Part shown: positions 1-64,000 of the stretch, in pieces | Layout: each line of letters starts with the position of its first letter | Numbering within the stretch: position 1 is the first letter of the stretch | NCBI GenBank assembly: GCA_013387215.1 | Contig: WARW01000022.1 | Coordinates: 5,357 to 69,356 of the forward strand | From: Patescibacteria group bacterium | Lineage (GTDB): Bacteria; Patescibacteriota; Microgenomatia; UBA12405 | Length of the DNA: 64,000 nucleotides | Reading direction: 5' to 3' | The notes under the pieces: generated by a model | What the model was told of the DNA's origin: nothing | Database searches by the model: none | Seen by the model: only the letters and a program-made list of their open reading frames with translations | Program-made: the position numbers and the translations under genes

Positions 1-360
1 ATAAACAACGTCATATCCTTCACACCATTTGTTATAAAATTTTTCGATTATTTCTGGAGGATCTTGAAGATCGCCGTCTAAAAATACAATTGCGTCTCCA
101 GTTGAAATGTCCATTCCGCTAGTGAATGCCATTTGTGAACTGAAATTTCGAGAATGAGTTACGGCAATTGTATGTTTATCTTTATCAACAATTTTTTTTA
201 AAACTGACTCTGAATTGTCTGGGCTGCCATCATTAATAAATATAATTTCATAATCTACACCAATTTTTTGAAATGTTTTTTCGAGACGGTCATGCATTAA
301 AGGAATAGCTTTTTCATCTCGGTAACAAGCAATGATGGCGGAGATTTTTTTAGTTTTCAT
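1..360 (-). CDS. GT2 polyprenyl-phosphate glycosyltransferase (GtrB/ArnC/DPM1-like), partial; C-terminus lies outside the window
   Basis: Reverse-complement of 1..360 translates in frame from ATG at 358..360 as MKTKKISAIIACYRDEKAIPLMHDRLEKTFQKIGVDYEIIFINDGSPDNSESVLKKIV... This is a classic GT2 N-terminus (hydrophobic strand, YEII..DDGS.D.S). The ORF is open to the window edge. Confidence 0.75.
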   Translation of the reverse strand, partial: MKTKKISAIIACYRDEKAIPLMHDRLEKTFQKIGVDYEIIFINDGSPDNSESVLKKIVDKDKHTIAVTHSRNFSSQMAFTSGMDISTGDAIVFLDGDLQDPPEIIEKFYNKWCEGYDVVY

Positions 361-361
361 A

Positions 362-859
362 TTAACGTTTTAAATTAATATACCAAGGTTGGTCTCCATT
401 TAACATTTTTGGAACTAATTCTGAGACTTCATCTGCTGATTCTGGCCAAACAGATTTTATATTTTTAAATATTTTCATCACTTCTCCATCCTCTTCTGAC
501 CAATGTGAAAAACCATCATGGGAATAATCTTTATCTCTTCCTGAACCAACTAAAATCATTGGTGTTTTTTCATGATCTACATAATTTCGTATTGTCTCGA
601 ATGGTCGATATAAAAGGAATGGAGTGATAGAAAAAACGATTGGCAGCTTTCCTTCTAGCGAAAGACCTGTGGCGATTCCAATTAGAGATTGTTCAGCTGC
701 ACCAACATTAAAGAATCGATCTGGGTACTCAGTTCTAATTTGATCCCAAATTCGATAACCAAGATCGCCTGTAACAACGACAATTCTTTTATCATTTTTC
801 ATCGCTTGATAAATTTCATCAGCAAAGCGTCGTCTTAGATTTTGATTATAGTCGATCAT
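362..859 (-). CDS. Transketolase C-terminal-section subunit (pyrimidine-binding domain only; short)
   Basis: GAAEQSLIGIATGLSLEGKLPIVFSITPFLLYRPFETIRNY is the transketolase Pyr-domain signature. It overlaps the upstream subunit gene by 4 nt. At 165 aa it lacks the usual C-terminal domain. Confidence 0.75.
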   Translation of the reverse strand: MIDYNQNLRRRFADEIYQAMKNDKRIVVVTGDLGYRIWDQIRTEYPDRFFNVGAAEQSLIGIATGLSLEGKLPIVFSITPFLLYRPFETIRNYVDHEKTPMILVGSGRDKDYSHDGFSHWSEEDGEVMKIFKNIKSVWPESADEVSELVPKMLNGDQPWYINLKR

Positions 860-1572
860 TTTAATGTCTCCATAGCTAATTCATAATCAGTGTTTTTCAT
901 AGTACAGTAATGAGCATCAAGACCATTTAAGAAGTGAAGCTGTTCTGAGGATGTTTTAGCAAAGATAATTGTTGGAGAGGTATTTTCTAATTTTAATTTG
1001 TCGACAATTTCGTTCGTATTGTGGCCGTTAGCTTTGATAATTTTGAAACCGAAACCTTTAAACCGATTTAATAAATCTTTTGAAGACACAGGATCATATG
1101 CTCCCCAACCGTTTATCGAGGCAATAATTTTTAGATTATTAACTTTCATATCATGAATAATACGTAAACTTTCCCAAATGCTTCCTTCTGCACATTCGCC
1201 ATCTGAAATTAGACAATATACATTTTTATTACGGTTTGCTAAGGCTATTCCAACCGCTATTGGTAACCCTTGTCCAAGACTGCCAGTGGAAACATCAATA
1301 CCAAGTGATGGGTTTCTGTCTGGGTGAACACCTAAAACGTGTAAATCTGGATCTTTTAAAAAGCCATATTTTTCAAGAACTGTGTATAAAGCACTAGCTG
1401 CATGTCCGTTGGAAAGTATAAATTTTTCATCTCTTTTTTTTACGGAATAAACAGCATCGATAATATCGATAACACTTAAGCAAGAACCGATGTGCGAGGC
1501 GTTGAATTTATATATAATTTCTAAAAGTCTTTTGCGAATTTGTTTTTGGTTTTTAGTTAAATTATTTTTCAT
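856..1572 (-). CDS. Transketolase N-terminal-section subunit (ThDP-binding)
   Basis: SNGHAASALYTVL, GSLGQGLPIAVGIALA and ISDGECAEGSIWESL are ThDP-binding PP-domain motifs (G-D-G..E/N). The gene is paired with 362..859 as a split transketolase. Confidence 0.8.
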   Translation of the reverse strand: MKNNLTKNQKQIRKRLLEIIYKFNASHIGSCLSVIDIIDAVYSVKKRDEKFILSNGHAASALYTVLEKYGFLKDPDLHVLGVHPDRNPSLGIDVSTGSLGQGLPIAVGIALANRNKNVYCLISDGECAEGSIWESLRIIHDMKVNNLKIIASINGWGAYDPVSSKDLLNRFKGFGFKIIKANGHNTNEIVDKLKLENTSPTIIFAKTSSEQLHFLNGLDAHYCTMKNTDYELAMETLK

Positions 1573-2462
1573 TTTTGAGCTTCTATACAGATATTACCTA
1601 ATTTTAGATTTATTTGTTGCTCTAAATATTTCGAATGTGAGTTTAATATTTTTAATTTTATAAGCCTAGGAAGCGGCATCAGCCAGAATAGATGCTTTAT
1701 GGACAATGTGTTTTTAGGAGAATAAATTCTAAGTGTTTTAAAACCATTTTTTTTGAAAATTACATTAATAGTTTTAGGGCTATAAAGGCAAGTATGCTCT
1801 ATATCAATAATCGGACTTTTTTCGCCTAGAATTTTGGAAGATAAGCTGTCTATGTTGTGATTAAACGAAAGTATAAAACCATTAGGTTTAAGAATTTTAA
1901 AACATTCTTTTAAATAATCATTTGGATTAGGAATATGGTCAAAAGTTTGAAAAAAGAAAATGAAATCAAAACTTTTTGGCTCAAATAAACCTGGCTTAAG
2001 AATGTTGATTTTAATATTTTTTTTAATTAATTTACTAGATTTATTAACAGCATCAATACTTGGTTCGACTCCAAATACATTTTTATAACCAAGTTTATAT
2101 ATCTTTTCTAAGACAAATCCATTGCCACAACCAATCTCTAAAATTTTTGCATTTTTAGGTATTTTTTTAAGTATTGGTTTTACACTATTTATATATGTAG
2201 ATGTTAGACTTTTTATTTCATCATCATAAGTGAGAAGACTTTTTTCATATAGTTTACTTAAAACATTACTATCTGCAACTGGATTAGATCGAACAAGTCC
2301 GCAAATTTTACATTTAACTAATTGATAGTGAATTTTATCTGGTAAGCGTCTGGCAGAAAAGACTTCTGTGTTAAGATCGCTAATCCTAAAATTTTTATAA
2401 TAGAGAATTTTATATTTTTTTTCACTTCCACAAATAGAACACTTGACGTTTTTAAGTTTCAT
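1569..2462 (-). CDS. Class I SAM-dependent methyltransferase with N-terminal Zn ribbon (TylCIII/NovU-type NDP-sugar methyltransferase-like)
   Basis: The N-terminus has C-x2-C ... C-x2-C (CSICGS...KCKICGLV), resembling the Methyltransf_13 zinc-binding domain. Motif I is LEIGCGNGF. It overlaps the transketolase gene by 4 nt. Confidence 0.65.
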   Translation of the reverse strand: MKLKNVKCSICGSEKKYKILYYKNFRISDLNTEVFSARRLPDKIHYQLVKCKICGLVRSNPVADSNVLSKLYEKSLLTYDDEIKSLTSTYINSVKPILKKIPKNAKILEIGCGNGFVLEKIYKLGYKNVFGVEPSIDAVNKSSKLIKKNIKINILKPGLFEPKSFDFIFFFQTFDHIPNPNDYLKECFKILKPNGFILSFNHNIDSLSSKILGEKSPIIDIEHTCLYSPKTINVIFKKNGFKTLRIYSPKNTLSIKHLFWLMPLPRLIKLKILNSHSKYLEQQINLKLGNICIEAQK

Positions 2463-2463
2463 A

Positions 2464-3399
2464 TTAATAAAATTTATGATTATTTTGAAACCAATCCCAA
2501 GTTAACTTTATCCCAGATTCTAGGTTAGTTTTAGGAATCCATTTTAATAACTGTCTGGCTTTGGAAATATCCGCAACCCAATTATTGGTATCCCAATTTC
2601 TGTTTTCCATACTTCCCCATTTAAAATTAGTGTTGCAACCAGTTACTTTGATAGCAGTTTCAATGACTTCTTTTATAGTTGATTGAACTCCTGTACCAAT
2701 ATTAAAATATTCTCCTGGATTGTTTTTAAGTTCATTGATTTTTAGATAAGCATCTACCATGTCGTCGATGTAAATTTGGTCTCGGGCTGTTTCTGGTGCT
2801 ACTAAATTCATTTCTTCTTTAAATAAGAGTGATTTCATTAGGGTTGGAAAAAATCTTTTCGGCTCTTCATATGGGCCATAAACTGAAAATGGACGGATGG
2901 TAACGATTGGTCTTTTTTCTTGTTTAGCTATATGGCTGCAAAGCAAAGTTTGAGCACATTTGGTGACAGCGTAATAACTTGCAGGTTCAACAATGTCAGT
3001 TTCCCTCATAGCAAAGCTTTTAAATCCATATTCAGAGGAACTGCCAGTATTCACAAATAAGTCATAGTTGATTTGATTGCAAGCTTGAAGCAAATTCCAG
3101 GTACCTAAAATATTAGTTTCAATGATAGCATTGGCGTCTTTTTGATAAGAATATGCACCATTTGTAGCAAGATGATAAATAATATTTGGATGAATCTTTT
3201 CTACTATTTCTGAGAGTTGAACAACATTTGAAAGATCTGAGTGATATATGGTTACTTTATCCAATAGGTCGTTGATTCTCCACGTATTTGATTGCTCTCT
3301 TAATATGATATGAACATTTTCTTTTTGGTCAACCAATTTTCTTAATAAAACTGAACCAATAAATCCTGAAGAACCAGTAATTAAATATGTTTTATTCAT
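2464..3399 (-). CDS. NAD(P)-dependent epimerase/dehydratase (extended SDR; NDP-sugar 4,6-dehydratase or 4-epimerase-like)
   Basis: TGSSGFIGSVLLRKL is the Rossmann GxxGxxG motif and YYAVTK is the catalytic YxxxK. Length is about 311 aa. Confidence 0.8.
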   Translation of the reverse strand: MNKTYLITGSSGFIGSVLLRKLVDQKENVHIILREQSNTWRINDLLDKVTIYHSDLSNVVQLSEIVEKIHPNIIYHLATNGAYSYQKDANAIIETNILGTWNLLQACNQINYDLFVNTGSSSEYGFKSFAMRETDIVEPASYYAVTKCAQTLLCSHIAKQEKRPIVTIRPFSVYGPYEEPKRFFPTLMKSLLFKEEMNLVAPETARDQIYIDDMVDAYLKINELKNNPGEYFNIGTGVQSTIKEVIETAIKVTGCNTNFKWGSMENRNWDTNNWVADISKARQLLKWIPKTNLESGIKLTWDWFQNNHKFY

Positions 3400-3480
3400 T
3401 AAATATTTTATTTGAGAATATTCGTGTTTTGGTTAACAATTCACTCATTTTAATACTATTTTATATATAATAGCAACTGT
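3400..3480. promoter_or_regulatory. Divergent intergenic region (putative promoters)
   Basis: This is an 81-bp AT-rich gap between the minus-strand SDR gene and the plus-strand membrane-protein gene. It has TATATATAAT-like stretches. Confidence 0.3.
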
Positions 3481-5358
3481 ATGTTTAATTTCGATAAAAT
3501 TATTTCTAAAAAGAAAAACCATCTTTTTGGTTTATTTTTATTATTAATAATAGGATTTGTTGTTTTTGATAATTTTTCTAAAGCTTGGATAGTTGAATCT
3601 GATTCATTACATTTTTATATTTTAGCTAGAAGTGGAGGTTTCTTTGACTTAATTAGAAATTTCTTTCTTTCTGATTTATCTTTAGGTCGATCGACTTTTT
3701 TTATTGCAATCTGGTATAGGATTACGTTTATTTTTGATAATTTTATATATTTCAAAACGGTTTATTTTTTATTTTTAAGCTTAGATATAATTCTGTTTTC
3801 GTTTTTACTAAAAAAGATTTTTGGCTTTTCGAAAATGTTTTTATTTATACCCTTACTTATATTATTGTGTTTTTTACAAAATAGTTGGCATCCAAATGGA
3901 GTAGTTGTTTTTTCAAATGTATTTTCCGGATCATTAAGTTTTTTATTTCTTTCATTGATTTTATATATAAAGTATCTTGAAACAAACAAAAAATATTATA
4001 ATTTTTTAAGTTTGTTTTTGTATACGTGTTCATTGTTCACATATGAATTGTATGTTTTATATTTTTTGTTTTTCATAGCAGTGGCGATAAAAAATTTAAA
4101 TAAAAATAATGGATTTAAGGATTTAATTAATAAAATAAAATTCCAAGTTTTACTACTTTCTTTATATCTCTTTGTTTATTTCTTAGTTAAGCATTTTGCA
4201 TCATCTAGTTATGCTGGTGTTACGGTAAGTGGTAGATTTAGCTTAATTAATTCTGTGAAAACAATTTGGCAATTTAGTGTTTCTTCTATTCCTGGGTATA
4301 TGTTGATTTTTGATAAATGGGCTGGAAACATGGAATTGTTTAAAAACACAATGTTTTATGGTTACAGATCCATACTCTTAAATATTCAACCTATATGGAT
4401 TATAAAGTTTGTTTCTGTTTTTAGTTTATTTTATATAGTTACAAAAAATACTAAGCCCGAAAAAAACTATAAGTTCTATATTTTAAATTTAATTTTAGGA
4501 ATAACTTATTTTTTTATACCTCCGGTTTTATTGTCGTTAACGTCACATTACCAGAACATCGTTTTAAACAATGTTTTTTTATCTGAGCCAGTAACGTTGT
4601 TTTCTTTTTTTGCTTTTGTTTATGTTTTTGTTACTTTATTAATTATATTAATAAAATTAATAAATAATTTTTATTTAAAAAATTATTTATTAATGTTTAT
4701 TGGTCTTTGTATTGCGTGTATAGGGCTCGCTGTAGATTATTCAAATTTTGGTTATTCACAATCACAGGAATTGTCGCATTATAAATGGGAAATTGTTAAT
4801 AGGTTTATTAATACTAATGAGTTTAATAATATTCCTGAAAACTCATTTATATATGCTCCAACTCTGTTTAATGGTATCGGTACTGTTGTTGTTGATGATG
4901 ATGATTATTGGAGTAATTATGTATATGTGAAAAGTGGAAAAAAAATTATAATTACAAAAGATATCAGTAAAATTAGCTTAAATAATGGGTATTTTTTAAA
5001 GTATGATCAACAATTGAAAGATAAAGAACAATATCTGGTATTTTCTAAAGTGTTTGCACTTGATGAAACAAAAAAACTTTTCTATTCCAGTAATGCAGAT
5101 ATATATTATTATTCAAAATATAATAATTTTAATATCTTAGGTTATTTTGACGGTTCCAAATGCAAAAAAAAGGAAGAAATTCAAATTGAAAATAAAAAAG
5201 TGCCTGATGTTTCAAATAATTTTGTTTATAATATTGATCCTTCAAATTTTAAAGTTGAAAATAGTTTGAAGAGAATTAATGTTTCATCTCAAGATAAGTG
5301 CGGCTCATTGCGCTTAAATGATTTTGTCGTTTTTCCTGGTTATATTAATAATCAATAG
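3481..5358 (+). CDS. Polytopic membrane protein with C-terminal soluble domain, unknown family (possible GT-C-like)
   Basis: The 625-aa ORF has a very hydrophobic N-terminal about 400 aa with many predicted TM segments and a soluble C-terminal about 200 aa. I recognised no catalytic motif. Confidence 0.5.
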   Translation: MFNFDKIISKKKNHLFGLFLLLIIGFVVFDNFSKAWIVESDSLHFYILARSGGFFDLIRNFFLSDLSLGRSTFFIAIWYRITFIFDNFIYFKTVYFLFLSLDIILFSFLLKKIFGFSKMFLFIPLLILLCFLQNSWHPNGVVVFSNVFSGSLSFLFLSLILYIKYLETNKKYYNFLSLFLYTCSLFTYELYVLYFLFFIAVAIKNLNKNNGFKDLINKIKFQVLLLSLYLFVYFLVKHFASSSYAGVTVSGRFSLINSVKTIWQFSVSSIPGYMLIFDKWAGNMELFKNTMFYGYRSILLNIQPIWIIKFVSVFSLFYIVTKNTKPEKNYKFYILNLILGITYFFIPPVLLSLTSHYQNIVLNNVFLSEPVTLFSFFAFVYVFVTLLIILIKLINNFYLKNYLLMFIGLCIACIGLAVDYSNFGYSQSQELSHYKWEIVNRFINTNEFNNIPENSFIYAPTLFNGIGTVVVDDDDYWSNYVYVKSGKKIIITKDISKISLNNGYFLKYDQQLKDKEQYLVFSKVFALDETKKLFYSSNADIYYYSKYNNFNILGYFDGSKCKKKEEIQIENKKVPDVSNNFVYNIDPSNFKVENSLKRINVSSQDKCGSLRLNDFVVFPGYINNQ

Positions 5359-5362
5359 AGAG

Positions 5363-6058
5363 TTATTTATTTTTTTTGAGAACAAGTTCCCAGCCATAAA
5401 AATAACCTCTTTTCAAGGTTAGTTCTTTTCTAAAAACATTGGCTAAATATGATATTTCTTCTTTTTCTATATATTGAATTCCTCTACCTTTAAAATCAAA
5501 TAAATTTTCAAACCACAACCAATCATCTTCAATGGGAGAACAAGATAATAACTCGAAACCATTTTGGGAAAAAAGTTTAACAATAGAGTCTTTGGTAAGT
5601 TTTTGAATATGTCCTCCACCTTCTGGATGAATCAGGTGATAAAAAATATCTGTAAAATTAGTTGACTCTGGAAAAGCAGCATAAACTATGCCATTTGGCT
5701 TAATAATACTAGTTATTCCCTTAATAAGATTTTCTGGATTAGTCACATGTTCGAGAACATGATTAGCGACAACCATGTCAAATTTTTTGTCCCAATTAAC
5801 AATTCTTTTAAAGAATTTTTTAAAAGGCAGGTTTATATATTTTTCGATTTTATCTTTTGGTTTGATTTCGTGAAGGCAAGATGCGTCAAGCTTGTATATA
5901 TTTACATTTTTAGGAAAATGTTTCGGAAAGAAATAAAGATCTATTCCTGTAATCTTGGCTTTTTGATCAATTAATGACCACCAGTGACTTCCGTTTGGTC
6001 CTGTGCCAATATCAAATATATTTTGTTTATTTTTTAAATATTTTTTTATGCCTATCAT
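5363..6058 (-). CDS. Class I SAM-dependent methyltransferase
   Basis: DIGTGPNG is motif I and VVANHVLEHV is the post-I acidic/hydrophobic motif typical of Methyltransf_11/23. The stop overlaps the upstream fusion gene by 4 nt. Confidence 0.7.
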   Translation of the reverse strand: MIGIKKYLKNKQNIFDIGTGPNGSHWWSLIDQKAKITGIDLYFFPKHFPKNVNIYKLDASCLHEIKPKDKIEKYINLPFKKFFKRIVNWDKKFDMVVANHVLEHVTNPENLIKGITSIIKPNGIVYAAFPESTNFTDIFYHLIHPEGGGHIQKLTKDSIVKLFSQNGFELLSCSPIEDDWLWFENLFDFKGRGIQYIEKEEISYLANVFRKELTLKRGYFYGWELVLKKNK

Positions 6059-8931
6059 TTATTTTCTGGTAAATAATGATGTTTCTGCCAAGTTGTATTC
6101 CATTTATCTTCAAATAATTTTTTATTAGTTTCAAAAATTATTTTATATTCATCGGTTTCAATTTTTTTAAATGAAGCTCCTCCAAAATGATGAATAAAGA
6201 TATCCCGTGCGCAAAGTATTCTGAGACCAGCAAGCTTAACTCGATGACAATAATCATCATCTTCAAATAATCCCCTGCCAAACCTTTCATCCAAATTGCC
6301 TATCGATTGATGAGTGTTTTTGGACATTATCCAGCAAAAAGCGGCTATGTTTCCAAGTTCTAATGATTTACCCCAATTTGCAGAAGTATATTCTCTTGCT
6401 TTTGATTCAAGTTTTTTTTGATTTTTAGGATCGTAGTCTATGTCTATTTTTGCCTCATTTCCAATACTATTAGTTACAGGACCAACTAATCCTACATTAT
6501 TTTTTTTACAATAAAAAATTAAACGAGTAATCCACCCTGGTGTAATTAATACATCGTTATTAAGTAAAATTATATAATCTCCAGAGGCTTCACTTAATCC
6601 AATATTATTGCCTTTTGCAAAACCATAATTATTTTTATTAAAAATTATTTTAACGTTCTTGTTTTTTGAATATTCTTTAATAACCTTCTTTGTTTCATGG
6701 TCTGAATTGTTATCAACAATTATTAGTTCGTAATTAGGAAAGAATGTTCGTTTTAAAATACTATCAATAGTGTTTCTGGTCATTTCCGGATTATTGTAAG
6801 TAAGTAAAATAATGCTAGTTTTAGGGAAAATATTATTTTTAATAATTTCTAATAACTGTTCTGCTCGTTTATCCCAGGTGTTGTTTTTGGCAATTAATTG
6901 TCTTTCTTCAATATTTTTATTCTTGTTTTTTATGGCTAATTTAATTTGATTGCTAAAATTTGTTTTATTACTGAAATAAATATTGTCTTTAAATTCTAAG
7001 ATTTCAGGCATTTCTGTGGTTACAACTGGTTTTCCAGCCGCAAAATATTCAAAAATTTTTACTGGATGAGTTGCTTTAATTAATTCATTCAAAATAAAAG
7101 GAATCATGCATACATCAAAGTGTTGTAGGTATGAAGGTAATGAATCATATGGTTTTTCGCCAAGCAGATGAATGTTTTTATATTTATTAGCAAGCTTCTC
7201 GATTTTATCGTTAGTTACATTACCAATCAATACAAAGGAAATGTCTCTATTTTTTTGAGCAATATCTTCTAAGATTTCTGTATCAAACCACTCTGCTATC
7301 GCACCATAATAGCCAACAATTGGTTGTGAAATATTTTTTAAATCATCGGGGATATTAAACGTGCAATGACTAGCAGTTTCGAAATGATTATAATCACCAG
7401 CATTTTTAATCAAAGAGATGCTCTTTGCTTGTTTGTTTTGGGCTAATTTTTCTAAATAATTAGACGTGGTAATTGTAATGTCTGATTCAGTAAACAGTTT
7501 TTGTTCCAAATCAATATTATTTGTTCCGTTTTCATTAAAACCTTGATGATTATCCATACAATCATATACAGAAGGCATTGCTATATCATTTAAAATATGA
7601 GCCCAAAATGGATGATCTATTTTTGCAATAGGATTAATAATATTAGCTTTATATAACAATGTTTTAATTGAAGCTAAAATAATTTTTTTATCAGTTGCTG
7701 AGGGGGTTTCATTATAAATGAAGAGATTTCTAGATGCAGAGAGTGTTACTGCATAAACATTATTTGTTTTTTTAACTATTTTAATTGGTGCAAAGACATT
7801 CTTTGCATTTTTATATGGAAGAAATTCGTTTTCAATATAAAAAACTCGATTGTTTTTTGTTGCAATATTTGCTGCTAATTGTTGGGGTCTTTGATATCTA
7901 AAATCCCAAGAGATAACGCTAAAATTAATTAAATCAATACTATCTTCACTTCTTTTATTGTTTCTCCATTCTTCTAAAATTTCTTTAGAAATGTTGATTT
8001 TTGGGTTATTAAATAATTTTGCGCTAATGGTGGCTTTAAGTTGTTTTCTTAGTTTAATTGGTATAATTTTCTTTACAATTTTTTTGATTAAAAAACTAAT
8101 TTTTTTGTATATGCTTAATATTTTCCAAGTTTTTGATGCATAAATTTTGTTTAGAGTTTGAGAGTATTCAGTAATCTGTTTTTCGTCTTGATTTACTTTT
8201 TGAGTTAATGAATCAACATTTTTTGTAAGTATTTCATTCTGTTTTTGAATTGTTGATATAAACACATCACTATTCTCTTTTTTATTTATAGTCGAATAAG
8301 CAGGTATACTGGAAAGATCAGTGTTTTTGATATTAGAATATACTAATATTAGCTGTTTTCCTGGCCAAAAGGTGTTTTGTATACGTGATGTATCTGTGAC
8401 TCTAAAAAATGATAGATAAAAATCTTTTTCCTGGAGATTAAAACTATCAAAATCAAAACTAGACAAATGTTCTTTAAATTTATTTTTTTCTTGAAATGGT
8501 ATTTGAAGGATTAAATATTTTTTTGTTTTTACTAACAACTTTTCAAGTTTTTCTTTTGGATTTTCAAAATGTTCTAATGTATTAGAACAATATAAGACGT
8601 CGTAAGATTTAGACAATTCATTTATATCTTCAACTCTGAATTGTAAATTTGGATATTTCTTTTTAGCTTTATTTATTGCAATCTTTGAAAAATCGACTCC
8701 TTCTGCTTTTATCTTTTTAAATTTTTTAGAAAAAATTTCAACACATTGACCTTCAGCGCAACCTATATCACAAAGCGTAAGTTTGTTATTTTCAAACTCG
8801 TTTATCAACCAACTAGGTAGATTTTTTAGTGCAATATTACAAAAAAAGCTTGTTTGTTCTGGTCCGCTGTTTGTTTCCCAATCGGTTTCGAACCTGTTAT
8901 CCCAATAGTTTTTATCATTTATTTTTGTCAT
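6055..8931 (-). CDS. Multidomain methyltransferase / coiled-coil / GT4 / GT2 glycosyltransferase fusion (WbdD/WbbB-like architecture)
   Basis: The N-terminus carries LCDIGCAEGQ...VLYCSNTLEHFENP, a SAM methyltransferase domain. The middle is K/E/Q-rich, a predicted coiled coil. A GT4 core follows (FDVCMIPFI...IFEYFAAGKPVVTTEMPEI). The C-terminus is GT2 (SIILLTYNN...ELIIVDNNSDHET...LLNNDVL...EDDDYC). Confidence 0.75.
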   Translation of the reverse strand: MTKINDKNYWDNRFETDWETNSGPEQTSFFCNIALKNLPSWLINEFENNKLTLCDIGCAEGQCVEIFSKKFKKIKAEGVDFSKIAINKAKKKYPNLQFRVEDINELSKSYDVLYCSNTLEHFENPKEKLEKLLVKTKKYLILQIPFQEKNKFKEHLSSFDFDSFNLQEKDFYLSFFRVTDTSRIQNTFWPGKQLILVYSNIKNTDLSSIPAYSTINKKENSDVFISTIQKQNEILTKNVDSLTQKVNQDEKQITEYSQTLNKIYASKTWKILSIYKKISFLIKKIVKKIIPIKLRKQLKATISAKLFNNPKINISKEILEEWRNNKRSEDSIDLINFSVISWDFRYQRPQQLAANIATKNNRVFYIENEFLPYKNAKNVFAPIKIVKKTNNVYAVTLSASRNLFIYNETPSATDKKIILASIKTLLYKANIINPIAKIDHPFWAHILNDIAMPSVYDCMDNHQGFNENGTNNIDLEQKLFTESDITITTSNYLEKLAQNKQAKSISLIKNAGDYNHFETASHCTFNIPDDLKNISQPIVGYYGAIAEWFDTEILEDIAQKNRDISFVLIGNVTNDKIEKLANKYKNIHLLGEKPYDSLPSYLQHFDVCMIPFILNELIKATHPVKIFEYFAAGKPVVTTEMPEILEFKDNIYFSNKTNFSNQIKLAIKNKNKNIEERQLIAKNNTWDKRAEQLLEIIKNNIFPKTSIILLTYNNPEMTRNTIDSILKRTFFPNYELIIVDNNSDHETKKVIKEYSKNKNVKIIFNKNNYGFAKGNNIGLSEASGDYIILLNNDVLITPGWITRLIFYCKKNNVGLVGPVTNSIGNEAKIDIDYDPKNQKKLESKAREYTSANWGKSLELGNIAAFCWIMSKNTHQSIGNLDERFGRGLFEDDDYCHRVKLAGLRILCARDIFIHHFGGASFKKIETDEYKIIFETNKKLFEDKWNTTWQKHHYLPENK

Positions 8932-8994
8932 ATGAGTTTAATTTTACGTAACTTATTATAACTTTTTTTTAAATGTTGGATACCGGCGGTTTGT
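8932..8994. promoter_or_regulatory. Divergent intergenic region (putative bidirectional promoter) between the MT-GT fusion gene and the radical SAM/SPASM gene
   Basis: This is a 63-bp AT-rich gap between divergently transcribed genes. I defined no -10/-35 elements. Confidence 0.3.
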
Positions 8995-17923: not shown

Positions 17924-19483
17924 TGTTTTTATTCTTATTTTAGAAATAGTGGATTTTTGGTTAATTAATTCTTGAATCAGAAATTTGAATTGGTGAACAT
18001 AATTCATCTTTCTTTTTGATCTTAAGACGATTGATAAATATCGAGGGCTTAAATGAAAAATAATATTTGGAAGAATTCGATTGAATTTGTTATTTTGAAA
18101 ATTAGACCAAGATAAAATATCAATTTTATGTTTGGAAAATCGATACTTTTGAGGAAATTTCTTAATTAGAAGTGGAGCAGAGGCTAGTTCTAAATATTCA
18201 TTTTTAGAAAAGTGATATGGGCTTTGATCATAAATTTCTGTGCCAGGATATGGAGTAAATACATTTATACTGACGATATCTGGTTTAAGTTTTTCAGTAA
18301 AATGGACTATATCATTTAGGTCTTTTTTGGTTTCATTGGGAAGATTGACTAAAAAGTTAGCAAAAGTCCTTATATGGTATTTTTGGCAAAGTTTAAAAAT
18401 ATTAGTAATCATTTCAACTGATATACCTTTTTTTACATCGTTTAGAGCTTGGTTAGAACCTCTCTCGACACCAAAATCTATTTGTACACATCCAGCTTGG
18501 GACATTATTTTTAATAAATTTTCATTAAGAGTTGAGACTTTTGAAGAACATCCCCAAAGCAAATTAAGTTTTTCTTTTTTGAGAAGAGTACAAAATTCTT
18601 TAACATTGTCTTGATTAATCGTAAAAAGATCATCAATAAAATAAAAACTGTCAATATTATATTTATTATATAAATGTTTAATTTCTTTAATTAAGTTTTT
18701 AGCTGATCTGACACGGGTGTATCTTCCCCCACCATTATAACCACGAAGTTTTTTAGCTACACAAAAAGTGCAAGTTGAAGGGCAGCCTCTTGTTGCCAAT
18801 AGATAGGCAGATCTTAAAAAGCAGCCACGAATAGAATATGGCGAGGCGTTTGAATAATATTCCATATCTATTTGGTCATAGTCGGCATATGAGATTTTGT
18901 CGAGGTCTTCTTGGAGAGGTCTTAATGGTGTTTTAATAATTTGCTTAGTTTTTTTGTCGTTGTAAGCAATACCTTTTATTTGAGAGAAATCTTTTGTTTT
19001 CTTTTTGAGTGCTGTTACTAATTCAAAAAGTGTTTCTTCCCCTTCTCCAATTATTTCAAAATCGACTGGTGTATTTTTTTCGTTAAGTAATTCATCTGGG
19101 TATAGTGTTGGATGAATTCCTCCAATGATAATTGTGGCTTTTGGATTAATTTCTTTTATTTTTTTAGCAAGATTTAGGACTTCAAAATATTCGGGTGTGT
19201 AACATGTTATGCCGTAAATATTGGTAGTATTATTTTTGATTTGTTCGATCATTTCATCTTCAATTGATTGTCGATATTTATCAATTTGATCAAAAAATTT
19301 TTTATCACGGATAACAGTCTTTTCAGTTACATCTATGATTTTACAGGTTAGTTTTTGGTGTTTAAGATATCCAGCTAAATAAATCAAAGCCATTGGTGGA
19401 CGGTAGTGATTAAAACTTCGTGAGGGTGGAGACAACAAAATAATGTCGAAATTTTTTTTCATAATTTTTTTTAAGTGTAACAT
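17903..19483 (-). CDS. B12-binding domain radical SAM protein (class B radical SAM), paralog
   Basis: DIILLSPPS...MALIYLAGYLK is a B12-binding-type N-terminus. ATRGCPSTCTFCVA is Cx3Cx2C. The gene overlaps 16439..17923 by 21 nt in convergent orientation. Confidence 0.8.
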   Translation of the reverse strand: MLHLKKIMKKNFDIILLSPPSRSFNHYRPPMALIYLAGYLKHQKLTCKIIDVTEKTVIRDKKFFDQIDKYRQSIEDEMIEQIKNNTTNIYGITCYTPEYFEVLNLAKKIKEINPKATIIIGGIHPTLYPDELLNEKNTPVDFEIIGEGEETLFELVTALKKKTKDFSQIKGIAYNDKKTKQIIKTPLRPLQEDLDKISYADYDQIDMEYYSNASPYSIRGCFLRSAYLLATRGCPSTCTFCVAKKLRGYNGGGRYTRVRSAKNLIKEIKHLYNKYNIDSFYFIDDLFTINQDNVKEFCTLLKKEKLNLLWGCSSKVSTLNENLLKIMSQAGCVQIDFGVERGSNQALNDVKKGISVEMITNIFKLCQKYHIRTFANFLVNLPNETKKDLNDIVHFTEKLKPDIVSINVFTPYPGTEIYDQSPYHFSKNEYLELASAPLLIKKFPQKYRFSKHKIDILSWSNFQNNKFNRILPNIIFHLSPRYLSIVLRSKRKMNYVHQFKFLIQELINQKSTISKIRIKTLNTERF

Positions 19484-19528
19484 AGGCTGATATATTTGTT
19501 GAAAAATATTGTTAGGTTATAATGGCTT
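19484..19528. promoter_or_regulatory. Divergent intergenic region between two class-B radical SAM genes (putative promoters)
   Basis: This is a 45-bp AT-rich gap. The minus-strand radical SAM gene is embedded in an otherwise plus-strand operon, so it needs its own promoter here. Confidence 0.3.
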
Positions 19529-20977
19529 ATGAGTTTGAAAACAAAAAATAATGATGTGGATATAGTTCTAATAAGCAGCCCGATGGTTTTGTATAAAAAC
19601 AAAAAGGATAAAAAAGAAAATTTGAATGAAGATGGAGACGAAAAATCATATTATCCGATAAATATTTTATATTTGACAGCATATTTAGAAAAATTTGGAC
19701 ATAAAGTAAAGATAATCGATGTTTCAATGGAAGGGTTAACTTTGGATCAAGTTGTAAAAAAGGTTGATTTAATAAATCCTAAAATGATTGGAATTTCATC
19801 AATGACAACCAGTATTCAGTCGGCAGTTACTTTGGCAAAAGCTTTGAAAAAGAAAGGTAGAACAATTGGACTTGGCGGTGTTCATTTGACTTGCGATCCT
19901 ACTTTTATAGATCGATTTCCAGTGTTTGATTGGGGAATTGTTGGAGAAGGTGAAGTTACATTATTGGAACTAGTTGAAAAAAGTAAAAAAGGAGAAAAGA
20001 TTAAAGGATTATTTCAAGGAAAAAGAATTGAGGATTTAGACACAATCCCTTTCCCTGCTCGACATCATGTGAGAATGGAAGATTATCGTAGAAATGAAGA
20101 ATCTGAAGTGCCAGCTGCAGGAATATTGGCTAGCCGAGGATGTCCTTACAACTGTGTTTTTTGCTGTATTCCAGCTAGAGGAAAGATGGTTAGGTTTAGA
20201 TCTCCAAAGAATATTGTCGATGAAATGGAAGAGATTTATGAAGAATGCCAAGGGAAATATTCGTTCGTGGATGATTGTTTTACTATAAATAATAAATGGG
20301 TTTCCGAACTTTGCCAAGAAATAATGGATAGAAAGATGAAGGTTAGTTTTGTGGCTTCAACTAGAGCCGATACTTTAACCTTAGAAATGGCGAAAATGAT
20401 GAAAAAGGCTGGTTGTACTGATTTATTTTTAGGAATCGAAAGCGGTAATGACAAAATAAGAAACGAAGTTATTGGTAAAAGATTAAAATATGAAAATATA
20501 GTTAAAGCTGTAAAAATATGCCGAAAGGTAGGAATATTGTCTAATTTATTTTTAATGGTTGGATTTCCTGGAGAAGGTATAAAAGAAGCATTAGATACGG
20601 TTAGAATTGGTGGAAGAATTAAGGCAGATATTATTGGAATTCATGTGACTATTCCAATGCCTGGTTCAAGAATTTATGACTATGCTATTCAAAATAAATT
20701 AATTCCAAAAGATATTATTGATCGATGGGCAAGTGGTAAATTGGGACGAGTGTGGCGAAGCAATTGGCCATTATTTGTTCCTGAAGGCATGACTTTGAAG
20801 AAATTGTTTTGGATAAAAAGAATCACTTACATGTATTTTTATTTCTCCCCTTTTTGGTGGTATAGAAGAATCAAATTATGGTTCAAATCTAGCAAAATGT
20901 TTTTTGCTGATATGAGAATGATGAAAATTGCTTTTCATGCATTCACAACCGGCGGAACAAAAGGACAGCTATCTTAA
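19529..20977 (+). CDS. B12-binding domain radical SAM protein (class B radical SAM), paralog
   Basis: DIVLISSP...INILYLTAYLEKFGH is a B12-binding-type N-terminus with a K/D/E-rich insertion. ASRGCPYNCVFCCIP is Cx3Cx2C. Confidence 0.8.
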   Translation: MSLKTKNNDVDIVLISSPMVLYKNKKDKKENLNEDGDEKSYYPINILYLTAYLEKFGHKVKIIDVSMEGLTLDQVVKKVDLINPKMIGISSMTTSIQSAVTLAKALKKKGRTIGLGGVHLTCDPTFIDRFPVFDWGIVGEGEVTLLELVEKSKKGEKIKGLFQGKRIEDLDTIPFPARHHVRMEDYRRNEESEVPAAGILASRGCPYNCVFCCIPARGKMVRFRSPKNIVDEMEEIYEECQGKYSFVDDCFTINNKWVSELCQEIMDRKMKVSFVASTRADTLTLEMAKMMKKAGCTDLFLGIESGNDKIRNEVIGKRLKYENIVKAVKICRKVGILSNLFLMVGFPGEGIKEALDTVRIGGRIKADIIGIHVTIPMPGSRIYDYAIQNKLIPKDIIDRWASGKLGRVWRSNWPLFVPEGMTLKKLFWIKRITYMYFYFSPFWWYRRIKLWFKSSKMFFADMRMMKIAFHAFTTGGTKGQLS

Positions 20978-20992
20978 ATGCTATAATTTGAT

Positions 20993-22720
20993 ATGCGTGA
21001 GAAAAAACTTGTTTTGGCTACTGATTATGTGTTGGATGTTGTAGAAAAAACTGGAGTTAAGCATGTTTTTGGTGTTACTGGAGGTGCAATTTCAAATCAA
21101 ATTGACGCATTTTCAAGAAATAATAAAGTTAAATTTATTGCAGTTCAACACGAACAGGCTGCAGCTATGGCTGCTGAAGGATATGCAAGAATAAATGGTT
21201 ATGGAGTGGCAATGGCAACAAGTGGTCCTGGCGGATCAAACATGATTACTGGTATCAGTGGCTGTTGGTTTGATTCAATTCCTACTTTGTTTATAACTGG
21301 ACAGGTGTCAACTTTTGATTTGAAGACAAATGGTGTGAGACAGCGTGGTTTTCAGGAAATTGGAATGTCTGATTTAATGAAACCTATAACTAAATTTTCG
21401 AAACTGATAACTGACCCAAAAGATTTGGCCAAATCCCTAGAAACTGCTATTAAAATCTCAAAAAGTGATCGTTTTGGACCTGTTCATTTAGATTTACCAA
21501 TGGATGTTCAAATGTCTAAAATTGAAGAAGAAAAAATTAATTTAAAAATAGATAGGAAAAAGATTAAAATTAATTTAACTGATACCTTAGGTTTAATTAA
21601 GAATGCAAAAAGACCAGTTTTAATATTGGGAAATGGTGTAAAGCTGGCGGGAGCAGTTAATGAATTTAAAAAATTAGCAGACAAGTTAAATTGGCCAATA
21701 TTGCCTTCTTGGGCCTACGCCGAATTTCAACATAAAAATAGGATTGAGTTGTTTGGAGTTTATGGCAGCAGAGGAGCAAATTTTGTGGTTCAAAATGCAG
21801 ATCTAATTTTGGCAATTGGCACCAGGCTAGATACTAGAATGACTGGCAGCAATCCTAAACAATTTGCTAGAGAAGCTAAAAAAATTATTGTTGATATTGA
21901 TAAAAATGAATTAGAAAAAAAGGTTGTTATTCCTGATGTTGCTTTAAATATTGATGCAAAAGATTTTTTAAGTGAAATAAATAAAAACAAAATAGAGTGT
22001 GGTATCGAAAAAGATTGGTTAAAAAAATGTTTAAGGTGGAAGGATGAGTATCCTTTGGTAACAAAAGAAGCTATTAAAGATAATGTAATTAATCCATATA
22101 ACTTTTGTAGAATACTTTCTGAAGAAGCTGCTGAAGGAGACATTATTACTGCAGATACTGGAGCAAATTTAGCCTGGTTAATGCAATGTTGGAAATTTAA
22201 AAAGAACCAAAACCTTTTTTCATCATTCGGTAACTCACCTATGGGATATTCACTACCTGCTGCAATTGGGGCTTCATTCGCCGCTAATAAACGAGTTATT
22301 TGTACTACTGGTGACGGTGGAATACAAATGAACATTCAAGAATTACAAACTATCGTTAATTATGATTTGCCAATAAAGATATTTGTGTTTAGCAATAAAG
22401 GATACGGCATGATTAGGCAATTTCAAGATTTGTACATGGGTGGTAGACATGAAGCAACATGTGAAGGAGTGCCTGATTTTGCTAAAGTAGCCGAAGCTTA
22501 TGGAATTCAAAGTATAAGAGTGGAAAAGAAAACCCAATTAAGAAAAGCAATAAAGAAAGCATTGGCATCACCAAAAGCATTTTTAGTTGATGTATTAGTT
22601 GAACCAAGTTCTATTATTGAACCAAGGGCAATTTTTGGAAAACCGATTGAAGAACAATCACCTTATTTGCCAGAAAAAGATACTTTAGACCATTTGCTAG
22701 TAAAAAGATGGAAACCTTGA
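20993..22720 (+). CDS. Thiamine-diphosphate-dependent acetolactate-synthase-like enzyme (YerE-like two-carbon branching enzyme candidate)
   Basis: The N-terminal Pyr domain has HVFGVTGGAISNQIDAF...VQHEQAAAMAAEGYAR...TSGPGGSNMITGI. The C-terminal PP domain has TTGDGGIQMNIQEL...FSNKGYGMI (GDG...N ThDP motif). Length is 575 aa. Confidence 0.8.
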   Translation: MREKKLVLATDYVLDVVEKTGVKHVFGVTGGAISNQIDAFSRNNKVKFIAVQHEQAAAMAAEGYARINGYGVAMATSGPGGSNMITGISGCWFDSIPTLFITGQVSTFDLKTNGVRQRGFQEIGMSDLMKPITKFSKLITDPKDLAKSLETAIKISKSDRFGPVHLDLPMDVQMSKIEEEKINLKIDRKKIKINLTDTLGLIKNAKRPVLILGNGVKLAGAVNEFKKLADKLNWPILPSWAYAEFQHKNRIELFGVYGSRGANFVVQNADLILAIGTRLDTRMTGSNPKQFAREAKKIIVDIDKNELEKKVVIPDVALNIDAKDFLSEINKNKIECGIEKDWLKKCLRWKDEYPLVTKEAIKDNVINPYNFCRILSEEAAEGDIITADTGANLAWLMQCWKFKKNQNLFSSFGNSPMGYSLPAAIGASFAANKRVICTTGDGGIQMNIQELQTIVNYDLPIKIFVFSNKGYGMIRQFQDLYMGGRHEATCEGVPDFAKVAEAYGIQSIRVEKKTQLRKAIKKALASPKAFLVDVLVEPSSIIEPRAIFGKPIEEQSPYLPEKDTLDHLLVKRWKP

Positions 22721-23412
22721 TTACTGGAGCTAATGGTTTTATTGGAAGTTATCTTTGTGAAAAATTTCCTGATGCAAAAAAACTAACTCACAAGGATTGT
22801 GACTTAGCTAATTGGCGAGAAGTTGAAAAATTTAATTGGGAAGGTGAAGTAATAATTAATTGTGCTAATTATGGTACTTATGGTGAAGAAAACGCAAATG
22901 GAGTAGAAATAAATATTAGAATGTTGGAAAACTTAAGAAAGCGATGGCCTAATTCTAAAATAATTTCTTTTGGGTCAGGGGCTATGTATGATAAAAGCAA
23001 ACCAATAATTAAGGCTAGTGAGTATGATTTAGTTTCAAATCCAAAAGACAGCTATGGATTATCTAAAAAAATGACAGTGGATATGAGTGATGTGACTTTA
23101 ATAATTTTTGGTTTATTCGCTAAAACCAGATTTGTTAAAGCGGTTTTGGAAAGTATAAAAGAAAATAAACCGGTAGAAATTTTCCAAGATGCTAAGTTCT
23201 CTTGGGTAAACTTAAGTGATTTTGAAAAAATTATAAATTGGGCAATAAAGAAAGGAAGTGGAAGGTATAATCTTTGTGGTTATGATATGTTATTATCAGA
23301 TGTTGCCAAGAAACTTGGAGCTATAAAAATTAAATATTTAAAAAAAGGAATGGCTTTTGAGTATACTGGTAAAGAAAGTCAAATTAAACTAAGTCGATGT
23401 CCAAGTTTTTAA
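22708..23412 (+). CDS. Short NAD(P)-dependent SDR-type sugar reductase/epimerase (RmlD/GDP-fucose synthase/YerF-like)
   Basis: ITGANGFIGSYL is the Rossmann motif and YGLSK is YxxxK. At 234 aa it is compact. It overlaps the upstream gene by 13 nt and the downstream gene by 16 nt. Confidence 0.65.
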   Translation: METLITGANGFIGSYLCEKFPDAKKLTHKDCDLANWREVEKFNWEGEVIINCANYGTYGEENANGVEINIRMLENLRKRWPNSKIISFGSGAMYDKSKPIIKASEYDLVSNPKDSYGLSKKMTVDMSDVTLIIFGLFAKTRFVKAVLESIKENKPVEIFQDAKFSWVNLSDFEKIINWAIKKGSGRYNLCGYDMLLSDVAKKLGAIKIKYLKKGMAFEYTGKESQIKLSRCPSF

Positions 23413-24533
23413 ACTACAACAAAGCAATTTTCGGAAAATCTGAAAAACAAGCGGTGATGAAAGCATTGAATAAAGGTTGGCTGAGTAATGGAATGGACAC
23501 TTTAAATTTTGAAAAAGAATTTGCAGATTGGTGGGGTATTAAATATTCTTTAACTACAAATAGCGGTTCAACTGCAAATTTAGTAGCTCTTCAAGCGTTA
23601 GATTTGCCGAAAGGTTCTGAAGTTATTACGCCTGCCGGTGGTGCTTTTCCAACTACAATTTCGCCTTTATATTATTTAGGGCTAAAACCAGTATTTGTTG
23701 ATATTAAATGTTTGACAATAGATCCTGAAGAAATAGTTAAAGCAATAAGCAAAAAGACAAAAGTTATTTTATTCTCCCACACTTTAGGTCAAATCCCAAA
23801 TATGAAAAGAATTGTTGAGATTGCCAAAAAATATGATTTAAGAATAATGGAAGATTGCTGCGATGCTGTTGGTTCGAAACAGGATGGTAAGATGGTTGGT
23901 ACTTTTGGAGACATAGCCACAATATCTTTTTACCCTGCTCACCACATGACTACTGGTGAGGGCGGAATGGTGATAACTAACAATAGAAAATTGTATAAAA
24001 CAGCAAATAGTATTCGTGATTGGGGAAGAGATTGTGTTTGCAGGGCTGATAATAACAATCCAATGTGTGTTGATCGATATAGAAATCCCCCGTTTGACCA
24101 CCGATATTATTATTCTCGAATTGGACTTAATTTTAAAATGTCTGAAATGCAAGCTGCATTTGGAAGAGAACAATTAAAAAGACTTGATAAATTCATAGAA
24201 ATAAGAAGAAGAAATTATAAAATTTTAGCTGATATATTTAACGAACCATTTGATGAACAAATTTCACCATTTGCATATCCTTTATTATCAAAAAATAAGA
24301 ATAAAATGATGCATGAACTGCAAAAAAGAAATATTGAGAGTCGAGTGATATTTGCAGGCAATATTATTAAACATCCAGCTTTTAAAGATTTGGATTATCG
24401 AGTTGTGGGTGATCTGAAAAATAGCAATATTCTTTTTAAGCAAGGATATTTTGTGGGGGTTGGACCCAACTTGACGATTAACGACATGAAATTTATCGGA
24501 AAATCAATTTTGGAAATTGAAAAAACTTTGTAG
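23397..24533 (+). CDS. DegT/DnrJ/EryC1 family PMP-dependent sugar 3-dehydrase-like enzyme (E1/DdhC/AscC-like; Lys replaced by His; Fe-S cysteine motif)
   Basis: It has the DegT-fold pattern. At the SF..K..GEGG position the sequence reads SFYPAHHMTTGEGG, so His replaces the Schiff-base Lys, as in E1 and ColD. The cysteines are arranged EDCCDA-(57 aa)-CVC-(8 aa)-C, i.e. C-x57-C-x1-C-x8-C, very close to the E1 [2Fe-2S] motif C-x57-C-x1-C-x7-C. Confidence 0.7.
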   Translation: MSKFLNYNKAIFGKSEKQAVMKALNKGWLSNGMDTLNFEKEFADWWGIKYSLTTNSGSTANLVALQALDLPKGSEVITPAGGAFPTTISPLYYLGLKPVFVDIKCLTIDPEEIVKAISKKTKVILFSHTLGQIPNMKRIVEIAKKYDLRIMEDCCDAVGSKQDGKMVGTFGDIATISFYPAHHMTTGEGGMVITNNRKLYKTANSIRDWGRDCVCRADNNNPMCVDRYRNPPFDHRYYYSRIGLNFKMSEMQAAFGREQLKRLDKFIEIRRRNYKILADIFNEPFDEQISPFAYPLLSKNKNKMMHELQKRNIESRVIFAGNIIKHPAFKDLDYRVVGDLKNSNILFKQGYFVGVGPNLTINDMKFIGKSILEIEKTL

Positions 24534-24535
24534 CT

Positions 24536-25540
24536 TTACGCCAACTTTATTATTATTTTAGAAGATATTACCTTGGAATATAGATGAGTTTTAAATTTGT
24601 CAGTAATTTTTCTGAGGATGATTGGCGGTGTCAATAAAGTTATTAAAACCATTAGATAAAATTTTATATTGATAAGGTTTGCTTTTCGGAACTTAACCAG
24701 ATTGATGACTTCTTTTATGTATGAACTAAAAGAACCATAGTTGCGAATCTGAACCAAACCAATATAATTTATTCCGACAAAATCGGAAATAATTATATTT
24801 TTTATTTTTTGAAATCTTTTTTCAAAAAATATTGTGTCCAACATTTCTTTCCAACATACCATCGGAGATTTTTGATATATATTTGACCGGGTGGCGCTAA
24901 AACCTATTCTTACGGCAAGAATATATTCTTTTATAAATATTGCTGGATGATTTTTAAAAATATCCAACCAGGGGTAGGCATGACTAATCCAAGGTTCTTT
25001 GCAAAAATCTATATGGATTAATTCTCTTTTAAGGCATAAACCAGAAAGCTGATCGAGAGAAGAAAAAAGTTTAAATAATTTTTCTTTTGAATCATTTATA
25101 CTAATTAATTCTTCTGTTATTGAACCAATAGTTTGTTTAAGCCGAACTGGTTTTCTATAGTCATAATCGAACCAATAATAAGGCCTTGTAATCACGCCGG
25201 CTTGAGGATTTCGTTTAAGTGCTTCGAAATATAGTTTTAATGTGTTTTTGTCTAATAAGTCATCCCCTGCCATCAAAAAAATATATTGGCCAGTACAATC
25301 TTTAATGCCTCGGTTCAGATTACCAGAATAGCCTAGATTTTTGGGATTTTTATATATTTTTAGACGGGGTTCTTGATATTTTTCTACTATTTTTAGAGTA
25401 TTATCTTTAGAACCATCATCACGAAGAATTATTTTGAAGTCAGTAAATGTTTGGTTCTTAATGGAATTTAGAGTGTCAGTAATCGTTTGGCTATTGTTAT
25501 AAGATGGGACAAATATACTAAAAAATGGTTTTGATTTCAT
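24536..25540 (-). CDS. GT2 family glycosyltransferase
   Basis: FSIFVPSYNNSQTI...FKIILRDDGSKDNT...MAGDDLL contains the D..D(xD) GT-A motifs. Confidence 0.8.
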   Translation of the reverse strand: MKSKPFFSIFVPSYNNSQTITDTLNSIKNQTFTDFKIILRDDGSKDNTLKIVEKYQEPRLKIYKNPKNLGYSGNLNRGIKDCTGQYIFLMAGDDLLDKNTLKLYFEALKRNPQAGVITRPYYWFDYDYRKPVRLKQTIGSITEELISINDSKEKLFKLFSSLDQLSGLCLKRELIHIDFCKEPWISHAYPWLDIFKNHPAIFIKEYILAVRIGFSATRSNIYQKSPMVCWKEMLDTIFFEKRFQKIKNIIISDFVGINYIGLVQIRNYGSFSSYIKEVINLVKFRKANLINIKFYLMVLITLLTPPIILRKITDKFKTHLYSKVISSKIIIKLA

Positions 25541-25551
25541 AATTAATTATA

Positions 25552-26763
25552 TTATTTAGTAAAGACTTGATTGTAAATTTTTTGACACCTAATATCCCAA
25601 GACCAAACCGATTCAATTAAATCAACAGCTTCTTTTGACTTATCAGAATATAATTTTGAATCGGTTGATAGCTTTATAATGTTATTTGAAAACGATTGCT
25701 TGTCACCTATTCTAGTTTTTAACATTCCTTTTGGATAATAAGTTTTTAAAGCTTCAAGGTCAAATGAGACGCCAGGTAATCCCCAGGCCATTGCTTCAGC
25801 AGCTGCCATTCCTCCGCTATCGTAAGTAGCTGGATGAACAACTATTGATGAATTTTTAAAAATATCATATTTTTTTTGACCATCCAAAAAACCAAAAAGA
25901 TCAATATTATTGTTCAATTTTAATTTCTTAATCTTCTTTTTTATATCTGGCAATAATTGACCGTTTCCTATTATTGCTAGCTTAGATTTTGGCTGTATTT
26001 TACATACATATTTCCATATATCGATAAGTTCAAGCACTCCTTTTTGATGGTGAAGTCGACCCATAAAAACAGCTAAATATTTTCTTTTTTTTAAGGCAGG
26101 CGGATGTTCTTTTAAATATAGGTGAGAAAGAGTTATATCAACGCCTCCTTGAATAATAATTACGTGATTAATTTTTCTTTTGTGATTTAAAAATTTGTTG
26201 ACATCAGGTTTAGACGTAACAAAGACGTAATCTGCAAAATGGTATACAAGAAAATAACTTAATCTTTGAGTCAGCCAATAAAAAACACATGTCAAAAATC
26301 TAGAAAATGAAGTTTTGTATGGGTTGTCTTTTGACCAGGGTGCTGGTGCAAACAAATAAAATCCAGCAATCCAAGTTTTTTTTGGATTAAATAATTTTAT
26401 AAAAAATGCAGGCAAGGTATCAGGATAAAAGTCAGATGCAGAATAAATATATGAGTATTTATTAAAAGAATTTCTAAATTTAAAAAGTGATAAAACACCA
26501 AAAAAAGTTCGATTTAATGCATGATAAAAATAATTGCTATTTGAAAAAAGATTTTTAGCTTTTTTTTTGGTACTTGAACAATAGGTTTCAATTAGTGGAT
26601 CATCAACGTATTTTTTTAATAAAGCGATTCCTTCTTCAGCTGCTAAAAGGCCAATTTTTATATTTTTTTTCCAACCTTTAATTAGTTCAATCAGAATACG
26701 GTCGCCACCACTTAGTCCTGAATCTGTGAGATTGTTGTTGGATATAAATAAAATGCTTGGCAT
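25552..26763 (-). CDS. GT4 (GT1-fold) glycosyltransferase
   Basis: FMGRLHHQKG...HPATYDSGGMAAAEAMAWGLPGV is the E-x7-E type GT4 motif region. I placed the start at the internal MPSILFISNN (26763) rather than the ORF-track 26862, because the upstream extension is not GT-like and would otherwise overlap the divergent neighbour. Confidence 0.7.
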   Translation of the reverse strand: MPSILFISNNNLTDSGLSGGDRILIELIKGWKKNIKIGLLAAEEGIALLKKYVDDPLIETYCSSTKKKAKNLFSNSNYFYHALNRTFFGVLSLFKFRNSFNKYSYIYSASDFYPDTLPAFFIKLFNPKKTWIAGFYLFAPAPWSKDNPYKTSFSRFLTCVFYWLTQRLSYFLVYHFADYVFVTSKPDVNKFLNHKRKINHVIIIQGGVDITLSHLYLKEHPPALKKRKYLAVFMGRLHHQKGVLELIDIWKYVCKIQPKSKLAIIGNGQLLPDIKKKIKKLKLNNNIDLFGFLDGQKKYDIFKNSSIVVHPATYDSGGMAAAEAMAWGLPGVSFDLEALKTYYPKGMLKTRIGDKQSFSNNIIKLSTDSKLYSDKSKEAVDLIESVWSWDIRCQKIYNQVFTK

Positions 26764-26794
26764 TATTTGTATTAATGTTGATATATTATAGAGT

Positions 26795-27718
26795 ATGCAA
26801 GAATTTATTGATATCTTAAAGTGTAATGAATGTGGCGGAAGCTTAGAAAAAAAGGGAAACAACTTAATCTGTTTAAAATGCGGTTTTAAATATGGTTATA
26901 CGAATGAAATAATGGAAGCAATGCCTGCTATGACTGGTGAGAAAAAGTTTAGTTGTGATAAGTGGGAGAAGTATTATAAGGATTGGTATAAAGGAAAGGG
27001 TTACTGGGATGAGTTTAATGATGTAAAAGACATGTATCAAAAATATGGAGTTGAACAGATAGAAAGGGAGGCAAAGGTAAATAAAGAGACTATATATTTA
27101 GAAATTGGCTGTGGAACATTTTTTATTGGCCAAATGATGGCAGAAGAATGCGAATTAGTAATTGGAATTGATTTTTCAATGGAATCATTGTTAATTGCCA
27201 GGCAAATGTTAAAAGATAAAGGTATTGATAATTTTTTATTGATACACGGCGATATTTTTAAAATGCCCATTAAAACAGAATCAGTTAATTTAATTTATGG
27301 TGGCGGTGTGATTGAACATTTCGAAAAAACCCAAGAATGTGTTGATGAATATGGAAGAGTAACTAAAAAAGGTGGTGTTGCTTTAAATGCGGTGCCAATA
27401 TTAAATATAGGTGCTTTAACTTATCGACAAATTTGGGGGAATATTCCTGATTTTCCAATACTTAAACAATTAGCAAAATTTATACATATGAAAGTGCTAA
27501 GAGGAAAACATATGCATTTCGGTTATGAATTATCTTTTACTAAAAATAAGTTAATTAAGGTTCACAATAACTCAGGTTTTAGAAAAGTGTGTGTAAAAAG
27601 ATTAGATACACAAATAATGTTGGATTTTATGCCTAAATTCGTAAGACCTTTTTTTAGAAAATTGGCTTTTAGTTCTTCTTTGTTTTGGCCAATGGCACTG
27701 GTTGTGGCTGAAAAATAA
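26795..27718 (+). CDS. Class I SAM-dependent methyltransferase with N-terminal Trm112-like Zn ribbon
   Basis: CNECGG...CLKCGF is the zinc ribbon, LEIGCGTFFIGQ is motif I, and VIGIDFS is the acidic motif II. Confidence 0.7.
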   Translation: MQEFIDILKCNECGGSLEKKGNNLICLKCGFKYGYTNEIMEAMPAMTGEKKFSCDKWEKYYKDWYKGKGYWDEFNDVKDMYQKYGVEQIEREAKVNKETIYLEIGCGTFFIGQMMAEECELVIGIDFSMESLLIARQMLKDKGIDNFLLIHGDIFKMPIKTESVNLIYGGGVIEHFEKTQECVDEYGRVTKKGGVALNAVPILNIGALTYRQIWGNIPDFPILKQLAKFIHMKVLRGKHMHFGYELSFTKNKLIKVHNNSGFRKVCVKRLDTQIMLDFMPKFVRPFFRKLAFSSSLFWPMALVVAEK

Positions 27719-28735
27719 CTACTGTTTCCAATTATTGCGATTAATAGGTTTTAATAAACCGAGTTTATATTTTAAGGTGACTATAAAATAAATATATATG
27801 GTGGCTAGGCAGGCTATCGGATGAATAAACCAAACTGGATCTGATTTTTTTATAAATCCTTTAATGGAATCGAAAAGTGCTGGAATTATTAGAATGGAAT
27901 ATAATACAAACTTTATTTGTGAATTATTATTTATTTGGTTCCAATTAAAATATCTTTCGTTTTTATAGATATAGTAATCAGTCAATCTTCTTTTTTGTTT
28001 ATTTATAAATTTTTTAAATGAAGATTCGCAAAAAGTGTGGATAATGCTGGTTTTGGTTTTGGCAAAATAAATTGGTTTTTCATTACTGCCTATTACTTGG
28101 GAAATAATGTCGATATCAAACAAATAATCTGATTTTAAATTTTCTTTCAAAAATGATGACCTAAAAATAGTACCATTAGCTCCGATAGTGGGAATTGGTT
28201 GATTTGGAAAAAGAGAAACTTTTAAATATGAAGGAAAATTTAGAGTATTTATATTTAAATTTGTCCATTTATTGTTTATATAATTTTTTCTATCATAAAC
28301 ACCGCTCACAAAAGCATAAGGATCGTTAGCACCTATTAGTGCCGAGTAGCGCTCCATTAATCCAGAGTTTGTTCGATAAGTGAACTTCCAAGGTTCAGTT
28401 CCAATTATTTCTTTGTCCTTATCTAGTGGATAAATAGCTTTTTTAAGCCAATCATTTTTGGGTAATATATTGTCTGAGTCGATTAAGGCAATATATTCCC
28501 CTTTTGCACTTTTAACTCCAACAGCTTTACCAGCTTCAGCAGTTTTGAGTGGATTTTTTAAGATTATTGAACCGTATTTTTTTGCAATTGAAATTGTGTT
28601 ATCGGTTGAACCACCATCTATTATTAAAATTTCATAATTACTTCGTTTAAAATTTTGGATAGAAATAGAATGAAGACATTTTTCTAGAACAGACTGGGCA
28701 TTTAACGTGGGAATTATAAAACTAACCCTAATCAT
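27719..28735 (-). CDS. GT2 polyprenyl-phosphate glycosyltransferase-like (two C-terminal TM helices, GtrB/ArnC-type)
   Basis: FIIPTLNAQSVLEKCL...YEILIIDGGSTDNT...LIDSDN are GT2 motifs. The C-terminal about 60 aa is hydrophobic (two TM). Confidence 0.75.
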   Translation of the reverse strand: MIRVSFIIPTLNAQSVLEKCLHSISIQNFKRSNYEILIIDGGSTDNTISIAKKYGSIILKNPLKTAEAGKAVGVKSAKGEYIALIDSDNILPKNDWLKKAIYPLDKDKEIIGTEPWKFTYRTNSGLMERYSALIGANDPYAFVSGVYDRKNYINNKWTNLNINTLNFPSYLKVSLFPNQPIPTIGANGTIFRSSFLKENLKSDYLFDIDIISQVIGSNEKPIYFAKTKTSIIHTFCESSFKKFINKQKRRLTDYYIYKNERYFNWNQINNNSQIKFVLYSILIIPALFDSIKGFIKKSDPVWFIHPIACLATIYIYFIVTLKYKLGLLKPINRNNWKQ

Positions 28736-28736
28736 T

Positions 28737-30224
28737 TTAAGAAAAGTCCTTTAATTTTTGAATATATTTAATTCCATAATTGGCCAAGAATTTTATATCG
28801 TAGATTGATCTTATGGATAATATTTTTCTTATAATAAATTCTGGATTAATAATACCTTTGAATAGACTTTGAACTAAATTAAATTGTTCTTGTGAAGTTA
28901 AAGATGTTTTAATAATCGGTTGCCGCATGTCATAATCATCCCAATCAGTGGTAAGAAGCAGATTATTGTCTTCACAATATTTAAAAAGCGGGGTGCCAGG
29001 ATATGGAATTACGATAGTGGCTTGCATACTATCGGCTAGACCTTTTTTAAAAATTTGTCTGGCTCTGTTTAATGTTTTTTCGATATCTTTTCTGGATTCC
29101 CAAGGATAGCCAATCATGATGGTAATGTGTGGTTCAAGGTGGGCATTTTTTACAAGCGTAAGAGTGTTGACTGCGTTTTTAACTAATTCGTTTTTGTTAA
29201 TTAAATCAAGAGTTTTTTGATTAGAAGACTCTAATCCATATAAAATAAATCTAAATCCAGCTTTTGACATTAGATTGTATTGTTCTTGATTAAGTGCACC
29301 AAAACGCATATTACAGCCTATTTTTACTTTTTTATTTAATCCTCTTTTAATTAATTCATCGCAAAGTTCTTTAAGCCAGGGACCGACTGGTAATGTGCCA
29401 GAATCATCAAATATTTCTTTTACATTAAAATTATTGACAAGGTTTTCAATCTCAGCGAGAGTATGTTTAACAGAAAAAGATCGAAAAGACTGTCCTGGAA
29501 AAATTGTAGTCCAAGAACAAAATGTACATTTACCCCACCAACAATCTCTTCCGGACATAATATAGGCACCAGGTTTATATTTGTAATTAGTATTGTTATA
29601 GGCGTAAAGATGCCACTTAGTTAGTTTTCGATCAATGATAGGCAGAACATCAAGATTGTGATGTTTTAATGAAAATTTACCAGAATTACAAATTTTATTT
29701 TTATCTCGATACCAAAAACCTGGTGCTAGTGGTTTTTTATTGTATAAATGATCAACTAAATTAGCCAACATAAAATCATAATCGCCACCTGTGAGTATGT
29801 AATCAACTGAAGAATATTTTAATGACTCTTCTGGCAGGGCGGTGACATGATCACCCATTAAAACTATTACGGGTTGAGATTTTTTAGAAAAATTAGCTTT
29901 AATATCTTTTATAATTTGCCAATGTTTTTTAACGACTGGAGTTTTTGTTTCTAAAACAATTATTTTAGGATTTTTATTTACTAATCTTTTAAGCCAAACA
30001 TTATATGAAATTTTTTCAGCAATGGCATCATCCCAAAATATTTTATAACCTTTTTTTTGAAGATATGTTGCAGCATATGCAGGAATAACTGGAAAAATTA
30101 CATTACCAGTGTTGGTCCATTGAAATTGGCGATTTTGAGTTAAAAAAGGTGTTCCTTTAGAGGAATCTAGTGGTGGATATGAAATAGATATTAATATTTT
30201 TTTTGTTGTCAATTTAGCCTCCAA
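28737..30224 (-). CDS. B12-binding domain radical SAM protein (class B), fourth paralog with a variant Cx4Cx2C cluster motif
   Basis: The N-terminal B12-type fold pattern is ILISISYPP...PAYAATYLQKKGY. SGRDCWWGKCTFCSW reads as C-x4-C-x2-C. Downstream it resembles the other three paralogs. Confidence 0.7.
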   Translation of the reverse strand: MEAKLTTKKILISISYPPLDSSKGTPFLTQNRQFQWTNTGNVIFPVIPAYAATYLQKKGYKIFWDDAIAEKISYNVWLKRLVNKNPKIIVLETKTPVVKKHWQIIKDIKANFSKKSQPVIVLMGDHVTALPEESLKYSSVDYILTGGDYDFMLANLVDHLYNKKPLAPGFWYRDKNKICNSGKFSLKHHNLDVLPIIDRKLTKWHLYAYNNTNYKYKPGAYIMSGRDCWWGKCTFCSWTTIFPGQSFRSFSVKHTLAEIENLVNNFNVKEIFDDSGTLPVGPWLKELCDELIKRGLNKKVKIGCNMRFGALNQEQYNLMSKAGFRFILYGLESSNQKTLDLINKNELVKNAVNTLTLVKNAHLEPHITIMIGYPWESRKDIEKTLNRARQIFKKGLADSMQATIVIPYPGTPLFKYCEDNNLLLTTDWDDYDMRQPIIKTSLTSQEQFNLVQSLFKGIINPEFIIRKILSIRSIYDIKFLANYGIKYIQKLKDFS

Positions 30225-31245
30225 TATATTTACCAGTCTTTTTGTTTACCTTGTGTGGTACAAACTGAATGTCTTTTTTTGATAATCCAATTATAAATAA
30301 AATACCATAATAAAAATGTGTTAGTGGAATAGTAATCGATGCTAATAAGGAAGTTTTGAGATTATATTTTTTGTATATAAAGCTAAAAAAAGTGATTGCT
30401 AATATTGATATATATAAAATTATTGGAATGTTATATAAAAAAATAAACCAATCGGTTTTTAAACTATTAATTAAATAAAATATATTGATAAAAATGAATG
30501 TGACGATATAAAACGTAAAAAAGCTGGGAATAAAATAACCAATTCTAAAACTGGTTTCAGGGAATTTTTTGGCAAAATACCCTCGATGAATGGCATATCT
30601 AGTTATTTGTTGAAGATGAGGAATAATGGCAGTACGACGATGATGATAGACGATAACTGACGGATCGTAAACAATTTCCTTTTTTAATTTTTTAGTTAAA
30701 TCTATGCAAAGTATTGTGTCTTCTCCTGGCCAATAGTGGTTATTGAAACCTCCTATTTTTTTAAAATCAGTTTTTTTGACAATTAAATTAACAGTTGGAT
30801 AATCATCAACTAAACGTTTACTTTTTATACTGTTTCTATATACGCCCGCGCCTCCACTTCCCAAGTAGCTTGACCAAACAAGCCCAGAGGCTTTTTGTTT
30901 GTAGTTATCTTTTGGAGGTGTAAGGCAAGGTCCGCATACTCCTACTGCTTTAGGGTTGTTTTCAAAAATAGTTAAAGCGTTTTCTAGCCATTTTTTGGAT
31001 GGAAATGAATCATCATCTAAAAATGCTAAATATCTACCTTTAGCTTTTTTGGCACCTAGATTTCTTTTAAAACTTGGCCCCATTTGATAAATAGTTGCTC
31101 CTAAATCAAGGGAAATCTGATCTGTAATAACTAGTATTTCATAAGAGTTTAAAGTCTGCTTTTTAATTTTTTTTAAAGTTTCACGCAAGTAGGGGTTTGA
31201 TGTTCTGACAGGAATAATGATGGAAAATAATGGGTTTTTCATCAT
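30214..31245 (-). CDS. GT2 polyprenyl-phosphate glycosyltransferase-like with C-terminal TM helices
   Basis: FSIIIPVRTSNPYLRETL...YEILVITDQ ... FLDDDS are GT2 motifs. The C-terminal about 80 aa is hydrophobic. Confidence 0.75.
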   Translation of the reverse strand: MMKNPLFSIIIPVRTSNPYLRETLKKIKKQTLNSYEILVITDQISLDLGATIYQMGPSFKRNLGAKKAKGRYLAFLDDDSFPSKKWLENALTIFENNPKAVGVCGPCLTPPKDNYKQKASGLVWSSYLGSGGAGVYRNSIKSKRLVDDYPTVNLIVKKTDFKKIGGFNNHYWPGEDTILCIDLTKKLKKEIVYDPSVIVYHHRRTAIIPHLQQITRYAIHRGYFAKKFPETSFRIGYFIPSFFTFYIVTFIFINIFYLINSLKTDWFIFLYNIPIILYISILAITFFSFIYKKYNLKTSLLASITIPLTHFYYGILFIIGLSKKDIQFVPHKVNKKTGKYIGG

Positions 31246-31247
31246 TT

Positions 31248-32051
31248 TTATAAACCAGTATTAACTCTCATTTCTAAATCTGGATCGTAGACCCATTTTC
31301 GTTTATTTTTATCGTCATAATAACGTAGCAATCTTAAACGATAAAAAATCGCAAGAGCATCTATTAAACTTCTATAAATAGTATTTAGACCCGTAGCGTG
31401 AGTAAGACTATTGAAATCGTAAGTTAATTTTATTGGCGCTTCGTAAATATTTTTGAAGTTTAAATGTTTGGCAACTGATAAAATTTCTAGATCAATAGCA
31501 TAATTTTTAACCATTAATCGTGGCAATACTTTAACTAGGACTTGTTTTTTAAATATTTTTAAACCAGCTTGAGTATCTTTTACGTTTATTCCCAATAAAA
31601 ATCTGGCAATAATCCAAGCACCAAGACTGATGACTTTTCTTTGCAAAGGATAGTTTACTTTTGATGCAGGATGTCGTTTTGAGGCGACTATTATGTCGGC
31701 ATCATACCATTCCATGTGTTCTAGGACCATAGAAATACCATTAGGATCAATTTCCATACCAGAATCTATAAAAGCAATATAGTCGCCGTTTGTTTTGGCC
31801 ATACCATAACGAATTGCATAACCTTTGCCATGATTATTTTGATAACCAATTACTTTGAGTTTTTTAAGTTTTAATTTTTTAGCGTTAATGTATGATTTAT
31901 CAATTGTTATTCCATCAACCACTGCAATAATTTCATAATCATAACGTATTTGTTTTAAGGTGTTATTAATATTGAGAAGATCTTCAACAATTGTTTTTTC
32001 TTGTTTATATATGGGAATAATGACTGATAAAAAGTGAGATTTATTTTTCAT
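31248..32051 (-). CDS. GT2 glycosyltransferase (DPM1/dolichyl-phosphate glycosyltransferase-like)
   Basis: MKNKSHFLSVIIPIYKQEKTI...YEIIAVVDG...FIDSGMEID. I chose the start at 32051 (M28 of ORF-track 31248..32132) to avoid a 92-nt overlap with the upstream GT4 gene. Confidence 0.7.
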   Translation of the reverse strand: MKNKSHFLSVIIPIYKQEKTIVEDLLNINNTLKQIRYDYEIIAVVDGITIDKSYINAKKLKLKKLKVIGYQNNHGKGYAIRYGMAKTNGDYIAFIDSGMEIDPNGISMVLEHMEWYDADIIVASKRHPASKVNYPLQRKVISLGAWIIARFLLGINVKDTQAGLKIFKKQVLVKVLPRLMVKNYAIDLEILSVAKHLNFKNIYEAPIKLTYDFNSLTHATGLNTIYRSLIDALAIFYRLRLLRYYDDKNKRKWVYDPDLEMRVNTGL

Positions 32052-33111
32052 TAATAAGGGCCAAATTATAAACTGCCAAGGTTTGGAGAGCAGTAAATTT
32101 CCATTTAAATTGTTTTGACCTTTGCAACCCAAGTAACGAATATTTTTTTCTTAGTTCATCTTTATTCCATAGATCTTTTAGTGTTATTTCAATTTCTGGA
32201 AGCTTGTATGGGTTAAAAGATACAGCGGAACCATCGATGATTTCTGGAATGCAAGTTTTATTACTACAGGCAATTGGACAACCTGATTGCATAGCCTGAA
32301 CAAGTGGCAATCCAAATCCCTCAGCAAAAGATGGTTGACAGTAGATTGTCGCTAAATTGTAAAATAATGGCAGTTCATTATCTAGTACAAAGCCAGTTAA
32401 AATTAGTTTTTTTGATGTTTGTTGTTGAAGCCAAATTAAATCTTTGTTCCACGGGTGATTTTCAACATTTATTCTAGTAGCAGCTGAACCAACAATTACT
32501 AACGGATAATTTAGTTTCAAACAGGCTTTGACGAGATTAGGAATATTTTTATTCCAATTTATATCACCTACGTACAAGATAAATTTGTCAGGTAGGTTAT
32601 ACTTTTTTTTGACTAAATCCAATTGTTCTTTGTCTTTATATATTTTATATGTGGGATCGGCAGCTTCGTAGGTGACAAAAATTTTATTTGCAGGATATTT
32701 TATTAAATTTTGAATTATATATTTAGAATAATTTGAAACAGTAATAATAAAATCTGATTTTTTTAGTTTATTTTGTTGGAGGAACCATTTTAATTCACCT
32801 TTAATGCCAACTGGAAATTCTTTTTTAAATTCTCTTGGTATTAAATCATGAACCGTAACAATTGTAGGTATACTTTTTTTTGCAGGCAAGGTTAATTTAA
32901 AAGGATCAAAATATGGATAATGAATTAAATCGTAAGTATCATTAAGCTGATTTGAGCTCTCTATTAAATCAATTTGAAAATCTTTATAATCAGGATTTAT
33001 TTTTAATTCCTCTTTTAGAGACTTAACTAAATGATTAGTGTAGTGACCTACGCCTCGAACCGAATTGCCATCTGAAAGTGGTGAAATATCGATAGCGATT
33101 TTTTTAATCAT
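32041..33111 (-). CDS. GT4 (GT1-fold) glycosyltransferase
   Basis: MIKKIAIDISPL...GVGHYT is a GT4 N-domain and EGFGLPLVQAMQSGCPIACS is the GT4 C-domain E-x7-E region. Confidence 0.8.
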   Translation of the reverse strand: MIKKIAIDISPLSDGNSVRGVGHYTNHLVKSLKEELKINPDYKDFQIDLIESSNQLNDTYDLIHYPYFDPFKLTLPAKKSIPTIVTVHDLIPREFKKEFPVGIKGELKWFLQQNKLKKSDFIITVSNYSKYIIQNLIKYPANKIFVTYEAADPTYKIYKDKEQLDLVKKKYNLPDKFILYVGDINWNKNIPNLVKACLKLNYPLVIVGSAATRINVENHPWNKDLIWLQQQTSKKLILTGFVLDNELPLFYNLATIYCQPSFAEGFGLPLVQAMQSGCPIACSNKTCIPEIIDGSAVSFNPYKLPEIEITLKDLWNKDELRKKYSLLGLQRSKQFKWKFTALQTLAVYNLALINEK

Positions 33112-33938
33112 TATTTTTTATCCCAATCATTTAATAAATTGATTTGACGTTTTGTTTTTTCAAGTTCCCAATATTTGGTGTAAGTAATGGGAAAACGCAA
33201 ACTCGAATAAAAGGAGAAAACAAACCCAGGAAAGCCATCGTAAAATCCTTTATGCCTGAAATAAGTTGATAAAAACCAGTATAAAGGTTTGAATAAATAA
33301 TAATTCATAAAGTTAAAGAAACTTATTTTTGTTTTCTTTTGTTGAAGCTCTTGAGCTAGTAAAGTAGTATATCGATTGTGTCGTAATAGATAATGGGAAA
33401 AAGAAGTGTCAGCATAGTGTTCCAAATCATGTTTTAGCCAACCAACTGTGCCTTTAACTTCAGCTTGTTCGTGTACATCTTTGCATGGCAAGCGGCCGGT
33501 TCCATTTTTATAGAAACGAATCGTTGGATCAGGATACTGCCCACCTTTTTTTAGAAATGAACCGAGAAAATAATTTTTTCTTTTAATCCAAAACCCATTG
33601 TCTTTTATATCGATTGGAGATTTTTCTAAGATGGAAATTATTTCATTTTTCAATTCTTTTGTGACGATTTCATCGGCGTCAAGTTGAAGTATCCAATCAC
33701 TTTTACAGGCATCAATAGCCATATTTTTATTAATATGAAAAATCGGTTTATTAGTGGTTTTAATAATTTTTACTTTCTTATATTTAGAAGATAATTCAAT
33801 AGTTTTATCTTGAGAACTTCCATCGGCAATAACTACCTCATCCACCCAATCAATTACAGCATTGAGACATCTTTGAATATTATTTTCTTCGTTATAAGTA
33901 GCAATTGCAATTGAAATAGTAGCTTTTTTTACTGTCAT
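33111..33938 (-). CDS. GT2 glycosyltransferase
   Basis: ISIAIATYNEENNIQRCL...VVIADGSSQDKT...LDADE. It resembles 55398..56192 and 57104..58039. Confidence 0.8.
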   Translation of the reverse strand: MTVKKATISIAIATYNEENNIQRCLNAVIDWVDEVVIADGSSQDKTIELSSKYKKVKIIKTTNKPIFHINKNMAIDACKSDWILQLDADEIVTKELKNEIISILEKSPIDIKDNGFWIKRKNYFLGSFLKKGGQYPDPTIRFYKNGTGRLPCKDVHEQAEVKGTVGWLKHDLEHYADTSFSHYLLRHNRYTTLLAQELQQKKTKISFFNFMNYYLFKPLYWFLSTYFRHKGFYDGFPGFVFSFYSSLRFPITYTKYWELEKTKRQINLLNDWDKK

Positions 33939-35581
33939 TGTTTTATATAAATATTAAATGCTGGTTGACCGTTCGGAAAATTGATTGTTTTTATTGGACT
34001 TGCACTTACTTGTTCATCACTAGCTACAACTAATGAATTAGAAGATATATTGTTCCAATCAATTTTTTCAAAGTTATATTTATCATAATGCCTAACGGTC
34101 GAAAAACCAAATTGATCAGGAGTAGATAGCTTTATTTCTTTTTGAATAAGTTCAGGCGGGTATTTTGAAAAAAATAAGAAGAGAATATAAGGTTGATCGT
34201 ATTTGTCGGTTATATAGACTTGATTAAAATTTGATTTATTTTGCTCAATATAAGGAACTAGTTGATCGAATCCATATTGCCAAGCAAATGGATATCTTTT
34301 GGCGTAATGTAGAAAATAAGAATCCAAATAAAATGCAATATTATATATATAAAATATGACTAAAATAGGCAATAAAATTGTTTTTAGTTTATATGTTTTA
34401 ATTATTTCTAAAAATTGATAAATACCTAATGACACTAAAACAGATAATGGAATAACCATTGGTAGAGCTCTTAAAGCTGATGGTGCTTGAAAAGTTAATG
34501 ATGAGGCAAGCGGAGCAATTAAAAGCCAAGAAAGAAATAATTTGGTAAAGTTTTTATTTTTAATTAATCTACTGTTTAAAATTATGACTATTCCTAGTAA
34601 TAAGAATGGAAGTTCAAGAATGTACAGCTGCCCCATTTCGGGTACTTTTGATCGGGGAACTTCATCACCGTTTATAAATAAGAAATTAGGATTAAAGTGA
34701 GAAGTATATTTTTCTCCCCATGAAATTAAGTACAAAACTCTTTTGTTGTGGATTATGCGATTAATAAGTTTTACATTGGCATGCTGATTTATTAATTCGT
34801 TGGCACGATTAATTGGACCTTGATCAGCGGTTATACCTACTCCTCCAAAACGAGCAGCCCCTCCACTGTGAAGAAAAGAAGTTAAAACTGGTATTGCTAA
34901 AATAGCGCCTAAGATTATTGGTAAAACAACCTGTGGTAATTTTGATTTGATGAAATTAAATTGAAAAACAAAAAGACTTAATGCTAAAACTGGGGCTACA
35001 ATGCGGACTGAATGATAAATATAGAGTGATAATACAAAAAAACAAATAAAAAGGCTGAAGTTTAATAAAAACCTTTTTTCAATTGACTTAAAGAAAAAGT
35101 AGGTTCCAATAACTAAAAAGGAAAGTGCAGATGATGATTCCCACCCTCCCCGACTAAAGTGTATATGCCATGGAGAGAAAGCTAAGACGGCAGCAGATAT
35201 TAGTGCCAATTTATTATTTTTACTTAATAGCAAAACTAATTTATAAAGGAAATATATTGTTAAAATCGAAAGAATTAAATTAGGCAATCGGACTGCGAGT
35301 GGTGTTAATCCAAGTAATTTAACAAAAGGCAGTACAAGATAAAAATAACCACCTGGTTTAAAATCACCAAAAGATTTGAAATGAAGTGGCCATGATACGC
35401 CATGTTCATCTTTTCCTGTTTGTATAAGTGAATATACGTTGTAACCAATAGCAGCTTCATCTGGATTTAAAGCAGGAGTAGTTCCAATTTGAAAAAAACG
35501 GATAGAAATTGCAGCAATTAAAATTAATATTAAAAGTATGTTTTTATGGATTTTCGTAAGCATAGAAGGTTGAGATACCAT
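33935..35581 (-). CDS. GT-C glycosyltransferase, GT39/GT83 PMT/ArnT-like (PMT_2 family)
   Basis: It is polytopic. The first periplasmic loop carries TTPALNPDEAAIGYNVYSL...HFKSFGDFKPGGY, the DE motif of PMT/ArnT-type GT-C enzymes. The C-terminal domain shares the conserved GY.EA..Y......Y.I....G.PY..LFY..YPP pattern seen across the array. Confidence 0.75.
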   Translation of the reverse strand: MVSQPSMLTKIHKNILLILILIAAISIRFFQIGTTPALNPDEAAIGYNVYSLIQTGKDEHGVSWPLHFKSFGDFKPGGYFYLVLPFVKLLGLTPLAVRLPNLILSILTIYFLYKLVLLLSKNNKLALISAAVLAFSPWHIHFSRGGWESSSALSFLVIGTYFFFKSIEKRFLLNFSLFICFFVLSLYIYHSVRIVAPVLALSLFVFQFNFIKSKLPQVVLPIILGAILAIPVLTSFLHSGGAARFGGVGITADQGPINRANELINQHANVKLINRIIHNKRVLYLISWGEKYTSHFNPNFLFINGDEVPRSKVPEMGQLYILELPFLLLGIVIILNSRLIKNKNFTKLFLSWLLIAPLASSLTFQAPSALRALPMVIPLSVLVSLGIYQFLEIIKTYKLKTILLPILVIFYIYNIAFYLDSYFLHYAKRYPFAWQYGFDQLVPYIEQNKSNFNQVYITDKYDQPYILFLFFSKYPPELIQKEIKLSTPDQFGFSTVRHYDKYNFEKIDWNNISSNSLVVASDEQVSASPIKTINFPNGQPAFNIYIKQ

Positions 35582-37187
35582 TAATTGGACTTAAAGGAAT
35601 AAATTTTGAGAAATTTGGGGAAGTATTTAGATTTTGTCTTAGTATTTCATCATATGAAAAAATGCCCAAGGTGTGGGGAGTGTTTGCTACATATTGATAA
35701 TTAGTTGAACCAAATTTTATATTATCAATACTTTCAACTTTACCAGTATCCCCTGATGAATTTTCAGTTAGCTTAGCCTGTTTTTGATATTCTTGAGGAG
35801 GATATTCGGAGTAAAAAAGGTAGTAAATATATGGTTGTCCATAGAAATCTGTAAAAGCTATATTTTGAAATCTATCTTTATTTTTAATGACATAGTTTGC
35901 CGCTTCTTTATATCCAAATAAAACATCATTTGGTGACTTTTTGAGCATGTGATTTAAATATAAATCTGCGTAATAAGCAAAAGACAATAGATATATAAAA
36001 ATAATAAATGTATAGACAAATTTATTTTTAAATTTATTAAGAAAGAAAAAGATGCCAAGTGAAATAAAATAAACTAAAGGAATGGAAAATGACATCGATC
36101 TGACTGCTTGTATGGAATCACGAGTTAAGGATGCTGGAATTGGTGCTGCTAGTAACCAAAATAAAAAGAAATAATTAATAGGTTCTTTTTTGCTCATCGA
36201 AAGTGAACCAAAAATACCTAATACTAGAAAAATTAAACTTGGGTAAAGTAGTACGCCAATATATGGAGCAGAATTTCTTGGATCTTGCCAATCACCTTCG
36301 AAAATTAAAAATTTAGTAGAAAAATGATTGAAATATCGTAAAAGCGAATTTCTTAAAAAGAATTCTGGTTTACTATAGAATAAATCATAATCGAGTTGGT
36401 TGGTTTCATTAATTATCTCTTGGGTTTCGGTTTGATTTCTAGGATACGACAAAAGGCTTATGACGTTTAGTCGATTTGCATTACTATTAAAGAGTAAGCC
36501 ATAAGCAATAGGTATGGCTAAAAACCCTAGAGGTATGGCGAAATATAAAATTACTATTTTAAGATGTTTTGTAAATATATTTTTAAAATTAATTACAAAC
36601 AAAATAATTATCAATAAAAGACTAATCATTTTGCCGGCTTGATAGGTATATAGAGTTGAGGCAAAAACTAAAGAAGATAATGTTAAAAATATATTTTTCT
36701 TTTTGTTTATGTACTTAAAAAAGAACAATGCTGCTAAAACTAATTCAAAGGTTAAAATATTTGTTTCCCAAGCGGCTTTAGAAAAATGAATATTATACGG
36801 ATTAAATGTTAGTATTAATGCAGAAATTAAGGCAATTTTCTTTGATTTAGGACTAATTTCTTTTACAAGAAAGTAAAGAATTATTGGAGTTAATGATCCT
36901 AATAAGATAGACGGCAAGCGGACTGATAATGCACTTAAACCTAAAATTTTTATAAAAGGAATTGCTAAATAAACGTAAAGCCCAGGTTTGTAGTCGCCAA
37001 ATGATTTAAAGATTAAAGGTAAAAATTTTCCGTATTCATCTTTTGCGGTTTGTATGATTGAAAAGGCGTTGTATCCAAGAGATGCTTCGTCCCACAATAA
37101 AGTTGGATAATTATTGGCTTGATATATCCTGACAATAAAGGCAAGAATAAAAATAATTATTAAAAAGAATTTATTATTTTTGGCCAT
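35544..37187 (-). CDS. GT-C glycosyltransferase, GT39/PMT/ArnT-like (PMT_2), paralog
   Basis: NNYPTLLWDEASLGYNAFSI...IFKSFGDYKPGLY is the loop-1 DE motif. The C-terminus has FGYKEAANYVIKNKDRFQNIAFTDFYGQPYIYYLFYSEYPP. Confidence 0.75.
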   Translation of the reverse strand: MAKNNKFFLIIIFILAFIVRIYQANNYPTLLWDEASLGYNAFSIIQTAKDEYGKFLPLIFKSFGDYKPGLYVYLAIPFIKILGLSALSVRLPSILLGSLTPIILYFLVKEISPKSKKIALISALILTFNPYNIHFSKAAWETNILTFELVLAALFFFKYINKKKNIFLTLSSLVFASTLYTYQAGKMISLLLIIILFVINFKNIFTKHLKIVILYFAIPLGFLAIPIAYGLLFNSNANRLNVISLLSYPRNQTETQEIINETNQLDYDLFYSKPEFFLRNSLLRYFNHFSTKFLIFEGDWQDPRNSAPYIGVLLYPSLIFLVLGIFGSLSMSKKEPINYFFLFWLLAAPIPASLTRDSIQAVRSMSFSIPLVYFISLGIFFFLNKFKNKFVYTFIIFIYLLSFAYYADLYLNHMLKKSPNDVLFGYKEAANYVIKNKDRFQNIAFTDFYGQPYIYYLFYSEYPPQEYQKQAKLTENSSGDTGKVESIDNIKFGSTNYQYVANTPHTLGIFSYDEILRQNLNTSPNFSKFIPLSPINGISTFYAYENP

Positions 37188-38844
37188 ACAAATTTAAAAT
37201 GTCGAAAGCAGGTTTTTGATCTAAGAAATTGACAGTTTTAAGCATCTTAGTATTGCTTTGATTGTAATTGTTTGGAGATGTAATTAAAAGTATGTGTTGG
37301 CCAGCTTGAATATTTGCGATTGTGCTTTTAATTTCCCAATCGTTTACAAATCTAAATTTATCAAAAGCATCAACCCAATACCAGTCAGCATGAAAATCCC
37401 AGATCTTTTTTGGATCATTTTGATAGGAAGCTGGATTCCAAGGCCAATAGAATAAAACATATTCATGGGCTTCTCCATATTTTTTTGTAATAATGATCTG
37501 GTCGTATTCATTGTAATGATCTTTAGCATAGGAAATGGCTTCTTTATATCCATATTGCCAAGATTCAGAATACTTGGATGAATATTGAGTAAAATAATTA
37601 TTCATATAGTTGAAGGTTTGTATGCTTAGTGCCAAAAGTAGAAGTATAGAAAATATATATTTTGCTTTATTTTTCTTCAATATACTTATAAATAATACAA
37701 ATCCATAGGAAATAAATATTTGAGGCAGCGGGAGGATGGTCATGGCACGAATTATGGGAAAATCACCGGTAGTGATGACTGCTGGAGCAAGACCAAGAAC
37801 AAACCAACCAACAAGAAATAACGAAAGCTTGTTTTTACGAAAAATATCAATAATAAGAAAAATAATACCAGTATAGAAAAATGGTAAAAGAATTGGATAT
37901 AAAACTCCAGTATTGGGTATATTAAATTGATAATTTTGAGTGCTATTAAAAAATAGTATTTTAGGATTAAGGAAACCTAAATAATTTTTTGATACTTCAG
38001 TAACGAAATAAACTGGCTTGTTATATATTATTTTTCCTATTAATGGGCTACCTTTAAAATGATTTCGATTTTCATTAATTACATTTACAGAGGCTGGGTT
38101 TATTATAAAGACCCACCTACTCCTGGCTTTGGAACTGTTTCCAAACAGGTTTAATATTTGAGGTAATAAAAGTATAAAAAATATAATAAGTGATGTTGAA
38201 AAATAGATTTTATATTTTTTGAAAAATGCAAAAAATTGTTTGTAAAAGATGAAAGCAAATAATACTATGATTAGAGGTCCAGCAATTCTGGTGTTATGGT
38301 AGCCATAGGTTGATAATGCGAGACTAAATAATCCAGGAAGTAATAATTTAGGTTTATTTTTTAAAGCATAAAGAATTAATAAGATTCCCAGGGCAAAGAA
38401 AAATTGAGCAATTGTAGATTGGAAAACAGCTCTTGATGGGAACAAGGTCCAAGGTGAGACTGCGGTTAGAAGCATTAAAAGTAGAGCTGGTTTATTTTTC
38501 TTGAAAATTAGTTTTCCAAAATAAAAAGCAATAATTACTAAACCGAATCCAAGGATGGCTGATGGTAGTCTTATTGATGTTTCGTTTAACCCAAAAAAGT
38601 AGACGAAAGGTATGGTTAAATACATATTTAAAGTCGTAGGATAGTCACCATAAGCTCGGAAATTAAAAATGGGCCAACTGGTTCCCCATTGGTCTTTACC
38701 GGTATTTAAAAGGCTATAGGCATTGTACCCATGACTAATTTCGTCCCAGTTAAGGCTGACAGGATATTTATTAAGCTGCCAAAATCTTAAAAATATTGCG
38801 AAAAGAACAATAAATATAAATAATATTTTTTCAAGTTTATTCAT
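37174..38844 (-). CDS. GT-C glycosyltransferase, GT39/PMT/ArnT-like (PMT_2), paralog
   Basis: NKYPVSLNWDEISHGYNAYSL is the loop-1 motif. The C-terminus has WQYGYKEAISYAKDHYNEYDQIIITKKYGEAHEYVLFY. Confidence 0.75.
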   Translation of the reverse strand: MNKLEKILFIFIVLFAIFLRFWQLNKYPVSLNWDEISHGYNAYSLLNTGKDQWGTSWPIFNFRAYGDYPTTLNMYLTIPFVYFFGLNETSIRLPSAILGFGLVIIAFYFGKLIFKKNKPALLLMLLTAVSPWTLFPSRAVFQSTIAQFFFALGILLILYALKNKPKLLLPGLFSLALSTYGYHNTRIAGPLIIVLFAFIFYKQFFAFFKKYKIYFSTSLIIFFILLLPQILNLFGNSSKARSRWVFIINPASVNVINENRNHFKGSPLIGKIIYNKPVYFVTEVSKNYLGFLNPKILFFNSTQNYQFNIPNTGVLYPILLPFFYTGIIFLIIDIFRKNKLSLFLVGWFVLGLAPAVITTGDFPIIRAMTILPLPQIFISYGFVLFISILKKNKAKYIFSILLLLALSIQTFNYMNNYFTQYSSKYSESWQYGYKEAISYAKDHYNEYDQIIITKKYGEAHEYVLFYWPWNPASYQNDPKKIWDFHADWYWVDAFDKFRFVNDWEIKSTIANIQAGQHILLITSPNNYNQSNTKMLKTVNFLDQKPAFDILNLYGQK

Positions 38845-40510
38845 GAGGTTTTTTACTTGGTCTTGAGAGTATTATAGCCAATATTATGCTTAAAAGACTG
38901 ATAATATTTGCAGTTTTTCTTATAGGAGTGTCGGAAAATGATAGATTAATAGTATGTTTGCCTTGAGTTAGGTCAAATTGAATTAACCCAAGATCAGGCG
39001 TAGTTCTATAATTAGTTTTTACATTATCAATAGATAGAGTCCAATTGGGGAAATATACAACTGGCATAGTAATGGTTGAACTTTTGGCAGCAGTGATAAT
39101 AGCTGAAACATGATTACTTTGTTTTTTATAATCTAAAATAGTTATATTAGAATTATTTGAAGCTGTTGGCTTATCGGGCGCGTAAACATCTGGAACTTTA
39201 TTTCCTGTTTTTGGCCAATAATCTTTTAAACCCGCACCGCTTTGTTGTATTAGAGCCTGGCCAGATAATTTTTGCTGGTCAGTAAGATTAGGAAACCAAA
39301 TATCTTCTTTAAAATAACTAATATTTAAAATAATTGTTATTAGGCAAATGATGATTGTTAAATATGGAATAAATTTTTTATTCTTAAAAAGATAAACTGC
39401 TGATCCTCCAATAAAGGATAGTGAAAAAATTACACTAGCCAAGAATCTCCATGGGAATTGATAGTAAGCCATAAAAGGCAGTGCTTTCCAGATAAAAGTT
39501 GATTTTGAGTGGGTTAGAAATGTTGAAAAAATAAACACAGAAAAGAAAAACACAAAAATAACGGGGTTTATTTTTTTGTTTTTAAAGCGAGTAAAAACGA
39601 AAAATATTAACAATAATATGCCTAAGATCCAGTGGATGTGTCCAATCGAAAAAGACATGTCGTCTATTGGACCCCAAAGTGAAGCACCGTATCCCCAAAA
39701 CCTAGATATAAATAGTTCTGAAAGAGTGGCGAAATGAATAACATAATAAAAATAACCTTGAGTCATAGTATCAACAGTGACCAGATTTTTTTCAAATATT
39801 ACAGGAAGAGTAAAAAAAGCACTTATTCCAATACTAAGTAGTGTTGGAATAGATATGTTAATTATATTTTTTATATTTAATTTATTATTTTGCCAAAGCA
39901 AAATTAATGTATAAACTAACAAAATTGGGGCAAAAGTCAGACTGGTTAAGTTGTGGCTTAATAAAAGTGAAGCTAATAGTATTATGAATAACAACTTATG
40001 TTTATTTTTTGTGATTACTTGAGTTAATGCCCAAAATAAAAATGGAGTAATATTTAGAGCCAGTGATTCAGCAATTGCTCCTCTGACATAACTATCAACT
40101 GACTGATATGGAGCTAAAAGAAATAGAGTGGCGGAAATTATGCCTCCAAGTTTGCCCCAATAATGTTTTGCAAAAAAATACATGCCAAATATCCCTATGA
40201 TATGGCATAAAATAAAAACAATTTTTATACTATCAATATAGCTAAAGCTAATTAAATGAAAAACTTCAGCAATTGCGTAAGGAAGCGGTGAATAGTAATT
40301 ATAAAGAGGATAACCATAACCAAAACCTGCATCGGGGATATAACGACACGGAATTTGGAAATCATGTATACATTTATCAAATTGATTCAACCGAAATACT
40401 TGAATGTCGTCTTGCATGGATGGATATCCAGGCCTTAAAAGTCTGTAAAAAGATAATATGGAAAGGAGTATTAATACAATAGGAATGATTATTTTTGTAA
40501 TATATTTCAT
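38837..40510 (-). CDS. Polytopic GT-C-like membrane protein, second family (paralog of 61133..62869; YfhO/PTPS-related-like architecture with C-terminal beta domain and terminal TM)
   Basis: Its N-terminal motif is RPGYPSMQDDIQVFRLNQFDKC...QIPCRYIPDAGFGYGYPLYNYYSPLPY, shared with 61133..62869. It ends ...TPIRKTANIISLLSIILAIIL (a C-terminal TM), like its paralog. Confidence 0.5.
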   Translation of the reverse strand: MKYITKIIIPIVLILLSILSFYRLLRPGYPSMQDDIQVFRLNQFDKCIHDFQIPCRYIPDAGFGYGYPLYNYYSPLPYAIAEVFHLISFSYIDSIKIVFILCHIIGIFGMYFFAKHYWGKLGGIISATLFLLAPYQSVDSYVRGAIAESLALNITPFLFWALTQVITKNKHKLLFIILLASLLLSHNLTSLTFAPILLVYTLILLWQNNKLNIKNIINISIPTLLSIGISAFFTLPVIFEKNLVTVDTMTQGYFYYVIHFATLSELFISRFWGYGASLWGPIDDMSFSIGHIHWILGILLLIFFVFTRFKNKKINPVIFVFFFSVFIFSTFLTHSKSTFIWKALPFMAYYQFPWRFLASVIFSLSFIGGSAVYLFKNKKFIPYLTIIICLITIILNISYFKEDIWFPNLTDQQKLSGQALIQQSGAGLKDYWPKTGNKVPDVYAPDKPTASNNSNITILDYKKQSNHVSAIITAAKSSTITMPVVYFPNWTLSIDNVKTNYRTTPDLGLIQFDLTQGKHTINLSFSDTPIRKTANIISLLSIILAIILSRPSKKPHE

Positions 40511-42258
40511 TGGTTATAGTTGAAGTTTAAAAGATAGAAGTTTTCTTGTTCAGTATATTTCTTTTTAACTTCGTCGATTTTTGAAATTGAAATAGTGTTT
40601 TTATGTGATTTATTATAGTCATCTAAACTATCTTTAAGTCTAATTATATCTTTTTGCGGGATAACAAAAAGATATTTAGGGGATGGTTGGGAATCTAGTA
40701 ATGGAGACCATTCAATATTACCAATATAATATTTATTTTCTGCTTGCATACCAGTAAAAAAGTTATTGTTGTCCCATTTAAAAGAATTGGCAGGTGAAAC
40801 ATTTTTGTCGTTTGGAATATATTCAGAATAATTTAAAAAGAAAGGCATGAATGGTTCATATGAATTACTATAGTAAATCCTTTGATATCGAGTACTGTTC
40901 GATAAAGACTTGATTACAGCTTCTTTCATACCTAAATGCCAATCACGAGCAGAAATATTTGGATAGTGAAAAAAATATTGATGAGTAAAGTTTAAAAAGC
41001 ATAAAAAATATATAAAAAAGATAAAAGATATGATTGATTTAGATTTTGTGTAAGAATATAACTCTTTGATTCCTAGCAAAGAAAAGAAGGTTAAAAACGG
41101 CAGCATTATTATTAAGCGTGTGCCATGCGGAAATAACGAATCTCTTGTTAAAGCAAATGGAATTGGGGCAAATAAAAGACAAGCGAAAAATAAAATAACG
41201 AATTTTTGAGTATCATTTTTTTTATTTTTAAAAACAGAACTTAGTCCTAATATTAGGAATAATAAATCTGGAAATAATAGATAACCGGAAGTTTGGAAAC
41301 CTTGTCTTAAATTACCATCGCCTTTTAAAAATAAAAATTCAGTGGAAAATGAGGAAAAATAATTATTTATAAACATTCCAGACCAAACGCTTAATTTGTT
41401 ATAGAAAAATTTTGAAGATAATGAAGGTTTTAAACCAATTTGGTCGTTTCCGACAATTTGGATGCTATCTTCTAGTCTGGAATAGTCGATGGTTTTAGAA
41501 ACTGTAGGATCAGAGAATATATTAATATAAGAAAATCTATAGCCAGCTCTTCCTCGAATGGTATCGATAAGAAATGGTAAAGAAATAATAAAAACAACTA
41601 GAATAGCGATTGATTTTGTTTTTATGGAAAGTGTATTAATTTTTTTAAACCAGAGAATATAAATACTTGCTGCTATAAAAATCAAGAATAATTTGGCAGT
41701 ACTATAAAAATATATTGATGAAATAAAAAATACACCAGAAAAAAGGATAAACCTTAATTTTTCATTATTAATAAATTTGATCCAAAAATAAAAACCGAGC
41801 AATATGGTAAAAAGCATTCCACTTACTTCAAAACCAGTTCGACTATAGTGAATTAACCAAGGTGACAGCGAAAATAAGAAAGCACCAATTAAAGCCCAAT
41901 TAATACTTTTAAAAATATTTTTAATAATAAAAAAGAAGACAAGAATTGTTAATGTTCCGTAAATTGCTGACGGTAATCTGGCTGAAAGATCTGTGTGGCC
42001 AATAAATTTTTGAGTGAGGGCTATTGAATATAAGTAGAAAGATGTCCGCCAGTCTGAAAAAGAATGAAAATGAATAGGTAGCCTGTTGCCAAAATAATCG
42101 GTTCCTTGATGGTTAAAAACAAATGCTTGATAACTTGCATCTGCTTCGTCAGAAAAAAGTGAAGGTGGATTATCCAATATTTTGTGGGTGTGGGTAAAAA
42201 GAGAAAAAGTTAAAATAAGACCAAGGATTAGGTAAGGTAAAAATGTTTTCAGTTTCAT
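40507..42258 (-). CDS. GT-C glycosyltransferase, GT39/PMT/ArnT-like (PMT_2), paralog
   Basis: LDNPPSLFSDEADASYQAFVF is the loop-1 motif. The C-terminus has WHLGMKEAVIKSLSNSTRYQRIYYSNSYEPFMPFFLNYSEY. Confidence 0.7.
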   Translation of the reverse strand: MKLKTFLPYLILGLILTFSLFTHTHKILDNPPSLFSDEADASYQAFVFNHQGTDYFGNRLPIHFHSFSDWRTSFYLYSIALTQKFIGHTDLSARLPSAIYGTLTILVFFFIIKNIFKSINWALIGAFLFSLSPWLIHYSRTGFEVSGMLFTILLGFYFWIKFINNEKLRFILFSGVFFISSIYFYSTAKLFLIFIAASIYILWFKKINTLSIKTKSIAILVVFIISLPFLIDTIRGRAGYRFSYINIFSDPTVSKTIDYSRLEDSIQIVGNDQIGLKPSLSSKFFYNKLSVWSGMFINNYFSSFSTEFLFLKGDGNLRQGFQTSGYLLFPDLLFLILGLSSVFKNKKNDTQKFVILFFACLLFAPIPFALTRDSLFPHGTRLIIMLPFLTFFSLLGIKELYSYTKSKSIISFIFFIYFLCFLNFTHQYFFHYPNISARDWHLGMKEAVIKSLSNSTRYQRIYYSNSYEPFMPFFLNYSEYIPNDKNVSPANSFKWDNNNFFTGMQAENKYYIGNIEWSPLLDSQPSPKYLFVIPQKDIIRLKDSLDDYNKSHKNTISISKIDEVKKKYTEQENFYLLNFNYNQ

Positions 42259-42314
42259 TTATGGATAATGTATTTTATACTATTAGAGTCACTTAATTAT
42301 TATTTAAGTGTTTA
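42259..42314. promoter_or_regulatory. Divergent intergenic region (putative bidirectional promoter) inside the GT-C array
   Basis: This is a 56-bp AT-rich gap between the minus-strand GT-C run (33935..42258) and the plus-strand genes 42315..45330. Confidence 0.3.
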
Positions 42315-43622
42315 ATGGGATTTTCATATCCGCCAACAGAAGACCAGCTAAGAATAATCAGCCCGTTTTACACCTTATTAAGTAGCGATAATCTGCTTTG
42401 GATTCTAAGAATATTTTCTTTGCTGCTAGTAATTGCGTCCTTATATTTATGGTGGAAGTTATTAAATAGATTAATAAACAAAAGAATCGCTTTTATATCT
42501 GTCGTAATAATTTTAATATCTCCAACTATTTTTGTTTTATGGATGTTGCATCCGTTTGATTGCTTAAAATTTTTTTTGATAAGTATTTTTATTTCATTAG
42601 CAATGAGCATAAAGAAAAAGTGGATTTTATTTTCAATAATTGGAAGTTGTGTTTTAATTTTATTATCTTCAGTATTTACTAGTTCAGAAAGATCAAGCTT
42701 TTTACATAAATTAAGTTTAAGTGATGCACAAAGTGACGTTAATATTAGATTTGGAGCTGAGGATAAACTTACTGACCCTGTTGAAATTCTTTTAAGTTTA
42801 AAAAGAGTATCTTACAATAAATATTTTTTTTACTATAAGAACTTAATTAATGAAGTAATACCCTTCTTTGATCTGGAAACAATTTTTTATCAGGAAATTC
42901 ATCCACTTGAATCAAAATCAGTAGTTTTGTTTATTTGGCCAGAAATATTTTTATTTTTATTTGGTATTTATTTTTTGTATAGAAATAAGTACAAGAAACT
43001 TAGCCAATTTATTACCTTGATGTTTTTAATCTCTTTTTGGAACTATATATTTTGTCCAAATGAACCTTATCGCAAATTTGTGATGATATTGTTTCCAATT
43101 AGCATTTTGATTGCCTTAACTATAAATGAGGGCTTTAAGAGAAGTATTGGTTTTATGCAAAAAAGCATGTTTATAGCGACCTTTATAGTTTTAATGTATG
43201 GTATCGGAACAAATTATTATGATTTATTTAATAGAACTAGTTATTGGCTGGACAACAGGCCTCTTTTTTATGATTTTGTTTTTAAAACAATTTCAGAAAA
43301 AGGCGTCGATAATTATTCTAAAATTCAAGTTAGTTCATTAGTTGGAAAAACAGAAATGTATTGCAACTTTTATTTAAAAAAATGTGATACAGATAAGTTT
43401 GTGTTTAAATCTTTTGATTTAACTAAAGAAAAGTTGGAAGATAAAAAATTATATGCCGGATTTGTAGGTGAATTTATTGGCCCTGATTATAAGAATAATA
43501 TGAATAGCAATTGGAAGAATATGATTAGTGGGAATGAAATAAATATAATAAAAATTGATAATTTAAGAGACACAATTGCTTACAAATATGGAAATGAAAT
43601 AATTGTGGGAGAAAAAAGATAA
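42315..43622 (+). CDS. Membrane protein resembling the C-terminal two-thirds of a PMT_2 GT-C protein (N-terminal catalytic loop absent); degenerate paralog or pseudo-enzyme
   Basis: The 435-aa ORF has several TM helices and a C-terminal soluble region but no N-terminal DE-loop motif. The start is bounded by an upstream in-frame stop and a 56-bp divergent gap. Confidence 0.45.
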   Translation: MGFSYPPTEDQLRIISPFYTLLSSDNLLWILRIFSLLLVIASLYLWWKLLNRLINKRIAFISVVIILISPTIFVLWMLHPFDCLKFFLISIFISLAMSIKKKWILFSIIGSCVLILLSSVFTSSERSSFLHKLSLSDAQSDVNIRFGAEDKLTDPVEILLSLKRVSYNKYFFYYKNLINEVIPFFDLETIFYQEIHPLESKSVVLFIWPEIFLFLFGIYFLYRNKYKKLSQFITLMFLISFWNYIFCPNEPYRKFVMILFPISILIALTINEGFKRSIGFMQKSMFIATFIVLMYGIGTNYYDLFNRTSYWLDNRPLFYDFVFKTISEKGVDNYSKIQVSSLVGKTEMYCNFYLKKCDTDKFVFKSFDLTKEKLEDKKLYAGFVGEFIGPDYKNNMNSNWKNMISGNEINIIKIDNLRDTIAYKYGNEIIVGEKR

Positions 43623-43623
43623 T

Positions 43624-45330
43624 ATGAAAAAAAGATGGTATGGACTATTTATTATTTCAATAATTTTAATAGGATTTTTTCTTAGAGTTTATAAACTCGA
43701 CAAAACTCCCCCATCGGTTAATTTTGATGAAGCAGCGTTGGGATATAATGCATTTTCGATTTTAAAAACAGGAAAAGATGAATATGGTAACTTTTTACCT
43801 CTTTCGCTTAGATCTTTTAATGACTATAAGCCTGCATTGTATGCCTATTTATCTATTCCCTTTATTGCTGCAATGGGATTAAATGACGTTTCTATTAGGA
43901 TGGTATCTGCAATTGCTGGAACCGTATCTTTAATATTTTTATATTTCTTTTTAAAGTCTTTTATAAAAAACAAGTATTTACGAATATTTATTTTTATAAT
44001 TTTGTCTTTAGAGCCTTGGCGTTTACATTTTTCTAGAGTTGCATTTGAAGCTAATCTTTCTGCAAGTTTTTTTATTGCAGGAGCTTGGTATTTTTATAAA
44101 TATAGAAACTGGAAAATACAAAAAGCCAAAATATTGAAGTTTTTGTTGGTTTCAGTTTTATTTGCATTATCGGCTTATAGTTATCATTCAGCTAGAGTGG
44201 CGGTACCATTGTTTACAGTTTTTTGGGCGTTGGATCCTTTGCAAATTATTTTTGAAAAGAAACTATTTACATATATTAAATGGGTGTTTAGTAAAAGATT
44301 GTTTGCTTTATATCCTTTACTTTTATTTATACTTTTAATTTTACCGGTGTTCTTGACAACTCAAAGTACTTTGGTTTTAACTCGTTTTAAGCAAGAAAAT
44401 ATTTTTGATCGCTATTTTCCTTATGCTCCAAAAGAATTAATTGCAACAGATAATGCATGGCTCAACTGGCAGAGTAATCCAGTTTATTATTTTATGGGGC
44501 TAATTTCTGGACATGTATTAAGCTATTTTTCACCTATAAATACCGTTCAAAGAATTTTTCATTGGATAAGAGGATCAGTTCAGTATATTCCAGGATTTAG
44601 TATGTTTGGCTGGTTAGAAAGTATAATTTTTATTTTTGGTTTGGTTTATTTAATAAAAAATATAAAAAAATTAGAGAAATATCGATTTGTTTTATATTGG
44701 ATAATAGCTGGAGCTGCGCCAGCTGCAGTTACTTGGAATTGGTTTCATCCATTAAGATCTTTAAATATTTTTCCTGCTTTAGAAATTGTTATTGCAATTG
44801 GTTTTTTGAATTTATACAAATTTGCAAAAAATAATTTAACAAAGTTAACTAGATTGGCGCTATTTGGAGGCTTAAGTGTTGTTTTTGCACTGACAATAAT
44901 TTTTACTGTATGCAATGAATATAATTATAGTATTTCGGAAAATAACGGCGAGTATCAACCTGGAGGGTTCAAAGAAGGTATGCAAATATTAAAATCTATG
45001 CAAGATAATTATGATCAAGTTATTATAGATAGTCCACATGCTCAAAGTTATATTTTTCTTTTGTTTTATCAATCATTTCCCCCTGAAATAGTACAAAGAT
45101 ATGCGGGTATTAGACCCAAACCCGGTATTGAGGGCAATTTGGATTTTAATTTTGATAAATTTGTTTTTAAAAAGTTTGATTGGCCAGTTCAAAAAAATGA
45201 GCATAAAACCCTTATTTGGACTTCATCTGAAGTAAAAGAAGATGAAATAAAAAATACGCCAGGAGCAAAAATAATTTGGGTAAATAATGCAGTAATGGAA
45301 AAAGCAACGGCAATTATTTCTAAAGACTAA
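43624..45330 (+). CDS. GT-C glycosyltransferase, GT39/PMT/ArnT-like (PMT_2), paralog
   Basis: LDKTPPSVNFDEAALGYNAFSI...SLRSFNDYKPALY is the loop-1 motif. The C-terminus has FKEGMQILKSMQDNYDQVIIDSPHAQSYIFLLFYQSFPP. I chose the start at 43624 (MKKRWYG), preceded by GGAG about 13 nt upstream; the ORF track begins at 43603. Confidence 0.75.
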   Translation: MKKRWYGLFIISIILIGFFLRVYKLDKTPPSVNFDEAALGYNAFSILKTGKDEYGNFLPLSLRSFNDYKPALYAYLSIPFIAAMGLNDVSIRMVSAIAGTVSLIFLYFFLKSFIKNKYLRIFIFIILSLEPWRLHFSRVAFEANLSASFFIAGAWYFYKYRNWKIQKAKILKFLLVSVLFALSAYSYHSARVAVPLFTVFWALDPLQIIFEKKLFTYIKWVFSKRLFALYPLLLFILLILPVFLTTQSTLVLTRFKQENIFDRYFPYAPKELIATDNAWLNWQSNPVYYFMGLISGHVLSYFSPINTVQRIFHWIRGSVQYIPGFSMFGWLESIIFIFGLVYLIKNIKKLEKYRFVLYWIIAGAAPAAVTWNWFHPLRSLNIFPALEIVIAIGFLNLYKFAKNNLTKLTRLALFGGLSVVFALTIIFTVCNEYNYSISENNGEYQPGGFKEGMQILKSMQDNYDQVIIDSPHAQSYIFLLFYQSFPPEIVQRYAGIRPKPGIEGNLDFNFDKFVFKKFDWPVQKNEHKTLIWTSSEVKEDEIKNTPGAKIIWVNNAVMEKATAIISKD

Positions 45331-45928
45331 TTAAAAGAAGAATATTGAGAATTATCAGAATAATTATAAATAAAGAAACATGAACTAAATTTCTTTGATG
45401 AAAAAGATTGATTTGTTCCATTATTGTATTCTTAAATGAGCTTTTAATACTTCCTGATGTATATGTAGTCTTATAATCAATAGATTTATCTTTTAAGTTT
45501 CCATACACAAAAAGCGTGTCTGTTTTGGGATTGTCTGAAGTCAATTTTATAAAAAATTTATCACCAGATTTTGATGGAACAAATGGAAATTTAAAAGAAA
45601 TCCAGCTTGGATCGGCAATACTTACTCCTGATGTGGTTAATGATCTGATTATATTTTTGTTGTTATCAAGGAGTTCAATGTTGACATGGCTGGTATTTTG
45701 CAAAGCAGGATTTTTAAGAAGAACCGAAACCGTTTGCAAGTTACTTTTATCGGTTATTATTTCTTGGGTATAACTATTTTTAGTATCAAGTGAAAGAGTA
45801 TTTTGAAAACTTGTTTGAGAAATTCCAGGTCGTTCTTTAATAAATAATGAAGGAAGAATGACCAAAATAAAAATCAAGAATAGAGTTTCAGATACAATTA
45901 ATATTAATATTTTATTTTTCTTTTGCAT
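45320..45928 (-). CDS. Small bitopic membrane protein (N- and C-terminal TM helices flanking a beta-rich about 140-aa domain), unknown function
   Basis: The 202-aa ORF has hydrophobic helices at both ends and an S/T/N/K-rich central domain. It overlaps neighbouring genes by 11 nt and 17 nt. Confidence 0.5.
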   Translation of the reverse strand: MQKKNKILILIVSETLFLIFILVILPSLFIKERPGISQTSFQNTLSLDTKNSYTQEIITDKSNLQTVSVLLKNPALQNTSHVNIELLDNNKNIIRSLTTSGVSIADPSWISFKFPFVPSKSGDKFFIKLTSDNPKTDTLFVYGNLKDKSIDYKTTYTSGSIKSSFKNTIMEQINLFHQRNLVHVSLFIIILIILNILLLISL

Positions 45929-47102
45929 ATAAAATTATTCCTAATATTCCAGATAAAAATAAAATACTATGAATGTTGTTTTGAATGTTTACAGGATCAA
46001 AGTGTGTTTTTAATTTAATTATTTGAAACGGTGAAGTAACTGATAAAAAATTTGGGTCAACTGGTATTAAATGACCCCAAAAAAGATAACTGTCGTTGAA
46101 CAATAAGATGTATACAAAAACTAATACAAAAAATAATGGCAAGAAAATATAGAATTTAGTTTGATTATTAAAAGTTACCAGTACAAATGGTAAAAACCAA
46201 AGTATCCATTGTGGGTGGAAATTAACCATACCAATAAAAATTAAGAAAATAAAGAAAATTGATTTTTCAAATTTAAGTTTAGATTTAGAAATAATAAAAT
46301 GTATGAATATTAAAATATAGAAAACAGGAAAAATAGGAATATTTTGAATTCTAAATTCAAGTAACTTTTGGGTTAATCCAGATCCTAAAAAGGCATCATA
46401 AAAACTTTTTTGAAATATGAATGGAATTAAAGAAATAACTAGCGGTGCAAGTGAAATTAAACCATTTTTAATAAATGATAAAACTTTTTCTTTTTTGTAA
46501 AACATAAGAAACGGTAGAAAAAGAATAGGGTAAATTTTTAGTGCAATTGCAATTCCAATGGAAAGATAAGCCCAATTGGTTTTCTCTTTTTTAAGTAGAT
46601 AAAATGAAAGAAAGGTTAAGAAAGTGGGAAGAATGTCAAAGTTTCCAAGTACATAAATTAAATATAGGGAAATAGGATTGAAATACCAAAGCATTAATAT
46701 TTTTTTGCTTTTGTATTGTTTATATAAAAACCATCCTAGACTGAGATCTAGCAAAAGATATGGAATTTTTAATAAAGTTATATAAAAAGGAATGTTAGGA
46801 TCGCTATTTTGATTTTCTCCCCAATTATTTATCCAAAGATTAAAATCTTTCCCTAAAAATGGTTTGGTTAAAGTTTGAGTTACGCCAAAAGTATAATAAG
46901 TCAGCGGCAAGTAGTTGAAAGTATCTTGATATGGTAAAGAACTTTTATTTTTAGCTACGTAATCATAGATGTTAAATATTCCTTTAGAAAAGAACTGAAA
47001 ATGAAAGTTTTGTGTTTTCATGTCAGGATGATAAAAGAATGGCATTATCAGGAACCTGACGATTATGGCGAGGATTAGTATACATTTTTCTGATTTAGAC
47101 AC
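45912..47102 (-). CDS. Polytopic membrane protein, possible GT-C-type (DUF2029/GT87-like) glycosyltransferase
   Basis: The 396-aa ORF has about 10 predicted TM helices and an N-terminal FYHPDMKTQNFHFQ loop. The family assignment is tentative. Confidence 0.35.
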   Translation of the reverse strand: MSKSEKCILILAIIVRFLIMPFFYHPDMKTQNFHFQFFSKGIFNIYDYVAKNKSSLPYQDTFNYLPLTYYTFGVTQTLTKPFLGKDFNLWINNWGENQNSDPNIPFYITLLKIPYLLLDLSLGWFLYKQYKSKKILMLWYFNPISLYLIYVLGNFDILPTFLTFLSFYLLKKEKTNWAYLSIGIAIALKIYPILFLPFLMFYKKEKVLSFIKNGLISLAPLVISLIPFIFQKSFYDAFLGSGLTQKLLEFRIQNIPIFPVFYILIFIHFIISKSKLKFEKSIFFIFLIFIGMVNFHPQWILWFLPFVLVTFNNQTKFYIFLPLFFVLVFVYILLFNDSYLFWGHLIPVDPNFLSVTSPFQIIKLKTHFDPVNIQNNIHSILFLSGILGIILYAKEK

Positions 47103-47137
47103 TAATTGATTTTACAGCAAATGGTAGAATAAGTTTA
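47103..47137. promoter_or_regulatory. Divergent intergenic region (putative promoters)
   Basis: This is a 35-bp gap between divergent genes 45912..47102 (-) and 47138..48787 (+). Confidence 0.25.
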
Positions 47138-48787
47138 ATGTTGCGTAAAAACCTTATTTTGTTTTTAATCTTATTGTTGGCTATTTTTTTAAGATTTGTT
47201 CGGTTAGATTATTTGGAACTTTTTGGTGATGAAATAGATGCTGGGTATCAATCATATTCTTTAGCTGAAACAGGAAGTGATTACAAGGGAGATTTCCTTC
47301 CTTTGTATGCTCATAGCTTTTCTGAGTGGCGGGCTCCCTTGATGATGTACTCAATGATACCTTTTATTAAAATATTTGGTCTTAATGAATGGGGTGTAAG
47401 AAGCTATTCTGCTTTTTTTGGCATTTTAAGTATCTTGGGGTTTTATTTTTTACTAAGGAAAGTTGGTGTTAAAAAATCAGTAGCATTATTAACTAGTTTT
47501 ATGTTGACGATTGTTCCTTGGCACATTCAATATAGTCGATCAGCTTTTGAATTAACCTTATTATCTAGTTTAATTATTTGGGGTTTATATTTTTTAATTG
47601 ATTATTTAGAAAATAAAGGAAGCTGGAAAATACCAGTTAGCGCACTTTTATTATCATTGAGTTTCTATACTTATAATACTGCCAACGTTTATGTCCCGTT
47701 ATTAATTTTGGTGGCAGGTGTTGGTTATTTTATTAAATCAAAAAAAGTAGTATTTAAACCATTTTTAGTTTTATTGATGTTAATGTTTGTTTTGAGCCTT
47801 CCAGTGTTAATCCAAATTTTTACTGGACATGGAGCAGACAGATTCGAAAAGTTTTCTGTTTTTGGTGATAAAGATGCTTTAACAAAAATTAATAGTTATA
47901 GAAACGAAAGCAACAATTCTTTGTTGTCAAAAATATATTACAACAAACCAGTGTTTGCAGTTAAAAGCATTGCTTTTAATTATGCGAATGCTTTTAGTTC
48001 TGATTTTTTGTTTGGCAGAGGCGATGTTACATTTAGACATTCTTTGCATAATGTGGGAAATTTGTTTTGGATACAATTAGTTTTAATTGTTGTTGGATTA
48101 GGTTTATTTTTCAAAAAAAATAAAAAAACATTTGGCGATTATCTAATGATTGGATTTTTGTTGGTTTCCCCTATTCCTTCAAGTCTTACAGTGGATGGAG
48201 CCTATCACGCATCAAGGTTATTTTTAATGGTTTTTCCTTTAGCATATTTTTCTGCCGAAGGATTGGCTTTTATTTTTAGATTCAAAAAAATGTTTGGATT
48301 AATAGCTGTTTTGATTTTGGCCTTTGAGTTTTCATATTTTCAATATTATTATTGGAATTCTTATCGATCTGAATCATGGAGATGGTGGCATTTTGGTTAT
48401 AAACAAATTATGTTGAGTGAAGCAAATTATGACAGTCAATACAAAAAAGTTTTAATAGATAACACCTATGAACCATCTTTAATTAGATATTTGTTTTGGA
48501 ATAAAATAAGCCCAAAGAAAGTACTGGGTTTTGATGATAAAACAGTTTCTAAAAGTGTCGATGGTTATGATGGTTTTTGTTTTAATGGTAAAGCCTGTTT
48601 TGTTGATTTTAACGGCAGATTGTCTGGTGAAAAAATGGATAAAGATAGCCTTTATATTATTAATCAAGAAAAAAATGTTGGTGGAGATTGGGATTGGAGT
48701 AAAAATACACCTGATGGAATTAAAGTTTTAAGTGTAGTCAGAAACCCAAATAATGAACCATTATTTTATCTTGTTTGCAAGAAATAA
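47138..48787 (+). CDS. GT-C glycosyltransferase, GT39/PMT/ArnT-like (PMT_2), paralog
   Basis: VRLDYLELFGDEIDAGYQSYSL...YAHSFSEWRAPLM is the loop-1 motif. The C-terminus has WHFGYKQIMLSEANYDSQYKKVLIDNTYEPSLIRYLFW. Confidence 0.75.
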   Translation: MLRKNLILFLILLLAIFLRFVRLDYLELFGDEIDAGYQSYSLAETGSDYKGDFLPLYAHSFSEWRAPLMMYSMIPFIKIFGLNEWGVRSYSAFFGILSILGFYFLLRKVGVKKSVALLTSFMLTIVPWHIQYSRSAFELTLLSSLIIWGLYFLIDYLENKGSWKIPVSALLLSLSFYTYNTANVYVPLLILVAGVGYFIKSKKVVFKPFLVLLMLMFVLSLPVLIQIFTGHGADRFEKFSVFGDKDALTKINSYRNESNNSLLSKIYYNKPVFAVKSIAFNYANAFSSDFLFGRGDVTFRHSLHNVGNLFWIQLVLIVVGLGLFFKKNKKTFGDYLMIGFLLVSPIPSSLTVDGAYHASRLFLMVFPLAYFSAEGLAFIFRFKKMFGLIAVLILAFEFSYFQYYYWNSYRSESWRWWHFGYKQIMLSEANYDSQYKKVLIDNTYEPSLIRYLFWNKISPKKVLGFDDKTVSKSVDGYDGFCFNGKACFVDFNGRLSGEKMDKDSLYIINQEKNVGGDWDWSKNTPDGIKVLSVVRNPNNEPLFYLVCKK

Positions 48788-50283
48788 TCAGGAAGGTTTA
48801 GATTTAAATTAGTCATAGATCGGATTTCTTGTCTTCTAGACAATAATATAGTTCCTGGTGAAGAAGGATTATCGTCATTATAAGTCTTTATAGTTTGAGG
48901 AAAATAGGTAGCTTCAAAGAATCTTCCTGACTCTCCATTAGCATCATGGATACTTTGTGAGATTAAAGGCATTAGATTTCTTTTGGCTGCTTCTTTGGCA
49001 AGAATTTCATAAGCTGGATAGTATTTAAATGTTCCAACAATGTTTTCAGTAAATTTTGGATAGGTGTACCAATAATATTTTACAAAATCAAAATAATTTA
49101 TGGCTATAAGAACAAATATCGAAAGAGTGGACAATTTTCCAAGTAATTTTTTATATTGCCAAAGTGTAATAATGCCGAGTGTGGATAACAAAGAAAACGA
49201 TGGGATTATAGCCATAATACGACTAGCGCGATGTACTGAATTAACAAACCCGTAAAATAAAGTTGAAGTAAAAAATATAATTAATATCAGTTTCCAAAAA
49301 TTATTTTTTTTGACAGATTGATAACAGCCGATGACAAAAAATGGCAATGTGGCAAGCAAAAACATTCCATGACGTTGAGTAGAATGATAAAGCGTGTCGT
49401 CACCTTTGATAAATAAAAAGGTTGGGTCGAAAGTTGAAAGATAGGGATAGAAAAATTCATAAACACTACTTAAATGAACACTCATGTTATCGAAAACTGC
49501 TCCTGGATATTTTTGCTGAAGAATAGGAATAATAGCAAAAAATGGAAAAATAGATATAGAAAAAGCAAAAGCATCATAAAAAAATTTTTTAAAATTGAAC
49601 TTAGGTAAAAAGTTTAGTGATAACAAATATACAATTGAAGCTATTCCGCAAATTGGTACAGTTGCTCTCATGCCTTTATAAGTGTAAAAACTGATTCCTA
49701 GAGAAATAGCGGAATATATTAAATGCTTTCTTTTATTATTTTGAGTAAACAATAAGAGACCAATGAGCCAAATTATTACGAATGGAATGGGCATGATATT
49801 ATCAAGTCCCATGTGAGATTGGATCATAATTAAAGGTATAGTTAAAAATACAAAGAACGATAAAAACGATGCTTTAATGCTGCTAAATAAGCGATAAGAA
49901 AGAAAAAACAATAAAATAGAGCTGGTGATAGTTATCAAAACGCTGCTTAAACGAAGATTAAAAATTGATGCGCCAAAAAATTTAAAAAATACAGCTAAAT
50001 AATATTGCGTAACTGGCTGGCGCCAATCTTTACCGTCTATTGAAAGAACAAAAAAAGGCAAAAATCGGCCATTCTGATCATGACCGTCTTTGGCTAATAA
50101 GGTTGCATTATATCCAAAAGCAGCTTCATCAACAGTAAGACCGGTTGGTACCTGCATTACTCGATATGAAAAAAAGATAGTAATAAATATGGATAATGTT
50201 AAAAGTGATAGAACCAAAACCAAAATTCTTTTATTTATTTTTTGAAAATGTTTTTTAGCTTTTGCCATTTTTGACCAGACCAT
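48766..50283 (-). CDS. GT-C glycosyltransferase, GT39/PMT/ArnT-like (PMT_2), paralog
   Basis: MQVPTGLTVDEAAFGYNATLL is the loop-1 motif and the protein is polytopic. It overlaps the convergent gene 47138..48787 by 22 nt. An alternative start at 50268 (MAKAKK) is possible. Confidence 0.7.
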   Translation of the reverse strand: MVWSKMAKAKKHFQKINKRILVLVLSLLTLSIFITIFFSYRVMQVPTGLTVDEAAFGYNATLLAKDGHDQNGRFLPFFVLSIDGKDWRQPVTQYYLAVFFKFFGASIFNLRLSSVLITITSSILLFFLSYRLFSSIKASFLSFFVFLTIPLIMIQSHMGLDNIMPIPFVIIWLIGLLLFTQNNKRKHLIYSAISLGISFYTYKGMRATVPICGIASIVYLLSLNFLPKFNFKKFFYDAFAFSISIFPFFAIIPILQQKYPGAVFDNMSVHLSSVYEFFYPYLSTFDPTFLFIKGDDTLYHSTQRHGMFLLATLPFFVIGCYQSVKKNNFWKLILIIFFTSTLFYGFVNSVHRASRIMAIIPSFSLLSTLGIITLWQYKKLLGKLSTLSIFVLIAINYFDFVKYYWYTYPKFTENIVGTFKYYPAYEILAKEAAKRNLMPLISQSIHDANGESGRFFEATYFPQTIKTYNDDNPSSPGTILLSRRQEIRSMTNLNLNLPDYFLQTR

Positions 50284-51047
50284 AAAATGGAGGTTAAAAT
50301 GTAATGATTTAGGTAGCCATGATATTTAATACTACTTGGGATAAGACGCCGCCACTGATTGGATGCTGAAGCGAGTTTGGAACCGCTTGCACCATGCCGA
50401 TGAATTACTTTACAGTCTGGAAAATAGACAATATTTTTGTGTTGTTGGTGAATGCTGCGGCAAAGATCCATGTCTTCAAAATAGAAAAAATATTTTTCAT
50501 TCCAACCGCCAATTTTTTCAAAAAAGTCTTTTTTAATCAATATTGCCCCACCTGAAATTGACCAAACATTTGCCAATTTTAAGGGTGAATATTTTGAATA
50601 TGATGGAATGCTTAACCAATATTCCTTAATAGCATTAAAAATTGTTTGGGGAGGAAAAACAGATGCTTGAGTTGTTAAGTCAATATTTAGAAATTTTGGA
50701 CCGATAGCTCCAATTTCAGGATTCTTTTTTATATATTCAAACATTAATTCAAGACTTGAGTCGATAAATTCCATGTCAGAATTTAAAAATAAAAGATATT
50801 CCCCTTCTGCTTTTTTAACACCAATGTTGTTTGCTTTTGAAAAACCAAGATTAGCTTTATTTTCGACAATTTTAAGATGGCCGATTTTATTTAGTCTGGC
50901 GACAGTGTCATCTTCAGAACCATTATCAACAACAATTATTTCATAATTTATATGTTCTATATATTTTTTAATTGTTTTTACACATTTAATGGTAATATCG
51001 GCAGTATTCCAAGTTACTATGATAATACTTAAATCGAATTTGGTCAT
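50235..51047 (-). CDS. GT2 family glycosyltransferase
   Basis: LSIIIVTWNTADITIKCV...YEIIVVDNGSEDDTV...FYFEDMDLC are GT2 motifs. Confidence 0.8.
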   Translation of the reverse strand: MTKFDLSIIIVTWNTADITIKCVKTIKKYIEHINYEIIVVDNGSEDDTVARLNKIGHLKIVENKANLGFSKANNIGVKKAEGEYLLFLNSDMEFIDSSLELMFEYIKKNPEIGAIGPKFLNIDLTTQASVFPPQTIFNAIKEYWLSIPSYSKYSPLKLANVWSISGGAILIKKDFFEKIGGWNEKYFFYFEDMDLCRSIHQQHKNIVYFPDCKVIHRHGASGSKLASASNQWRRLIPSSIKYHGYLNHYILTSILWSGQKWQKLKNIFKK

Positions 51048-53323
51048 CTTTTTTTATTAATAAACAAGGTAAATCCGAGTATAAAATATATACCAACAAA
51101 TAGGCAGGTAATAGTTTTACCTTTCTGAAAACTATCAGGAGAATAATATATATTAATATTATTATTCCCTGCAGGAACCGGTATTGATTGAAATGTTTGA
51201 TTATATATATTTACCGGAATATTTTTTGAGTTTAACTGTGCCTTCCAACCGGTATCCCAAGTATTGGTCAAGATTATATTATTAGGAACAGAAGAGGAAT
51301 AGGAAATTAAAATTTGATTTGGTTGATAGCTGATAACGTTTATACTTGATTTAGAATCTGAATTGTCTGAAAATCTGAAGCGTGGTTGAAATTTTTGGTT
51401 TTCCAAAAGAACAATATTGTTTTCTTCATCAACCTTTTTCCAGTCTTTAATGTTAATTTTTGGATTAAGAAATGTGCCATCGGAAGTGATTTTGTATTGC
51501 TTGTCGTATTTAAAAGCGATTAAATAGCGAACATTAGCTTCACCAAGCTTTTGGGCATCAAAATAATCTAATTCAGAGTATCTTGAGCTATTAGAACCGA
51601 CTGGAGCGAAGTTTAGTGTTTGGTTATAAAAAGTAGTATATCTGTCAAAAGCTAGTGGTTCGTAACCCGAGGTGCTTTGTAATCGATAAGCAGCCCAAGT
51701 GTTTGGAGGAAGCAGAGCCCCCCTTTCTTTTTCTACTCTAAAAATACCGGGTTGTTGTTTTAAATAGTCAATTATTGGTGTAGATGGATAGACTAAATTT
51801 TTATTAACAAACGGAATATATTTCCAGCCAAATCTAAAAAGATCAGCAACCAAAATAATTAGAATCAAAACTTTACTTATATTTTTATTCTTAAATAAAA
51901 CAATAGAAAGTGAAATTGAAAATAAAATCAGACAAGGAACAAACATGTTTCTAAAAGCTATGTTTAGATTTGTAAACAGAGTTTGATTAAAGTCTGATTG
52001 TGTTTTTAAAACATGCTTAATTATAAAAATCATTAATATCGATATGGCAACAAATGCAAATAAACCCCAATAGTAGCGAATAAAATCTTTAATTTTTATT
52101 AATTTCAAATTATTTATGAAATATGAAGTTAAAACCGCAATGCAAAAGGTAAAAATAATTGTAGTTCTGCCAGCGGCGCTTGTTGAAATAGCTGGAACTT
52201 TCATAATATAGATTAATTTCCCAACAGGATTGTTTGTTACAAGCAATAAGGAAAGAATTGAGAAAATAACAAAAAACTTTTCATTAGTTATTTTTTTAAA
52301 ATTAAAAATACAAAAAATTAATGCCATTAAACCCAGAACACTGGCATATAAAATTGTTTCGTTGTAATCAAAAAATCCCCAATAATTAAACGTAGTTGGA
52401 TTGCCAAAAAAATCTGGAGCAAAAAGAGTTATAAGTTTTCCAATTGGAAGTAATCCATAATTTTGACTTTCAATAAAATTTTCACTGTATCTTATTGAGT
52501 TTTTTATAAGATCAAGAGTTGGCAGAATTTGGATGGCCATTAAGCCAATGCCCGTTATGCATACAGATAAAAAAAGAATAAGTGGTTTTACAACATTTTT
52601 TTTATGTAAATTAAATAATCTCCATAAAAAATAGGAACCAGAAATAAACGATCCAAAACAAAATAATTGTATATGGCCAGCAGCCATTAATAAAAATAAT
52701 AACAGTGGAAATGGAATTAAATATTTTGTATTTTTAGTTTGAAAATATTTTTCTATAAATAAAAACAACAAAGGAAGCCATAATAAAGAATACCCAGTGG
52801 TACCGTATAAAAGCCAAACAATTGAAAAACCACTGAAAGCATAAACTACAGATCCTATAATGGAACTTAATAAGTCTCTTTTAAGAGTTCTTAAAAAGAG
52901 ATACATAGTAAACAAGGAACCTATAGTTTGGCAGATTATTAAGTAGTTCCAACCTTGTATATTTCCAAACCAAACCATTAGGTAGTTGAACGGATTAAAA
53001 ACACCAGAATGAAAATCAGCAAGGATTGGAATGCCTGAATATGAATATGGATTCCAAAGTGGAATTTTGAAATTTTTGAAAGATTCCGCTATTAAACTTT
53101 TTTCAATGTAATTTATGGAATATACATCTGAAATCAAAGGATTTTTTACTGGAACACCGACTGCATATCCCCATTTTTGATTAAGCCAAGGATAATATGC
53201 ACCAGTCAACATATCTCCAGGAAAAGGAGATAATCCTTTAATAAATGTTTTCCAATAAAATAAAAAAGTTAAAGTAAAAAAGATGATAATAGCCACAAAA
53301 CCAAAATATTTTTTTATCTTCAT
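51044..53323 (-). CDS. YfhO-family GT-C-like polytopic membrane glycosyltransferase
   Basis: The 759-aa ORF has more than 14 predicted TM helices. The N-terminal loop reads FPGDMLTGAYYPWLNQKWGY...NPYSYSGIPILADFHSGVFNPFNYL, and the protein ends in a C-terminal TM. It is flanked on both sides by GT2 genes with 4-nt and 0-nt junctions. Confidence 0.55.
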   Translation of the reverse strand: MKIKKYFGFVAIIIFFTLTFLFYWKTFIKGLSPFPGDMLTGAYYPWLNQKWGYAVGVPVKNPLISDVYSINYIEKSLIAESFKNFKIPLWNPYSYSGIPILADFHSGVFNPFNYLMVWFGNIQGWNYLIICQTIGSLFTMYLFLRTLKRDLLSSIIGSVVYAFSGFSIVWLLYGTTGYSLLWLPLLFLFIEKYFQTKNTKYLIPFPLLLFLLMAAGHIQLFCFGSFISGSYFLWRLFNLHKKNVVKPLILFLSVCITGIGLMAIQILPTLDLIKNSIRYSENFIESQNYGLLPIGKLITLFAPDFFGNPTTFNYWGFFDYNETILYASVLGLMALIFCIFNFKKITNEKFFVIFSILSLLLVTNNPVGKLIYIMKVPAISTSAAGRTTIIFTFCIAVLTSYFINNLKLIKIKDFIRYYWGLFAFVAISILMIFIIKHVLKTQSDFNQTLFTNLNIAFRNMFVPCLILFSISLSIVLFKNKNISKVLILIILVADLFRFGWKYIPFVNKNLVYPSTPIIDYLKQQPGIFRVEKERGALLPPNTWAAYRLQSTSGYEPLAFDRYTTFYNQTLNFAPVGSNSSRYSELDYFDAQKLGEANVRYLIAFKYDKQYKITSDGTFLNPKINIKDWKKVDEENNIVLLENQKFQPRFRFSDNSDSKSSINVISYQPNQILISYSSSVPNNIILTNTWDTGWKAQLNSKNIPVNIYNQTFQSIPVPAGNNNINIYYSPDSFQKGKTITCLFVGIYFILGFTLFINKKR

Positions 53324-54199
53324 TTATTCTTCAAAAAGTTTAAAGATCTCTTTATCCGTGAGTTTTGGAAATACGATAGGTGCTGGATATTTTTTTATTT
53401 GTCTTTTAGCTGCTAAAATAATTTTTATATAATTTGGACCTGATAATACTCTACCAAATAATGATAGTTTATTAGATTTCAAAAGTTCTTTGTCAGTTAT
53501 GTTTCGCCAAACGTTTAAAAGTCGATTTCTTTCCTTGACATAATTTAAAAGTGATTTAGAAAATTTTGACATAGTAGCTTCATGATGATGTTCAATGATA
53601 CATTTTGGTTCCCATAAAAGTTTATAACCAGATTTCCAAGCTCTATATCCAAGATCAAGATCTTCCGAATAAAATGGTTCATAAACTGGATCAAATCCAC
53701 CGAGTTTAGTGAATATGGATTTTCTAATTATTGAGCTGCCACCAGAGACCCAAGCTGATATATGAGTATTACTAATATTTTTACCTGGTTCGTGTTGCAA
53801 GTATCCTTTTTTCCAAAAAATTTTGGCATAATTTTCATGGTTTTTTTCGGAAAAACCAACACCAAAAACTAATGGATCATCAAAATGTTTTAAAGCATTA
53901 GAAATATAGTTTTTTTCAGGGTTAATATCATTATTAAGCAAAACAACCAATTCACCTTTGGCTTGTTCTACTGCTCTATTGGAATTTTTTCCAAAACCTA
54001 AATTAACATCAGTTGAAAGAATTTTTAATTTTGGATATTTCTTTTGAAGCGACTGGGCAATCTCAAGACTGTTGTCTTGAGATGCATCATCGGCCAAAAT
54101 TACTTCTTGGGCTTCAGGGCTAGATGTAATTATTTTTTCGAGATTTTTTTTGAGAAGGTCTTTCCCATTCCAGTTAGTGACGATTACAGAAATTTTCAT
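53324..54199 (-). CDS. GT2 family glycosyltransferase
   Basis: ISVIVTNWNGKDLL...VILADDASQDNS...YSEDLDLGYRAW are GT2 motifs. Confidence 0.8.
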   Translation of the reverse strand: MKISVIVTNWNGKDLLKKNLEKIITSSPEAQEVILADDASQDNSLEIAQSLQKKYPKLKILSTDVNLGFGKNSNRAVEQAKGELVVLLNNDINPEKNYISNALKHFDDPLVFGVGFSEKNHENYAKIFWKKGYLQHEPGKNISNTHISAWVSGGSSIIRKSIFTKLGGFDPVYEPFYSEDLDLGYRAWKSGYKLLWEPKCIIEHHHEATMSKFSKSLLNYVKERNRLLNVWRNITDKELLKSNKLSLFGRVLSGPNYIKIILAAKRQIKKYPAPIVFPKLTDKEIFKLFEE

Positions 54200-54202
54200 G
54201 AA

Positions 54203-55384
54203 CTATTTTTTGATTATAGAAATAAATTGTTTTTCAAAATTCTCTTTCGAAAACTTTTGACAAATTTTTAGAGATTCTTTAGACATAGATTTAATTAAAT
54301 CTTTATCGTTTATTAATTTATTAGTATAAGAAACCAACTCGTCAATTGAATTCCACAAATAACCGCTAACTCCATTTTCAACAATTTCAGGAATACCACC
54401 TTTTTTAATAACAACAGGAACAAGACCGGAAATCATTGCTTCAACAATAGTAATTCCGAAATGTTCTGTGTTTTGAGGATTTTTCATTTCATCAACTTCG
54501 TATCCAGCTGCGTGCCAATAAATTGAAGAAAGAGAATAGATATTTTTTAAATCAGAAAAGTTAGGGTTGATAACAAATTCTACTGGAAGGTCGATTGCTT
54601 TTTCTTTAAGACATTTTAAATATGAATTATTGGAAGGATCAGTAATGCTTCCTCCAGCAAGAACTAGTTTCCAATCTTTGGTATGGTGTTTTTCATGAAG
54701 AAGTCTGAAGGCATCGATTAAGACATCCTGTTTTTTAGCATTTAAAATATTATCAAAGCGACCAACTGAAAGAATTATGTTTTCTTTGTCTGAATTGTTT
54801 TCAAATTTATCTATGTCGACTGGTGGATATATCACTTCTACTTTATTCTTATATGTTTGACTTTGGAATTTAGCCGTAAATTTAGAATTACAAATTACAT
54901 TTTTAATTAGTTTTAGTTTGAAGAAATCAGATACAGTGCGTTTTAAATTATTTGAAGAAGTAAAAGGTACTTGAACATGAAGAATATTATTCTTTGAAAA
55001 TAGAAATGGTGTACTGCCATCACTTAGATAGAACATTAAGTCGTATTTTTTAGTAGTATTGTATTTTTCTAAAATATTGAGAATTTTATGGTTTATTTTT
55101 TTAGGATTTACAGAATGATCAATTAATTTTAAAAGATTTTGTTTTTCTTCAATCAAATCGATGTGTTGTGGTTTGACACCAAAAATATCAGGGACTATAT
55201 TAAGGTTACTTAAATCTAGAGAGAACCTCTCTTGTGCCATTTCAATTAATTTTTGATTACCAGACCAAAAAATATCAACTTGATAACCATTTTTTAAAAG
55301 AATTTCGGCAACTGTAAGTACATACCTTTCTCCTCCGCCAAGTGTATCTAGATATGGATCATAGATAGCAGCTTTTTGTTGCAT
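54203..55384 (-). CDS. GT4 (GT1-fold) glycosyltransferase
   Basis: DPYLDTLGGGERYV is the GT4 N-domain and EHFGITIVEAMISGLVPVV is the E-x7-E C-domain motif. Confidence 0.8.
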   Translation of the reverse strand: MQQKAAIYDPYLDTLGGGERYVLTVAEILLKNGYQVDIFWSGNQKLIEMAQERFSLDLSNLNIVPDIFGVKPQHIDLIEEKQNLLKLIDHSVNPKKINHKILNILEKYNTTKKYDLMFYLSDGSTPFLFSKNNILHVQVPFTSSNNLKRTVSDFFKLKLIKNVICNSKFTAKFQSQTYKNKVEVIYPPVDIDKFENNSDKENIILSVGRFDNILNAKKQDVLIDAFRLLHEKHHTKDWKLVLAGGSITDPSNNSYLKCLKEKAIDLPVEFVINPNFSDLKNIYSLSSIYWHAAGYEVDEMKNPQNTEHFGITIVEAMISGLVPVVIKKGGIPEIVENGVSGYLWNSIDELVSYTNKLINDKDLIKSMSKESLKICQKFSKENFEKQFISIIKK

Positions 55385-55397
55385 AATTTATATTACC

Positions 55398-56192
55398 TTA
55401 AATTTTATTATTTTGCTTTTGTTGAATTTCCCAAAGACGGGCATAAATTATAAAAGTATCAAAAGATTCAAAAATTGCTGATATCCAACCAACTGTCCCA
55501 TCTTTCCACATTTTTTGTTTAATCAAGCGTTCATATAATTTGGTAATCATCATTCGTATGATTCTCCACCAAACTATCGGAGGATGATTACTTTTGTAGA
55601 GAGCCTGAGCTTCCATATCTGTCCAGACTAAGGTCTTATTTATCATAGATGATAAATCGCGATGTGTGTAATGGAGCAAGTCAGATTTTAAGTAGCTTAG
55701 AGGTCCTTCAACAATCGGTTCTTCATGGAGTATACCTTGGTATCCTTTAAAATATTTTTTTTGATAAAGCCTTTTGACATAATCAGGATATGAGCCGCCA
55801 TGTCTGACTCTTTTTCCTAAAAAATAGTTAGCTCTGGGAATTACATAATAAGCTGATGGATTATTTTTTTTACTAATAGCAGATAAAATTTCAGTTTTTA
55901 AAATTGGAGTAATTCTTTCATCAGCATCGATGTACAAAATCCAGTCTTTTGTAGCATTCTTATACCCTAAATTACGCCATTTTGTGAAGTTTTTATTATA
56001 TTCGTCGTTGGTTTTAACTATTTTTATTTCAGGAATTGTTGTTTTTGCTAATGAAACAGTATTGTCAGATGAGTTGGCAGCAACCATAACAATTTCATCA
56101 GCCCAGTCGCAAGATTTTAAGCAATCCACTATCATTTTCTCTTCATTTCCAGCGATGATAACGATTGAAAGATTATTCGATTTCATTGCCAA
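55398..56192 (-). CDS. GT2 family glycosyltransferase
   Basis: LSIVIIAGNEEKMIVDCL...IVMVAANSSDNT...YIDADE are GT2 motifs. Confidence 0.8.
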   Translation of the reverse strand: MAMKSNNLSIVIIAGNEEKMIVDCLKSCDWADEIVMVAANSSDNTVSLAKTTIPEIKIVKTNDEYNKNFTKWRNLGYKNATKDWILYIDADERITPILKTEILSAISKKNNPSAYYVIPRANYFLGKRVRHGGSYPDYVKRLYQKKYFKGYQGILHEEPIVEGPLSYLKSDLLHYTHRDLSSMINKTLVWTDMEAQALYKSNHPPIVWWRIIRMMITKLYERLIKQKMWKDGTVGWISAIFESFDTFIIYARLWEIQQKQNNKI

Positions 56193-57103
56193 CTTCCTTT
56201 AGCAGTTTTATTAATATAAAAATCAATAATAGCTTGTTTTTTCCACTTTGATTCGGAAGATAAAAGCATTTTTATGGATTCACGAAATAAGGCAAACTTA
56301 GCTCTTAAATTAGCGTAGCGAAAAGCGAATATTAATCTGTTTCTAGTTATAAAATAGTTATGGAGTTCTCCGCCACTTTTTGATGAGCCTGCATTAATGT
56401 GCCAGATAACAGATTTGGGAATATAAGCTAGTTCGTAGCCTTTTAGTTTTGCTTTTTGGCAAAAGTCGACATCTTCAAGATACATGAATAACTTTTCGTC
56501 TAGAAGACCAATTTCGTTAAATATTTTAGATTCAATAAGCATGCAGCAACCACTAATAAAATCAATCGAAGTGTTAATTTGATCAAATTGTCCTTTATCG
56601 ACTTCATCAACGCCAATATTACTTCCAAGGATATTATCCCAATCCATTTGTCCACCTGCTGCCCAGATAACTTTACCACGTTCACTTTTTTTATATCGAT
56701 CATAATGATATTCAAAGCCTGGAGCAAAATATATTTTTGGACCTAGAATTTTATATGATGGGTTTTTTTGAGCAGAAGAAAATAGATTTTCTAAAAAATT
56801 TGGATCAACAAGAACATCATTGTTGATCAATAAAACATAATCAAACTCTTTTTTTAGAGCGAAACGAATTCCAAAATTATTACCTCCAACATAACCAAGA
56901 TTTTTTTGAGTTTCCAAAATAACTACGTGTTTATTTTTTTCGTAACAATCAGTAAATTGTTTTAGTGAATCATCAGCTGAACCATTATCTATCAATAATA
57001 TTTGATAATCAAAAGATGGATGTCTAATTTTTAGAATTGAATCAACAGCATCAATGGTTAGTTGCGGTTTTTGCCAATTTAGGACAATGATGGCTATTTT
57101 CAT
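56183..57103 (-). CDS. GT2 family glycosyltransferase (rhamnosyltransferase-like)
   Basis: IAIIVLNWQKPQLTIDAV...ILLIDNGSADDS...MYLEDVDFC are GT2 motifs. Confidence 0.8.
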   Translation of the reverse strand: MKIAIIVLNWQKPQLTIDAVDSILKIRHPSFDYQILLIDNGSADDSLKQFTDCYEKNKHVVILETQKNLGYVGGNNFGIRFALKKEFDYVLLINNDVLVDPNFLENLFSSAQKNPSYKILGPKIYFAPGFEYHYDRYKKSERGKVIWAAGGQMDWDNILGSNIGVDEVDKGQFDQINTSIDFISGCCMLIESKIFNEIGLLDEKLFMYLEDVDFCQKAKLKGYELAYIPKSVIWHINAGSSKSGGELHNYFITRNRLIFAFRYANLRAKFALFRESIKMLLSSESKWKKQAIIDFYINKTAKGSWQ

Positions 57104-58039
57104 TTAAAAGTTTTTTGTAAAAAAATTAAGCCAATGCCTTATTTTCATAAAAAATTTCTTGAAAATATTTGGTGAATATTCTTTTTGAAAAAATTTTGTA
57201 AACCAAAAACTATATTCGAAAGTTGTTTCTAGACTTGCAGAAACGAAAGATTCTTTTTGAAGAGGTTTGTCGGTTGAACCTTGTTTTTCCCAAAGACGAA
57301 TATACACCAAAGCTATGGCAAAAGCTTGTAATACACAAAAAATTAAACCATGGATTCCATCTTTATAGCCTTCGGAAAAGAAAAAACGGCTGTTAAACTC
57401 TTGGATTGGTTTTAAAATAAAGTCGCTGGTTTTGATTTTATAATCCTGAGCTTTTAATTCGTCAGCCTGAATTCCGCTATATCTTATGGCACGTAATACA
57501 AATTGAGTGACCGAAGTGTAGTTTTCGTGGTTTATGGCAAGCTTTTCTGAATCTAAAAGAGTCAAGCAATTGCCTTTTACGGTTGGTTGGCTATGAATTT
57601 CTTTTTTCCAAGTAACTGAGCCCTTTTTAAAGAATCGGATTAAATAATCAGGCCAACAATTGGAATGTCGGATCCATTTGCCAAAAATTATATTTTTTCT
57701 AGGAATTTTTACGTAATCAACATCATTCCTTTTGGTAATGCTTGATAATTCTTTTCTTAAAGATTTATTCAAATACTCATCTGGATCGAGTAATAAGATC
57801 CATTTTCCTGATGCTTTGGAAATAGCAAAATTTCGAGCTGGTTCAACAAAATGCATGAACCGGTATGGGTAGACTTTAGCACCAGCATTTGCGGCAACTT
57901 TAGCGCTATCATCGGTGGAATGCATATCTACAACTATAATTTCATCTGCAATGTTTTTAATAGAACGGAGACACTTAGCTAATGCTTCAGCCTCATTTCG
58001 TACGTTTATTACGGCAGAAATTAAAGGTTTTTTAATCAT
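57104..58039 (-). CDS. GT2 family glycosyltransferase
   Basis: ISAVINVRNEAEALAKCL...IIVVDMHSTDDS...LLDPDE are GT2 motifs. There is one C-terminal amphipathic/TM segment. Confidence 0.8.
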   Translation of the reverse strand: MIKKPLISAVINVRNEAEALAKCLRSIKNIADEIIVVDMHSTDDSAKVAANAGAKVYPYRFMHFVEPARNFAISKASGKWILLLDPDEYLNKSLRKELSSITKRNDVDYVKIPRKNIIFGKWIRHSNCWPDYLIRFFKKGSVTWKKEIHSQPTVKGNCLTLLDSEKLAINHENYTSVTQFVLRAIRYSGIQADELKAQDYKIKTSDFILKPIQEFNSRFFFSEGYKDGIHGLIFCVLQAFAIALVYIRLWEKQGSTDKPLQKESFVSASLETTFEYSFWFTKFFQKEYSPNIFKKFFMKIRHWLNFFTKNF

Positions 58040-58056
58040 AAATTAAATATAGTTTA

Positions 58057-59727
58057 TCATTTTCTTACTTTATAAACTCGAATTTGACTGTTTTCATAAA
58101 TTTTATCAATTTGAAGATCAAATGGAGATAATTTGAAATTTTGATTATCAACAAGATAAATATAGCCAATATTATTGTTTAAGAGAAAACCTCTTGCAAA
58201 GTATTTATCGTCAGTTGTGAAAAATTTAGTCTCGTCACTCAAACGATTTTGCCAATTATATCCAGTAATATCTAGATTCATCTCATCTTCCATAAAGGTT
58301 GGTTTTTGAGAGTATGCAGAAACATAGCCAGTGGTTTCATACATATATAAAGGAATGGGAGTTGATTTGTTTGTTTTTAAATATTTATTGTATGGAAAAG
58401 TTAAGACATTTCCTTGAGGTAATGATTTTAAATGATTTAAGCCATCCAGTTCATTGTTACTAATATAAGCATGAGCAGGATTACTCAAGAAAGTTTTTAT
58501 TGAATCAAAATTGGAAATAAATGAAGTGATTAATATAATTGCTATAATTGTTTTTCCAAGTTTTATTTTTTCAATATTAACTAAGTATTGAGCTAATAAA
58601 AAATTAGAGAAGAACAATCCATAATAAAGAAATTGAATAGTATTCCAACTAGTGCCTTTTTGAATAAATAACAAAGGTAAAATAATCGTAAAAATTATAG
58701 TAATGAATAGTTGTAGATAAAAATTGTTTATTATTTTTCTTAAAGACAGAAAACCAAGCAAACGCCAACTGAAATTCCCCACTATAAAGACTATTATTCC
58801 AAATATATAAATTAGAAGAAGTTTAGGGCCAATTTGGCCGGTGCTTTCTAATGCATAACGTAAATTAGTTATACGACCAATATATAGCCTGTCGGTGGCT
58901 TCAAATAAAGTATTGGTGAACCATAGAGGTTTAAAAATAAAGAGACCTCCAGTGCTAGTGTTAAATATTGAATAGACTGAAAATCCGACAGTAGCGGAAA
59001 TTATCAAAATTATAAGCGGAATAAAATATCTTTTCTTAAGTGCGTATAAACTATATATTCCAAAAAAGAAAAGCATTACAACTCCACCGTATGCTTTGGT
59101 GATGGGTAAAAGCGATAAGAGAATGATTAATAATATGGAATTTTTTAGAGAAAGTTTTTCCTTTTGAATAATAATGTATAAAATTATCAAAATAAAAAGA
59201 ATGGATAAGGCATATGGAGGATTTAGTTGATTTGAGATTGACTGCATGGCCCAAAAAGTAGATTCACCAGCTAGATGTCCATCTTTAATAAGAGAAATGA
59301 TCCAGCCTAAAGAATTAGCAAAAGTGTTTAAAAAGGCAAGATAAATTCCACCGGAAAATTTATTGGTTAATTTTCTACCAATAATAAAACTAAGAGATAC
59401 AGTAAAAAACGATGTAATGATAGGAACAATTTGAAATAGCCAAATAGACGATGATATGTGTGTGATCCGTGAAAGTGTAGAAATTAAGATATCAAAAAAA
59501 GGATGATAATTATGCAGCTTTTCTCCTGAAAATATTGGCATTTCAATACTAATTGGATTTTTAATATTGTTGATTAAACTCAAATGCCAAACAGCGTCGT
59601 GACCATTACTGCCCCAAAATCCTACACCATATGAATATTTAAGACCGTTTCTAATAACAGGCAGCACTTGAAAAAAGCTTAATAAAATTAGAAATATCAA
59701 AAGAATTATTTTTTGTTTCTTACGCAT
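58057..59727 (-). CDS. Polytopic membrane protein with C-terminal soluble domain; candidate Wzy-like polymerase or GT-C protein (unassigned)
   Basis: The 556-aa ORF has about 12 predicted TM helices plus a C-terminal domain of about 130 aa. It sits between the Wzx flippase and a GT2 trio. Confidence 0.4.
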   Translation of the reverse strand: MRKKQKIILLIFLILLSFFQVLPVIRNGLKYSYGVGFWGSNGHDAVWHLSLINNIKNPISIEMPIFSGEKLHNYHPFFDILISTLSRITHISSSIWLFQIVPIITSFFTVSLSFIIGRKLTNKFSGGIYLAFLNTFANSLGWIISLIKDGHLAGESTFWAMQSISNQLNPPYALSILFILIILYIIIQKEKLSLKNSILLIILLSLLPITKAYGGVVMLFFFGIYSLYALKKRYFIPLIILIISATVGFSVYSIFNTSTGGLFIFKPLWFTNTLFEATDRLYIGRITNLRYALESTGQIGPKLLLIYIFGIIVFIVGNFSWRLLGFLSLRKIINNFYLQLFITIIFTIILPLLFIQKGTSWNTIQFLYYGLFFSNFLLAQYLVNIEKIKLGKTIIAIILITSFISNFDSIKTFLSNPAHAYISNNELDGLNHLKSLPQGNVLTFPYNKYLKTNKSTPIPLYMYETTGYVSAYSQKPTFMEDEMNLDITGYNWQNRLSDETKFFTTDDKYFARGFLLNNNIGYIYLVDNQNFKLSPFDLQIDKIYENSQIRVYKVRK

Positions 59728-61160
59728 GCAATTTGGTCAATAAACCATCTAACTTCACTTTTTGAAAAGATAACATGGAATAGAGAATAAGCAATTATTC
59801 CTATTAAAACTTTTCCAATCATATTTACCCAGATATTTAAATTTAAGGTTTGGAATATTAAGACAAAAATAATCATTAAAGATGTGGCTAGAAGCGGATT
59901 CAACATGACCTTAAAAACATTTACTGAAAATACTTTATGTGCAGAGAACCAAACAAAAACAGAGCTACAACCAACAATTAAGGTGGCTATAGAAGTTCCA
60001 ACAAATCCATATTTAATACTAAGTAATGGATAAAATATCCAGGTTAAAACTGTCCACATGATCATAAATTTGGTCGTAAGGCCAATTTTTCCAATAGCAT
60101 TAAAAGCGTTTGTTAGAGGGGTGGTGACAGAAGCAATTCCCGCATTTATGGCTAAAAAGTATAAAGGTAATATTGCCGGAGCCCATTTGGTGTATTTTGG
60201 AATTATATTAATAATATCTGGGGCTACTAGAGCAATTCCTGCCGAAACCGGGAAAACGAAAAAAGCAATAAAATATATACTTCTTTCCAAAGATTTTTTT
60301 AACATCTCTTTATGTTCTTGAAGTCGTGAAAAGGTTGGGAAAGTGACTCTCATGATAGCATCCATAAAACTTAAAGGAATGCGAGGACCTTTTTGAGCCC
60401 AAGATAAAATACCAAAATTATCACGTCCAATTATGCCGGCAACAAGTAGGTTTGATAGTCTGTCTTTTGCTACTGCAATAAATGAATTCAGTTGAAAAGG
60501 TATGCCATATTTAAATAATCCTTTGGCAGTAGTTTTAGAAAAAGAATACCCAATCGGCCATGGACTAAATTTATAGATTATTATTAAACCTAGAATGCTT
60601 CGGATAAAAGTTGATATGGCATATGAATAAGCACCAAAGTGTAAAAATGCAAAAATAACAGCAAATATATAAAAACTAGTATTTTCAATAATATCTATTG
60701 TAGAAATTAAACGAAAATTTAAATTTCTTTCTAGTTGAACTGAGGGAATAGTTTTAAGAGAAGCAACGAAAAAGGAAAAACAAAGCGAAATAAATATCCA
60801 AAATTCTTTTGAACCATAGCCTTTTGTTTGGCTGATATGAGTATAAAGAACACCAATCACTACTAAAGAAATTAGAACAAGAAGCTGCTGAATTACAAAA
60901 GTTGTTTGGAGTTCTTCTTTGGTAACTTTATCTTTTTTCTGAATTAAAGCAGCAGCCAGTCCAACATCAGAAAAATAACCTAATATTCCAACTGATTCTG
61001 CTACTACTGCGAATAAGCCAACTTCTCCAGTACCTAAAAGAATTGTTAAAAGAAAAAAACCAACTGTGGAAATTGATTGGATTCCGAAGTTTCTTATTGT
61101 TAAAAACAAAACGTTTTTAGTTGTTTTTTGTTTTATTTCTTGAAAATCAATTTGCTCCAT
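59706..61160 (-). CDS. wzx: Wzx-type oligosaccharide flippase (MOP/polysaccharide biosynthesis protein family)
   Basis: The 484-aa ORF has about 12-14 TM helices and the N-terminal pattern typical of Wzx/RfbX (KNVLFLTIRNFGIQSISTVGFFLLTILLGTGEVGLFAVV...). Confidence 0.7.
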   Translation of the reverse strand: MEQIDFQEIKQKTTKNVLFLTIRNFGIQSISTVGFFLLTILLGTGEVGLFAVVAESVGILGYFSDVGLAAALIQKKDKVTKEELQTTFVIQQLLVLISLVVIGVLYTHISQTKGYGSKEFWIFISLCFSFFVASLKTIPSVQLERNLNFRLISTIDIIENTSFYIFAVIFAFLHFGAYSYAISTFIRSILGLIIIYKFSPWPIGYSFSKTTAKGLFKYGIPFQLNSFIAVAKDRLSNLLVAGIIGRDNFGILSWAQKGPRIPLSFMDAIMRVTFPTFSRLQEHKEMLKKSLERSIYFIAFFVFPVSAGIALVAPDIINIIPKYTKWAPAILPLYFLAINAGIASVTTPLTNAFNAIGKIGLTTKFMIMWTVLTWIFYPLLSIKYGFVGTSIATLIVGCSSVFVWFSAHKVFSVNVFKVMLNPLLATSLMIIFVLIFQTLNLNIWVNMIGKVLIGIIAYSLFHVIFSKSEVRWFIDQIACVRNKK

Positions 61161-62869
61161 AGTGGTTTAGTTAAGTAGACGGCAAGCAATGCCCAAGCGA
61201 CCAATGAGATGTAATTCGAAATTGTTCTAATTGGTGTATTTTTAAGTTTAACAAATATTTGATGGTCGCCTGCTTTTAAATCCACAACCATGCGACCATA
61301 AGTGTTTTCGATTTGATAATCTATTTTTTGGTTTTTATCTGTAATTTCGAAATTAGGGAATGCAAGCTGCGAGATGGTAACTTTTGCATCTTTGTTTAAT
61401 GAAATGTTGAAATATAGCCAATCTGTCCCCTTCTTTTGTCCTGAAAGATTATATTGAACTGTATCTGGAGAAACTTCATCAACATATGGTTTGGCTTCTG
61501 CTTTGGCAGCAATACTAGCAGTTAAAGGCAAATAGTCATAAATTCCTGAAGTTATTTGATTAGTCCATGCTTTTCCTGAAAATTTTTGTTCATCTGTTAT
61601 TGGACCGCTGGTGATGGGAAAGAAGTAATTTACGTTGATTAAAATTAAAGCAATCAGAGTTAAAGTAATTGCTATTTTTACAAGTTTTTCTTTAAGAAAC
61701 TTGCTAAGCAAAAATGGCAAAACACCTACGGATAAAGATAGTAAAAAGGCAGTGTGATTTAAGAATCTCCATGGAAATTGAATTTGCTGTAGTGTTGGAA
61801 AAAGTTTCCAGATAAAAGTCGACTTGTTGTGGGTCATTAGGGCTGCTCCAAAACCAAGTGTTAAAACCAAGAGTGAAACTAGAATTCGATGATCAAGAGT
61901 TTTTCTTTTTATAAATAAAAATATTGATGTAAATATAATTAAGACTGGGATTATCCAATGAAGGTAGCCGATCATATAGGAAAAACCATCATATGGGCCC
62001 CAAACAGATGGACCATCGCCCCAAAAGTTACTGTAAAAAAGTTGTTTTAGGGTTGTGAAATGAACATCATAGGTGTAGTAACCTGTAAACATAGTGGCGA
62101 TATGAGTGTATTTTGTTTCCGCTAATAGAGGTAGGGTAAAAAAAGCGACTAGTGCCAAGGAAAATATGCCTGAGAAGATAAATTTAATAAATAAAGGAAT
62201 TTCTTTAATGAATTTTTTGATAAAGTTTTTTTCTTCTATAATTAGCCAAAAGATACACCATACTACAAGTATTGGTGTAAACGTTAAAACCATGGGGTTG
62301 TGAGATAAAAATAATCCTGCAAAGCTAAGCGATAATCCGACTGCACTACTAATTTTTTTATCGAGAATTAACTTTCTGGAAAAGTAAAATATCAGAGGAA
62401 AAAATACAGCTGCCCAAGCTTCATTCATAGCTCCACGAACATAAATGTTGACGGCATGGTAAGGTGCATATGCATAGAATAATGCTGCAATTAGACCACC
62501 TACGTTACCAAATACGGAAGAAGCCAAAAGAAACATGAAAAAAGTTGAAAGAATTATCTGGGTAATAGCAGTTAACTTTACGGTGCCTACAAATGAAACG
62601 CCAAAGGTTCGATAAATTTGTCCAACGATATATGGCATTGGCGGATAAAAGTTAAATAGCGGATAACCATATTCATAGCCAAGATCAGGTGTCCAGCGAC
62701 AGGGTATTTGTCCATCTTTAAGACATTTTTCTAGTTCAAGCTGACGAATCATCTGCATATCGTCATGCATGTTGTAGTATCCGGGTTTAGTTAAAGCAAA
62801 AAAAGTTGGGAATATGCCTATGAGTAAGACAATTAAAAAAAATAAAGGAGATTTTTTGAATTTAAACAT
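61133..62869 (-). CDS. Polytopic GT-C-like membrane protein, second family (paralog of 38837..40510)
   Basis: Its N-terminal motif is TKPGYYNMHDDMQMIRQLELEKCLKDGQIPCRWTPDLGYEYGYPLFNFYPPMPY. The C-terminal beta domain plus terminal TM (...NTPIRTISNYISLVAWALLAVYL) matches 38837..40510. Confidence 0.5.
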   Translation of the reverse strand: MFKFKKSPLFFLIVLLIGIFPTFFALTKPGYYNMHDDMQMIRQLELEKCLKDGQIPCRWTPDLGYEYGYPLFNFYPPMPYIVGQIYRTFGVSFVGTVKLTAITQIILSTFFMFLLASSVFGNVGGLIAALFYAYAPYHAVNIYVRGAMNEAWAAVFFPLIFYFSRKLILDKKISSAVGLSLSFAGLFLSHNPMVLTFTPILVVWCIFWLIIEEKNFIKKFIKEIPLFIKFIFSGIFSLALVAFFTLPLLAETKYTHIATMFTGYYTYDVHFTTLKQLFYSNFWGDGPSVWGPYDGFSYMIGYLHWIIPVLIIFTSIFLFIKRKTLDHRILVSLLVLTLGFGAALMTHNKSTFIWKLFPTLQQIQFPWRFLNHTAFLLSLSVGVLPFLLSKFLKEKLVKIAITLTLIALILINVNYFFPITSGPITDEQKFSGKAWTNQITSGIYDYLPLTASIAAKAEAKPYVDEVSPDTVQYNLSGQKKGTDWLYFNISLNKDAKVTISQLAFPNFEITDKNQKIDYQIENTYGRMVVDLKAGDHQIFVKLKNTPIRTISNYISLVAWALLAVYLTKPLWSKLIFKK

Positions 62870-62895
62870 CTTATTATTCTACCGTACAAAAGAAT

Positions 62896-64000
62896 CTATA
62901 ACTTATATAAAAGTAATTTATCACTATTAGGTTTATCGTATGACTTAATTAAAGTTAATTTTTGGACTTCAGCTGGCAGTAGTTTCAAACGAGATTGGTT
63001 TATTAATAAATACACTTCATCGCCATAATTTTTAGCAATAGTCAGTTTTTCTGGAATTAAAGTGAACTCAAGACCAACACCAAAAACGGTTAATTGATTG
63101 GTATTTTGGGTGTAAATCATTAAACCATCCGGCAGTGTTCCGAAGTAACCTTCTGTTCCAACGATAACATTTTTTTCTAGTGTTCTTGATTTTAAATATG
63201 TGGAAGCATCTTTAATTCCCCAACCTGATGTCCAATCGGAAATATAACCGACTTCTGTTGATGGCAGATTAATGGTTTTTGGGTTTAAAGAGATTTTATA
63301 TATAAGGTTTGCGTTTAATATAATTAAAAGTATTAGTGCTAAACAGCACACAAAAATATTAGTAACATTTTTAATCTGTGTTAGAAGGTAAAAAATACCT
63401 ATAGAAAGCAAGATAATTAAGGGTGAGAGAGTGTAAAGAATATATCGAGCTGTAAAAACTTTAGCTATGCCTGCATCGGCAATTAAAGGCAATATCCACC
63501 AAAAGAAAATAATTAAAACAGATAAATTTAATTTATTCTGCTTTGATTTTAAGAAAATAAGAAGGAAACCAATGATAGAAAAAATAATAATCGGCAATGA
63601 AATATAGCTATTATATATGTGAAAAATATCAAAGATATGAGGTTTTAAAGGATCGAGTGGATGTTTTAATATTTCAGTTATTGGCCAGACATAATCTTTG
63701 TTTCTCAAAGAGATCATATTAAACTGAGGTCCGAGTCTTAAAATGTTATAAAAACAAAAGGAAATAAGGCTGGCAATAGCAGCAAGTATGTAGGATTTAT
63801 AATTTTTATAATTAAAAAAGATAACGGTAAATGCAGATAATGCAATAAAAAATATTGCCGGAGACTTTGTTAGCCACGCAAGTCCAAGAACACCGCCAAG
63901 AATCAAGGTGAGATCTAGCCTTTTATATTTTGCGTTAAGTAAGGATAATAAAATAGAAACTATTCCAAAAAATGCCAATAAATTATCTGGAAGAGCCATA
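62896..64000 (-). CDS. GT-C glycosyltransferase, GT39/PMT-like (PMT_2), partial; N-terminus probably outside the window
   Basis: The C-terminal domain shares the array-wide pattern (WGIKDASTYLKSRTLEKNVIVGTEGYFGTLPDGLMIY). The region in the window lacks the loop-1 DE motif, and the ORF runs to the window edge, where the ATG at 63997..63999 is likely internal. Confidence 0.55.
   Translation of the reverse strand, partial: MALPDNLLAFFGIVSILLSLLNAKYKRLDLTLILGGVLGLAWLTKSPAIFFIALSAFTVIFFNYKNYKSYILAAIASLISFCFYNILRLGPQFNMISLRNKDYVWPITEILKHPLDPLKPHIFDIFHIYNSYISLPIIIFSIIGFLLIFLKSKQNKLNLSVLIIFFWWILPLIADAGIAKVFTARYILYTLSPLIILLSIGIFYLLTQIKNVTNIFVCCLALILLIILNANLIYKISLNPKTINLPSTEVGYISDWTSGWGIKDASTYLKSRTLEKNVIVGTEGYFGTLPDGLMIYTQNTNQLTVFGVGLEFTLIPEKLTIAKNYGDEVYLLINQSRLKLLPAEVQKLTLIKSYDKPNSDKLLLYKL

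Follow-up and report, generated by a model that had tools for sequence, protein, structure and literature searches.

The first nucleotides of the 64,000-nucleotide stretch of DNA analysed here (the window) raise the question of what a split and shortened transketolase (TK) does in the company of a methyltransferase, an SDR and a glycosyltransferase. The open reading frames of the preliminary description were all found where it had placed them, on the minus strand. In the direction of transcription they encode an extended SDR (2464..3399, 311 aa), a class I SAM methyltransferase with an N-terminal Zn-ribbon (1569..2462, 297 aa), the ThDP/diphosphate-binding (PP) subunit of a transketolase (TK_N, 856..1572, 238 aa), the pyrimidine-binding (Pyr) subunit (TK_Pyr, 362..859, 165 aa) and, as the last gene, the N-terminal 120 residues of a GT2 that is cut by the window edge (1..360). 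ATGA overlaps were found at the methyltransferase/TK_N and TK_N/TK_Pyr junctions, whereas the SDR/methyltransferase and TK_Pyr/GT2 junctions have 1-nt gaps (TAAT-ATG). Thus, the 4-nt overlaps described before hold for two of the four junctions, and the translational coupling bears out the proposed single operon of the pair with the SDR, the methyltransferase and the GT2. The presumed promoter region is the divergent, AT-rich intergenic region upstream of the SDR gene (3400..3480, 81 bp, 20% GC). Promoter-like hexamers on the minus strand between 3494 and 3447 were not more frequent than in shuffled sequence, so a promoter at 3400..3480 can only be presumed.

TK_N matched PF00456 (Transketolase_N) with E=3.5e-18 over profile positions 7-244 of 334, and TK_Pyr matched PF02779 (Transket_pyr) alone (E=7.9e-18, profile positions 5-169 of 174). 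No match to PF02780 (TKC) was found in 362..859, and TK_Pyr ends exactly where the Pyr domain does, in agreement with the earlier claim that the C-terminal domain is missing. Among known structures, TK_N was similar to the N chain of the split transketolase 6YAK (E=8.5e-30) and TK_Pyr to 6YAJ (E=6e-19), the latter alignment reaching the last residue. The length of 165 aa is kept in more than 100 homologues with 63-85% identity and is therefore not a truncation artefact. The AlphaFold (AF2) model of TK_Pyr (pLDDT 93) comprises a complete Pyr domain, for which Foldseek returned TM scores of 0.83-0.90 to the Pyr domains of split TK, human TK and DXS; as TK-type and DXS-type chemistry cannot be told apart in this way, the donor could also be pyruvate, giving an acetyl branch. 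With the curated transketolase model NF004559 the PP and Pyr subunits scored 144.5 and 65.7 bits, respectively, the cutoff being 488. Judged by sequence, the two proteins are assigned to the TK-like family of ThDP enzymes as PP and Pyr subunits, split, shortened and without TKC. The short transketolases (mini TKs) are a coherent subfamily.

The active site residues are conserved. Equivalents of E. coli His26, His66, His100, Asp155, Glu160, Asn185 and His261 are kept in all mini pairs, the ThDP/metal motif of TK_N (SDGE...NGW) aligning with Asp155 and Asn185, and those of Arg358, Glu411, Asp469, His473 and Arg520 are kept in TK_Pyr across 168 mini sequences, with the cofactor-activating Glu (Glu411) present in every one of the 168. 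The TK catalytic His/Asp set (His26, His66, His100, His261, His473 and Asp469) is common to the window, bacterial and viral minis. The sugar-phosphate site is incomplete: Arg358 and Arg520 are kept, His461 is replaced by Gly in 162 of the 168 sequences (the next residue in the window protein is Arg), and the loop with Ser385 is deleted.

The best sequence and fold match of the mini TK (TM 0.86) was the transketolase of Carboxydothermus hydrogenoformans (ChTK, 6YAK/6YAJ), which also consists of PP and Pyr polypeptides, lacks the inter-domain linker and shares its catalytic His, Glu and Asp with the mini TK. ChTK is active solely as the reconstituted alpha2-beta2 enzyme (PMC7661550). The beta chain of ChTK (~310 aa) contains TKC and has kept His461, whereas in the mini TK TKC is absent and Gly-Arg stands for His461-Asp462; the PP subunit has 238 aa in the mini TK and ~280-309 aa in ChTK. 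Moreover, ChTK is the pentose-phosphate pathway enzyme of its organism, whereas the mini TK is encoded in a glycan operon.

The SDR matched the Epimerase family of Pfam (PF01370, E=9e-44), and its top PDB matches were the UDP-GlcA 4-epimerase 6ZL6 (1e-34), 4ZRM and MoeE5. The alignments with 6ZL6 and 4ZRM run from end to end, over the nucleotide-sugar-binding C-terminal lobe too. The protein has the GxxGxxG motif (TGSSGFIG), a catalytic Ser in an unusual GSSSEY motif and YxxxK at residue 143; the T-S-E / T-D-E motif of decarboxylases and 4,6-dehydratases is absent from it. Orthologues in the cassettes of loci L001, L004 and L012 are 51-80% identical, and GSSSEY was also found in the giant-virus SDR adjoining TK_N (reciprocal best hits, 28-32% identity). 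These features identify the protein as a predicted GalE/UDP-GlcA-4-epimerase-like extended SDR, a class that acts on nucleotide sugars.

The methyltransferase matched Methyltransf_23 of Pfam (E=3.6e-22) and carries a four-Cys Zn-ribbon (CxxC...CxxC; C8, C11, C51 and C54); four orthologues share these Cys residues, which are invariant, and a DIEH motif. The TylCIII-type label given to it in the preliminary description was not supported. Neither PF08421 nor PF08484 matched at E<=0.01 in Pfam, similarity to TylC3, KijD1 and TcaB9 was weak (E 1e-2 to 3e-4), and the protein has 297 aa compared with ~410-426 aa in the TylCIII/TcaB9/KijD1 family; an assignment as NDP-hexose 3-C-methyltransferase is thus not demonstrable. 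Searches with residues 1-100 and 169-297 separately found no match to TylC3 or TcaB9. The match to 4rv9 was weak (E=0.0095), as were those to 5t64 (2.5e-4) and 3ndi (1e-3) in the profile search; alignments to 3-C-methyltransferases were collinear and ranked below more than 30 generic methyltransferases. The AF2 model was too poor for use (pLDDT 45).

The GT2 fragment contains DGD (DxD motif) and is 68-80% identical to the full-length GT2s of the L001, L004 and L012 cassettes, which have two C-terminal TM segments. These orthologues matched PgfS (1e-73) and ArnC (1e-46 to 1e-49) among the NCBIfam models, below the equivalog cutoffs, and GtrB 5EKP (3e-73) and ArnC (1e-40) in the PDB. Taken together, the GT2 is a polyprenyl-phosphate glycosyltransferase of the GtrB/ArnC/PgfS type, and the final product of the module is therefore probably a lipid-linked donor for the ~16 GT-C-like membrane proteins of the window, in which PMT-type and YfhO-type proteins occur. 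This type of GT2 had not been recognized before and alters the end point of the pathway. Since it is closest to the glucose-transferring GtrB, its product could also simply be polyprenyl-P-glucose, with no connection to what the TK makes. The lipid-linked sugar might be used by the divergently transcribed 625-aa membrane protein (3481..5358, plus strand, ~10 TM segments by hydropathy), a GT-C-type candidate that has no Pfam or NCBIfam match. Its association with the cassette is weak: the equivalent position is occupied by a PMT_2 protein in L001 and by a 625-aa membrane protein adjoining a YfhO protein in L012, and BLAST found no similarity among the membrane proteins at that position in the window, L001 and L012.

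The SDR-MT-TK_N-TK_Pyr-GT2 order, with tight coupling, was found in the window and in loci L001, L004-L007 (Gottesmanbacteria) and L012/L013, whose cassette proteins show 38-80% pairwise identity to those of the window. A DegT gene in L004 and a Ugd gene in L001 lie beside the cassette. The SDR-TK_N-TK_Pyr triad was also found in giant-virus contigs (L010/11, L014/15 and the IMG/VR contigs L016-L026) and in a tailed-phage contig (L031), an occurrence that the preliminary description did not include. There the triad is accompanied by glycosyltransferases and by Methyltransf_21 or a possible Methyltransf_24-like protein, non-homologous to the cassette methyltransferase; no GtrB-type GT2 was found in these viral and phage loci. 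The extended SDR is the constant partner of the mini TK. The genes of the ~300-aa sister clade are accompanied, in NDP-sugar operons, by those for DegT, RmlC-like, SDR and B12-radical-SAM proteins and for Wzm/Wzt exporters. Every mini or sister-clade context examined was a glycan locus, and pentose-phosphate genes were absent from all of the ~10 context types. The earlier claim that split transketolases of this kind recur in glycan loci was thus confirmed for all contexts examined, and a sugar-branching role has been proposed in the literature (PMC12247030). In surface-sugar clusters of the ultra-small CPR bacteria, phages and giant viruses, the mini TK is always accompanied by an SDR and a methyltransferase. 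Its most likely role is therefore the building of an unusual sugar, and most likely it does not belong to central metabolism.

As to what this sugar-building step might be, we tentatively favour a ThDP-dependent two-carbon ketol transfer onto the carbonyl of a sugar nucleotide; substrate, transfer, order of the steps and lipid-linked end point are what we infer. The extended SDR would act on a common nucleotide sugar and supply, or later reduce, a carbonyl. TK_N and TK_Pyr would form an alpha2-beta2 ThDP enzyme like that of C. hydrogenoformans, complete except for TKC, which is not catalytic. This enzyme would move a glycolaldehyde-type ketol from a ketose phosphate or hydroxypyruvate to the sugar-nucleotide carbonyl, to yield a C-branched or chain-extended sugar. 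The methyltransferase would then methylate this product, the GtrB/ArnC-type GT2 would place the finished sugar on polyprenyl phosphate, and GT-C-type membrane glycosyltransferases of the window would pass it, outside the membrane, to the cell envelope. With the same reservation, the five genes may be regarded, jointly with this pathway, as a single cassette by which a CPR (Microgenomates-type) bacterium tailors and exports a sugar. Precedents bear on the central step. In miharamycin and amipurimycin, split-gene transketolases are the proposed source of the hydroxyacetyl branches on keto sugars (PMC12247030), and a split TK put together from its two chains has activity and takes bulky acceptors (PMC7661550). 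According to a 2025 review, neither a ketone nor a nucleotide sugar has been demonstrated as an acceptor for any transketolase. The SDR resembles an epimerase, in which the keto intermediate stays bound, and not a dehydratase or decarboxylase that releases a keto sugar, and the retained Arg358 and Arg520 suit ordinary sugar-phosphate substrates equally well; these three points count against ketol transfer. Counting for it, a GtrB-type GT2 requires an NDP-sugar donor, yet activation enzymes are missing near the cassette in the window, L001 and L004.

The main rival, which we consider rather unlikely, is that the mini TK supplies a precursor: acting on free sugar phosphates, it would make an unusual ketose phosphate (pentulose, heptulose, octulose or deoxy-ketose), and reduction by the SDR, methylation and activation to an NDP-sugar or CDP-alditol would turn this into a glycan building block. 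Such a route accords with the conservation of the sugar-phosphate ligands Arg358 and Arg520 and of Asp469, the reader of the acceptor 2-OH, with the limitation of proven TK chemistry to aldehyde acceptors, and with the presence of ketoses, e.g. xylulofuranose, in chlorovirus N-glycans (PMC9614988). Activation genes are found in some loci: a GHMP kinase and a nucleotidyltransferase 3 kb downstream of the L012 cassette and within the sister-clade operons L028 and L029, and a cytidylyltransferase adjoining the TK pair in L032. In contrast, no kinase, isomerase, phosphatase or nucleotidyltransferase gene was found in or near the cassette (10 kb checked) in the window, L001 and L004; furthermore, the phosphate ligand His461 is lost, and the invariant partner is a GalE-like extended SDR of the nucleotide-sugar-binding class.

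It is decidedly improbable that the GT2 acts first to make a polyprenyl-P-sugar, with SDR, TK and methyltransferase remodelling the lipid-attached sugar. Oxidation, reduction or deacylation of polyprenyl-P-sugars has precedent in DprE1/DprE2 and ArnD, among the cassette genes, conservation is highest in that of the GtrB-type GT2 (71-75% identity between distant cassettes), and the enzyme resembles users of common UDP-sugars. However, the viral and phage triads lack it, so the core chemistry needs no lipid carrier, and no TM segment was predicted in any of the three soluble enzymes.

A housekeeping role, in which the pair is the pentose-phosphate transketolase, streamlined as in reduced CPR genomes that rely on the non-oxidative pathway (PMC7304191), and simply adjoins glycan genes, would agree with the complete catalytic residues and the presence of Arg358 and Arg520 but is, as had been claimed from the outset, very unlikely, given the coupling to the SDR, methyltransferase and GT2 genes and its retention across distant lineages, the same subfamily beside SDRs, methyltransferases and glycosyltransferases in giant viruses and a tailed phage, two TK-like pairs in the single glycan locus L027, the low scores with curated transketolase models, the loss of His461, and the transketolase genes in operon with fructose-bisphosphate aldolase in the closed Microgenomates genome Ch65 (PMC7143001).

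The proposed ketol transfer and lipid-linked end point can be compared with three groups of known systems. The Streptomyces split TKs of the miharamycin and amipurimycin clusters and 13 others (PMC12247030), compared here by description, are also in sugar-tailoring clusters adjoining an oxidoreductase, the presumed source of the keto acceptor; there, too, the transfer of a two-carbon ketol to a keto sugar is a proposal (PMC12247030). They belong to secondary-metabolite clusters, whereas the mini TK, without TKC, is found in a CPR bacterium, phages and giant viruses, and its product is apparently a cell-surface glycan. The Arn, Pgf/Gtr and CsbB/YfhO systems (ArnA/B/C/T; PgfS/E/M; GtrA/B/C) share with the cassette and its surroundings in the window a nucleotide-sugar-modifying SDR, a GtrB/ArnC-type transferase and GT-C membrane transferases, but none has a ThDP enzyme: tailoring is by formyl transfer, transamination or simple epimerisation and not by a TK pair and a methyltransferase.

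YerE-type enzymes and the E1 alpha/beta-type AviB1/AviB2 and KbDH use ThDP to form C-C bonds on NDP-keto sugars, which gives two-carbon branches (PMC12247030); their genes also lie beside SDRs and methyltransferases, and beside aminotransferases as well. In YerE, which has the decarboxylase/AHAS fold, the Pyr domain comes first, and AviB and KbDH are of the 2-oxoacid dehydrogenase E1 type, whereas the mini TK belongs to the TK branch; their donors are pyruvate or a 2-oxoacid, and the TK-type His26/His261 of the mini TK suggest a hydroxylated (ketol) donor. In place of the YerE-like (decarboxylase-family) architecture, the TK pair has that of PF00456 and PF02779. The YerE-like enzyme that had been noted in the locus was found as a separate gene of the window (20993-22720) with TPP_enzyme_N / M / C architecture, in a module spanning 20993-24533.

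The cassette is encoded on the minus strand in the order SDR (2464-3399, 311 aa), methyltransferase (1569-2462, 297 aa), transketolase (TK) PP subunit or TK_N (856-1572, 238 aa), Pyr-only subunit or TK_Pyr (362-859, 165 aa) and a GT2 glycosyltransferase, of which the first 120 codons (360-1) are present before the gene is cut by the window edge. TK_N matched PF00456 (profile positions 7-244 of 334) and TK_Pyr matched PF02779 alone; the Pfam search found PF02780 to be absent from the 165-aa protein. These matches agree with the preliminary description, which had recognized here the ThDP-binding and pyrimidine-binding halves of a transketolase without the C-terminal domain. The 4-nt operon overlaps that it had also reported were found as ATGA at the methyltransferase/TK_N and TK_N/TK_Pyr junctions, whereas the other two junctions are 1-nt spacers. 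Between the SDR gene and the divergently transcribed gene of a 625-aa membrane protein there is an 81-bp gap with 20% GC, and a promoter and terminator scan yielded counts no higher than in shuffled sequence, so that in DNA of 28-32% GC it carries no information. The whole 64-kb window is a single large glycan locus of 26-33% GC. It encodes about 16 GT-C-type proteins with several TM segments (480-760 aa; PMT/PMT_2 or YfhO signatures in some of them), many GT2 and GT4 enzymes, a Wzm/Wzt-like ABC pair, three tandem B12-radical-SAM proteins and, beside an RfbH-like protein, a separate AHAS-family ThDP enzyme.

The nearest solved structures were both chains of the split transketolase of C. hydrogenoformans (E=8.5e-30 and 6e-19). 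The 165-aa protein aligned to its last residue, which coincides with the end of the Pyr domain. Its AlphaFold model, obtained with a deep alignment (pLDDT 93, pTM 0.90), superposed with TM scores of 0.83-0.90 on the corresponding domains of split TK, human TK and DXS. The complete alignment and the superposition indicate that the modelled protein is a whole domain and not a fragment. Its homologues (63-85% identity) are nearly all exactly 165 aa long, and their named sources are CPR bacteria of the Microgenomates group (Shapiro-, Pace-, Ames- and Gottesmanbacteria). A pseudogene or truncation artefact was ruled out by the conserved length and the confident model, and a DC-family decarboxylase (ComDE, phosphonopyruvate decarboxylase) by the transketolase-type domain order and by sequence.

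The active site of such mini TKs (TK_N paired with a TK_Pyr lacking the C-terminal TKC domain) was compared in an alignment of 234 sequences with E. coli TktA as the anchor, whose residue numbers are used here. The mini pairs keep the ThDP and metal ligands Asp155 and Asn185, Glu160, and the TK histidines His26, His66, His100, His261 and His473; the cofactor-activating Glu411 is present in all 168 minis, Asp469 in 134 and the phosphate-binding Arg358 in 160 of them, and the position of Arg520 is occupied by Arg or Lys. At position 461 His is replaced by Gly, followed in 142 of the 168 by a subfamily-specific Arg. The Ser385 loop is deleted, and neither the linker nor the TKC domain is present. 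The enzyme thus possesses all known requirements of TK-type catalysis, whereas its distal substrate site has been remodelled. According to Costelloe et al. (2008), E. coli TK without TKC is reportedly still active. TKC is regarded as a late, non-catalytic addition, and a reconstituted split TK was active and tolerated bulkier acceptors (PMC7661550).

The complete gene order is common to the window cassette, to loci L004-L007 (one Gottesmanbacteria assembly and three metagenomes), to L001 and to the more distant L012/L013, all from CPR bacteria. Identities to the window proteins are 51-80% for the SDR, 38-67% for the methyltransferase, 51-68% for TK_N, 59-76% for TK_Pyr and 71-75% for GT2. The neighbours differ (PMT_2, YfhO, DUF2142, DegT, Ugd, more GT2s and methyltransferases), and are invariably glycan genes. 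When 1.84 billion representatives were searched exhaustively with HMMER, Pyr-only proteins of 150-175 aa were recovered down to about 34% identity; in a neighbour-joining tree the Pyr-only proteins formed one block of 45 leaves, separate from the Pyr+TKC proteins of about 300 aa. A scan of the genome collection with the single 165-aa query gave one weak match only (an archaeal 784-aa ORF, 23% identity). In the phage collection tblastn returned only matches of 25-38% identity, several of them apparently host fragments. The Salmonella tblastn match was a long split TK whose context, unlike the glycan loci of the minis and their sister clade, is catabolic; thus, the split form alone is no proof of a glycan role.

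Divergent mini TKs were also found, unexpectedly, in viral sequences. Loci L010/L011 and L014/L015 look like giant-virus DNA because of their genes for TFIIS, PhoH, asparagine synthetase and GT34/GT47/GT61-type enzymes. IMG/VR contributed 11 more viral loci (L016-L026), among them one that bears the label of a giant-virus MAG. Contig L031 belongs to a tailed phage and encodes both terminase subunits (small and large) and a P22-type portal; L032 and L033 look like phage. In the viral and phage loci TK_N (203-245 aa) and TK_Pyr (156-167 aa) adjoin at least one extended SDR, methyltransferases and glycosyltransferases, and the viral proteins are 46-52% (TK_Pyr) and 37-44% (TK_N) identical to those of the window. 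The SDR next to the giant-virus TK_N shares the unusual G-S-S-S-E-Y motif with the CPR cassette SDR, the two being reciprocal best hits at 28-32% identity. In Micromonas virus MpV-SP1 'two transketolase-related genes' were interpreted as Calvin-cycle/PPP genes (PMC5454428); they are probably of the mini, glycan-tailoring type. The pair is lacking in MpV1 and MpV-PL1. A review of giant-virus glycans, 290,000 characters long, mentions neither thiamine nor transketolase. A more distant short form occurs in Campylobacter virus IBB35 (H6SUI2) and Campylobacter phage CP21 (I7KLL3), whose 171-192-aa Pyr-only transketolase-like proteins in BFVD matched the model of the 165-aa protein structurally (E=1.5e-6, 19% identity).

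The SDR aligned over its whole length with 4-epimerases of UDP-GlcA and UDP-hexoses (6ZL6, 4ZRM, MoeE5) and has the catalytic Ser and YxxxK; the T-S-E / T-D-E motif of decarboxylases and 4,6-dehydratases is absent from it. The methyltransferase carries four invariant Cys and a DIEH motif. It had been described as TylCIII-type, but no TylCIII-family Pfam domain was found and the matches to TylC3, KijD1 and TcaB9 were marginal; PDB searches with its flanks alone gave no match, so this label is not supported. Its AlphaFold model, made without an alignment, had a pLDDT of 44.6 and was unusable for fold comparison. The methyltransferases are non-homologous between systems, Methyltransf_23 in CPR and FkbM-type Methyltransf_21 in the viruses. 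That unrelated methyltransferases were recruited to one and the same TK-SDR core suggests a functional link between methylation and the TK product. FkbM-type enzymes are O-methyltransferases, which argues against obligatory C-methylation. Between TK_N and TK_Pyr, an insert of about 215 aa is encoded in giant-virus-like L014 (8348-9004) and in the tailed phage L031 (6097-6744). The two copies are 36% identical, and from a sub-threshold Methyltransf_24 match (E=0.002) and a DTFEGHP...D.D pattern the insert may be a TylF/CmcI-like O-methyltransferase.

The GT2 cut by the window edge has full-length orthologues that share 68-80% identity with the fragment present here and carry two TM segments at the C terminus. 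They match Synechocystis GtrB (PDB 5EKP, E=3e-73), ArnC structures (1e-40) and the NCBIfam models PgfS and ArnC. Enzymes of the GtrB/ArnC class transfer the sugar from an NDP-sugar to polyprenyl phosphate, and the product is used later by a GT-C enzyme outside the membrane, as in the Gtr, Arn, Pgf and CsbB/YfhO systems. By analogy, the end point of the cassette is probably a lipid-linked sugar donor, in agreement with the abundant GT-C-like genes nearby.

The sister clade, proteins of about 300 aa closest to the minis, has Gly at 461 as well, and Leu or Ala at 469 in most members; none reached a curated equivalog. In L028 and L029 the order is SDR-NUDIX-TK_N-TK_C-B12-rSAM-DegT-RmlC-like, accompanied by Wzm/Wzt, GHMP kinase and nucleotidyltransferase genes. 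Locus L027 (Candidatus Nealsonbacteria GCA_026396195.1, 1464-7933) combines both forms within one glycan locus: a mini pair (276 + 168 aa) preceded by a B12-rSAM gene, and a long pair with TKC (274 + 310 aa), behind which DegT, a CapD-like dehydratase and Wzy are encoded. All the sister-clade contexts examined (L027-L029) were thus glycan operons, as had been proposed for split TKs of this kind. The His461->Gly exchange was rejected as a mini-specific mark of a non-housekeeping role, the same Gly being present in the sisters. As a putative mark of the whole clade it stands, because the Gly-bearing sisters also lie in glycan operons. A NUDIX hydrolase is encoded directly upstream of TK_N in two independent sister operons (L028/L029, 5586-6138); it could supply sugar phosphate from a nucleotide sugar, which would be relevant to a role of the TK in precursor supply.

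The best-supported reading of the cassette is tailoring of a nucleotide sugar by the SDR, the mini TK and the methyltransferase. The SDR would supply a carbonyl or later reduce it, an alpha2-beta2 mini TK would add a two-carbon ketol unit and the methyltransferase would methylate the product. In bacteria the GtrB-type GT2 would then load the product onto polyprenyl phosphate for GT-C enzymes, and in viruses the NDP-sugar would be used directly by Leloir glycosyltransferases. This reading is favoured by the nucleotide-sugar type of the SDR partner, by the absence of activation enzymes near the cassette in three independent loci, by the requirement of the final enzyme, GT2, for an NDP-sugar, by the NDP-sugar character of the sister operons and by a literature precedent, itself a hypothesis only (PMC12247030). 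Against it, ketones and nucleotide sugars have no biochemical precedent as TK acceptors, the phosphate-binding arginines are kept, the SDR is epimerase-like in sequence, and the modelled fold is also compatible with DXS-like pyruvate chemistry. The arginines aside, the main rival, that the TK forms an unusual ketose phosphate which is activated afterwards, draws on the fact that some loci encode a GHMP kinase, a nucleotidyltransferase or a cytidylyltransferase, and on the ketoses found in some viral glycans. Remodelling at the lipid level is much less likely. So is a housekeeping transketolase; in a closed Microgenomates genome the housekeeping TK genes adjoin fructose-bisphosphate aldolase (PMC7143001).

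None of the enzyme families is new in itself, and a role of split TKs in sugar branching has been proposed before. What appears to be new is the minimal, TKC-less form of TK, its fixed partnership with the signature SDR and methyltransferase, its coupling to GtrB-type lipid loading in CPR, and its occurrence in tailed phages and giant viruses. Nucleotide-sugar tailoring can be extended to a joint reading, which we put forward tentatively and consider rather doubtful as a whole: the mini TK, which lacks TKC and has about 360-400 aa (PP and Pyr together), would be the smallest member of the TK family and the first carboligase of the transketolase type to use nucleotide sugars; its product, made jointly with the signature SDR and methyltransferase, would be a methylated sugar, either C2-branched or chain-extended, new for these organisms; and the module would be mobile and common to CPR bacteria, giant viruses and tailed phages, the prasinovirus 'transketolases' (e.g. 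of MpV-SP1) being glycan-tailoring genes. If this is true, thousands of metagenome sequences from three very different kinds of genome represent a widespread uncharacterised type of ThDP enzyme, and an unknown sugar is present on the CPR surface and on virions or virus-modified host surfaces. To our knowledge, CPR envelopes are essentially uncharacterised. The mini TK would also offer a very small TK scaffold, the first that is amenable to experiment, for transferring ketol units to ketones or bulky acceptors, an activity explicitly sought in ThDP biocatalysis (PMC12247030), and viral 'transketolases' would be re-annotated, no longer counting as central-carbon auxiliary metabolic genes (PMC5454428).

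A second ThDP module lies at 20993-24533 on the plus strand. It encodes a 575-aa AHAS-family enzyme (TIGR00118, 434 bits, below the cutoff of 538), a short SDR (234 aa) and a protein of the DegT family matching best as RfbH/E1 CDP-4-keto-6-deoxyglucose 3-dehydrase (380 bits, cutoff 423). The combination of these three proteins, in a host without the branched-chain amino-acid pathway, suggests that this CPR bacterium makes a yersiniose-like 3,6-dideoxy-4-C-branched sugar. At 16439-20977, three genes in a row, on alternating strands, encode B12-binding radical SAM proteins (494, 526 and 482 aa). Further radical SAM genes are located at 28737-30224 (the fourth) and at 8995-9825 (with a SPASM domain). 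The TK-like pairs of L027, L028 and L029 also have B12-rSAM genes as direct neighbours, and this association may be functional.

A tandem array on the minus strand (33935-42258) encodes five paralogous proteins of 547-583 aa with 8-9 TM segments each, one of them with PMT/PMT_2 matches. About ten more GT-C-like membrane proteins, one of them a YfhO homologue (51044-53323), are encoded at locations including 43603-45330, 47138-50283 and 58057-62869; predicted polyprenyl-P-sugar-dependent transferases are thus unusually dense in one locus. A 958-aa fusion protein (6055-8931, minus strand) consists of an N-terminal SAM methyltransferase, a central GT1/GT4 and a C-terminal GT2. On the plus strand, a CofD/YvcK-family protein (13560-14552; TIGR01826, UDP-GlcNAc-binding YvcK type, below cutoff) is encoded beside a 622-aa membrane protein.

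Follow-up and report, generated by a model that had tools for sequence, protein, structure and literature searches.

A fused methyltransferase, helical spacer and two glycosyltransferase modules encoded near wzm/wzt: a candidate methyl-capping glycan polymerase from a probable Patescibacteria host

Gene content of the locus

The window, by which we mean the whole 64-kb stretch of DNA analysed, carries on its minus strand an uninterrupted 958-codon frame with an ATG start (6055..8931). This fusion gene and its neighbours are arranged as follows.

5363..6058, minus strand: second, stand-alone methyltransferase of 231 aa (PF13489, E 3e-15)
6055..8931, minus strand: 958-aa fusion protein
8995..9825, strand opposite to the fusion gene: radical-SAM/SPASM gene
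9822..10904, minus strand: UDP-GlcNAc 2-epimerase of the WecB type, supplying UDP-ManNAc (PF02350, E 3e-114)
10905..11636, minus strand: Wzt/TagH-type ABC transporter ATPase, 243 aa (ABC_tran)
11639..12463, minus strand: Wzm-type ABC-2 permease (PF01061)
12447..13529, minus strand: Acyltransferase_3 membrane protein, probably an O-acetylase of the same polymer (PF01757, E 2e-25)

Direct reading of the sequence revealed a 4-nt overlap (ATGA) between the fusion gene and the stand-alone methyltransferase gene at 5363..6058, bearing out the coupling proposed in the first-pass annotation; the fused and the stand-alone methyltransferase are only distant relatives. The wzm/wzt pair lies 2 kb upstream of the fusion gene, as that annotation had also stated. 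It had omitted the radical-SAM/SPASM and epimerase genes situated between the fusion gene and wzt. Because an opposite-strand gene intervenes, the fusion gene is not in one transcript with wzm/wzt. The transport genes themselves are tightly packed, with the acyltransferase gene overlapping wzm by 17 nt and the epimerase gene starting 1 nt after the wzt stop codon. Among NCBIfam models, Wzm matched galactan Wzm and KpsM, and Wzt matched TagH and galactan Wzt. The Pfam matches of Wzt were confined to ABC_tran and generic P-loop ATPase families, with no Wzt_C or other C-terminal domain, and no neighbouring ORF carries Wzt_C, in agreement with the earlier description of a short Wzt devoid of a carbohydrate-binding module. 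The 64-kb window further holds at least 12 other stand-alone GT2 or GT1-clan genes, at least eight GT-C-type membrane proteins and a Wzx-like flippase. No rml genes (rmlA-D set), initiating phosphoglycosyltransferase or ligase were recognised within it; the dTDP-L-rhamnose genes may reside in another part of the genome.

Domain architecture of the 958-residue protein

The four-part fusion proposed for this frame was borne out by the ORF reading, by Pfam matches (counted only above curated cut-offs) and by an AlphaFold2 model built from a 105-sequence alignment (pLDDT 92.4, pTM 0.76). In the model, a Rossmann methyltransferase is followed by a helix (221-265), two further helices (267-289 and 292-306), a two-lobed GT-B module (333-701) and a GT-A module (705-944). 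Foldseek matched the protein to MshA-type GT-B and ppGalNAc-T-type GT-A enzymes. From the N-terminus, all on the minus strand, the parts are:

8332..8931, residues 1-200: class I SAM-dependent methyltransferase, proposed chain-capping terminator (Pfam, AlphaFold2)
8272..8331, residues 201-220: flexible loop from methyltransferase to helix (low pLDDT, no predicted secondary structure)
8137..8271, residues 221-265: single 45-residue helix, candidate coiled-coil spacer or ruler (AlphaFold2, heptad score)
8014..8136, residues 266-306: junction motif and two basic amphipathic helices, candidate in-plane membrane anchor (hydrophobic moment)
6838..7935, residues 333-698: GT-B glycosyltransferase of the Pfam GT1 clan, TuaH-like (PF13692, PF00534, PF13524)
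6058..6837, residues 699-958: GT-A/GT2 glycosyltransferase (PF00535); stop codon at 6055-6057

The methyltransferase matched PF13847 (47 bits), PF13489 and PF13649 at residues 49-145 and was modelled as a Rossmann fold with pLDDT above 90. It keeps every residue with 90% or higher conservation across 58 methyltransferase-bearing homologs, namely D55, G57, C58, G61, G78, D80, F81, S82, D111, S116, L119, E120, H121, F122, P145 and H155. Conservation of the SAM-binding residues on alignment had been set as the test of an N-terminal class I SAM methyltransferase; they are conserved, and the domain is intact. In a profile search, its best solved relatives were the BamL/BpumL methyltransferases. These matches identify the putative terminator-type module at the polymerase-distal end as a methyltransferase (residues 1-200). 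Model confidence falls below pLDDT 50 in residues 212-226 alone, a stretch that is mostly loop (212-220) and includes the first residues of the helix.

For the GT-B module, Pfam returned Glyco_trans_1_4 (49 bits) and Glycos_transf_1 (41 bits) at residues 547-675, and Foldseek aligned it to MshA (3c4q) with a target-normalised TM of 0.72. It also matched NCBIfam TuaH with E 1e-25, far under the cut-off of that model; as equivalog identities, TuaH (90 bits, cut-off 550) and TuaG (62 bits, cut-off 400) were both rejected. The family-invariant residues R345, Q347, R348, Q350, D457, D460, E592, K625 and E628 are retained. The first-pass annotation had called this part a GT4 domain; we found a GT-B fold and GT1-clan matches, and of the E-x7-E motif only the second glutamate, E628. 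The C-terminal module matched Glycos_transf_2 (PF00535) at 706-828 with 102 bits (E 3e-29) and chondroitin polymerase K4CP with E 1.6e-15. The GT2 domain with a DxD motif predicted for this region was recovered, its signature being N791-N792-D793 together with E890-D891-D892-D893; D910 and H915 are likewise family-invariant. All three catalytic modules carry every family-invariant residue. The sequence indicates that the putative polymerising modules, GT-B and GT-A, are present with invariant catalytic-site residues, and we infer that they act processively.

A short helical spacer and a basic junction

Within the 45-residue helix, residues 225-263 form 5.5 heptads that are hydrophobic at 10 of 12 a/d positions (I225, I228, N232, L235, V239, L242, V246, D249, I253, Y256, L260, I263). 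Support for a coiled coil comes from a home-made heptad score and from a monomer model in which the helix has a pLDDT of 48-88. The score peaks at this helix only, reaching 22 as compared to at most 16 elsewhere in the protein and at most 14 outside both the helix and the adjacent amphipathic segment (266-306), and was matched by one of 200 shuffles. With regard to the K/E/Q-rich coiled-coil spacer proposed earlier, the heptad helix, set as the test of this claim, is present, whereas the K/E/Q enrichment is mild (31% in the helix vs 21.5% protein-wide). On the model, the protein has an extended helical, probably coiled-coil, spacer between terminator and polymerase that is short for its class. 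The segment from methyltransferase to junction motif spans 48-203 aa in the family and 66 aa here, the fourth or fifth shortest of 58 homologs. Only the helix before the junction motif varies in length across the family, the distance from the motif to the GT-B module being near constant (67-101 aa). Spacer lengths across the family showed no enrichment for multiples of seven.

The junction motif reads ASKTWK in our protein, a degenerate form of SxSW[RK]xTxPLR. It is conserved in the family consensus and is found also in proteins with unrelated polymerases. The segment 266-306 has the top hydrophobic moment of the protein (0.60; mean 0.24, SD 0.11), is 29% lysine and contains no acidic residue.

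Homologous loci across bacteria

Conservation of the domain order, set beforehand as a test of the fusion, was found across many phyla, with relatives sharing this order in at least 588 species. Homologs covering 99-100% of the query occur in Pseudomonas, Leptotrichia, Cupriavidus, Janthinobacterium, Lysobacter, Stenotrophomonas and Bacillota, and full-length homologs reach 50-56% identity; another relative (locus L055) is 36% identical over residues 333-953. The public collection held no exact copy of the protein, which has no bearing on its activity.

We compared 83 loci, comprising 82 related loci and the window itself. A Wzt homolog lies within 10 kb of the fusion gene in 45 of the 83, and an epimerase gene, often directly adjacent, in 41. 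The closest locus (L001, Patescibacteria) encodes wzm, wzt, wecB, the fusion protein and a second methyltransferase on one strand, and homologs of the stand-alone methyltransferase lie immediately downstream of the fusion gene in this locus and in L008 and L015. In Pseudomonas kurunegalensis, the order wzm, wzt (with a Wzt_C module), fusion gene, wecB is found inside an O-antigen locus that adjoins rml genes and a Glycos_transf_4 (PF00953) initiating-transferase gene of the WbpL/WecA type. The N-terminal module is swappable: family members carry three Pfam methyltransferase types, a sulfotransferase-like module, GT17 plus methyltransferase, acetyltransferase plus a GT99/KpsC-like (beta-Kdo-transferase-like) module, or none. 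The ratio of long, module-bearing to short Wzt was 29/9 in loci with an N-terminal module and 2/5 in those without (Fisher p = 0.023). Among the 12 loci having both a methyltransferase-type polymerase and Wzt, 10 have a Wzt with a long C-terminal extension.

Proposed function and alternative readings

We consider it probable that this one polypeptide assembles a lipid-linked surface glycan with a disaccharide repeat, which is methyl-capped and exported by Wzm/Wzt. The basic amphipathic helices (266-306) would hold the enzyme on the cytoplasmic face of the membrane, where the GT-B and GT-A modules would alternate to build a disaccharide-repeat polymer. One sugar of the repeat is probably beta-ManNAc, drawn from the UDP-ManNAc of the adjacent epimerase; for the second, the Aeromonas precedent suggests a 6-deoxyhexose such as L-rhamnose as one possibility. 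The helix is about 6 nm long and probably oligomerises as a coiled coil; the methyltransferase at its distal tip would O-methylate a chain whose non-reducing end had grown far enough to meet it, and so halt elongation. A spacer of no more than 5.5 heptads predicts a short product, from a few to about 10 repeats. The coupled second methyltransferase may add a further methyl group on the cap or on the repeats, and the neighbouring Wzm/Wzt transporter would export the glycan. An LPS O-polysaccharide is an unlikely product in what is probably a Patescibacteria host.

According to PMC11231755, Wzt carries a carbohydrate-binding module that reads the cap in every characterised terminated system. Wzt here lacks this module, which leaves cap-gated export, as the model would have it, without support in this locus. 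The fused methyltransferase might instead decorate internal repeat residues, with the helix serving for dimerisation or tethering only and chain length set by the coupling of polymerisation and export, as in uncapped systems. We regard this strongest of the rival readings as unlikely. In its favour, uncapped systems have just such a Wzt with no binding module, as exemplified by the short-Wzt loci whose polymerase lacks an N-terminal module, and both the short spacer and the second methyltransferase coupled to the fusion gene are compatible with it. However, at the distal end, where our protein has its methyltransferase, other proteins have modules that attach one terminal residue (GT99/KpsC-like), and WsaE and Klebsiella O7 ORF6 have methyltransferases that are proven terminators. 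Moreover, a conserved, length-variable helix is hard to explain by repeat decoration, and the long Wzt extension in 10 of the 12 methyltransferase-type loci with Wzt likewise argues for capping.

It is still less probable that the protein is a non-processive bifunctional glycosyltransferase, each module adding one residue of an adaptor or side branch that is also methylated, with the true polymerase elsewhere in the 64-kb glycan island. Glycosyltransferase domain matches alone are no proof of processivity, and the other transferase genes, GT-C-type proteins and flippase counted above would offer candidates. Against this stand the linkage to wzm/wzt and wecB, conserved across phyla and even in a transferase-poor Pseudomonas locus (L003), and the complete loss of O-antigen on deletion of the Aeromonas salmonicida homolog (PMC4483657). 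Polymerase-terminator proteins are, furthermore, characterised by a spacer with an exchangeable distal module (PMC11231755). Finally, an inactive remnant or chance fusion with no coordinated function is scarcely credible for an uninterrupted 958-codon frame in 28% G+C DNA that keeps the family-invariant residues in all three catalytic modules, is modelled at pLDDT 92.4 and has full-length homologs at 50-56% identity.

Comparison with known systems

Returning to the preferred reading of a capped polymer, the family is linked to wzm/wzt, has a variable spacer and a swappable N-terminal module, and therefore fits the terminator-ruler-polymerase logic of WbbB. The WbdD/WbbB-like chain-terminating polymerase named in the first-pass annotation is supported only as far as this logic goes. 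Judged by sequence comparison, the protein appears to be an analogue of WbbB and WbdD and not a relative of their catalytic modules. Collectively, the data support a mode of action like that of WbbB, Klebsiella O7 ORF6 and Geobacillus WsaE.

WbbB of Raoultella terrigena and K. pneumoniae O12 consists of GT99, a helical spacer, GT102 and GT103 (PMC9587256, PMC11231755). It shares with our protein a distal terminator, a helical spacer ending in an SxSW[RK]xTxPLR-type junction motif and a two-module disaccharide polymerase, all in one membrane-associated protein. Unlike our system, its terminator is a beta-Kdo transferase and its Wzt is module-bearing; the window protein has no Pfam match to PF21912 or PF05159 that would indicate a GT99 N-terminus. 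As a stand-in for full-length WbbB we used P0233, the closest available WbbB-type protein, which shares 72% identity with the solved WbbB GT99 fragment and matches GT99_N, Glyco_trans_1_2 and GT25-like models. Homology of the polymerase modules to WbbB was rejected, BLAST against P0233 giving only E = 2. WbdD of E. coli O9a/O8 likewise has a methyltransferase borne on the distal tip of a coiled-coil ruler, the base of which carries an amphipathic membrane helix. However, WbdD and the polymerase WbdA that it recruits are two distinct proteins, and the O9a form of WbdD also has a kinase domain, whereas the polymerase is fused in our protein and Pfam detects no kinase domain. The WbdD methyltransferase was not among the best 60 of 105 chains matched at E <= 1 in the profile search with the methyltransferase domain.

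By sequence, the nearest studied relative appears to be ORF20 of Aeromonas salmonicida A450 ('WbbB', 1122 aa; PMC4483657), a true homolog of residues 227-955 (37% identity, E 2e-150) across the spacer end, junction motif, GT-B and GT2 modules. There, wecB lies directly downstream, and the gene is required for a wzm/wzt-dependent O-antigen: upon deletion, the Rha-ManNAc-backbone O-antigen that Wzm/Wzt exports is lost (PMC4483657). As in the ORF20 family, an epimerase gene is present in the window, implying a ManNAc-containing polymer. The N-terminal 380 aa of ORF20 are not a methyltransferase and have no Pfam match, although its close homologs carry a Sulfotransfer_3 match. The Aeromonas system also differs in its Wzt (438 aa with a Wzt_C module) and in producing an LPS O-antigen in a diderm host. 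The published 63% identity of ORF20 to Klebsiella WbbB was not reproduced here.

The arrangement of methyltransferase, spacer and two glycosyltransferase modules has already been described for K. pneumoniae O7 ORF6 and Geobacillus stearothermophilus WsaE, with which we compared our protein by published description. In ORF6, as described in PMC11231755, a methyltransferase terminator at the N-terminus is followed by a central coiled coil and, at the C-terminus, by two polymerising modules; the gene lies beside wzm/wzt. It differs in its length (1414 aa), in an extra kinase domain and an immunoglobulin-like binding module, in its methyl-phosphate cap, and in that both polymerase modules are GT2 (PMC11231755), whereas ours are GT-B and GT2. 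The paper's general statement that terminated systems have a module-bearing Wzt would also set it apart from our locus with its short Wzt. WsaE, which acts in S-layer glycan assembly, joins a chain-capping N-terminal O-methyltransferase and two repeat-building glycosyltransferase domains in one polypeptide (PMC2943079). Both of these domains are rhamnosyltransferases producing a poly-rhamnan (PMC2943079), and WsaE is not known to have a ruler role. The wsaE gene overlaps the wzm/wzt genes, and the host is a monoderm whose product is not LPS (PMC2943079); for this reason WsaE would be the best analogue for a Patescibacteria host. What is unusual about our protein is limited to its short spacer, a Wzt that lacks the binding module and a host that is probably a Patescibacteria bacterium. 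The 958-aa fusion is thus a sound annotation of a design already known in other bacteria and present in hundreds of species, and as such comes as no surprise.

A single polypeptide with methyltransferase, helical, GT-B and GT-A parts

The first-pass annotation had read the product of the polymerase gene as one polypeptide with methyltransferase, probable coiled-coil, GT4 and GT2 parts, and the open reading frame, Pfam, an AlphaFold2 model and Foldseek all agree on this arrangement. The start codon is well placed, since the protein aligns with its homologs from residue 1. The model, computed from an alignment of 105 homologs, is confident (pLDDT 92.4, pTM 0.76).

The polymerase gene and the parts of its product (Pfam matches all above curated cut-offs)
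6055..8931, minus strand: polymerase ORF, ATG start, 958 aa
Residues 1-200: Rossmann methyltransferase (AlphaFold2)
Residues 49-145: class I methyltransferase families (Pfam)
Residues 212-226: disordered stretch, pLDDT below 50, running into the long helix (AlphaFold2)
Residues 221-265: one long helix (AlphaFold2)
Residues 267-289 and 292-306: two further helices (AlphaFold2)
Residues 333-701: two-lobed GT-B domain (AlphaFold2)
Residues 547-695: Glyco_trans_1_4, Glycos_transf_1 and Glyco_trans_1_2 (Pfam)
Residues 705-944: GT-A domain (AlphaFold2)
Residues 706-828: Glycos_transf_2 (Pfam, E 3e-29)

Foldseek comparison with solved structures revealed that the GT-B part resembles MshA-type enzymes and the GT-A part ppGalNAc-T and chondroitin-polymerase-type enzymes, in agreement with the sequence matches to solved structures. 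The earlier label "GT4" for the GT-B module is reasonable, albeit unverified as a CAZy family. For the SAM-binding residues of the methyltransferase, we inspected an alignment of 58 methyltransferase-bearing homologs, where the window protein agrees with all columns conserved at 90% or more. Among these positions are motif I (D55, G57, C58, G61), the acidic loop (G78, D80, F81, S82), D111, and S116, L119, E120, H121 and F122; a cleaner homolog set gave the same result. Family-invariant residues include R345, Q347, R348, Q350, D457, D460, E592, K625 and E628 in the GT-B module, and N791, N792, D793, E890-D893, D910 and H915 in the GT-A module. Judged by residue conservation, the methyltransferase, GT-B and GT-A modules all look active.

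A short heptad helix and a conserved junction motif

Coiled-coil propensity was assessed with a home-made, transparent heptad score, which peaks solely at approximately residues 219-266, with a value of 22. Elsewhere in the protein the score is at most 16, or at most 14 when the adjacent amphipathic segment is also excluded; maxima in shuffled sequences averaged 16.6 ± 1.7, and 22 was reached in one of 200 shuffles. The register places I225, N232, V239, V246, I253 and L260 at position a, and I228, L235, L242, D249, Y256 and I263 at position d, which amounts to 5.5 heptads and a length of ~6 nm (~1.5 Å per residue); hydrophobic residues fill 10 of the 12 core positions. Of the K/E/Q-rich, probably coiled-coil spacer originally described, the heptad helix is retained, and the K/E/Q enrichment proves modest (31% vs 21.5% overall). 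Directly after the long helix comes a segment (residues 266-306) with 29% Lys and zero acidic residues, and residues 270-292 form the most amphipathic stretch of the protein (hydrophobic moment 0.60 vs a mean of 0.24 ± 0.11). By analogy with the amphipathic helix that PMC11231755 places at the base of WbdD, we infer that this segment may anchor the protein in the plane of the membrane.

A junction motif, SxSW[RK]xTxPLR, marks the membrane-proximal end of the spacer helix. It is common to proteins with unrelated polymerases of the WbbB type, the GT2-GT2 type and the GT-B/GT2 type, and may typify terminator-spacer-polymerase proteins in general.

Junction motif in four proteins
P0233, the closest available WbbB-type protein, ~residues 530-545: NSLSWRLTIPLR
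P0240, a retrieved protein, ~residues 479-492: SSTSWKLTSPLR
P0101, a Pseudomonas protein, ~residues 304-316: NSHSWKLTSPLR
Window protein, within residues 266-306 (window 8014-8136), degenerate: ASKTWKILSIYK

Length variation among homologs is restricted to the segment between the methyltransferase and this motif, which spans 48-203 aa (median 91.5; 66 in the window protein), and the motif and the GT-B domain are separated by an almost constant stretch (67-101 aa, mode 90). Steps in spacer length among homologs showed no enrichment of heptad multiples (0.145 of pairs vs 0.143 expected, P = 0.29), a result that is uninformative and does not refute a coiled coil.

A widespread family with exchangeable N-terminal modules

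A database search returned 207 relatives, many of which cover 99-100% of the window protein at 33-56% identity and keep the same domain order. They include proteins of cultured Pseudomonas, Leptotrichia and a clostridial isolate. Among the matches listed, the closest relatives reach 65% identity in the polymerase part, and most of them are metagenomic proteins; the few with a named taxon belong to Patescibacteria (including Shapirobacteria) and Margulisiibacteriota, and many of the closest relatives are without the methyltransferase and keep the helix and junction. Three classes of region precede the GT-B domain, namely the window-type methyltransferase, a short stub consisting of helix and junction only, and other modules. 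In the last class are methyltransferases of other families, a sulfotransferase-like domain, GT17 together with a methyltransferase, and a hexapeptide acetyltransferase joined to a Capsule_synth domain; this Capsule_synth domain matches two beta-Kdo transferases of solved structure, WbbB GT99 and KpsC. The modularity of the family is underlined by the fusion of GT99 modules to a window-type GT-B module in the retrieved protein P0351 and in the related locus L055. We regard the family as a modular platform that combines a swappable chain-terminating module, a variable-length helix, the conserved junction motif and a disaccharide polymerase. In a scan of one genome per species, relatives were found in at least 588 species; members are named just "glycosyltransferase" in databases, and a functional annotation can now be given with confidence to this large, mostly unannotated family.

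Gene neighbourhood in the window

The G+C content of the window is 28-30%. The window, the Patescibacteria locus L013 and the metagenomic locus L001 have in common the synteny of a TM-TPR protein, a CofD-like protein, wzm, wzt, wecB and the polymerase. Together with the G+C content, this synteny makes a Patescibacteria host probable. An exact-sequence look-up of the polymerase protein gave no match, and no tRNA, rRNA or Rfam feature indicative of the host was found. In Pseudomonas kurunegalensis, a full-length homolog (35% identity) immediately follows wzm and a 424-aa Wzt with Wzt_C, with wecB next, and the set is embedded in a classical O-antigen locus, together with rml genes and a gene for an initiating transferase of the WbpL/WecA type (Glycos_transf_4, PF00953). 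No rml genes were recognised in the 64-kb window. The reported 4-nt overlap of the polymerase gene with a second methyltransferase gene (5363..6058) could be read directly as ATGA; the 231-aa product is only remotely related to the fused methyltransferase, and its gene is kept downstream of the polymerase gene in three related loci (L001, L008 and L015). The epimerase gene wecB begins 1 nt past the wzt stop codon, and a radical-SAM/SPASM gene and wecB stand between the polymerase gene and wzt. Promoter-like sites were not above shuffled sequence (36 vs 43 ± 7) and are uninformative on the transcription unit.

Further genes of the window
362-3399, minus strand, downstream of the polymerase operon: transketolase split into two ORFs (165 and 238 aa), NAD-dependent sugar epimerase/dehydratase, and 297-aa methyltransferase with, by eye only, an apparent N-terminal Cys-rich (CxxC) segment
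3481-5358, plus strand: 625-aa protein, by eye multi-transmembrane with a soluble tail of ~190 aa
8995-9825, plus strand: radical-SAM/SPASM protein, 276 aa, between wecB and the polymerase gene, overlapping the wecB end by 4 nt
12447-12463: 17-nt overlap of an Acyltransferase_3 gene with the TTG start of wzm
13560-16442, plus strand: CofD/YvcK-like and TPR-repeat proteins, divergent from and adjoining wzm
16439-20977: three B12-binding radical-SAM genes in a row
28737-30224: fourth radical-SAM gene, embedded among glycosyltransferase genes
33935-42258 and 45912-53323: runs of at least eight large GT-C-type membrane proteins (PMT_2, PMT, YfhO, GT87-like)
59706-61160: Wzx-like flippase

The radical-SAM/SPASM position is empty in L001, the closest syntenic locus. 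The CofD/YvcK-like and TPR genes are kept at 50-65% identity in L001 (4372-7064) and L013 (2904-5587); the TPR-repeat protein looks multi-transmembrane by eye, and the two proteins may be part of the same export/assembly system. The Acyltransferase_3/wzm overlap suggests O-acetylation co-expressed with export. The 625-aa gene is convergent with the second methyltransferase gene, 4 nt beyond its stop codon, and its product had no Pfam or NCBIfam match and no homolog in the related loci at E 1e-8. The genes at 362-3399 may act together in making a branched or chain-extended sugar, and the radical-SAM genes suggest C-methylation or another radical modification of sugars. Several ORFs of 435-578 aa near the GT-C runs have no Pfam match. 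The 64-kb window as a whole is a glycosylation island.

Terminator-type modules recur beside a Wzt without a binding module

As noted from the outset, the Wzt of the window is short and without a carbohydrate-binding module (243 aa, ABC domain only), and a search of the neighbouring ORFs of the window found no Wzt_C domain in any of them. Across 83 loci (window included), a Wzt homolog lies within 10 kb of the polymerase gene in 45 and an epimerase in 41. Wzt lengths are bimodal, at 213-293 or 391-675 aa. Loci with an N-terminal module have 29 long vs 9 short Wzt proteins, and those with no module 2 long vs 5 short (Fisher p = 0.023, the loci being phylogenetically non-independent). Loci with the window-type methyltransferase have 10 long vs 2 short Wzt proteins, the two short ones being those of the window and its closest relative L001. 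A terminator-type module combined with a short Wzt (213-263 aa, no binding module) occurs in 9 of the 38 loci surveyed, and in several phyla (L021, L022, L029, L039, L045, L047, L068, L001 and the window). This combination recurs in a minority of loci and is no peculiarity of this contig. According to PMC11231755, the Wzt of every characterised terminated system carries a carbohydrate-binding module that reads the cap. The recurrent combination described here runs counter to this current generalisation from Klebsiella and E. coli.

Proposed mechanism

In the model established for WbdD, WbbB and Klebsiella O7 ORF6 (PMC11231755 and PMC9587256), polymerisation takes place at the membrane, a helical spacer holds the terminator at a distance from it, and a chain is capped only once it has grown to the length at which it meets the terminator. 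Because the family and context facts fit this model, and also the earlier work on WsaE (PMC2943079), we propose alternating polymerisation and methyl capping: the GT-B and GT-A modules would build a disaccharide repeat in alternation, and the methyltransferase of the window protein would cap the non-reducing end. Given the conserved wecB adjacency, ManNAc is probably one of the two sugars, and the short spacer predicts short chains.

A Wzt without a binding module implies either that export is not cap-gated or that the methyltransferase decorates internal glycan residues. The latter is the main rival to methyl capping, and the Wzt of the window speaks in its favour. That a methyl-capped glycan is exported by Wzm/Wzt without a cap-reading module, with termination and export uncoupled or the cap read by another component of the locus, is a reading that we consider rather unlikely. 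On that reading, the glycan would be a short oligomer of defined length, fixed by the minimal spacer of 5.5 heptads, and the many nearby GT-C enzymes would perhaps use it to glycosylate proteins or the cell wall; the recurrent terminator-plus-short-Wzt combination may then be a separate, as yet unstudied version of the ABC-transporter pathway. Patescibacteria have no LPS.

For the window, the result pinpoints the central genes of a surface glycan pathway that depends on an ABC transporter. The carrier is probably a bacterium of the candidate phyla radiation, and the envelope chemistry of such bacteria is, to our knowledge, almost unknown. Only three points might interest specialists, namely that Wzt has no binding module, that the spacer is minimal and that the host is probably a member of Patescibacteria; the terminator-spacer-polymerase architecture is already known and very widespread, and the finding otherwise confirms known biology.

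Comparison with known systems

Homology to the WbbB polymerase was rejected. A search with 103 residues of the WbbB GT99 domain, reconstructed from an alignment to its PDB structure, returned only fragments, and one of these led on to WbbB-type representatives, the best of which, P0233 (72% identical to the solved GT99 fragment; GT99, Glyco_trans_1_2-like and GT25-like modules), shows no similarity to the window protein (E = 2). Likewise, the top profile matches of the methyltransferase among solved structures were BamL/BpumL, and WbdD was not among the best 60 of 105 matches at E <= 1. Identity with TuaH/TuaG was also dismissed, the equivalog matches lying far below cut-offs.

Among homologs of the polymerase part, ORF20 of Aeromonas salmonicida (37% identity over residues 227-955) alone has been studied genetically; it is described as 63% identical to Klebsiella WbbB and as carrying a capsule-synthesis domain (PMC4483657). 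The homolog of strain ATCC 33658 to which this published identity applies lies at 4047-7415 of the related locus L048. Neither the 63% identity nor the capsule-synthesis domain was reproduced. The database matches of ORF20 were all of the Aeromonas type, and none came from Klebsiella or Raoultella. The first 430 aa of the L048 protein have no Pfam match, and its close homologs carry a Sulfotransfer_3 match. ORF20 is needed for an O-antigen with a Rha-ManNAc backbone and a terminal Glc branch, in which methylation analysis found 3-substituted ManNAc and 3,4-substituted (some 4-substituted) Rha (PMC4483657).

In sum, the chain-terminating polymerase initially suggested is supported by architecture and comparative genomics, and the protein does not belong to the WbbB or WbdD families. 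The window protein has no kinase domain and would work like WbbB, KpO7 ORF6 and WsaE.

Follow-up and report, generated by a model that had tools for sequence, protein, structure and literature searches.

Among the closest described counterparts of the locus analysed here is the route by which Yersinia pseudotuberculosis makes yersiniose A (DdhA-D/E1-E3, YerE and YerF), to which the erwiniose (ErwE/ErwF) and caryophyllose systems are related. YerE-like ThDP enzymes have been described as a subclass with a role in LPS sugars (PMC12247030, PMC9306805), and the mechanism of the E1 3-dehydratase has been summarised (PMC8987622). SpnQ, from the spinosyn forosamine pathway, uses general ferredoxin/flavodoxin reductases (PMC8987622), C3-deoxygenation of a GDP-heptose has a precedent (PMC10440746), and split-gene transketolases have been proposed to catalyse hydroxyacetyl branching in miharamycin and amipurimycin (PMC12247030). 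There is demand for YerE-like enzymes as biocatalysts with which to make chiral tertiary alcohols. Only in a few Proteobacteria and mycobacteria are the natural sugars of these enzymes known.

We analysed a 64,000-nucleotide stretch of DNA (the window) from a CPR (Patescibacteria) bacterium. Three genes in the order ThDP-SDR-E1 form its core:

20993-22720, plus strand: YerE-like ThDP carboligase gene, 575 aa (Pfam TPP_enzyme_N/M/C)
22708-23412, plus strand: short extended-SDR oxidoreductase gene, 234 aa (Pfam Epimerase/SDR)
23397-24533, plus strand: E1/DdhC-type 3-dehydratase gene, 378 aa (Pfam DegT_DnrJ_EryC1)

The initial annotation had described three plus-strand genes with overlaps of 13 nt (22708-22720, ThDP/SDR) and 16 nt (23397-23412, SDR/E1-like), and the ORF calls agree with it exactly. 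These are real genes rather than chance ORFs, since all three match Pfam domains (E-values of 1e-30 to 7e-45 for TPP_enzyme_N/M/C, 3e-15 for Epimerase/SDR and 3e-85 for DegT_DnrJ_EryC1). ORFs of at least 150 aa give 99.6% coverage of the window, with a largest intergenic gap of no more than 361 nt, and the three genes probably sit in a huge cell-surface glycan island.

Sequence comparison indicates that the DegT protein is an E1/DdhC-type enzyme, that is, a putative PMP- and [2Fe-2S]-dependent NDP-4-keto-sugar 3-dehydratase. Its best match among solved structures is Yersinia E1 (PDB 3BCX/3BB8; 297 bits, E 2e-87), to which it is 41.5% identical. The motif SFYPAHHMTTGEGG begins at residue 177, and His182/His183 align with E1 His220/His221, where His replaces the Schiff-base Lys; 3BB8, the H220K mutant of E1, differs at exactly this column. 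Cys residues occur at positions 105, 154, 155, 213, 215 and 224, and the four with the spacing C155-x57-C213-x1-C215-x8-C224 align with E1 C193, C251, C253 and C261, with one extra residue before the fourth Cys relative to E1. In E1, these four residues are reportedly the [2Fe-2S] ligands (attributed to Agnihotri, 2004). Thus, the proposal of an E1-like protein with His for Lys and Fe-S cysteines, made from an SFYPAHH motif and a C-x57-C-x1-C-x8-C spacing, is borne out both by the residue positions and by the alignment to E1, which puts all of these residues at homologous positions. The catalytic His and the four Cys are invariant across nine close relatives. A ColD-type 3-dehydratase, with the His and no Fe-S cysteines, was considered and rejected: the cysteines are present, and in the PDB search ColD structures reach 158 bits where E1 reaches 297. 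The heptose dehydratase of Campylobacter jejuni is ColD-like and is not known to carry an Fe-S cluster. Relative to E1, about 30 residues at the N terminus and several internal segments are missing from the DegT protein, which is about 60 aa shorter overall, and its score against NCBIfam RfbH (NF011936; 380.2 bits) falls below the cutoff of 423.

The ThDP enzyme falls in the YerE-like clade rather than with anabolic acetolactate synthase (ALS), as judged from its matches among solved structures and from phylogeny. Its two best PDB matches are PpYerE (5AHK; 334 bits) and JanthE (8RPH; 306 bits; PMC12188165), ahead of E. coli ALS I (269 bits); it is only 32-35% identical to PpYerE and JanthE. 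In a neighbour-joining tree with few outgroups, it forms a clade with PpYerE and JanthE that excludes IlvB, IlvI, yeast AHAS and Gcl in 200 of 200 bootstraps, and it has in common with YerE-like enzymes a 5-residue insertion before GFQE. Pfam detects the N (PYR), middle (FAD-type) and C (PP) domains, and both the catalytic Glu53 (HEQ) and the Mg-ThDP motif GDG440-x25-N468 are present. These observations uphold the earlier assignment as YerE-like rather than IlvB-like, as does the lack of an IlvH-like regulatory subunit in the window (tblastn with IlvH). We predict that the enzyme decarboxylates a 2-oxoacid and transfers the acyl anion onto the C4 ketone of an NDP-4-keto-3-deoxy sugar. It could instead be argued that the locus belongs to primary metabolism, with an acetolactate synthase for branched-chain amino acids lying beside an unrelated aminotransferase, since ALS models are the best NCBIfam names and homologues are publicly annotated as "acetolactate synthase". 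However, all ALS models fall below cutoff (434 against 538 for TIGR00118, the rest far below), the window holds no IlvH/IlvN-like subunit, the enzyme separates from AHAS in every bootstrap, the DegT protein has His for the Schiff-base Lys together with Fe-S cysteines, and the surroundings are purely glycan-biosynthetic. We therefore regard the primary-metabolism reading as effectively refuted and extremely improbable. Since the equivalog cutoffs of both RfbH and ALS are missed, both enzymes have diverged from characterised ones.

The short SDR, whose Ser-Tyr-Lys triad is intact and whose fold is that of NDP-4-ketosugar reductases, is a member of a very small, separate family. It matches Pfam Epimerase (57 bits) and has no sequence match in the PDB; its AF2 model (pLDDT 96) gives RmlD, MlghC, GDP-fucose synthase and RMD as the best folds by Foldseek. 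Across 34 sequences, TGxxGxxG, S90 (in FGSGAMY) and Y116xxxK120 do not vary. We found about 27 members of the family, which forms only about three full-length 50%-identity clusters among 1.84 billion representatives, and no close relative is detectable in 80 other YerE-like loci, except one 29%-identity match (L066). The protein is not a 4,6-dehydratase, because no acid/base pair follows the catalytic Ser. From its modelled fold, we predict that it is the NAD(P)H-dependent ketoreductase of the pathway, in a YerF-like role, the alternative being a C4 oxidoreductase. The label "YerF-like" is a guess at its function, and the nearest folds are C4-ketoreductases rather than proven side-chain reductases.

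The surrounding genes extend this picture:

362-1572, minus strand: split transketolase, with TK_N at 856-1572 and TK_pyr at 362-859 (Pfam, NCBIfam)
2464-3399, minus strand: 311-aa extended SDR with a GSSSEYG motif (Pfam GDP_Man_Dehyd/Epimerase)
13560-19483: CofD/YvcK-like protein, TPR protein and two more B12-radical-SAM genes (Pfam, NCBIfam)
19529-20977, plus strand: B12-binding radical SAM gene (Pfam B12-binding and Radical_SAM)
24536-25540, minus strand: GT2 glycosyltransferase (Pfam Glycos_transf_2), convergent with the three core genes
25552-26862, minus strand: GT4 glycosyltransferase (Pfam)
26795-27718, plus strand: SAM methyltransferase (Pfam)

The upstream B12-radical-SAM gene, the GT2, GT4 and methyltransferase neighbours, the split transketolase and the phage distribution described below had all been absent from the initial annotation. 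The B12-radical-SAM gene at 19529-20977 opens the plus-strand unit that ends with the three core genes; a 15-nt gap separates it from the ThDP gene, and a minus-strand gene lies upstream. The protein matches no NCBIfam model at or above cutoff. A 64%-identical copy is found in L081, and 21 of 84 loci have B12-radical-SAM genes in the vicinity of a YerE-like gene; C-methylation of the sugar or of its branch is a possible role for the enzyme. In all three cellular relatives (L081, L084 and L087), orthologues of the GT2 (56-59% identity) adjoin the three genes, and the GT4 and the methyltransferase are also kept beside them (50-62% identity), while GT2 orthologues are absent from phage contigs. 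The GT2 is a candidate transferase for the product. The gene set upstream, at 13560-19483, recurs in L081 and L087.

What the window lacks was also correctly anticipated: the earlier claim that it holds neither an E3 partner nor a nucleotidyltransferase withstands Pfam searches (no match to FNR, Fer2 or NTP_transferase), tblastn with 44 NTP-transferases and with HldE, GmhA and GHMP kinase queries (nothing found) and the ORF coverage. The window contains no ferredoxin-type Cys motif, no DdhA or DdhB (CDP-glucose genes), no E3 (AscD/DdhD) and no clear 4,6-dehydratase adjoining the three genes. Since none of the 84 related loci carries an E3-like ORF, independence from E3 is general, and the missing E3 is no objection. 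The window has a single 4,6-dehydratase-like gene, the SDR at 2464-3399, whose best NCBIfam models, LegB 4,6-dehydratase (135 bits) and dTDP-glucose 4,6-dehydratase (125 bits), are both below cutoff. It is a possible source of the 4-keto substrate, weakly linked to the three genes, which lie 17 kb away. Phage SDRs 35-36% identical to it directly precede ThDP-E1 or TK-E1 in L091, L095, L097 and L099.

The closest relatives of the three genes, in near-identical modules, are on uncultured phage contigs. The triad with the same overlaps is found in L081, L082/83 and L084; more broadly, more than 45 of 80 genomes have an E1-like gene no farther than 10 kb from a YerE-like one, and a YerE-like gene is present at about 35 of the best 80 viral E1 loci. 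In L082/83, L085/86 and L094, the phage genes directly follow those for GmhA (166 bits), an HddA-type kinase (148 bits, best match), a HAD phosphatase and an NTP-transferase, which by homology would constitute a complete heptose-nucleotide pathway yielding NDP-heptose. HldE and GmhA genes are also found among the CPR/DPANN members of the YerE tree. A true G1P cytidylyltransferase is found in proteobacterial YerE loci (for example L036; 420 bits, cutoff 300), and not in this subclade. The CDP-3,6-dideoxyhexose product envisaged in the initial annotation is not supported: we saw no sign of a CDP-hexose, and the only precursor genes linked to the subclade, those of the phage relatives, are for NDP-heptose. 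These relatives point to NDP-heptose rather than CDP-glucose as the putative substrate.

The phage modules that start from sedoheptulose-7-P have the short SDR as sole oxidoreductase and no 4,6-dehydratase, while other phage modules carry a different single SDR, of the GSSSEYG dehydratase-like type. That each has one SDR, of varying type, suggests that the SDR performs an obligatory step. The short SDR might accordingly oxidise the NDP-sugar at C4 and so generate the 4-keto group, perhaps with the 6-OH kept, to give a 4-C-acyl-3-deoxy sugar whose branch is not reduced, or only elsewhere; the best fold matches of the SDR include the heptose C4 oxidoreductase MlghC. We consider this rather unlikely, as the best structural matches are reductases using free NAD(P)H, a dehydratase could come from the host, and the window holds a separate dehydratase-like SDR. 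Less probable still is an unbranched 3-deoxy or 3,6-dideoxy sugar, made by the E1-like 3-dehydratase and then a C4-reducing SDR, as in the abequose/paratose or C. jejuni dideoxy-heptose routes, with the ThDP enzyme serving another reaction. The SDR-E1 pair is the most constant element, the viral loci L092, L096 and L098 have SDR-like and E1 genes with no ThDP gene nearby, the fold of the short SDR matches C4 reductases, and C. jejuni offers a precedent (PMC10440746). Against this, the three overlapping genes co-occur in cells and phages, and the ThDP enzyme groups in the YerE-like clade, for which the known acceptors are precisely what E1 produces (PMC9306805, PMC12247030). Moreover, another ThDP carboligase is present where the YerE-like gene is missing: homologues of the split transketolase (41-49% identity) replace it, adjoining E1-like genes in about ten viral contigs and in L088. 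The split transketolase of the window is a potential second sugar-branching ThDP enzyme.

A 4-keto-3-deoxy sugar branched by the ThDP enzyme remains the coherent reading of the three genes. The initial annotation had proposed a yersiniose-type module; alignment and tree sustain the E1-type and YerE-like identities and the branching logic, whereas no genes support its CDP-hexose substrate. The yersiniose-like branching logic is well supported, because an E1-type DegT protein, a YerE-clade ThDP enzyme and a reductase-fold SDR occur together. We judge it reasonably probable that the genes of the plus-strand unit 19529-24533 form an operon whose product is a C-branched 3-deoxy sugar nucleotide, made by a five-step route; the branched deoxysugar is most likely destined for the cell surface. 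First, an NDP-4-keto sugar would be made outside the triad, the sole candidate in the window being the SDR at 2464-3399. Second, as residue conservation suggests, the E1-type enzyme would form a PMP Schiff base at C4, His182 would take the C4' proton and the C3-OH would be expelled; the ene-intermediate would be reduced in two one-electron steps via a [2Fe-2S] cluster on C155, C213, C215 and C224, with electrons probably supplied, by analogy with SpnQ, by a general ferredoxin/flavodoxin system. Third, going by its clade, the YerE-like enzyme would decarboxylate pyruvate or a longer 2-oxoacid on ThDP and add the acyl carbanion to the C4 ketone, giving a tertiary alcohol with an acyl branch. Fourth, the fold and catalytic triad of the short SDR suggest that it would reduce the branch carbonyl with NAD(P)H. 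Fifth, and speculatively, the conserved GT2 and GT4 would install the sugar, with possible methylation by the B12-radical-SAM enzyme.

A broader reading, which we offer only tentatively, is that CPR bacteria and their phages share a compact mobile module by which a heptose nucleotide becomes a higher sugar, C-branched and 3-deoxy. It would comprise an Fe-S E1-type 3-dehydratase, the new short SDR and an interchangeable ThDP carboligase (YerE-like or split transketolase), with phage genes making the heptose nucleotide from sedoheptulose-7-phosphate and cellular B12-radical-SAM enzymes elaborating the sugar. The phages carry no recognisable glycosyltransferase; therefore, they would reprogram the host surface glycan or use the sugar otherwise (for example, in virion or DNA modification). 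Our analysis brings the E1 plus YerE logic into the ultra-small CPR bacteria, a group with essentially uncharacterised envelopes, and adds to the reductases a new, minimal family. It also suggests a modular ThDP branching step, filled by a YerE-like enzyme or by a split transketolase. In uncultured phages the module comes with the full heptose-nucleotide pathway, and their seven-gene cassette is small enough to express, so that its product is directly determinable.

Among the known systems, miharamycin and amipurimycin resemble this locus in having a two-gene transketolase beside keto-sugar-forming enzymes (the pair at 362-1572 in the window, and phage pairs beside SDR-E1), but they are nucleoside-antibiotic clusters, and the branching role is putative in both. 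SpnQ is likewise an E1-type Fe-S 3-dehydratase without a dedicated E3 (PMC8987622); it differs in its TDP-2,6-dideoxy substrate, in its actinomycete secondary-metabolite cluster and in that no branching follows. In C. jejuni HS:5/HS:11, GmhA, HddA, GmhB and HddC make the heptose nucleotide for GDP-3,6-dideoxy-heptose, a DegT-family dehydratase then C3-deoxygenates and an SDR acts afterwards (PMC10440746), in agreement with the gene content of the phage relatives; that pathway differs in having a 4,6-dehydratase of its own and in lacking a ThDP branching enzyme. Unlike the yersiniose A pathway, the window has no cytidylyltransferase, CDP-glucose 4,6-dehydratase or E3, its reductase, a 234-aa SDR, comes from a tiny separate family, its E1 homologue is about 60 aa shorter and below the RfbH cutoff, its host is a CPR bacterium with B12-radical-SAM partners, and its close relatives occur on phages, with links to heptose genes. 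Both nevertheless encode an E1-type 3-dehydratase, a YerE-clade carboligase and an NAD(P)H reductase within one surface-glycan cluster, and have the same predicted logic, in which a 4-keto-3-deoxy sugar receives an acyl branch at C4 and is then reduced.

The three-gene module proposed in the initial annotation was recovered at exactly the same positions as three plus-strand open reading frames (ORFs), the coordinates of which reproduce the claimed overlaps of 13 and 16 nt. Pfam E-values across the three proteins ranged from 3e-15 down to 3e-85:

20993-22720, plus strand: ThDP enzyme, 575 aa; Pfam TPP_enzyme_N/M/C
22708-23412, plus strand: short SDR, 234 aa; Pfam Epimerase (extended SDR)
23397-24533, plus strand: E1-like protein, 378 aa; Pfam DegT_DnrJ_EryC1

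The DegT-family protein had been likened to E1, the DdhC/AscC-type [2Fe-2S] 3-dehydratase. In a search of all PDB sequences, its best matches were the E1 entry 3BCX (297 bits) and the H220K mutant of E1, 3BB8 (293 bits; E ~1e-87), with ColD structures at ~158 bits, and it is 41.5% identical to Yersinia pseudotuberculosis E1. The expected His motif, SFYPAHHMTTGEGG, is present with its first residue at position 177, and HMMER and MAFFT alignments place His182 and His183 in the columns of E1 His220 and His221. The protein has cysteines at positions 105, 154, 155, 213, 215 and 224, among which the annotated C-x57-C-x1-C-x8-C spacing is found as C155-x57-C213-x1-C215-x8-C224. These four residues align with C193, C251, C253 and C261 of E1, which we take to be its exact Fe-S ligands; E1 C257, outside the motif, is replaced by Asn. 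None of the aligned His and Cys residues varies across nine close relatives. Both the four-Cys [2Fe-2S] motif, which is not found in ColD, and the replacement of the aminotransferase Lys by His are features of E1 and SpnQ (PMC8987622). Since the window protein is ~60 residues shorter than E1 and scores 380 bits against the NCBIfam RfbH equivalog, under the cutoff of 423, we regard it as E1-like rather than as a strict RfbH orthologue. We conclude that it is of E1 type, as had been claimed, and is a predicted 3-dehydratase.

The ThDP enzyme had been assigned to the YerE-like carboligases rather than to IlvB. Its PDB matches ranked 5AHK (334 bits), 8RPH (306), E. coli ALS I (269) and yeast AHAS (257). 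We take 5AHK, whose deposited name is 'acetolactate synthase II large subunit', to be PpYerE. Entry 8RPH is JanthE (PMC12188165), and these two are the solved YerE-like structures (PMC12247030). The window enzyme shares with 5AHK and 8RPH a C-terminal ...EEQSP tail and a five-residue insertion ahead of the GFQE motif that AHAS lacks, and its cofactor motifs are complete (Glu53 in HEQ; GDG440-x25-N468). Neighbour joining of 32 sequences, with glyoxylate carboligase as the root, placed it in a clade with PpYerE and JanthE, without E. coli IlvB, IlvI or yeast AHAS, in 200/200 bootstraps. All ALS equivalog models scored under cutoff, and we found no gene for an IlvH-like regulatory subunit within the window. 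Thus, the enzyme neither groups with anabolic ALS nor has a regulatory partner there, and we rejected an acetolactate synthase identity; judged from its sequence, the enzyme is YerE-like.

A search of PDB with the short SDR sequence returned no match; hence, we predicted its structure and searched by fold. The AlphaFold model (pLDDT 96) was closest to dTDP-4-dehydrorhamnose reductases, followed by MlghC (a GDP-mannoheptose C4 reductase), GDP-fucose synthase and GDP-4-keto-6-deoxymannose reductase, with TM 0.7-0.8. Invariant motifs are GxxGxxG, Ser90 (in FGSGAMY) and Tyr116-x3-Lys120. In 4,6-dehydratases, an acidic pair follows the catalytic Ser/Thr; sequence comparison revealed no such pair after the catalytic Ser of the short SDR. 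Together, the motifs, the reductase-type folds and the missing acidic pair identify it as a keto-sugar oxidoreductase. A word-indexed search found ~27 short homologues of 192-236 aa, and a profile run against 1.84 billion cluster representatives yielded ~3 full-length clusters and fragments, beyond which lay a continuum of RmlD/GDP-fucose-synthase-like proteins of 250-310 aa. A 'YerF-like' function is a reasonable guess; the main internal uncertainty is that the enzyme may reduce the branch or may instead create the 4-keto group.

The triad is the 3' end of a plus-strand unit (19529-24533) that begins with a B12-binding radical SAM gene (19529-20977), separated from the ThDP gene by 15 nt, and is bordered by minus-strand genes at either side. 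Promoter and terminator scans of 19300-25700 carried little information because the DNA is AT-rich, giving 43 promoter-like sites versus 30 expected, and no terminator. A glycan island spans all 64 kb of the window, with many GT2 and GT4 genes, ~9 GT-C-like membrane paralogues, an ABC-2 exporter, a Wzx-like flippase, methyltransferases, one CofD/YvcK-like gene and four B12-binding radical SAM genes, of which the other three lie at 16439-17923, 17903-19483 and 28737-30224; a radical SAM/SPASM gene (8995-9825) lies inside the glycan cluster. The extracytoplasmic glycosyltransferase set is unusually large for a small genome: the stretches 33935-42258 and 45912-53323 encode five tandem paralogous membrane proteins of ~550 aa with GT-C-type matches (PMT_2, PMT, PTPS_related, YfhO), followed by a GT87-like protein, two more PMT_2 proteins and a 759-aa YfhO-like protein. 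A 958-aa fusion of methyltransferase, GT4 and GT2 domains is encoded on the minus strand at 6055-8931. GC content is ~30%, and GC skew is positive over all 64 kb regardless of gene strand, with a monotonic rise in cumulative skew. The top named matches of the UDP-GlcNAc 2-epimerase are from Patescibacteria, Shapirobacteria and Woesebacteria (65-71% identity); from this one marker, the source genome is probably CPR, of Microgenomates type.

The window had been reported to lack both E3, the reductase partner of E1, and a sugar nucleotidyltransferase. We scanned every ORF of at least 150 aa, together 99.6% of the window, and likewise found no FNR/ferredoxin-type E3, small ferredoxin or sugar nucleotidyltransferase; regular expressions for E3-type or plant-type ferredoxin motifs matched nothing in the window or in any related locus.

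Three related loci on cellular metagenome contigs have E1-like proteins 68-73% identical to that of the window. Two of these, L081 and L084, have the ThDP-SDR-E1 order with the same overlaps, and ThDP proteins of 66% and 69% identity, respectively. The third, L087 (coordinates of interest 5114-5791 and 11829-13652), has an overlapping SDR-E1 pair with an SDR of 60% identity, and a ThDP gene just downstream on the opposite strand that belongs to a different YerE-like subclade, near JanthE. Because the SDR-E1 pair here has a YerE-like partner from another subclade, we conclude that the ThDP partner has been exchanged at least once. A convergent GT2 and a methyltransferase are kept in all three loci, and a GT4 in L081 and L087. 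The latter two also keep radical-SAM genes together with the CofD/YvcK-like gene and the gene for a 622-aa TPR protein that follows it (13560-16442 in the window); L087 has a second short SDR, of 225 aa, upstream of its CofD-like gene.

We then considered YerE-like genes (34-46% identity) from 80 GTDB genomes. An E1-like gene lies within 10 kb of the YerE-like gene in more than 45 of the 80. Neighbouring families include SDR (66 loci), GT2 (44) and NTP-transferase (43), and more rarely HldE-like (9), PanB-like (9) and GmhA-like (8) proteins; B12-radical SAM genes are nearby at 21 of 84 loci, mostly in CPR, DPANN, Omnitrophota and Elusimicrobia. PanB-like (ketopantoate hydroxymethyltransferase) genes adjoin the YerE-like gene at their nine loci, including L008, L020, L027, L031, L041, L043 and L051, and may supply the carboligase with branched or hydroxylated 2-oxoacids as donors. 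Proteobacterial and actinobacterial loci in the tree have both an Fe-S E1 and a genuine glucose-1-phosphate cytidylyltransferase (in L036, TIGR02623 gives 420 bits against a cutoff of 300). At CPR, DPANN and Omnitrophota loci there are heptose and radical-SAM genes, and the DegT proteins are mostly ColD-like or of Lys type; the window subclade falls in this part of the tree, yet is of the Fe-S E1 type. No E3-like ORF occurred among the YerE-like loci examined, which makes E3-independence a general trait; therefore, the missing E3 is no argument against E1 chemistry. SpnQ works through general reductases (PMC8987622).

The next-closest triads are on uncultured viral contigs, several of them in IMG/VR, that carry portal, terminase and HNH genes (E1-like 64-66%, ThDP 55-57% and SDR 45-54% identity). 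The phage cassettes, which adjoin terminase or portal genes, run from heptose genes through a ThDP gene or split transketolase (split TK; TK_N and TK_C/TK_pyr) to the short SDR and E1-like genes:

L082, 7760-13499
L085, 5340-11747
L094, 826-6587
L088, 733-7136

The four genes directly before the phage triad encode GmhA (TIGR00441, 166 bits), a GHMP kinase, a small HAD phosphatase and an NTP-transferase. The best NCBIfam match of the kinase is heptose-7-phosphate kinase HddA, at 148 bits far under the cutoff of 600. The short SDR is the sole redox enzyme of the cassettes, and no glycosyltransferase was recognisable near them. L088 and L089 have the same heptose genes before an SDR-E1 pair and no YerE-like gene; in its place, L088 has a split TK block ~1 kb upstream of the heptose genes, and L089 starts downstream of that region. 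A different, dehydratase-like SDR (GSSSEYG) precedes ThDP-E1 in L091, L095 and L099, and TK_N-TK_C-E1 in L097. Among the best 80 viral E1-like loci, ~35 have a YerE-like gene and ~10 a split TK. Cultured phages in GenBank include cyanophages with E1-like genes; in S-H68, the sole cyanophage locus inspected, this gene lies beside dTDP-sugar genes and has no ThDP neighbour. ThDP matches in GenBank phages were rejected as YerE-like genes, being ALS-like and host-type (31-34% identity).

The window itself has a possible second sugar-branching module on the minus strand, at 362-3399:

2464-3399, minus strand: dehydratase-like SDR, GSSSEYG motif
1569-2462, minus strand: SAM methyltransferase
856-1572 and 362-859, minus strand: split transketolase

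The same SDR-TK_N-TK_C block directly adjoins E1-like genes on viral contigs including L097, L117, L135 and L157. We looked for a second E1 gene past the split TK; the gene there is a GT2, cut off by the left end of the window.

A yersiniose-like sequence of reactions is the best-supported reading of the triad. The observations behind it are the fold and family assignments, the catalytic residues, the clade membership and the linkage conserved among relatives; each chemical step is inferred, and so are the identities of donor acid and electron donor and the role of the SDR. The PMP/[2Fe-2S] enzyme would remove the C3 oxygen from an NDP-4-keto sugar, the ThDP carboligase would branch the sugar at C4 using pyruvate or a longer 2-oxoacid, the short SDR would reduce the branch, and the conserved GT2 and GT4 would transfer the product. 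We found no support for the CDP-linked hexose substrate named in the initial annotation: nothing here favours CDP-glucose, and the phage cassettes argue for heptose as the sugar skeleton. In C. jejuni, there is a precedent for removal of the C3 oxygen from GDP-heptose (PMC10440746). YerE-like enzymes, their pairing with E1 and their broad predicted distribution are already known, similarity of gene clusters having led to >200 predictions (PMC12247030, PMC9306805). New relative to these systems are the CPR setting for E1 and YerE-like genes, the very small family of short SDRs, the B12-radical-SAM genes found in association, the apparent exchangeability of YerE-like and split-TK branching enzymes beside the same SDR-E1 pair, and phage carriage of the module together with a complete heptose-nucleotide pathway.

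Follow-up and report, generated by a model that had tools for sequence, protein, structure and literature searches.

Seven diverged GT-C glycosyltransferase genes lie side by side within a 64-kb sugar-polymer gene island, and they are most plausibly (at a probability of roughly 0.6) ancient, functionally separated enzymes of the PMT_2/ArnT/PMT type that would place lipid-linked sugar on different glycoconjugate positions. The host is a Candidatus Shapirobacteria-like CPR (Microgenomates) bacterium, likely with a genome of about 1 Mb (contigs of 0.3–1.1 Mb), which we take to be monoderm-like and to lack lipid A. The window, by which we mean the whole 64,000-nucleotide stretch analysed, has 51 open reading frames of at least 150 amino acids (aa), and their recognisable Pfam domains are nearly all those of glycan enzymes or transporters. 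It encodes at least 13 GT-C-like proteins and about 15 cytoplasmic GT2 and GT4 enzymes.

All seven full-length genes of the preliminary description are present as open reading frames. Three of them form a trio on the minus strand, namely C (37174..38844; 556 aa), which comes first, B (35544..37187; 547 aa), which is the best-conserved member, and A (33935..35581; 548 aa). The accessory members are D (40507..42258, minus strand; 583 aa), the first gene of a long minus-strand operon, E (43603..45330, plus strand), F (47138..48787, plus strand; 549 aa) and the most divergent copy, G (48766..50283, minus strand; 505 aa), the C-terminal domain of which is short and atypical. Only the start of E differs from that given before: the frame opens at a TTG at 43603 (575 aa), and the first in-frame ATG, at 43624 (568 aa), is probably the true start. 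By BLASTP all seven match one another far beyond chance, with E values from 1e-9 to 1e-86 (1.8e-64 for C to A) and 22–37% identity. Pfam scores for the family are weak (23–53 bits), and six copies clear a curated cut-off: A (29.4 bits), B, D (39.7 bits), F (36.1 bits) and G (39.6 bits, with a weak ArnT NCBIfam match as well) pass that of PMT_2, and B, D and E (23.0 bits) pass that of PMT, set at 22.7 bits. C, at 23.0 bits, falls under the PMT_2 cut-off of 26.1. The Pfam search and the fold matches of a model of one paralog agree, and they support the original assignment of the seven as PMT_2/ArnT/PMT-like GT-C enzymes. A PDB search with family sequence profiles gave no match even at an E value of 10, and the transfer of mechanism therefore relies on fold, topology and the Pfam scores.

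The acidic pair D-E in the first loop is invariant across the seven (D41-E42 in A), and D-E-x4-Y is the only pattern that is fully so. The longer motif first ascribed to every copy, D-E-(A/I)-x-x-G-Y-N-(A/V)-(F/Y)-S-L, is strictly present in two or three; similarly, one proline of the 'YPP' in the proposed shared C-terminal signature is invariant, the remainder varies and G largely lacks it. The positive-inside pattern of alternating short, KR-rich loops predicts 11 transmembrane (TM) helices and an internal N terminus, with both the D-E loop and the family's C-terminal domain of 130–145 aa outside, in agreement with the helices of the modelled paralog. A cytoplasmic D-E loop had been named as grounds for abandoning the GT-C assignment; because topology and model helices both predict an extracytoplasmic one, that objection falls away. 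In our reading of the model, the invariant residues D33, E34, Y39, D50, R90, Y182, R363 and Y410 (B numbering) lie mostly on the outer face; the paralogs would be cytoplasmic-membrane proteins whose active sites point outwards.

A truncated paralog missed in the preliminary description, and the ninth relative counted here, lies directly upstream of E (42315..43622, plus strand; 435 aa). It aligns to B residues 144–536 (hhalign probability 95%) and is devoid of TM1, the D-E loop and the catalytic acidic residues. Its 435-aa ortholog is kept in locus L083 (dN/dS of 0.13), and all eight loci with a loop-less homolog have it directly upstream of an E ortholog, which in the eighth is truncated by the locus edge. 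The protein is a probable non-catalytic partner of E, judging by its sequence and this constant pairing.

The paralogs could instead be protein O-mannosyltransferases acting on secreted, S-layer or pilus proteins, in which case the co-transcribed trio, or E and its loop-less neighbour, would form hetero-oligomers like yeast Pmt1–Pmt2. We consider this unlikely, because the Pfam search returned neither a MIR nor a PMT_4TMC domain for the array, and because the modelled paralog scores nearly as well against ArnT, ALG12 and STT3 as against Pmt4. Nor does the window contain an obvious substrate protein; its recognisable genes encode polysaccharide-type enzymes, a Wzx-type flippase, an ABC-2 exporter and an acyltransferase. 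Moreover, characterised PMT_2 GT-Cs of monoderm bacteria mostly modify glycopolymers (PMC8035078).

Orthologs of the array proteins share 60–81% identity, compared with 22–37% between paralogs. The C-terminal domain is where the paralogs differ most from one another (20% identity versus 30% for the N-terminal part); among the orthologs of each group, it and the remaining protein are equally conserved. Measured against a 78%-identical relative, dN/dS is 0.05–0.17 across the copies (0.11 for A), without any rise in the C-terminal domains; the orthologs are under purifying selection. With a highest paralog identity of 37% there are no recent duplicates, and sequence divergence on this scale points to ancient paralogs and ancient subfunctionalisation. 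The pattern of a C-terminal domain diverged among paralogs and conserved among orthologs makes many different acceptor specificities the best reading of the array.

The gene order tells a similar story across 80 related genomes. Nearly all of them have one copy of each C-B-A gene in the same order, with A orthologs directly after B in 74 loci and C orthologs in 70, and the order of trio, GT2 and GT4 genes is kept down to about 37–45% identity. Orthologs of D occur in about 20 loci and those of E in 7, in every case on the opposite strand from C-B-A; the best relatives of F elsewhere are at most 40% identical, and copies related to G occur in 3 loci only. Copy number does vary, from three to seven family members per locus, yet this variation is confined to the upstream accessory part, where some loci pair E with D and others have F alongside extra paralogs; the trio is constant.

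Such variability could reflect an arms race over phage or host recognition, with diversifying selection on an exposed structure and rapid turnover of copies. In addition to the differing accessory sets, paralog clades missing from this window are found in 35 loci, and cytoplasmic glycosyltransferase genes adjacent to the array differ among close relatives. However, down to about 37% identity the trio persists as single copies in conserved order, the whole array of the closest relative (78% identity) shows the same gene order, and there are no simple-sequence tracts or invertible repeats of the kind used in phase variation. Because selection is purifying and the C-terminal domains are conserved equally with the rest, diversifying selection, one of the two explanations first offered, is not supported. 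Conservation as a single-copy-like unit had itself been named as evidence against that description, and it is essentially what the C-B-A core displays. We therefore judge an arms race very improbable for the array, which shows no sign of being fast-evolving and variable, and largely refuted for the core.

Five further GT-C-like genes had been overlooked. One (14574..16442, plus strand; 622 aa) fuses a GT-C-like membrane domain, aligned to B residues 86–403 (hhalign 91%) and with 'SDDY' after TM1, to C-terminal TPR repeats. Two are paralogous to each other at 36% identity: a PTPS_related/YfhO-like gene between C and D (38837..40510, minus strand; 557 aa; PF10131, 38.9 bits; 'QDD' after TM1; hhalign probability of 59% against the paralog family) and a second PTPS_related-like gene (61133..62869, minus strand; 578 aa; 'HDD' after TM1). 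The fourth is GT87/PIG-M-like (45912..47102, minus strand; 396 aa; PF09594, 38.2 bits; PF05007, 28.9 bits; 'HPD' after TM1) and co-occurs with a 202-aa bitopic protein (45320..45928, minus strand) that has a TM helix at each end and no match in the Pfam search; homologs of the latter adjoin GT87 genes in L003, L004, L006, L037, L050 and L083. The fifth, a YfhO-family GT-C of 759 aa (51044–53323; PF09586, 55.3 bits), flanks the array together with a 270-aa GT2 (PF00535, 101 bits) at 50235..53323 on the minus strand, and the same neighbours are found in L001, L010 and L021. The gene at the window edge (62896..64000, minus strand), previously counted as an eighth family copy, comprises the C-terminal 367 aa only. 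It has no Pfam match and no BLASTP match to the seven paralogs at 1e-5, and aligns to B residues 138–401 (hhalign 84%). Its full-length homologs (500–515 aa) score up to 54.8 bits for PMT_2 and carry an 'F-x-DEAIYIRW' loop, so it is a PMT_2 GT-C, though of another subfamily; as its N-terminal ~140 residues lie beyond the window, the D-E motif cannot have been seen there.

The minus-strand genes from 42258 to 27719 (D down to a GT2 with two TM helices) overlap or abut. Directly after A in all full-length loci comes a 275-aa GT2 (33111..33938; PF00535, 74 bits; dN/dS of 0.03), with GmaR and SunS-type GT2s as its closest PDB and NCBIfam matches, and after it, again in all full-length loci, a 356-aa GT4 (32041..33111; PF00534, 74.2 bits). 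The next gene (31248..32132) encodes a DPMS/GtrB/ArnC-like GT2 with no TM helix that matches the Dol-P-Man synthase 5mlz over the whole catalytic domain (E value of 1.2e-13), GtrB (2e-6) and ArnC (4e-6), and has weak NCBIfam matches to ArnC, AglJ, PpgS and PgfS. It is kept in the cassette at 50–89% identity; relatives in L001 and L083 are 267–268 aa long, and its own true start probably gives about 268 aa. The rest of the Shapirobacteria-conserved operon (27719..31245), delimited by Pfam, TM helices and synteny, encodes a GT2 with about four C-terminal TM helices (30214–31245), a B12-type radical SAM protein (28737–30224) and the two-helix GT2 (27719–28735). Although 11 window proteins have a GT2 domain and three of these (24536, 27719 and 30214) end in TM helices, the earlier count of at least seven DPM1/GtrB-like donor enzymes was overstated: the TM-bearing GT2s resemble TarS, TarP or minimal cellulose-synthase-like enzymes, the model of 27719–28735 has hyaluronan synthase, TarP and PcManGT, not GtrB, as its nearest matches, and 31248–32132 is the one convincing candidate for a polyprenyl-phosphate-sugar synthase. 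No partner membrane protein was identified for it. The sole flippase candidate in the window is a Wzx-type (MOP) protein (59706..61160, minus strand; PF13440, 151 bits; PF01943, 84.7 bits); the 64 kb hold no GtrA-type gene, and unassigned intergenic gaps of at most 81 nt leave no room for one.

Given this gene content, one lipid-sugar donor serving several acceptor-specific GT-C enzymes is the best reading. The Dol-P-Man-synthase-like GT2 would charge polyprenyl phosphate with sugar in the cytoplasm, the lipid-linked sugar would be flipped, for which the Wzx-type protein and a flippase from another part of the genome are both possible, and each GT-C paralog would attach it at its own site on a glycoconjugate of the cell envelope, with, we infer, one linkage per paralog. 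The acceptor may be a lipid-linked or wall-linked backbone, made by the island's many GT2 and GT4 enzymes together with its sugar-modifying ones. The trio with the 275-aa GT2 and the 356-aa GT4 would form the conserved core, and D, F, G, the pair of E and its probable loop-less partner, and the GT87-like, PTPS-related and YfhO enzymes a lineage-variable decoration layer; the likely role of this conserved cassette is to make or decorate a surface glycan on the outer side of the membrane. STT3 and PglB, of the same GT-C fold class, use diphosphate-linked oligosaccharides, so another type of donor is possible by analogy. Alternatively, with a single polyprenyl-phosphate sugar as donor, the trio and accessory GT-Cs could build an entire lipoglycan or wall polysaccharide outside the membrane, in the way that LM/LAM and arabinogalactan are made by the mycobacterial PimE, MptA/B/C, Emb and Aft enzymes. 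The ratio of one DPMS-like synthase to at least 13 GT-C-like genes (including a GT87-like one from the MptA/MptB/PimE family), the conserved gene order, and the presence of Emb, AftA, AftB, AftD and PimE among the fold matches of the modelled paralog all fit such polymerisation. We nevertheless think it distinctly unlikely, because the roughly 15 cytoplasmic GT2 and GT4 enzymes, the flippase and the ABC-2 exporter point to a conventional backbone assembled in the cytoplasm.

Among known systems, the array differs from the GT39 protein O-mannosyltransferases (yeast Pmt1/2/4 and actinobacterial Pmt) in its lack of reported MIR or PMT_4TMC domains and of sequence-level matches to solved PMTs, and in its C-terminal domain, which PMTs lack. 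In the RgtA/B/C/D and RgtE set of Rhizobium, several ArnT-like paralogs use one dodecaprenyl-phosphate-GalA donor to modify different LPS positions. The best NCBIfam ArnT (GT83) score of the array is 29.5 bits against a cut-off of 567 bits, and the host, unlike those of ArnT and its Rgt relatives, is presumably monoderm-like and without lipid A. The mycobacterial envelope GT-Cs (PimE, MptA/B/C, EmbA/B/C, AftA-D and Pmt) are fed by Ppm1 and DPA, and resemble the array in that many GT-Cs draw on one or two polyprenyl-phosphate donors, in the GT87-like member and in the fold matches; their genes, however, are dispersed and span several CAZy families, whereas here most are paralogs of one subfamily within one operon-like cassette, and the genome is likely about 1 Mb in size. 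In the multi-component transmembrane glycosylation systems of monoderms (CsbB/GtcA/YfhO, GtlA/GtlB, GacI-J/GacK/GacL, GtsABC and CsdAB/CD/EF), a GT-A makes a polyprenyl-phosphate sugar that a polytopic GT-C, often of Pfam PMT_2 (GacL, GtsC and CsdD/F) or YfhO, transfers extracellularly to a wall polymer, and variants with a soluble GT-A or a Wzx-type flippase have been described (PMC8035078). Unlike these, the window lacks a GtrA-type gene, its family is too diverged for sequence matches to solved structures, and, instead of one GT-A to one GT-C, it pairs seven to nine PMT_2-type and five other GT-C-like genes with one synthase candidate; like them, it combines PMT_2 and YfhO GT-Cs with a DPMS-like GT2 and a Wzx-type protein.

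The window is gene-dense, with a G+C content of about 30%, 51 non-nested open reading frames (ORFs) of at least 150 amino acids (aa) and a longest intergenic gap of at most 81 nt. Within it lie seven PMT_2/ArnT-like GT-C paralogs, here called A (33935–35581, − strand), B (35544–37187, −), C (37174–38844, −), D (40507–42258, −), E (43603–45330, +), F (47138–48787, +) and G (48766–50283, −). The gene positions in the preliminary description coincide exactly with these ORFs, with the sole exception of the start of E: mechanical calling opens the gene with a TTG (43603), and the originally described 43624, its first in-frame ATG, is probably where it truly begins. All-against-all BLASTP links A–G mutually (E values from 1e-9 to 1e-86), and their alignment, at 22–37% identity, contains 21 invariant columns, among them a D-E pair after the first transmembrane (TM) helix that is invariant in all seven paralogs and in 27 aligned sequences. 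Membership in the PMT_2 group was borne out by an HMM search, in which six of the seven reached the curated Pfam cut-off for PMT_2 (PF13231; 29.4, 37.5, 39.7, 36.1 and 39.6 bits against 26.1) or PMT (PF02366; 53.2, 27.8 and 23.0 bits against 22.7). C falls under the PMT_2 cut-off (23.0 against 26.1 bits), yet is a clear paralog (BLASTP to A, E 1.8e-64). The long loop-1 motif first ascribed to every copy keeps its D-E pair throughout and is otherwise a consensus, its G-Y-N being replaced by S-Y-Q in D and G-Y-Q in F; the proposed C-terminal signature is likewise a consensus rather than invariant, and is mostly absent from G. Existing automatic annotation labels single genes ‘glycosyltransferase family 39’ or ‘phospholipid carrier-dependent glycosyltransferase’. 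No GT-C or GT2 protein received an equivalog-level NCBIfam assignment; the ArnT equivalog NF009784 (cut-off 567 bits) matched G only, at 29.5 bits, and none of the other four paralogs scanned.

PDB searches with the paralog and with the ortholog profiles gave no match even at an E value of 10, so a comparison of folds was needed. B was modelled with AlphaFold2 from an alignment of 27 sequences (pLDDT 86, pTM 0.88), and in Foldseek the model retrieved GT-C enzymes exclusively: STT3, AglB, PglB, ArnT, ALG9, Pmt4, Emb and Aft. Because these alignments span the membrane part only (338–404 residues), no counterpart was detected for the C-terminal alpha/beta domain of 130–145 aa. Loops poor in K/R take turns with short loops rich in them, a pattern that fits 11 TM helices with the N terminus inside, and the positive-inside pattern places the 58-aa D-E loop, a TM7–TM8 loop of about 87 aa and the C-terminal domain outside; the helices of the B model agree with this topology. 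The paralogs are thus predicted, with B as the modelled member, to be polytopic membrane proteins of the GT-C_A fold. The predicted topology puts most of the invariant residues at the outer face, and the invariant R90 and R363 (B numbering) sit at the outer membrane boundary, where we infer that phosphate-binding residues would be expected. With the D-E loop predicted outside and a GT-C fold, the glycosyltransferase assignment in the preliminary description holds up.

Homologs of A and B with 60–81% identity were found, the named ones in Candidatus Shapirobacteria, Woesebacteria and ‘Patescibacteria group’ metagenome-assembled genomes (MAGs). We compared 80 loci from species-representative genomes, retrieved with an ortholog alignment as the query, and 4 from metagenomes; the seven-paralog alignment is too diverged for deriving search patterns. 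Every full-length locus holds three to seven family members, recognized by the seven-paralog profile, within 10 kb on either side of the B ortholog. The order C-B-A on a single strand recurs, by best-hit assignment, in nearly all loci down to about 37–40% identity, and A is followed by orthologs of its neighbours, a 275-aa GT2 and a 356-aa GT4, in 33 of 33 loci with full flanks (an extra ORF is inserted in one or two). In closer relatives the series continues with a DPMS-like GT2, a 343-aa TM-anchored GT2, a radical-SAM enzyme and a 338-aa GT2. Upstream of C the content is variable, comprising either D, E and a paralog lacking the catalytic loop, or F preceded by a GT87-like gene. This part also holds paralog clades missing from the window, one of them in 35 loci; the clades come from single-linkage clustering of 336 family members and are a rough count, as distant orthologs cause A and B to merge. 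In the closest relative (78% identity), gene order matches that of the window over the whole array, and cassette order is kept across genomes labelled Shapirobacteria, Woesebacteria and other Microgenomates. Copy-number variation, with totals of three to seven family members per locus, is accordingly present in the accessory part and does not extend to the core trio C-B-A, which keeps its order; on these comparisons, gene-content turnover of the array is confined to its accessory part.

Many cassette-bearing records (L004, L006, L009, L011, L044, L065 and others) bear the title ‘uncultured Gammaproteobacteria’, ‘Candidatus Methanoperedens’ or ‘Clostridia bacterium’. Such non-Microgenomates titles are likely to be placeholder names or to mark mis-binned contigs of public MAGs. 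Downstream of the conserved operon (24536–27718), the cytoplasmic glycosyltransferase genes differ between the window and the related loci L001 and L083, with a methyltransferase, a 436-aa GT4 and a 334-aa GT2 in the window at the site of two GT4 genes in L083. As these genes differ in close relatives, gene turnover is not limited to GT-C genes.

The density of the array had initially been read as a sign of many specificities or of diversifying selection. Within the A, B, C and E ortholog groups the C-terminal domain matches the remainder of the protein in conservation (54–58% identity), with somewhat lower values in D and F (45% and 32%); between paralogs it is the most diverged part, sharing 20% identity where the N-terminal part shares 30%. 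Values of dN/dS (Nei–Gojobori, against the 78%-identical relative) are 0.05–0.17 for all copies, and those of the C-terminal domains, 0.07–0.13, fall within that range; because dS is saturated (1.2–3.9 or undefined), these ratios are rough upper-bound indicators and not site-level estimates. A homopolymer scan of the window yielded a single T9 tract, which lies beyond the array, and no tract within the array itself, and a repeat search found no invertible-repeat structure in the array, where DNA repeats include paralogous segments encoding the D-E loop, plus other short matches. The rough dN/dS values, C-terminal domains included, and the lack of phase-variation-type repeats in these scans argue against diversifying selection. 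Judged from its sequences, the array shows a pattern of ancient duplication, then specialization and purifying selection, and so illustrates that close packing of paralogs is not in itself a mark of an arms race. A promoter and terminator scan was uninformative, as its counts equalled those of shuffled sequence.

The array contains a further paralog that the preliminary description missed. This 435-aa protein (42315–43622, +) aligns to B residues 144–536 with 95% probability and has neither TM1 nor the acidic loop. It is not a pseudogene, given a 435-aa ortholog in the closest relative and a dN/dS of about 0.13, which indicates purifying selection. Wherever a loop-less homolog occurs (eight loci), it lies directly upstream of the E ortholog, which in the eighth locus is cut by the locus edge, and the protein may be a non-catalytic partner subunit of E. 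The gene at the window edge (62896–63999), described as an eighth copy, has no Pfam match and no BLASTP match to A–G. In a profile–sequence comparison its residues 1–227 align onto B residues 138–401 with 84% probability; with the alignment starting at B 138, the first 140 or so residues of the protein, and with them any D-E loop, lie beyond the window edge, and the D-E motif attributed to this copy falls outside the window. Its full-length homologs, of 500–515 aa, score up to 54.8 bits against PMT_2 and carry an ‘F-x-DEAIYIRW’ loop, which makes the gene a PMT_2 GT-C, as proposed, of a subfamily other than that of A–G.

Five further genes are GT-C-like: one with C-terminal TPR repeats (14574–16442, +; hhalign probability 91%), two of the PTPS_related/YfhO-like kind (38837–40510 and 61133–62869), one of the YfhO family (51044–53323) and one GT87/PIG-M-like (45912–47102). 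All five have an acidic residue pair or ‘GD’/‘PD’ right after TM1. The first begins with a charged, soluble stretch of about 85 aa ahead of its first TM helix. Two more large polytopic proteins (3481–5358, +, and 58057–59727, −; 625 and 556 aa, with 8–11 predicted TM helices) match nothing in Pfam or NCBIfam. In hhalign comparisons with the PMT_2 family they reach probabilities of 56% and 3%, respectively, and they may be enzymes of the polymerase or ligase type or novel GT-C-like ones.

On the donor side, 11 proteins in the window have a GT2 domain, 3 of them with C-terminal TM helices. The TM-anchored proteins had been put forward as GtrB/DPM1-like synthases, a reading that we reject; their best PDB matches are TarS, TarP, GalT1 and chondroitin synthase. 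The model of one of the three, 27719–28735 (pLDDT 87.8), is nearest to hyaluronan synthase, WrtF, TarP and the minimal cellulose-synthase-like PcManGT, with GtrB, DPMS and ArnC ranking 18th to 27th. In place of several matching donor enzymes, the window offers one convincing candidate polyprenyl-phosphate glycosyltransferase, as judged by sequence comparison. This GT2 (31248–32132) matches Dol-P-Man synthase 5mlz over the whole catalytic domain (E 1.2e-13), followed by GtrB and ArnC. It lies in the conserved operon with the GT-Cs, is among the best-conserved cassette genes, has no TM helix and shows weak NCBIfam matches to ArnC, AglJ, PpgS and PgfS, far under the equivalog cut-offs. No GtrA-type flippase gene fits in the window, since no unassigned intergenic gap exceeds 81 nt. 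A Wzx-type MOP protein is encoded at 59706–61160 and may serve a backbone repeat unit instead of a lipid-linked sugar.

The surrounding island has several other features. Four paralogous radical-SAM enzymes, 25–31% identical (16439–17923, +; 17903–19483, −; 19529–20977, +; 28737–30224, −), include three with a B12-binding domain above the Pfam cut-off, and the ortholog of the fourth has a weak B12-binding match. Their genes adjoin those for a ThDP-dependent acetolactate-synthase-like enzyme, a split transketolase pair and a DegT aminotransferase (accompanying coordinates 20993–22720, +; 362–1572, −; 23397–24533, +), a set that suggests a route to unusual sugars of the C-methylated or branched-chain kind. 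Methyltransferase, GT4 and GT2 domains are fused in a 958-aa protein (6055–8931, −) encoded close to an ABC-2 exporter pair and an Acyl_transf_3 O-acyltransferase (accompanying coordinates 10905–12463, −, and 12447–13529, −), in what looks like an ABC-transporter-dependent polysaccharide pathway beside the Wzx-type one. The island also encodes a CofD/YvcK-family protein (13560–14552, +; PF01933, 138.6 bits). Across 12001–50000, GC skew of the + strand is persistently positive (0.05–0.29) despite interleaved genes on both strands, and may be a replication-strand signal.

In the mechanism that we propose, a GT-A enzyme, for which the DPMS-like GT2 at 31248–32132 in the same operon is the candidate, would make a polyprenyl-phosphate sugar, the sugar would be flipped across the membrane and the GT-C enzymes would transfer it, on the outer side, to a polymer of the envelope. 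One donor serving several position-specific GT-Cs is familiar from RgtA–D and RgtE of Rhizobium and from the PPM- and DPA-dependent enzymes of mycobacteria. From the polysaccharide-type gene content of the island, the putative acceptor is an extracytoplasmic glycopolymer. As for O-glycosylation of proteins, the window ORFs include no candidate substrate protein; Pfam, at E values up to 0.01, reported only N-terminal PMT_2/PMT matches in the paralogs and no MIR or PMT_4TMC domain. We regard a protein acceptor as a real alternative of low probability, and polymerization taking place wholly outside the cytoplasm as a somewhat smaller one.

The boldest reading that we consider, to which we give a probability of roughly 0.2, is that the conserved C-B-A trio and its GT2, GT4 and DPMS-like partners form a Microgenomates-specific extracytoplasmic assembly line, perhaps a hetero-oligomeric GT-C complex in which loop-less paralogs such as 42315–43622 are non-catalytic subunits. 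It would use one polyprenyl-phosphate sugar to build a lineage-defining envelope glycopolymer, which the variable accessory GT-Cs would tune so that these ultra-small episymbionts could attach to hosts or avoid phages. Tiny genomes are typical of CPR/Patescibacteria, and the contigs bearing these genes are 0.3–1.1 Mb; at least 64 kb of such a genome is here given to envelope glycan synthesis, with at least 13 GT-C-like membrane glycosyltransferases. Host attachment and recognition by phages are both presumed to act through the cell surface in these bacteria. The enzymology is as one would expect. What stands out is how extensive and how conserved the set is for an ultra-small genome, and this opens a testable way into the surface biology of CPR bacteria. 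The conserved-order cassette is a target for envelope glycomics and for structural work on possible GT-C complexes, including a naturally loop-less paralog, and could be used as a lineage marker.

In the searchable literature we found no description of the conserved cassette, its core/accessory structure or the loop-less partner, and in full-text searches no paper connected these enzymes to Shapirobacteria or Patescibacteria. Glycans go unmentioned in a 2024 perspective on the biology of Patescibacteria, and the nearest remark concerns eight genes annotated as Dol-P-Man transferases in Peregrinibacteria (PMC4736985). The closest comparison is with the multi-component transmembrane glycosylation systems reviewed in PMC8035078, which lists the PMT_2-type GT-Cs GacL, GtsC, CsdD/F and YkcB, soluble GT-A variants working with a separate membrane protein, and Wzx-type flippases; its PMT_2 GT-Cs, soluble GT-As and Wzx flippases are compatible with the window. 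Unlike those systems, the window has one synthase candidate for many GT-Cs, a core trio fixed throughout one CPR lineage together with a variable accessory set, and a conserved paralog lacking the catalytic loop that is paired with one enzyme.
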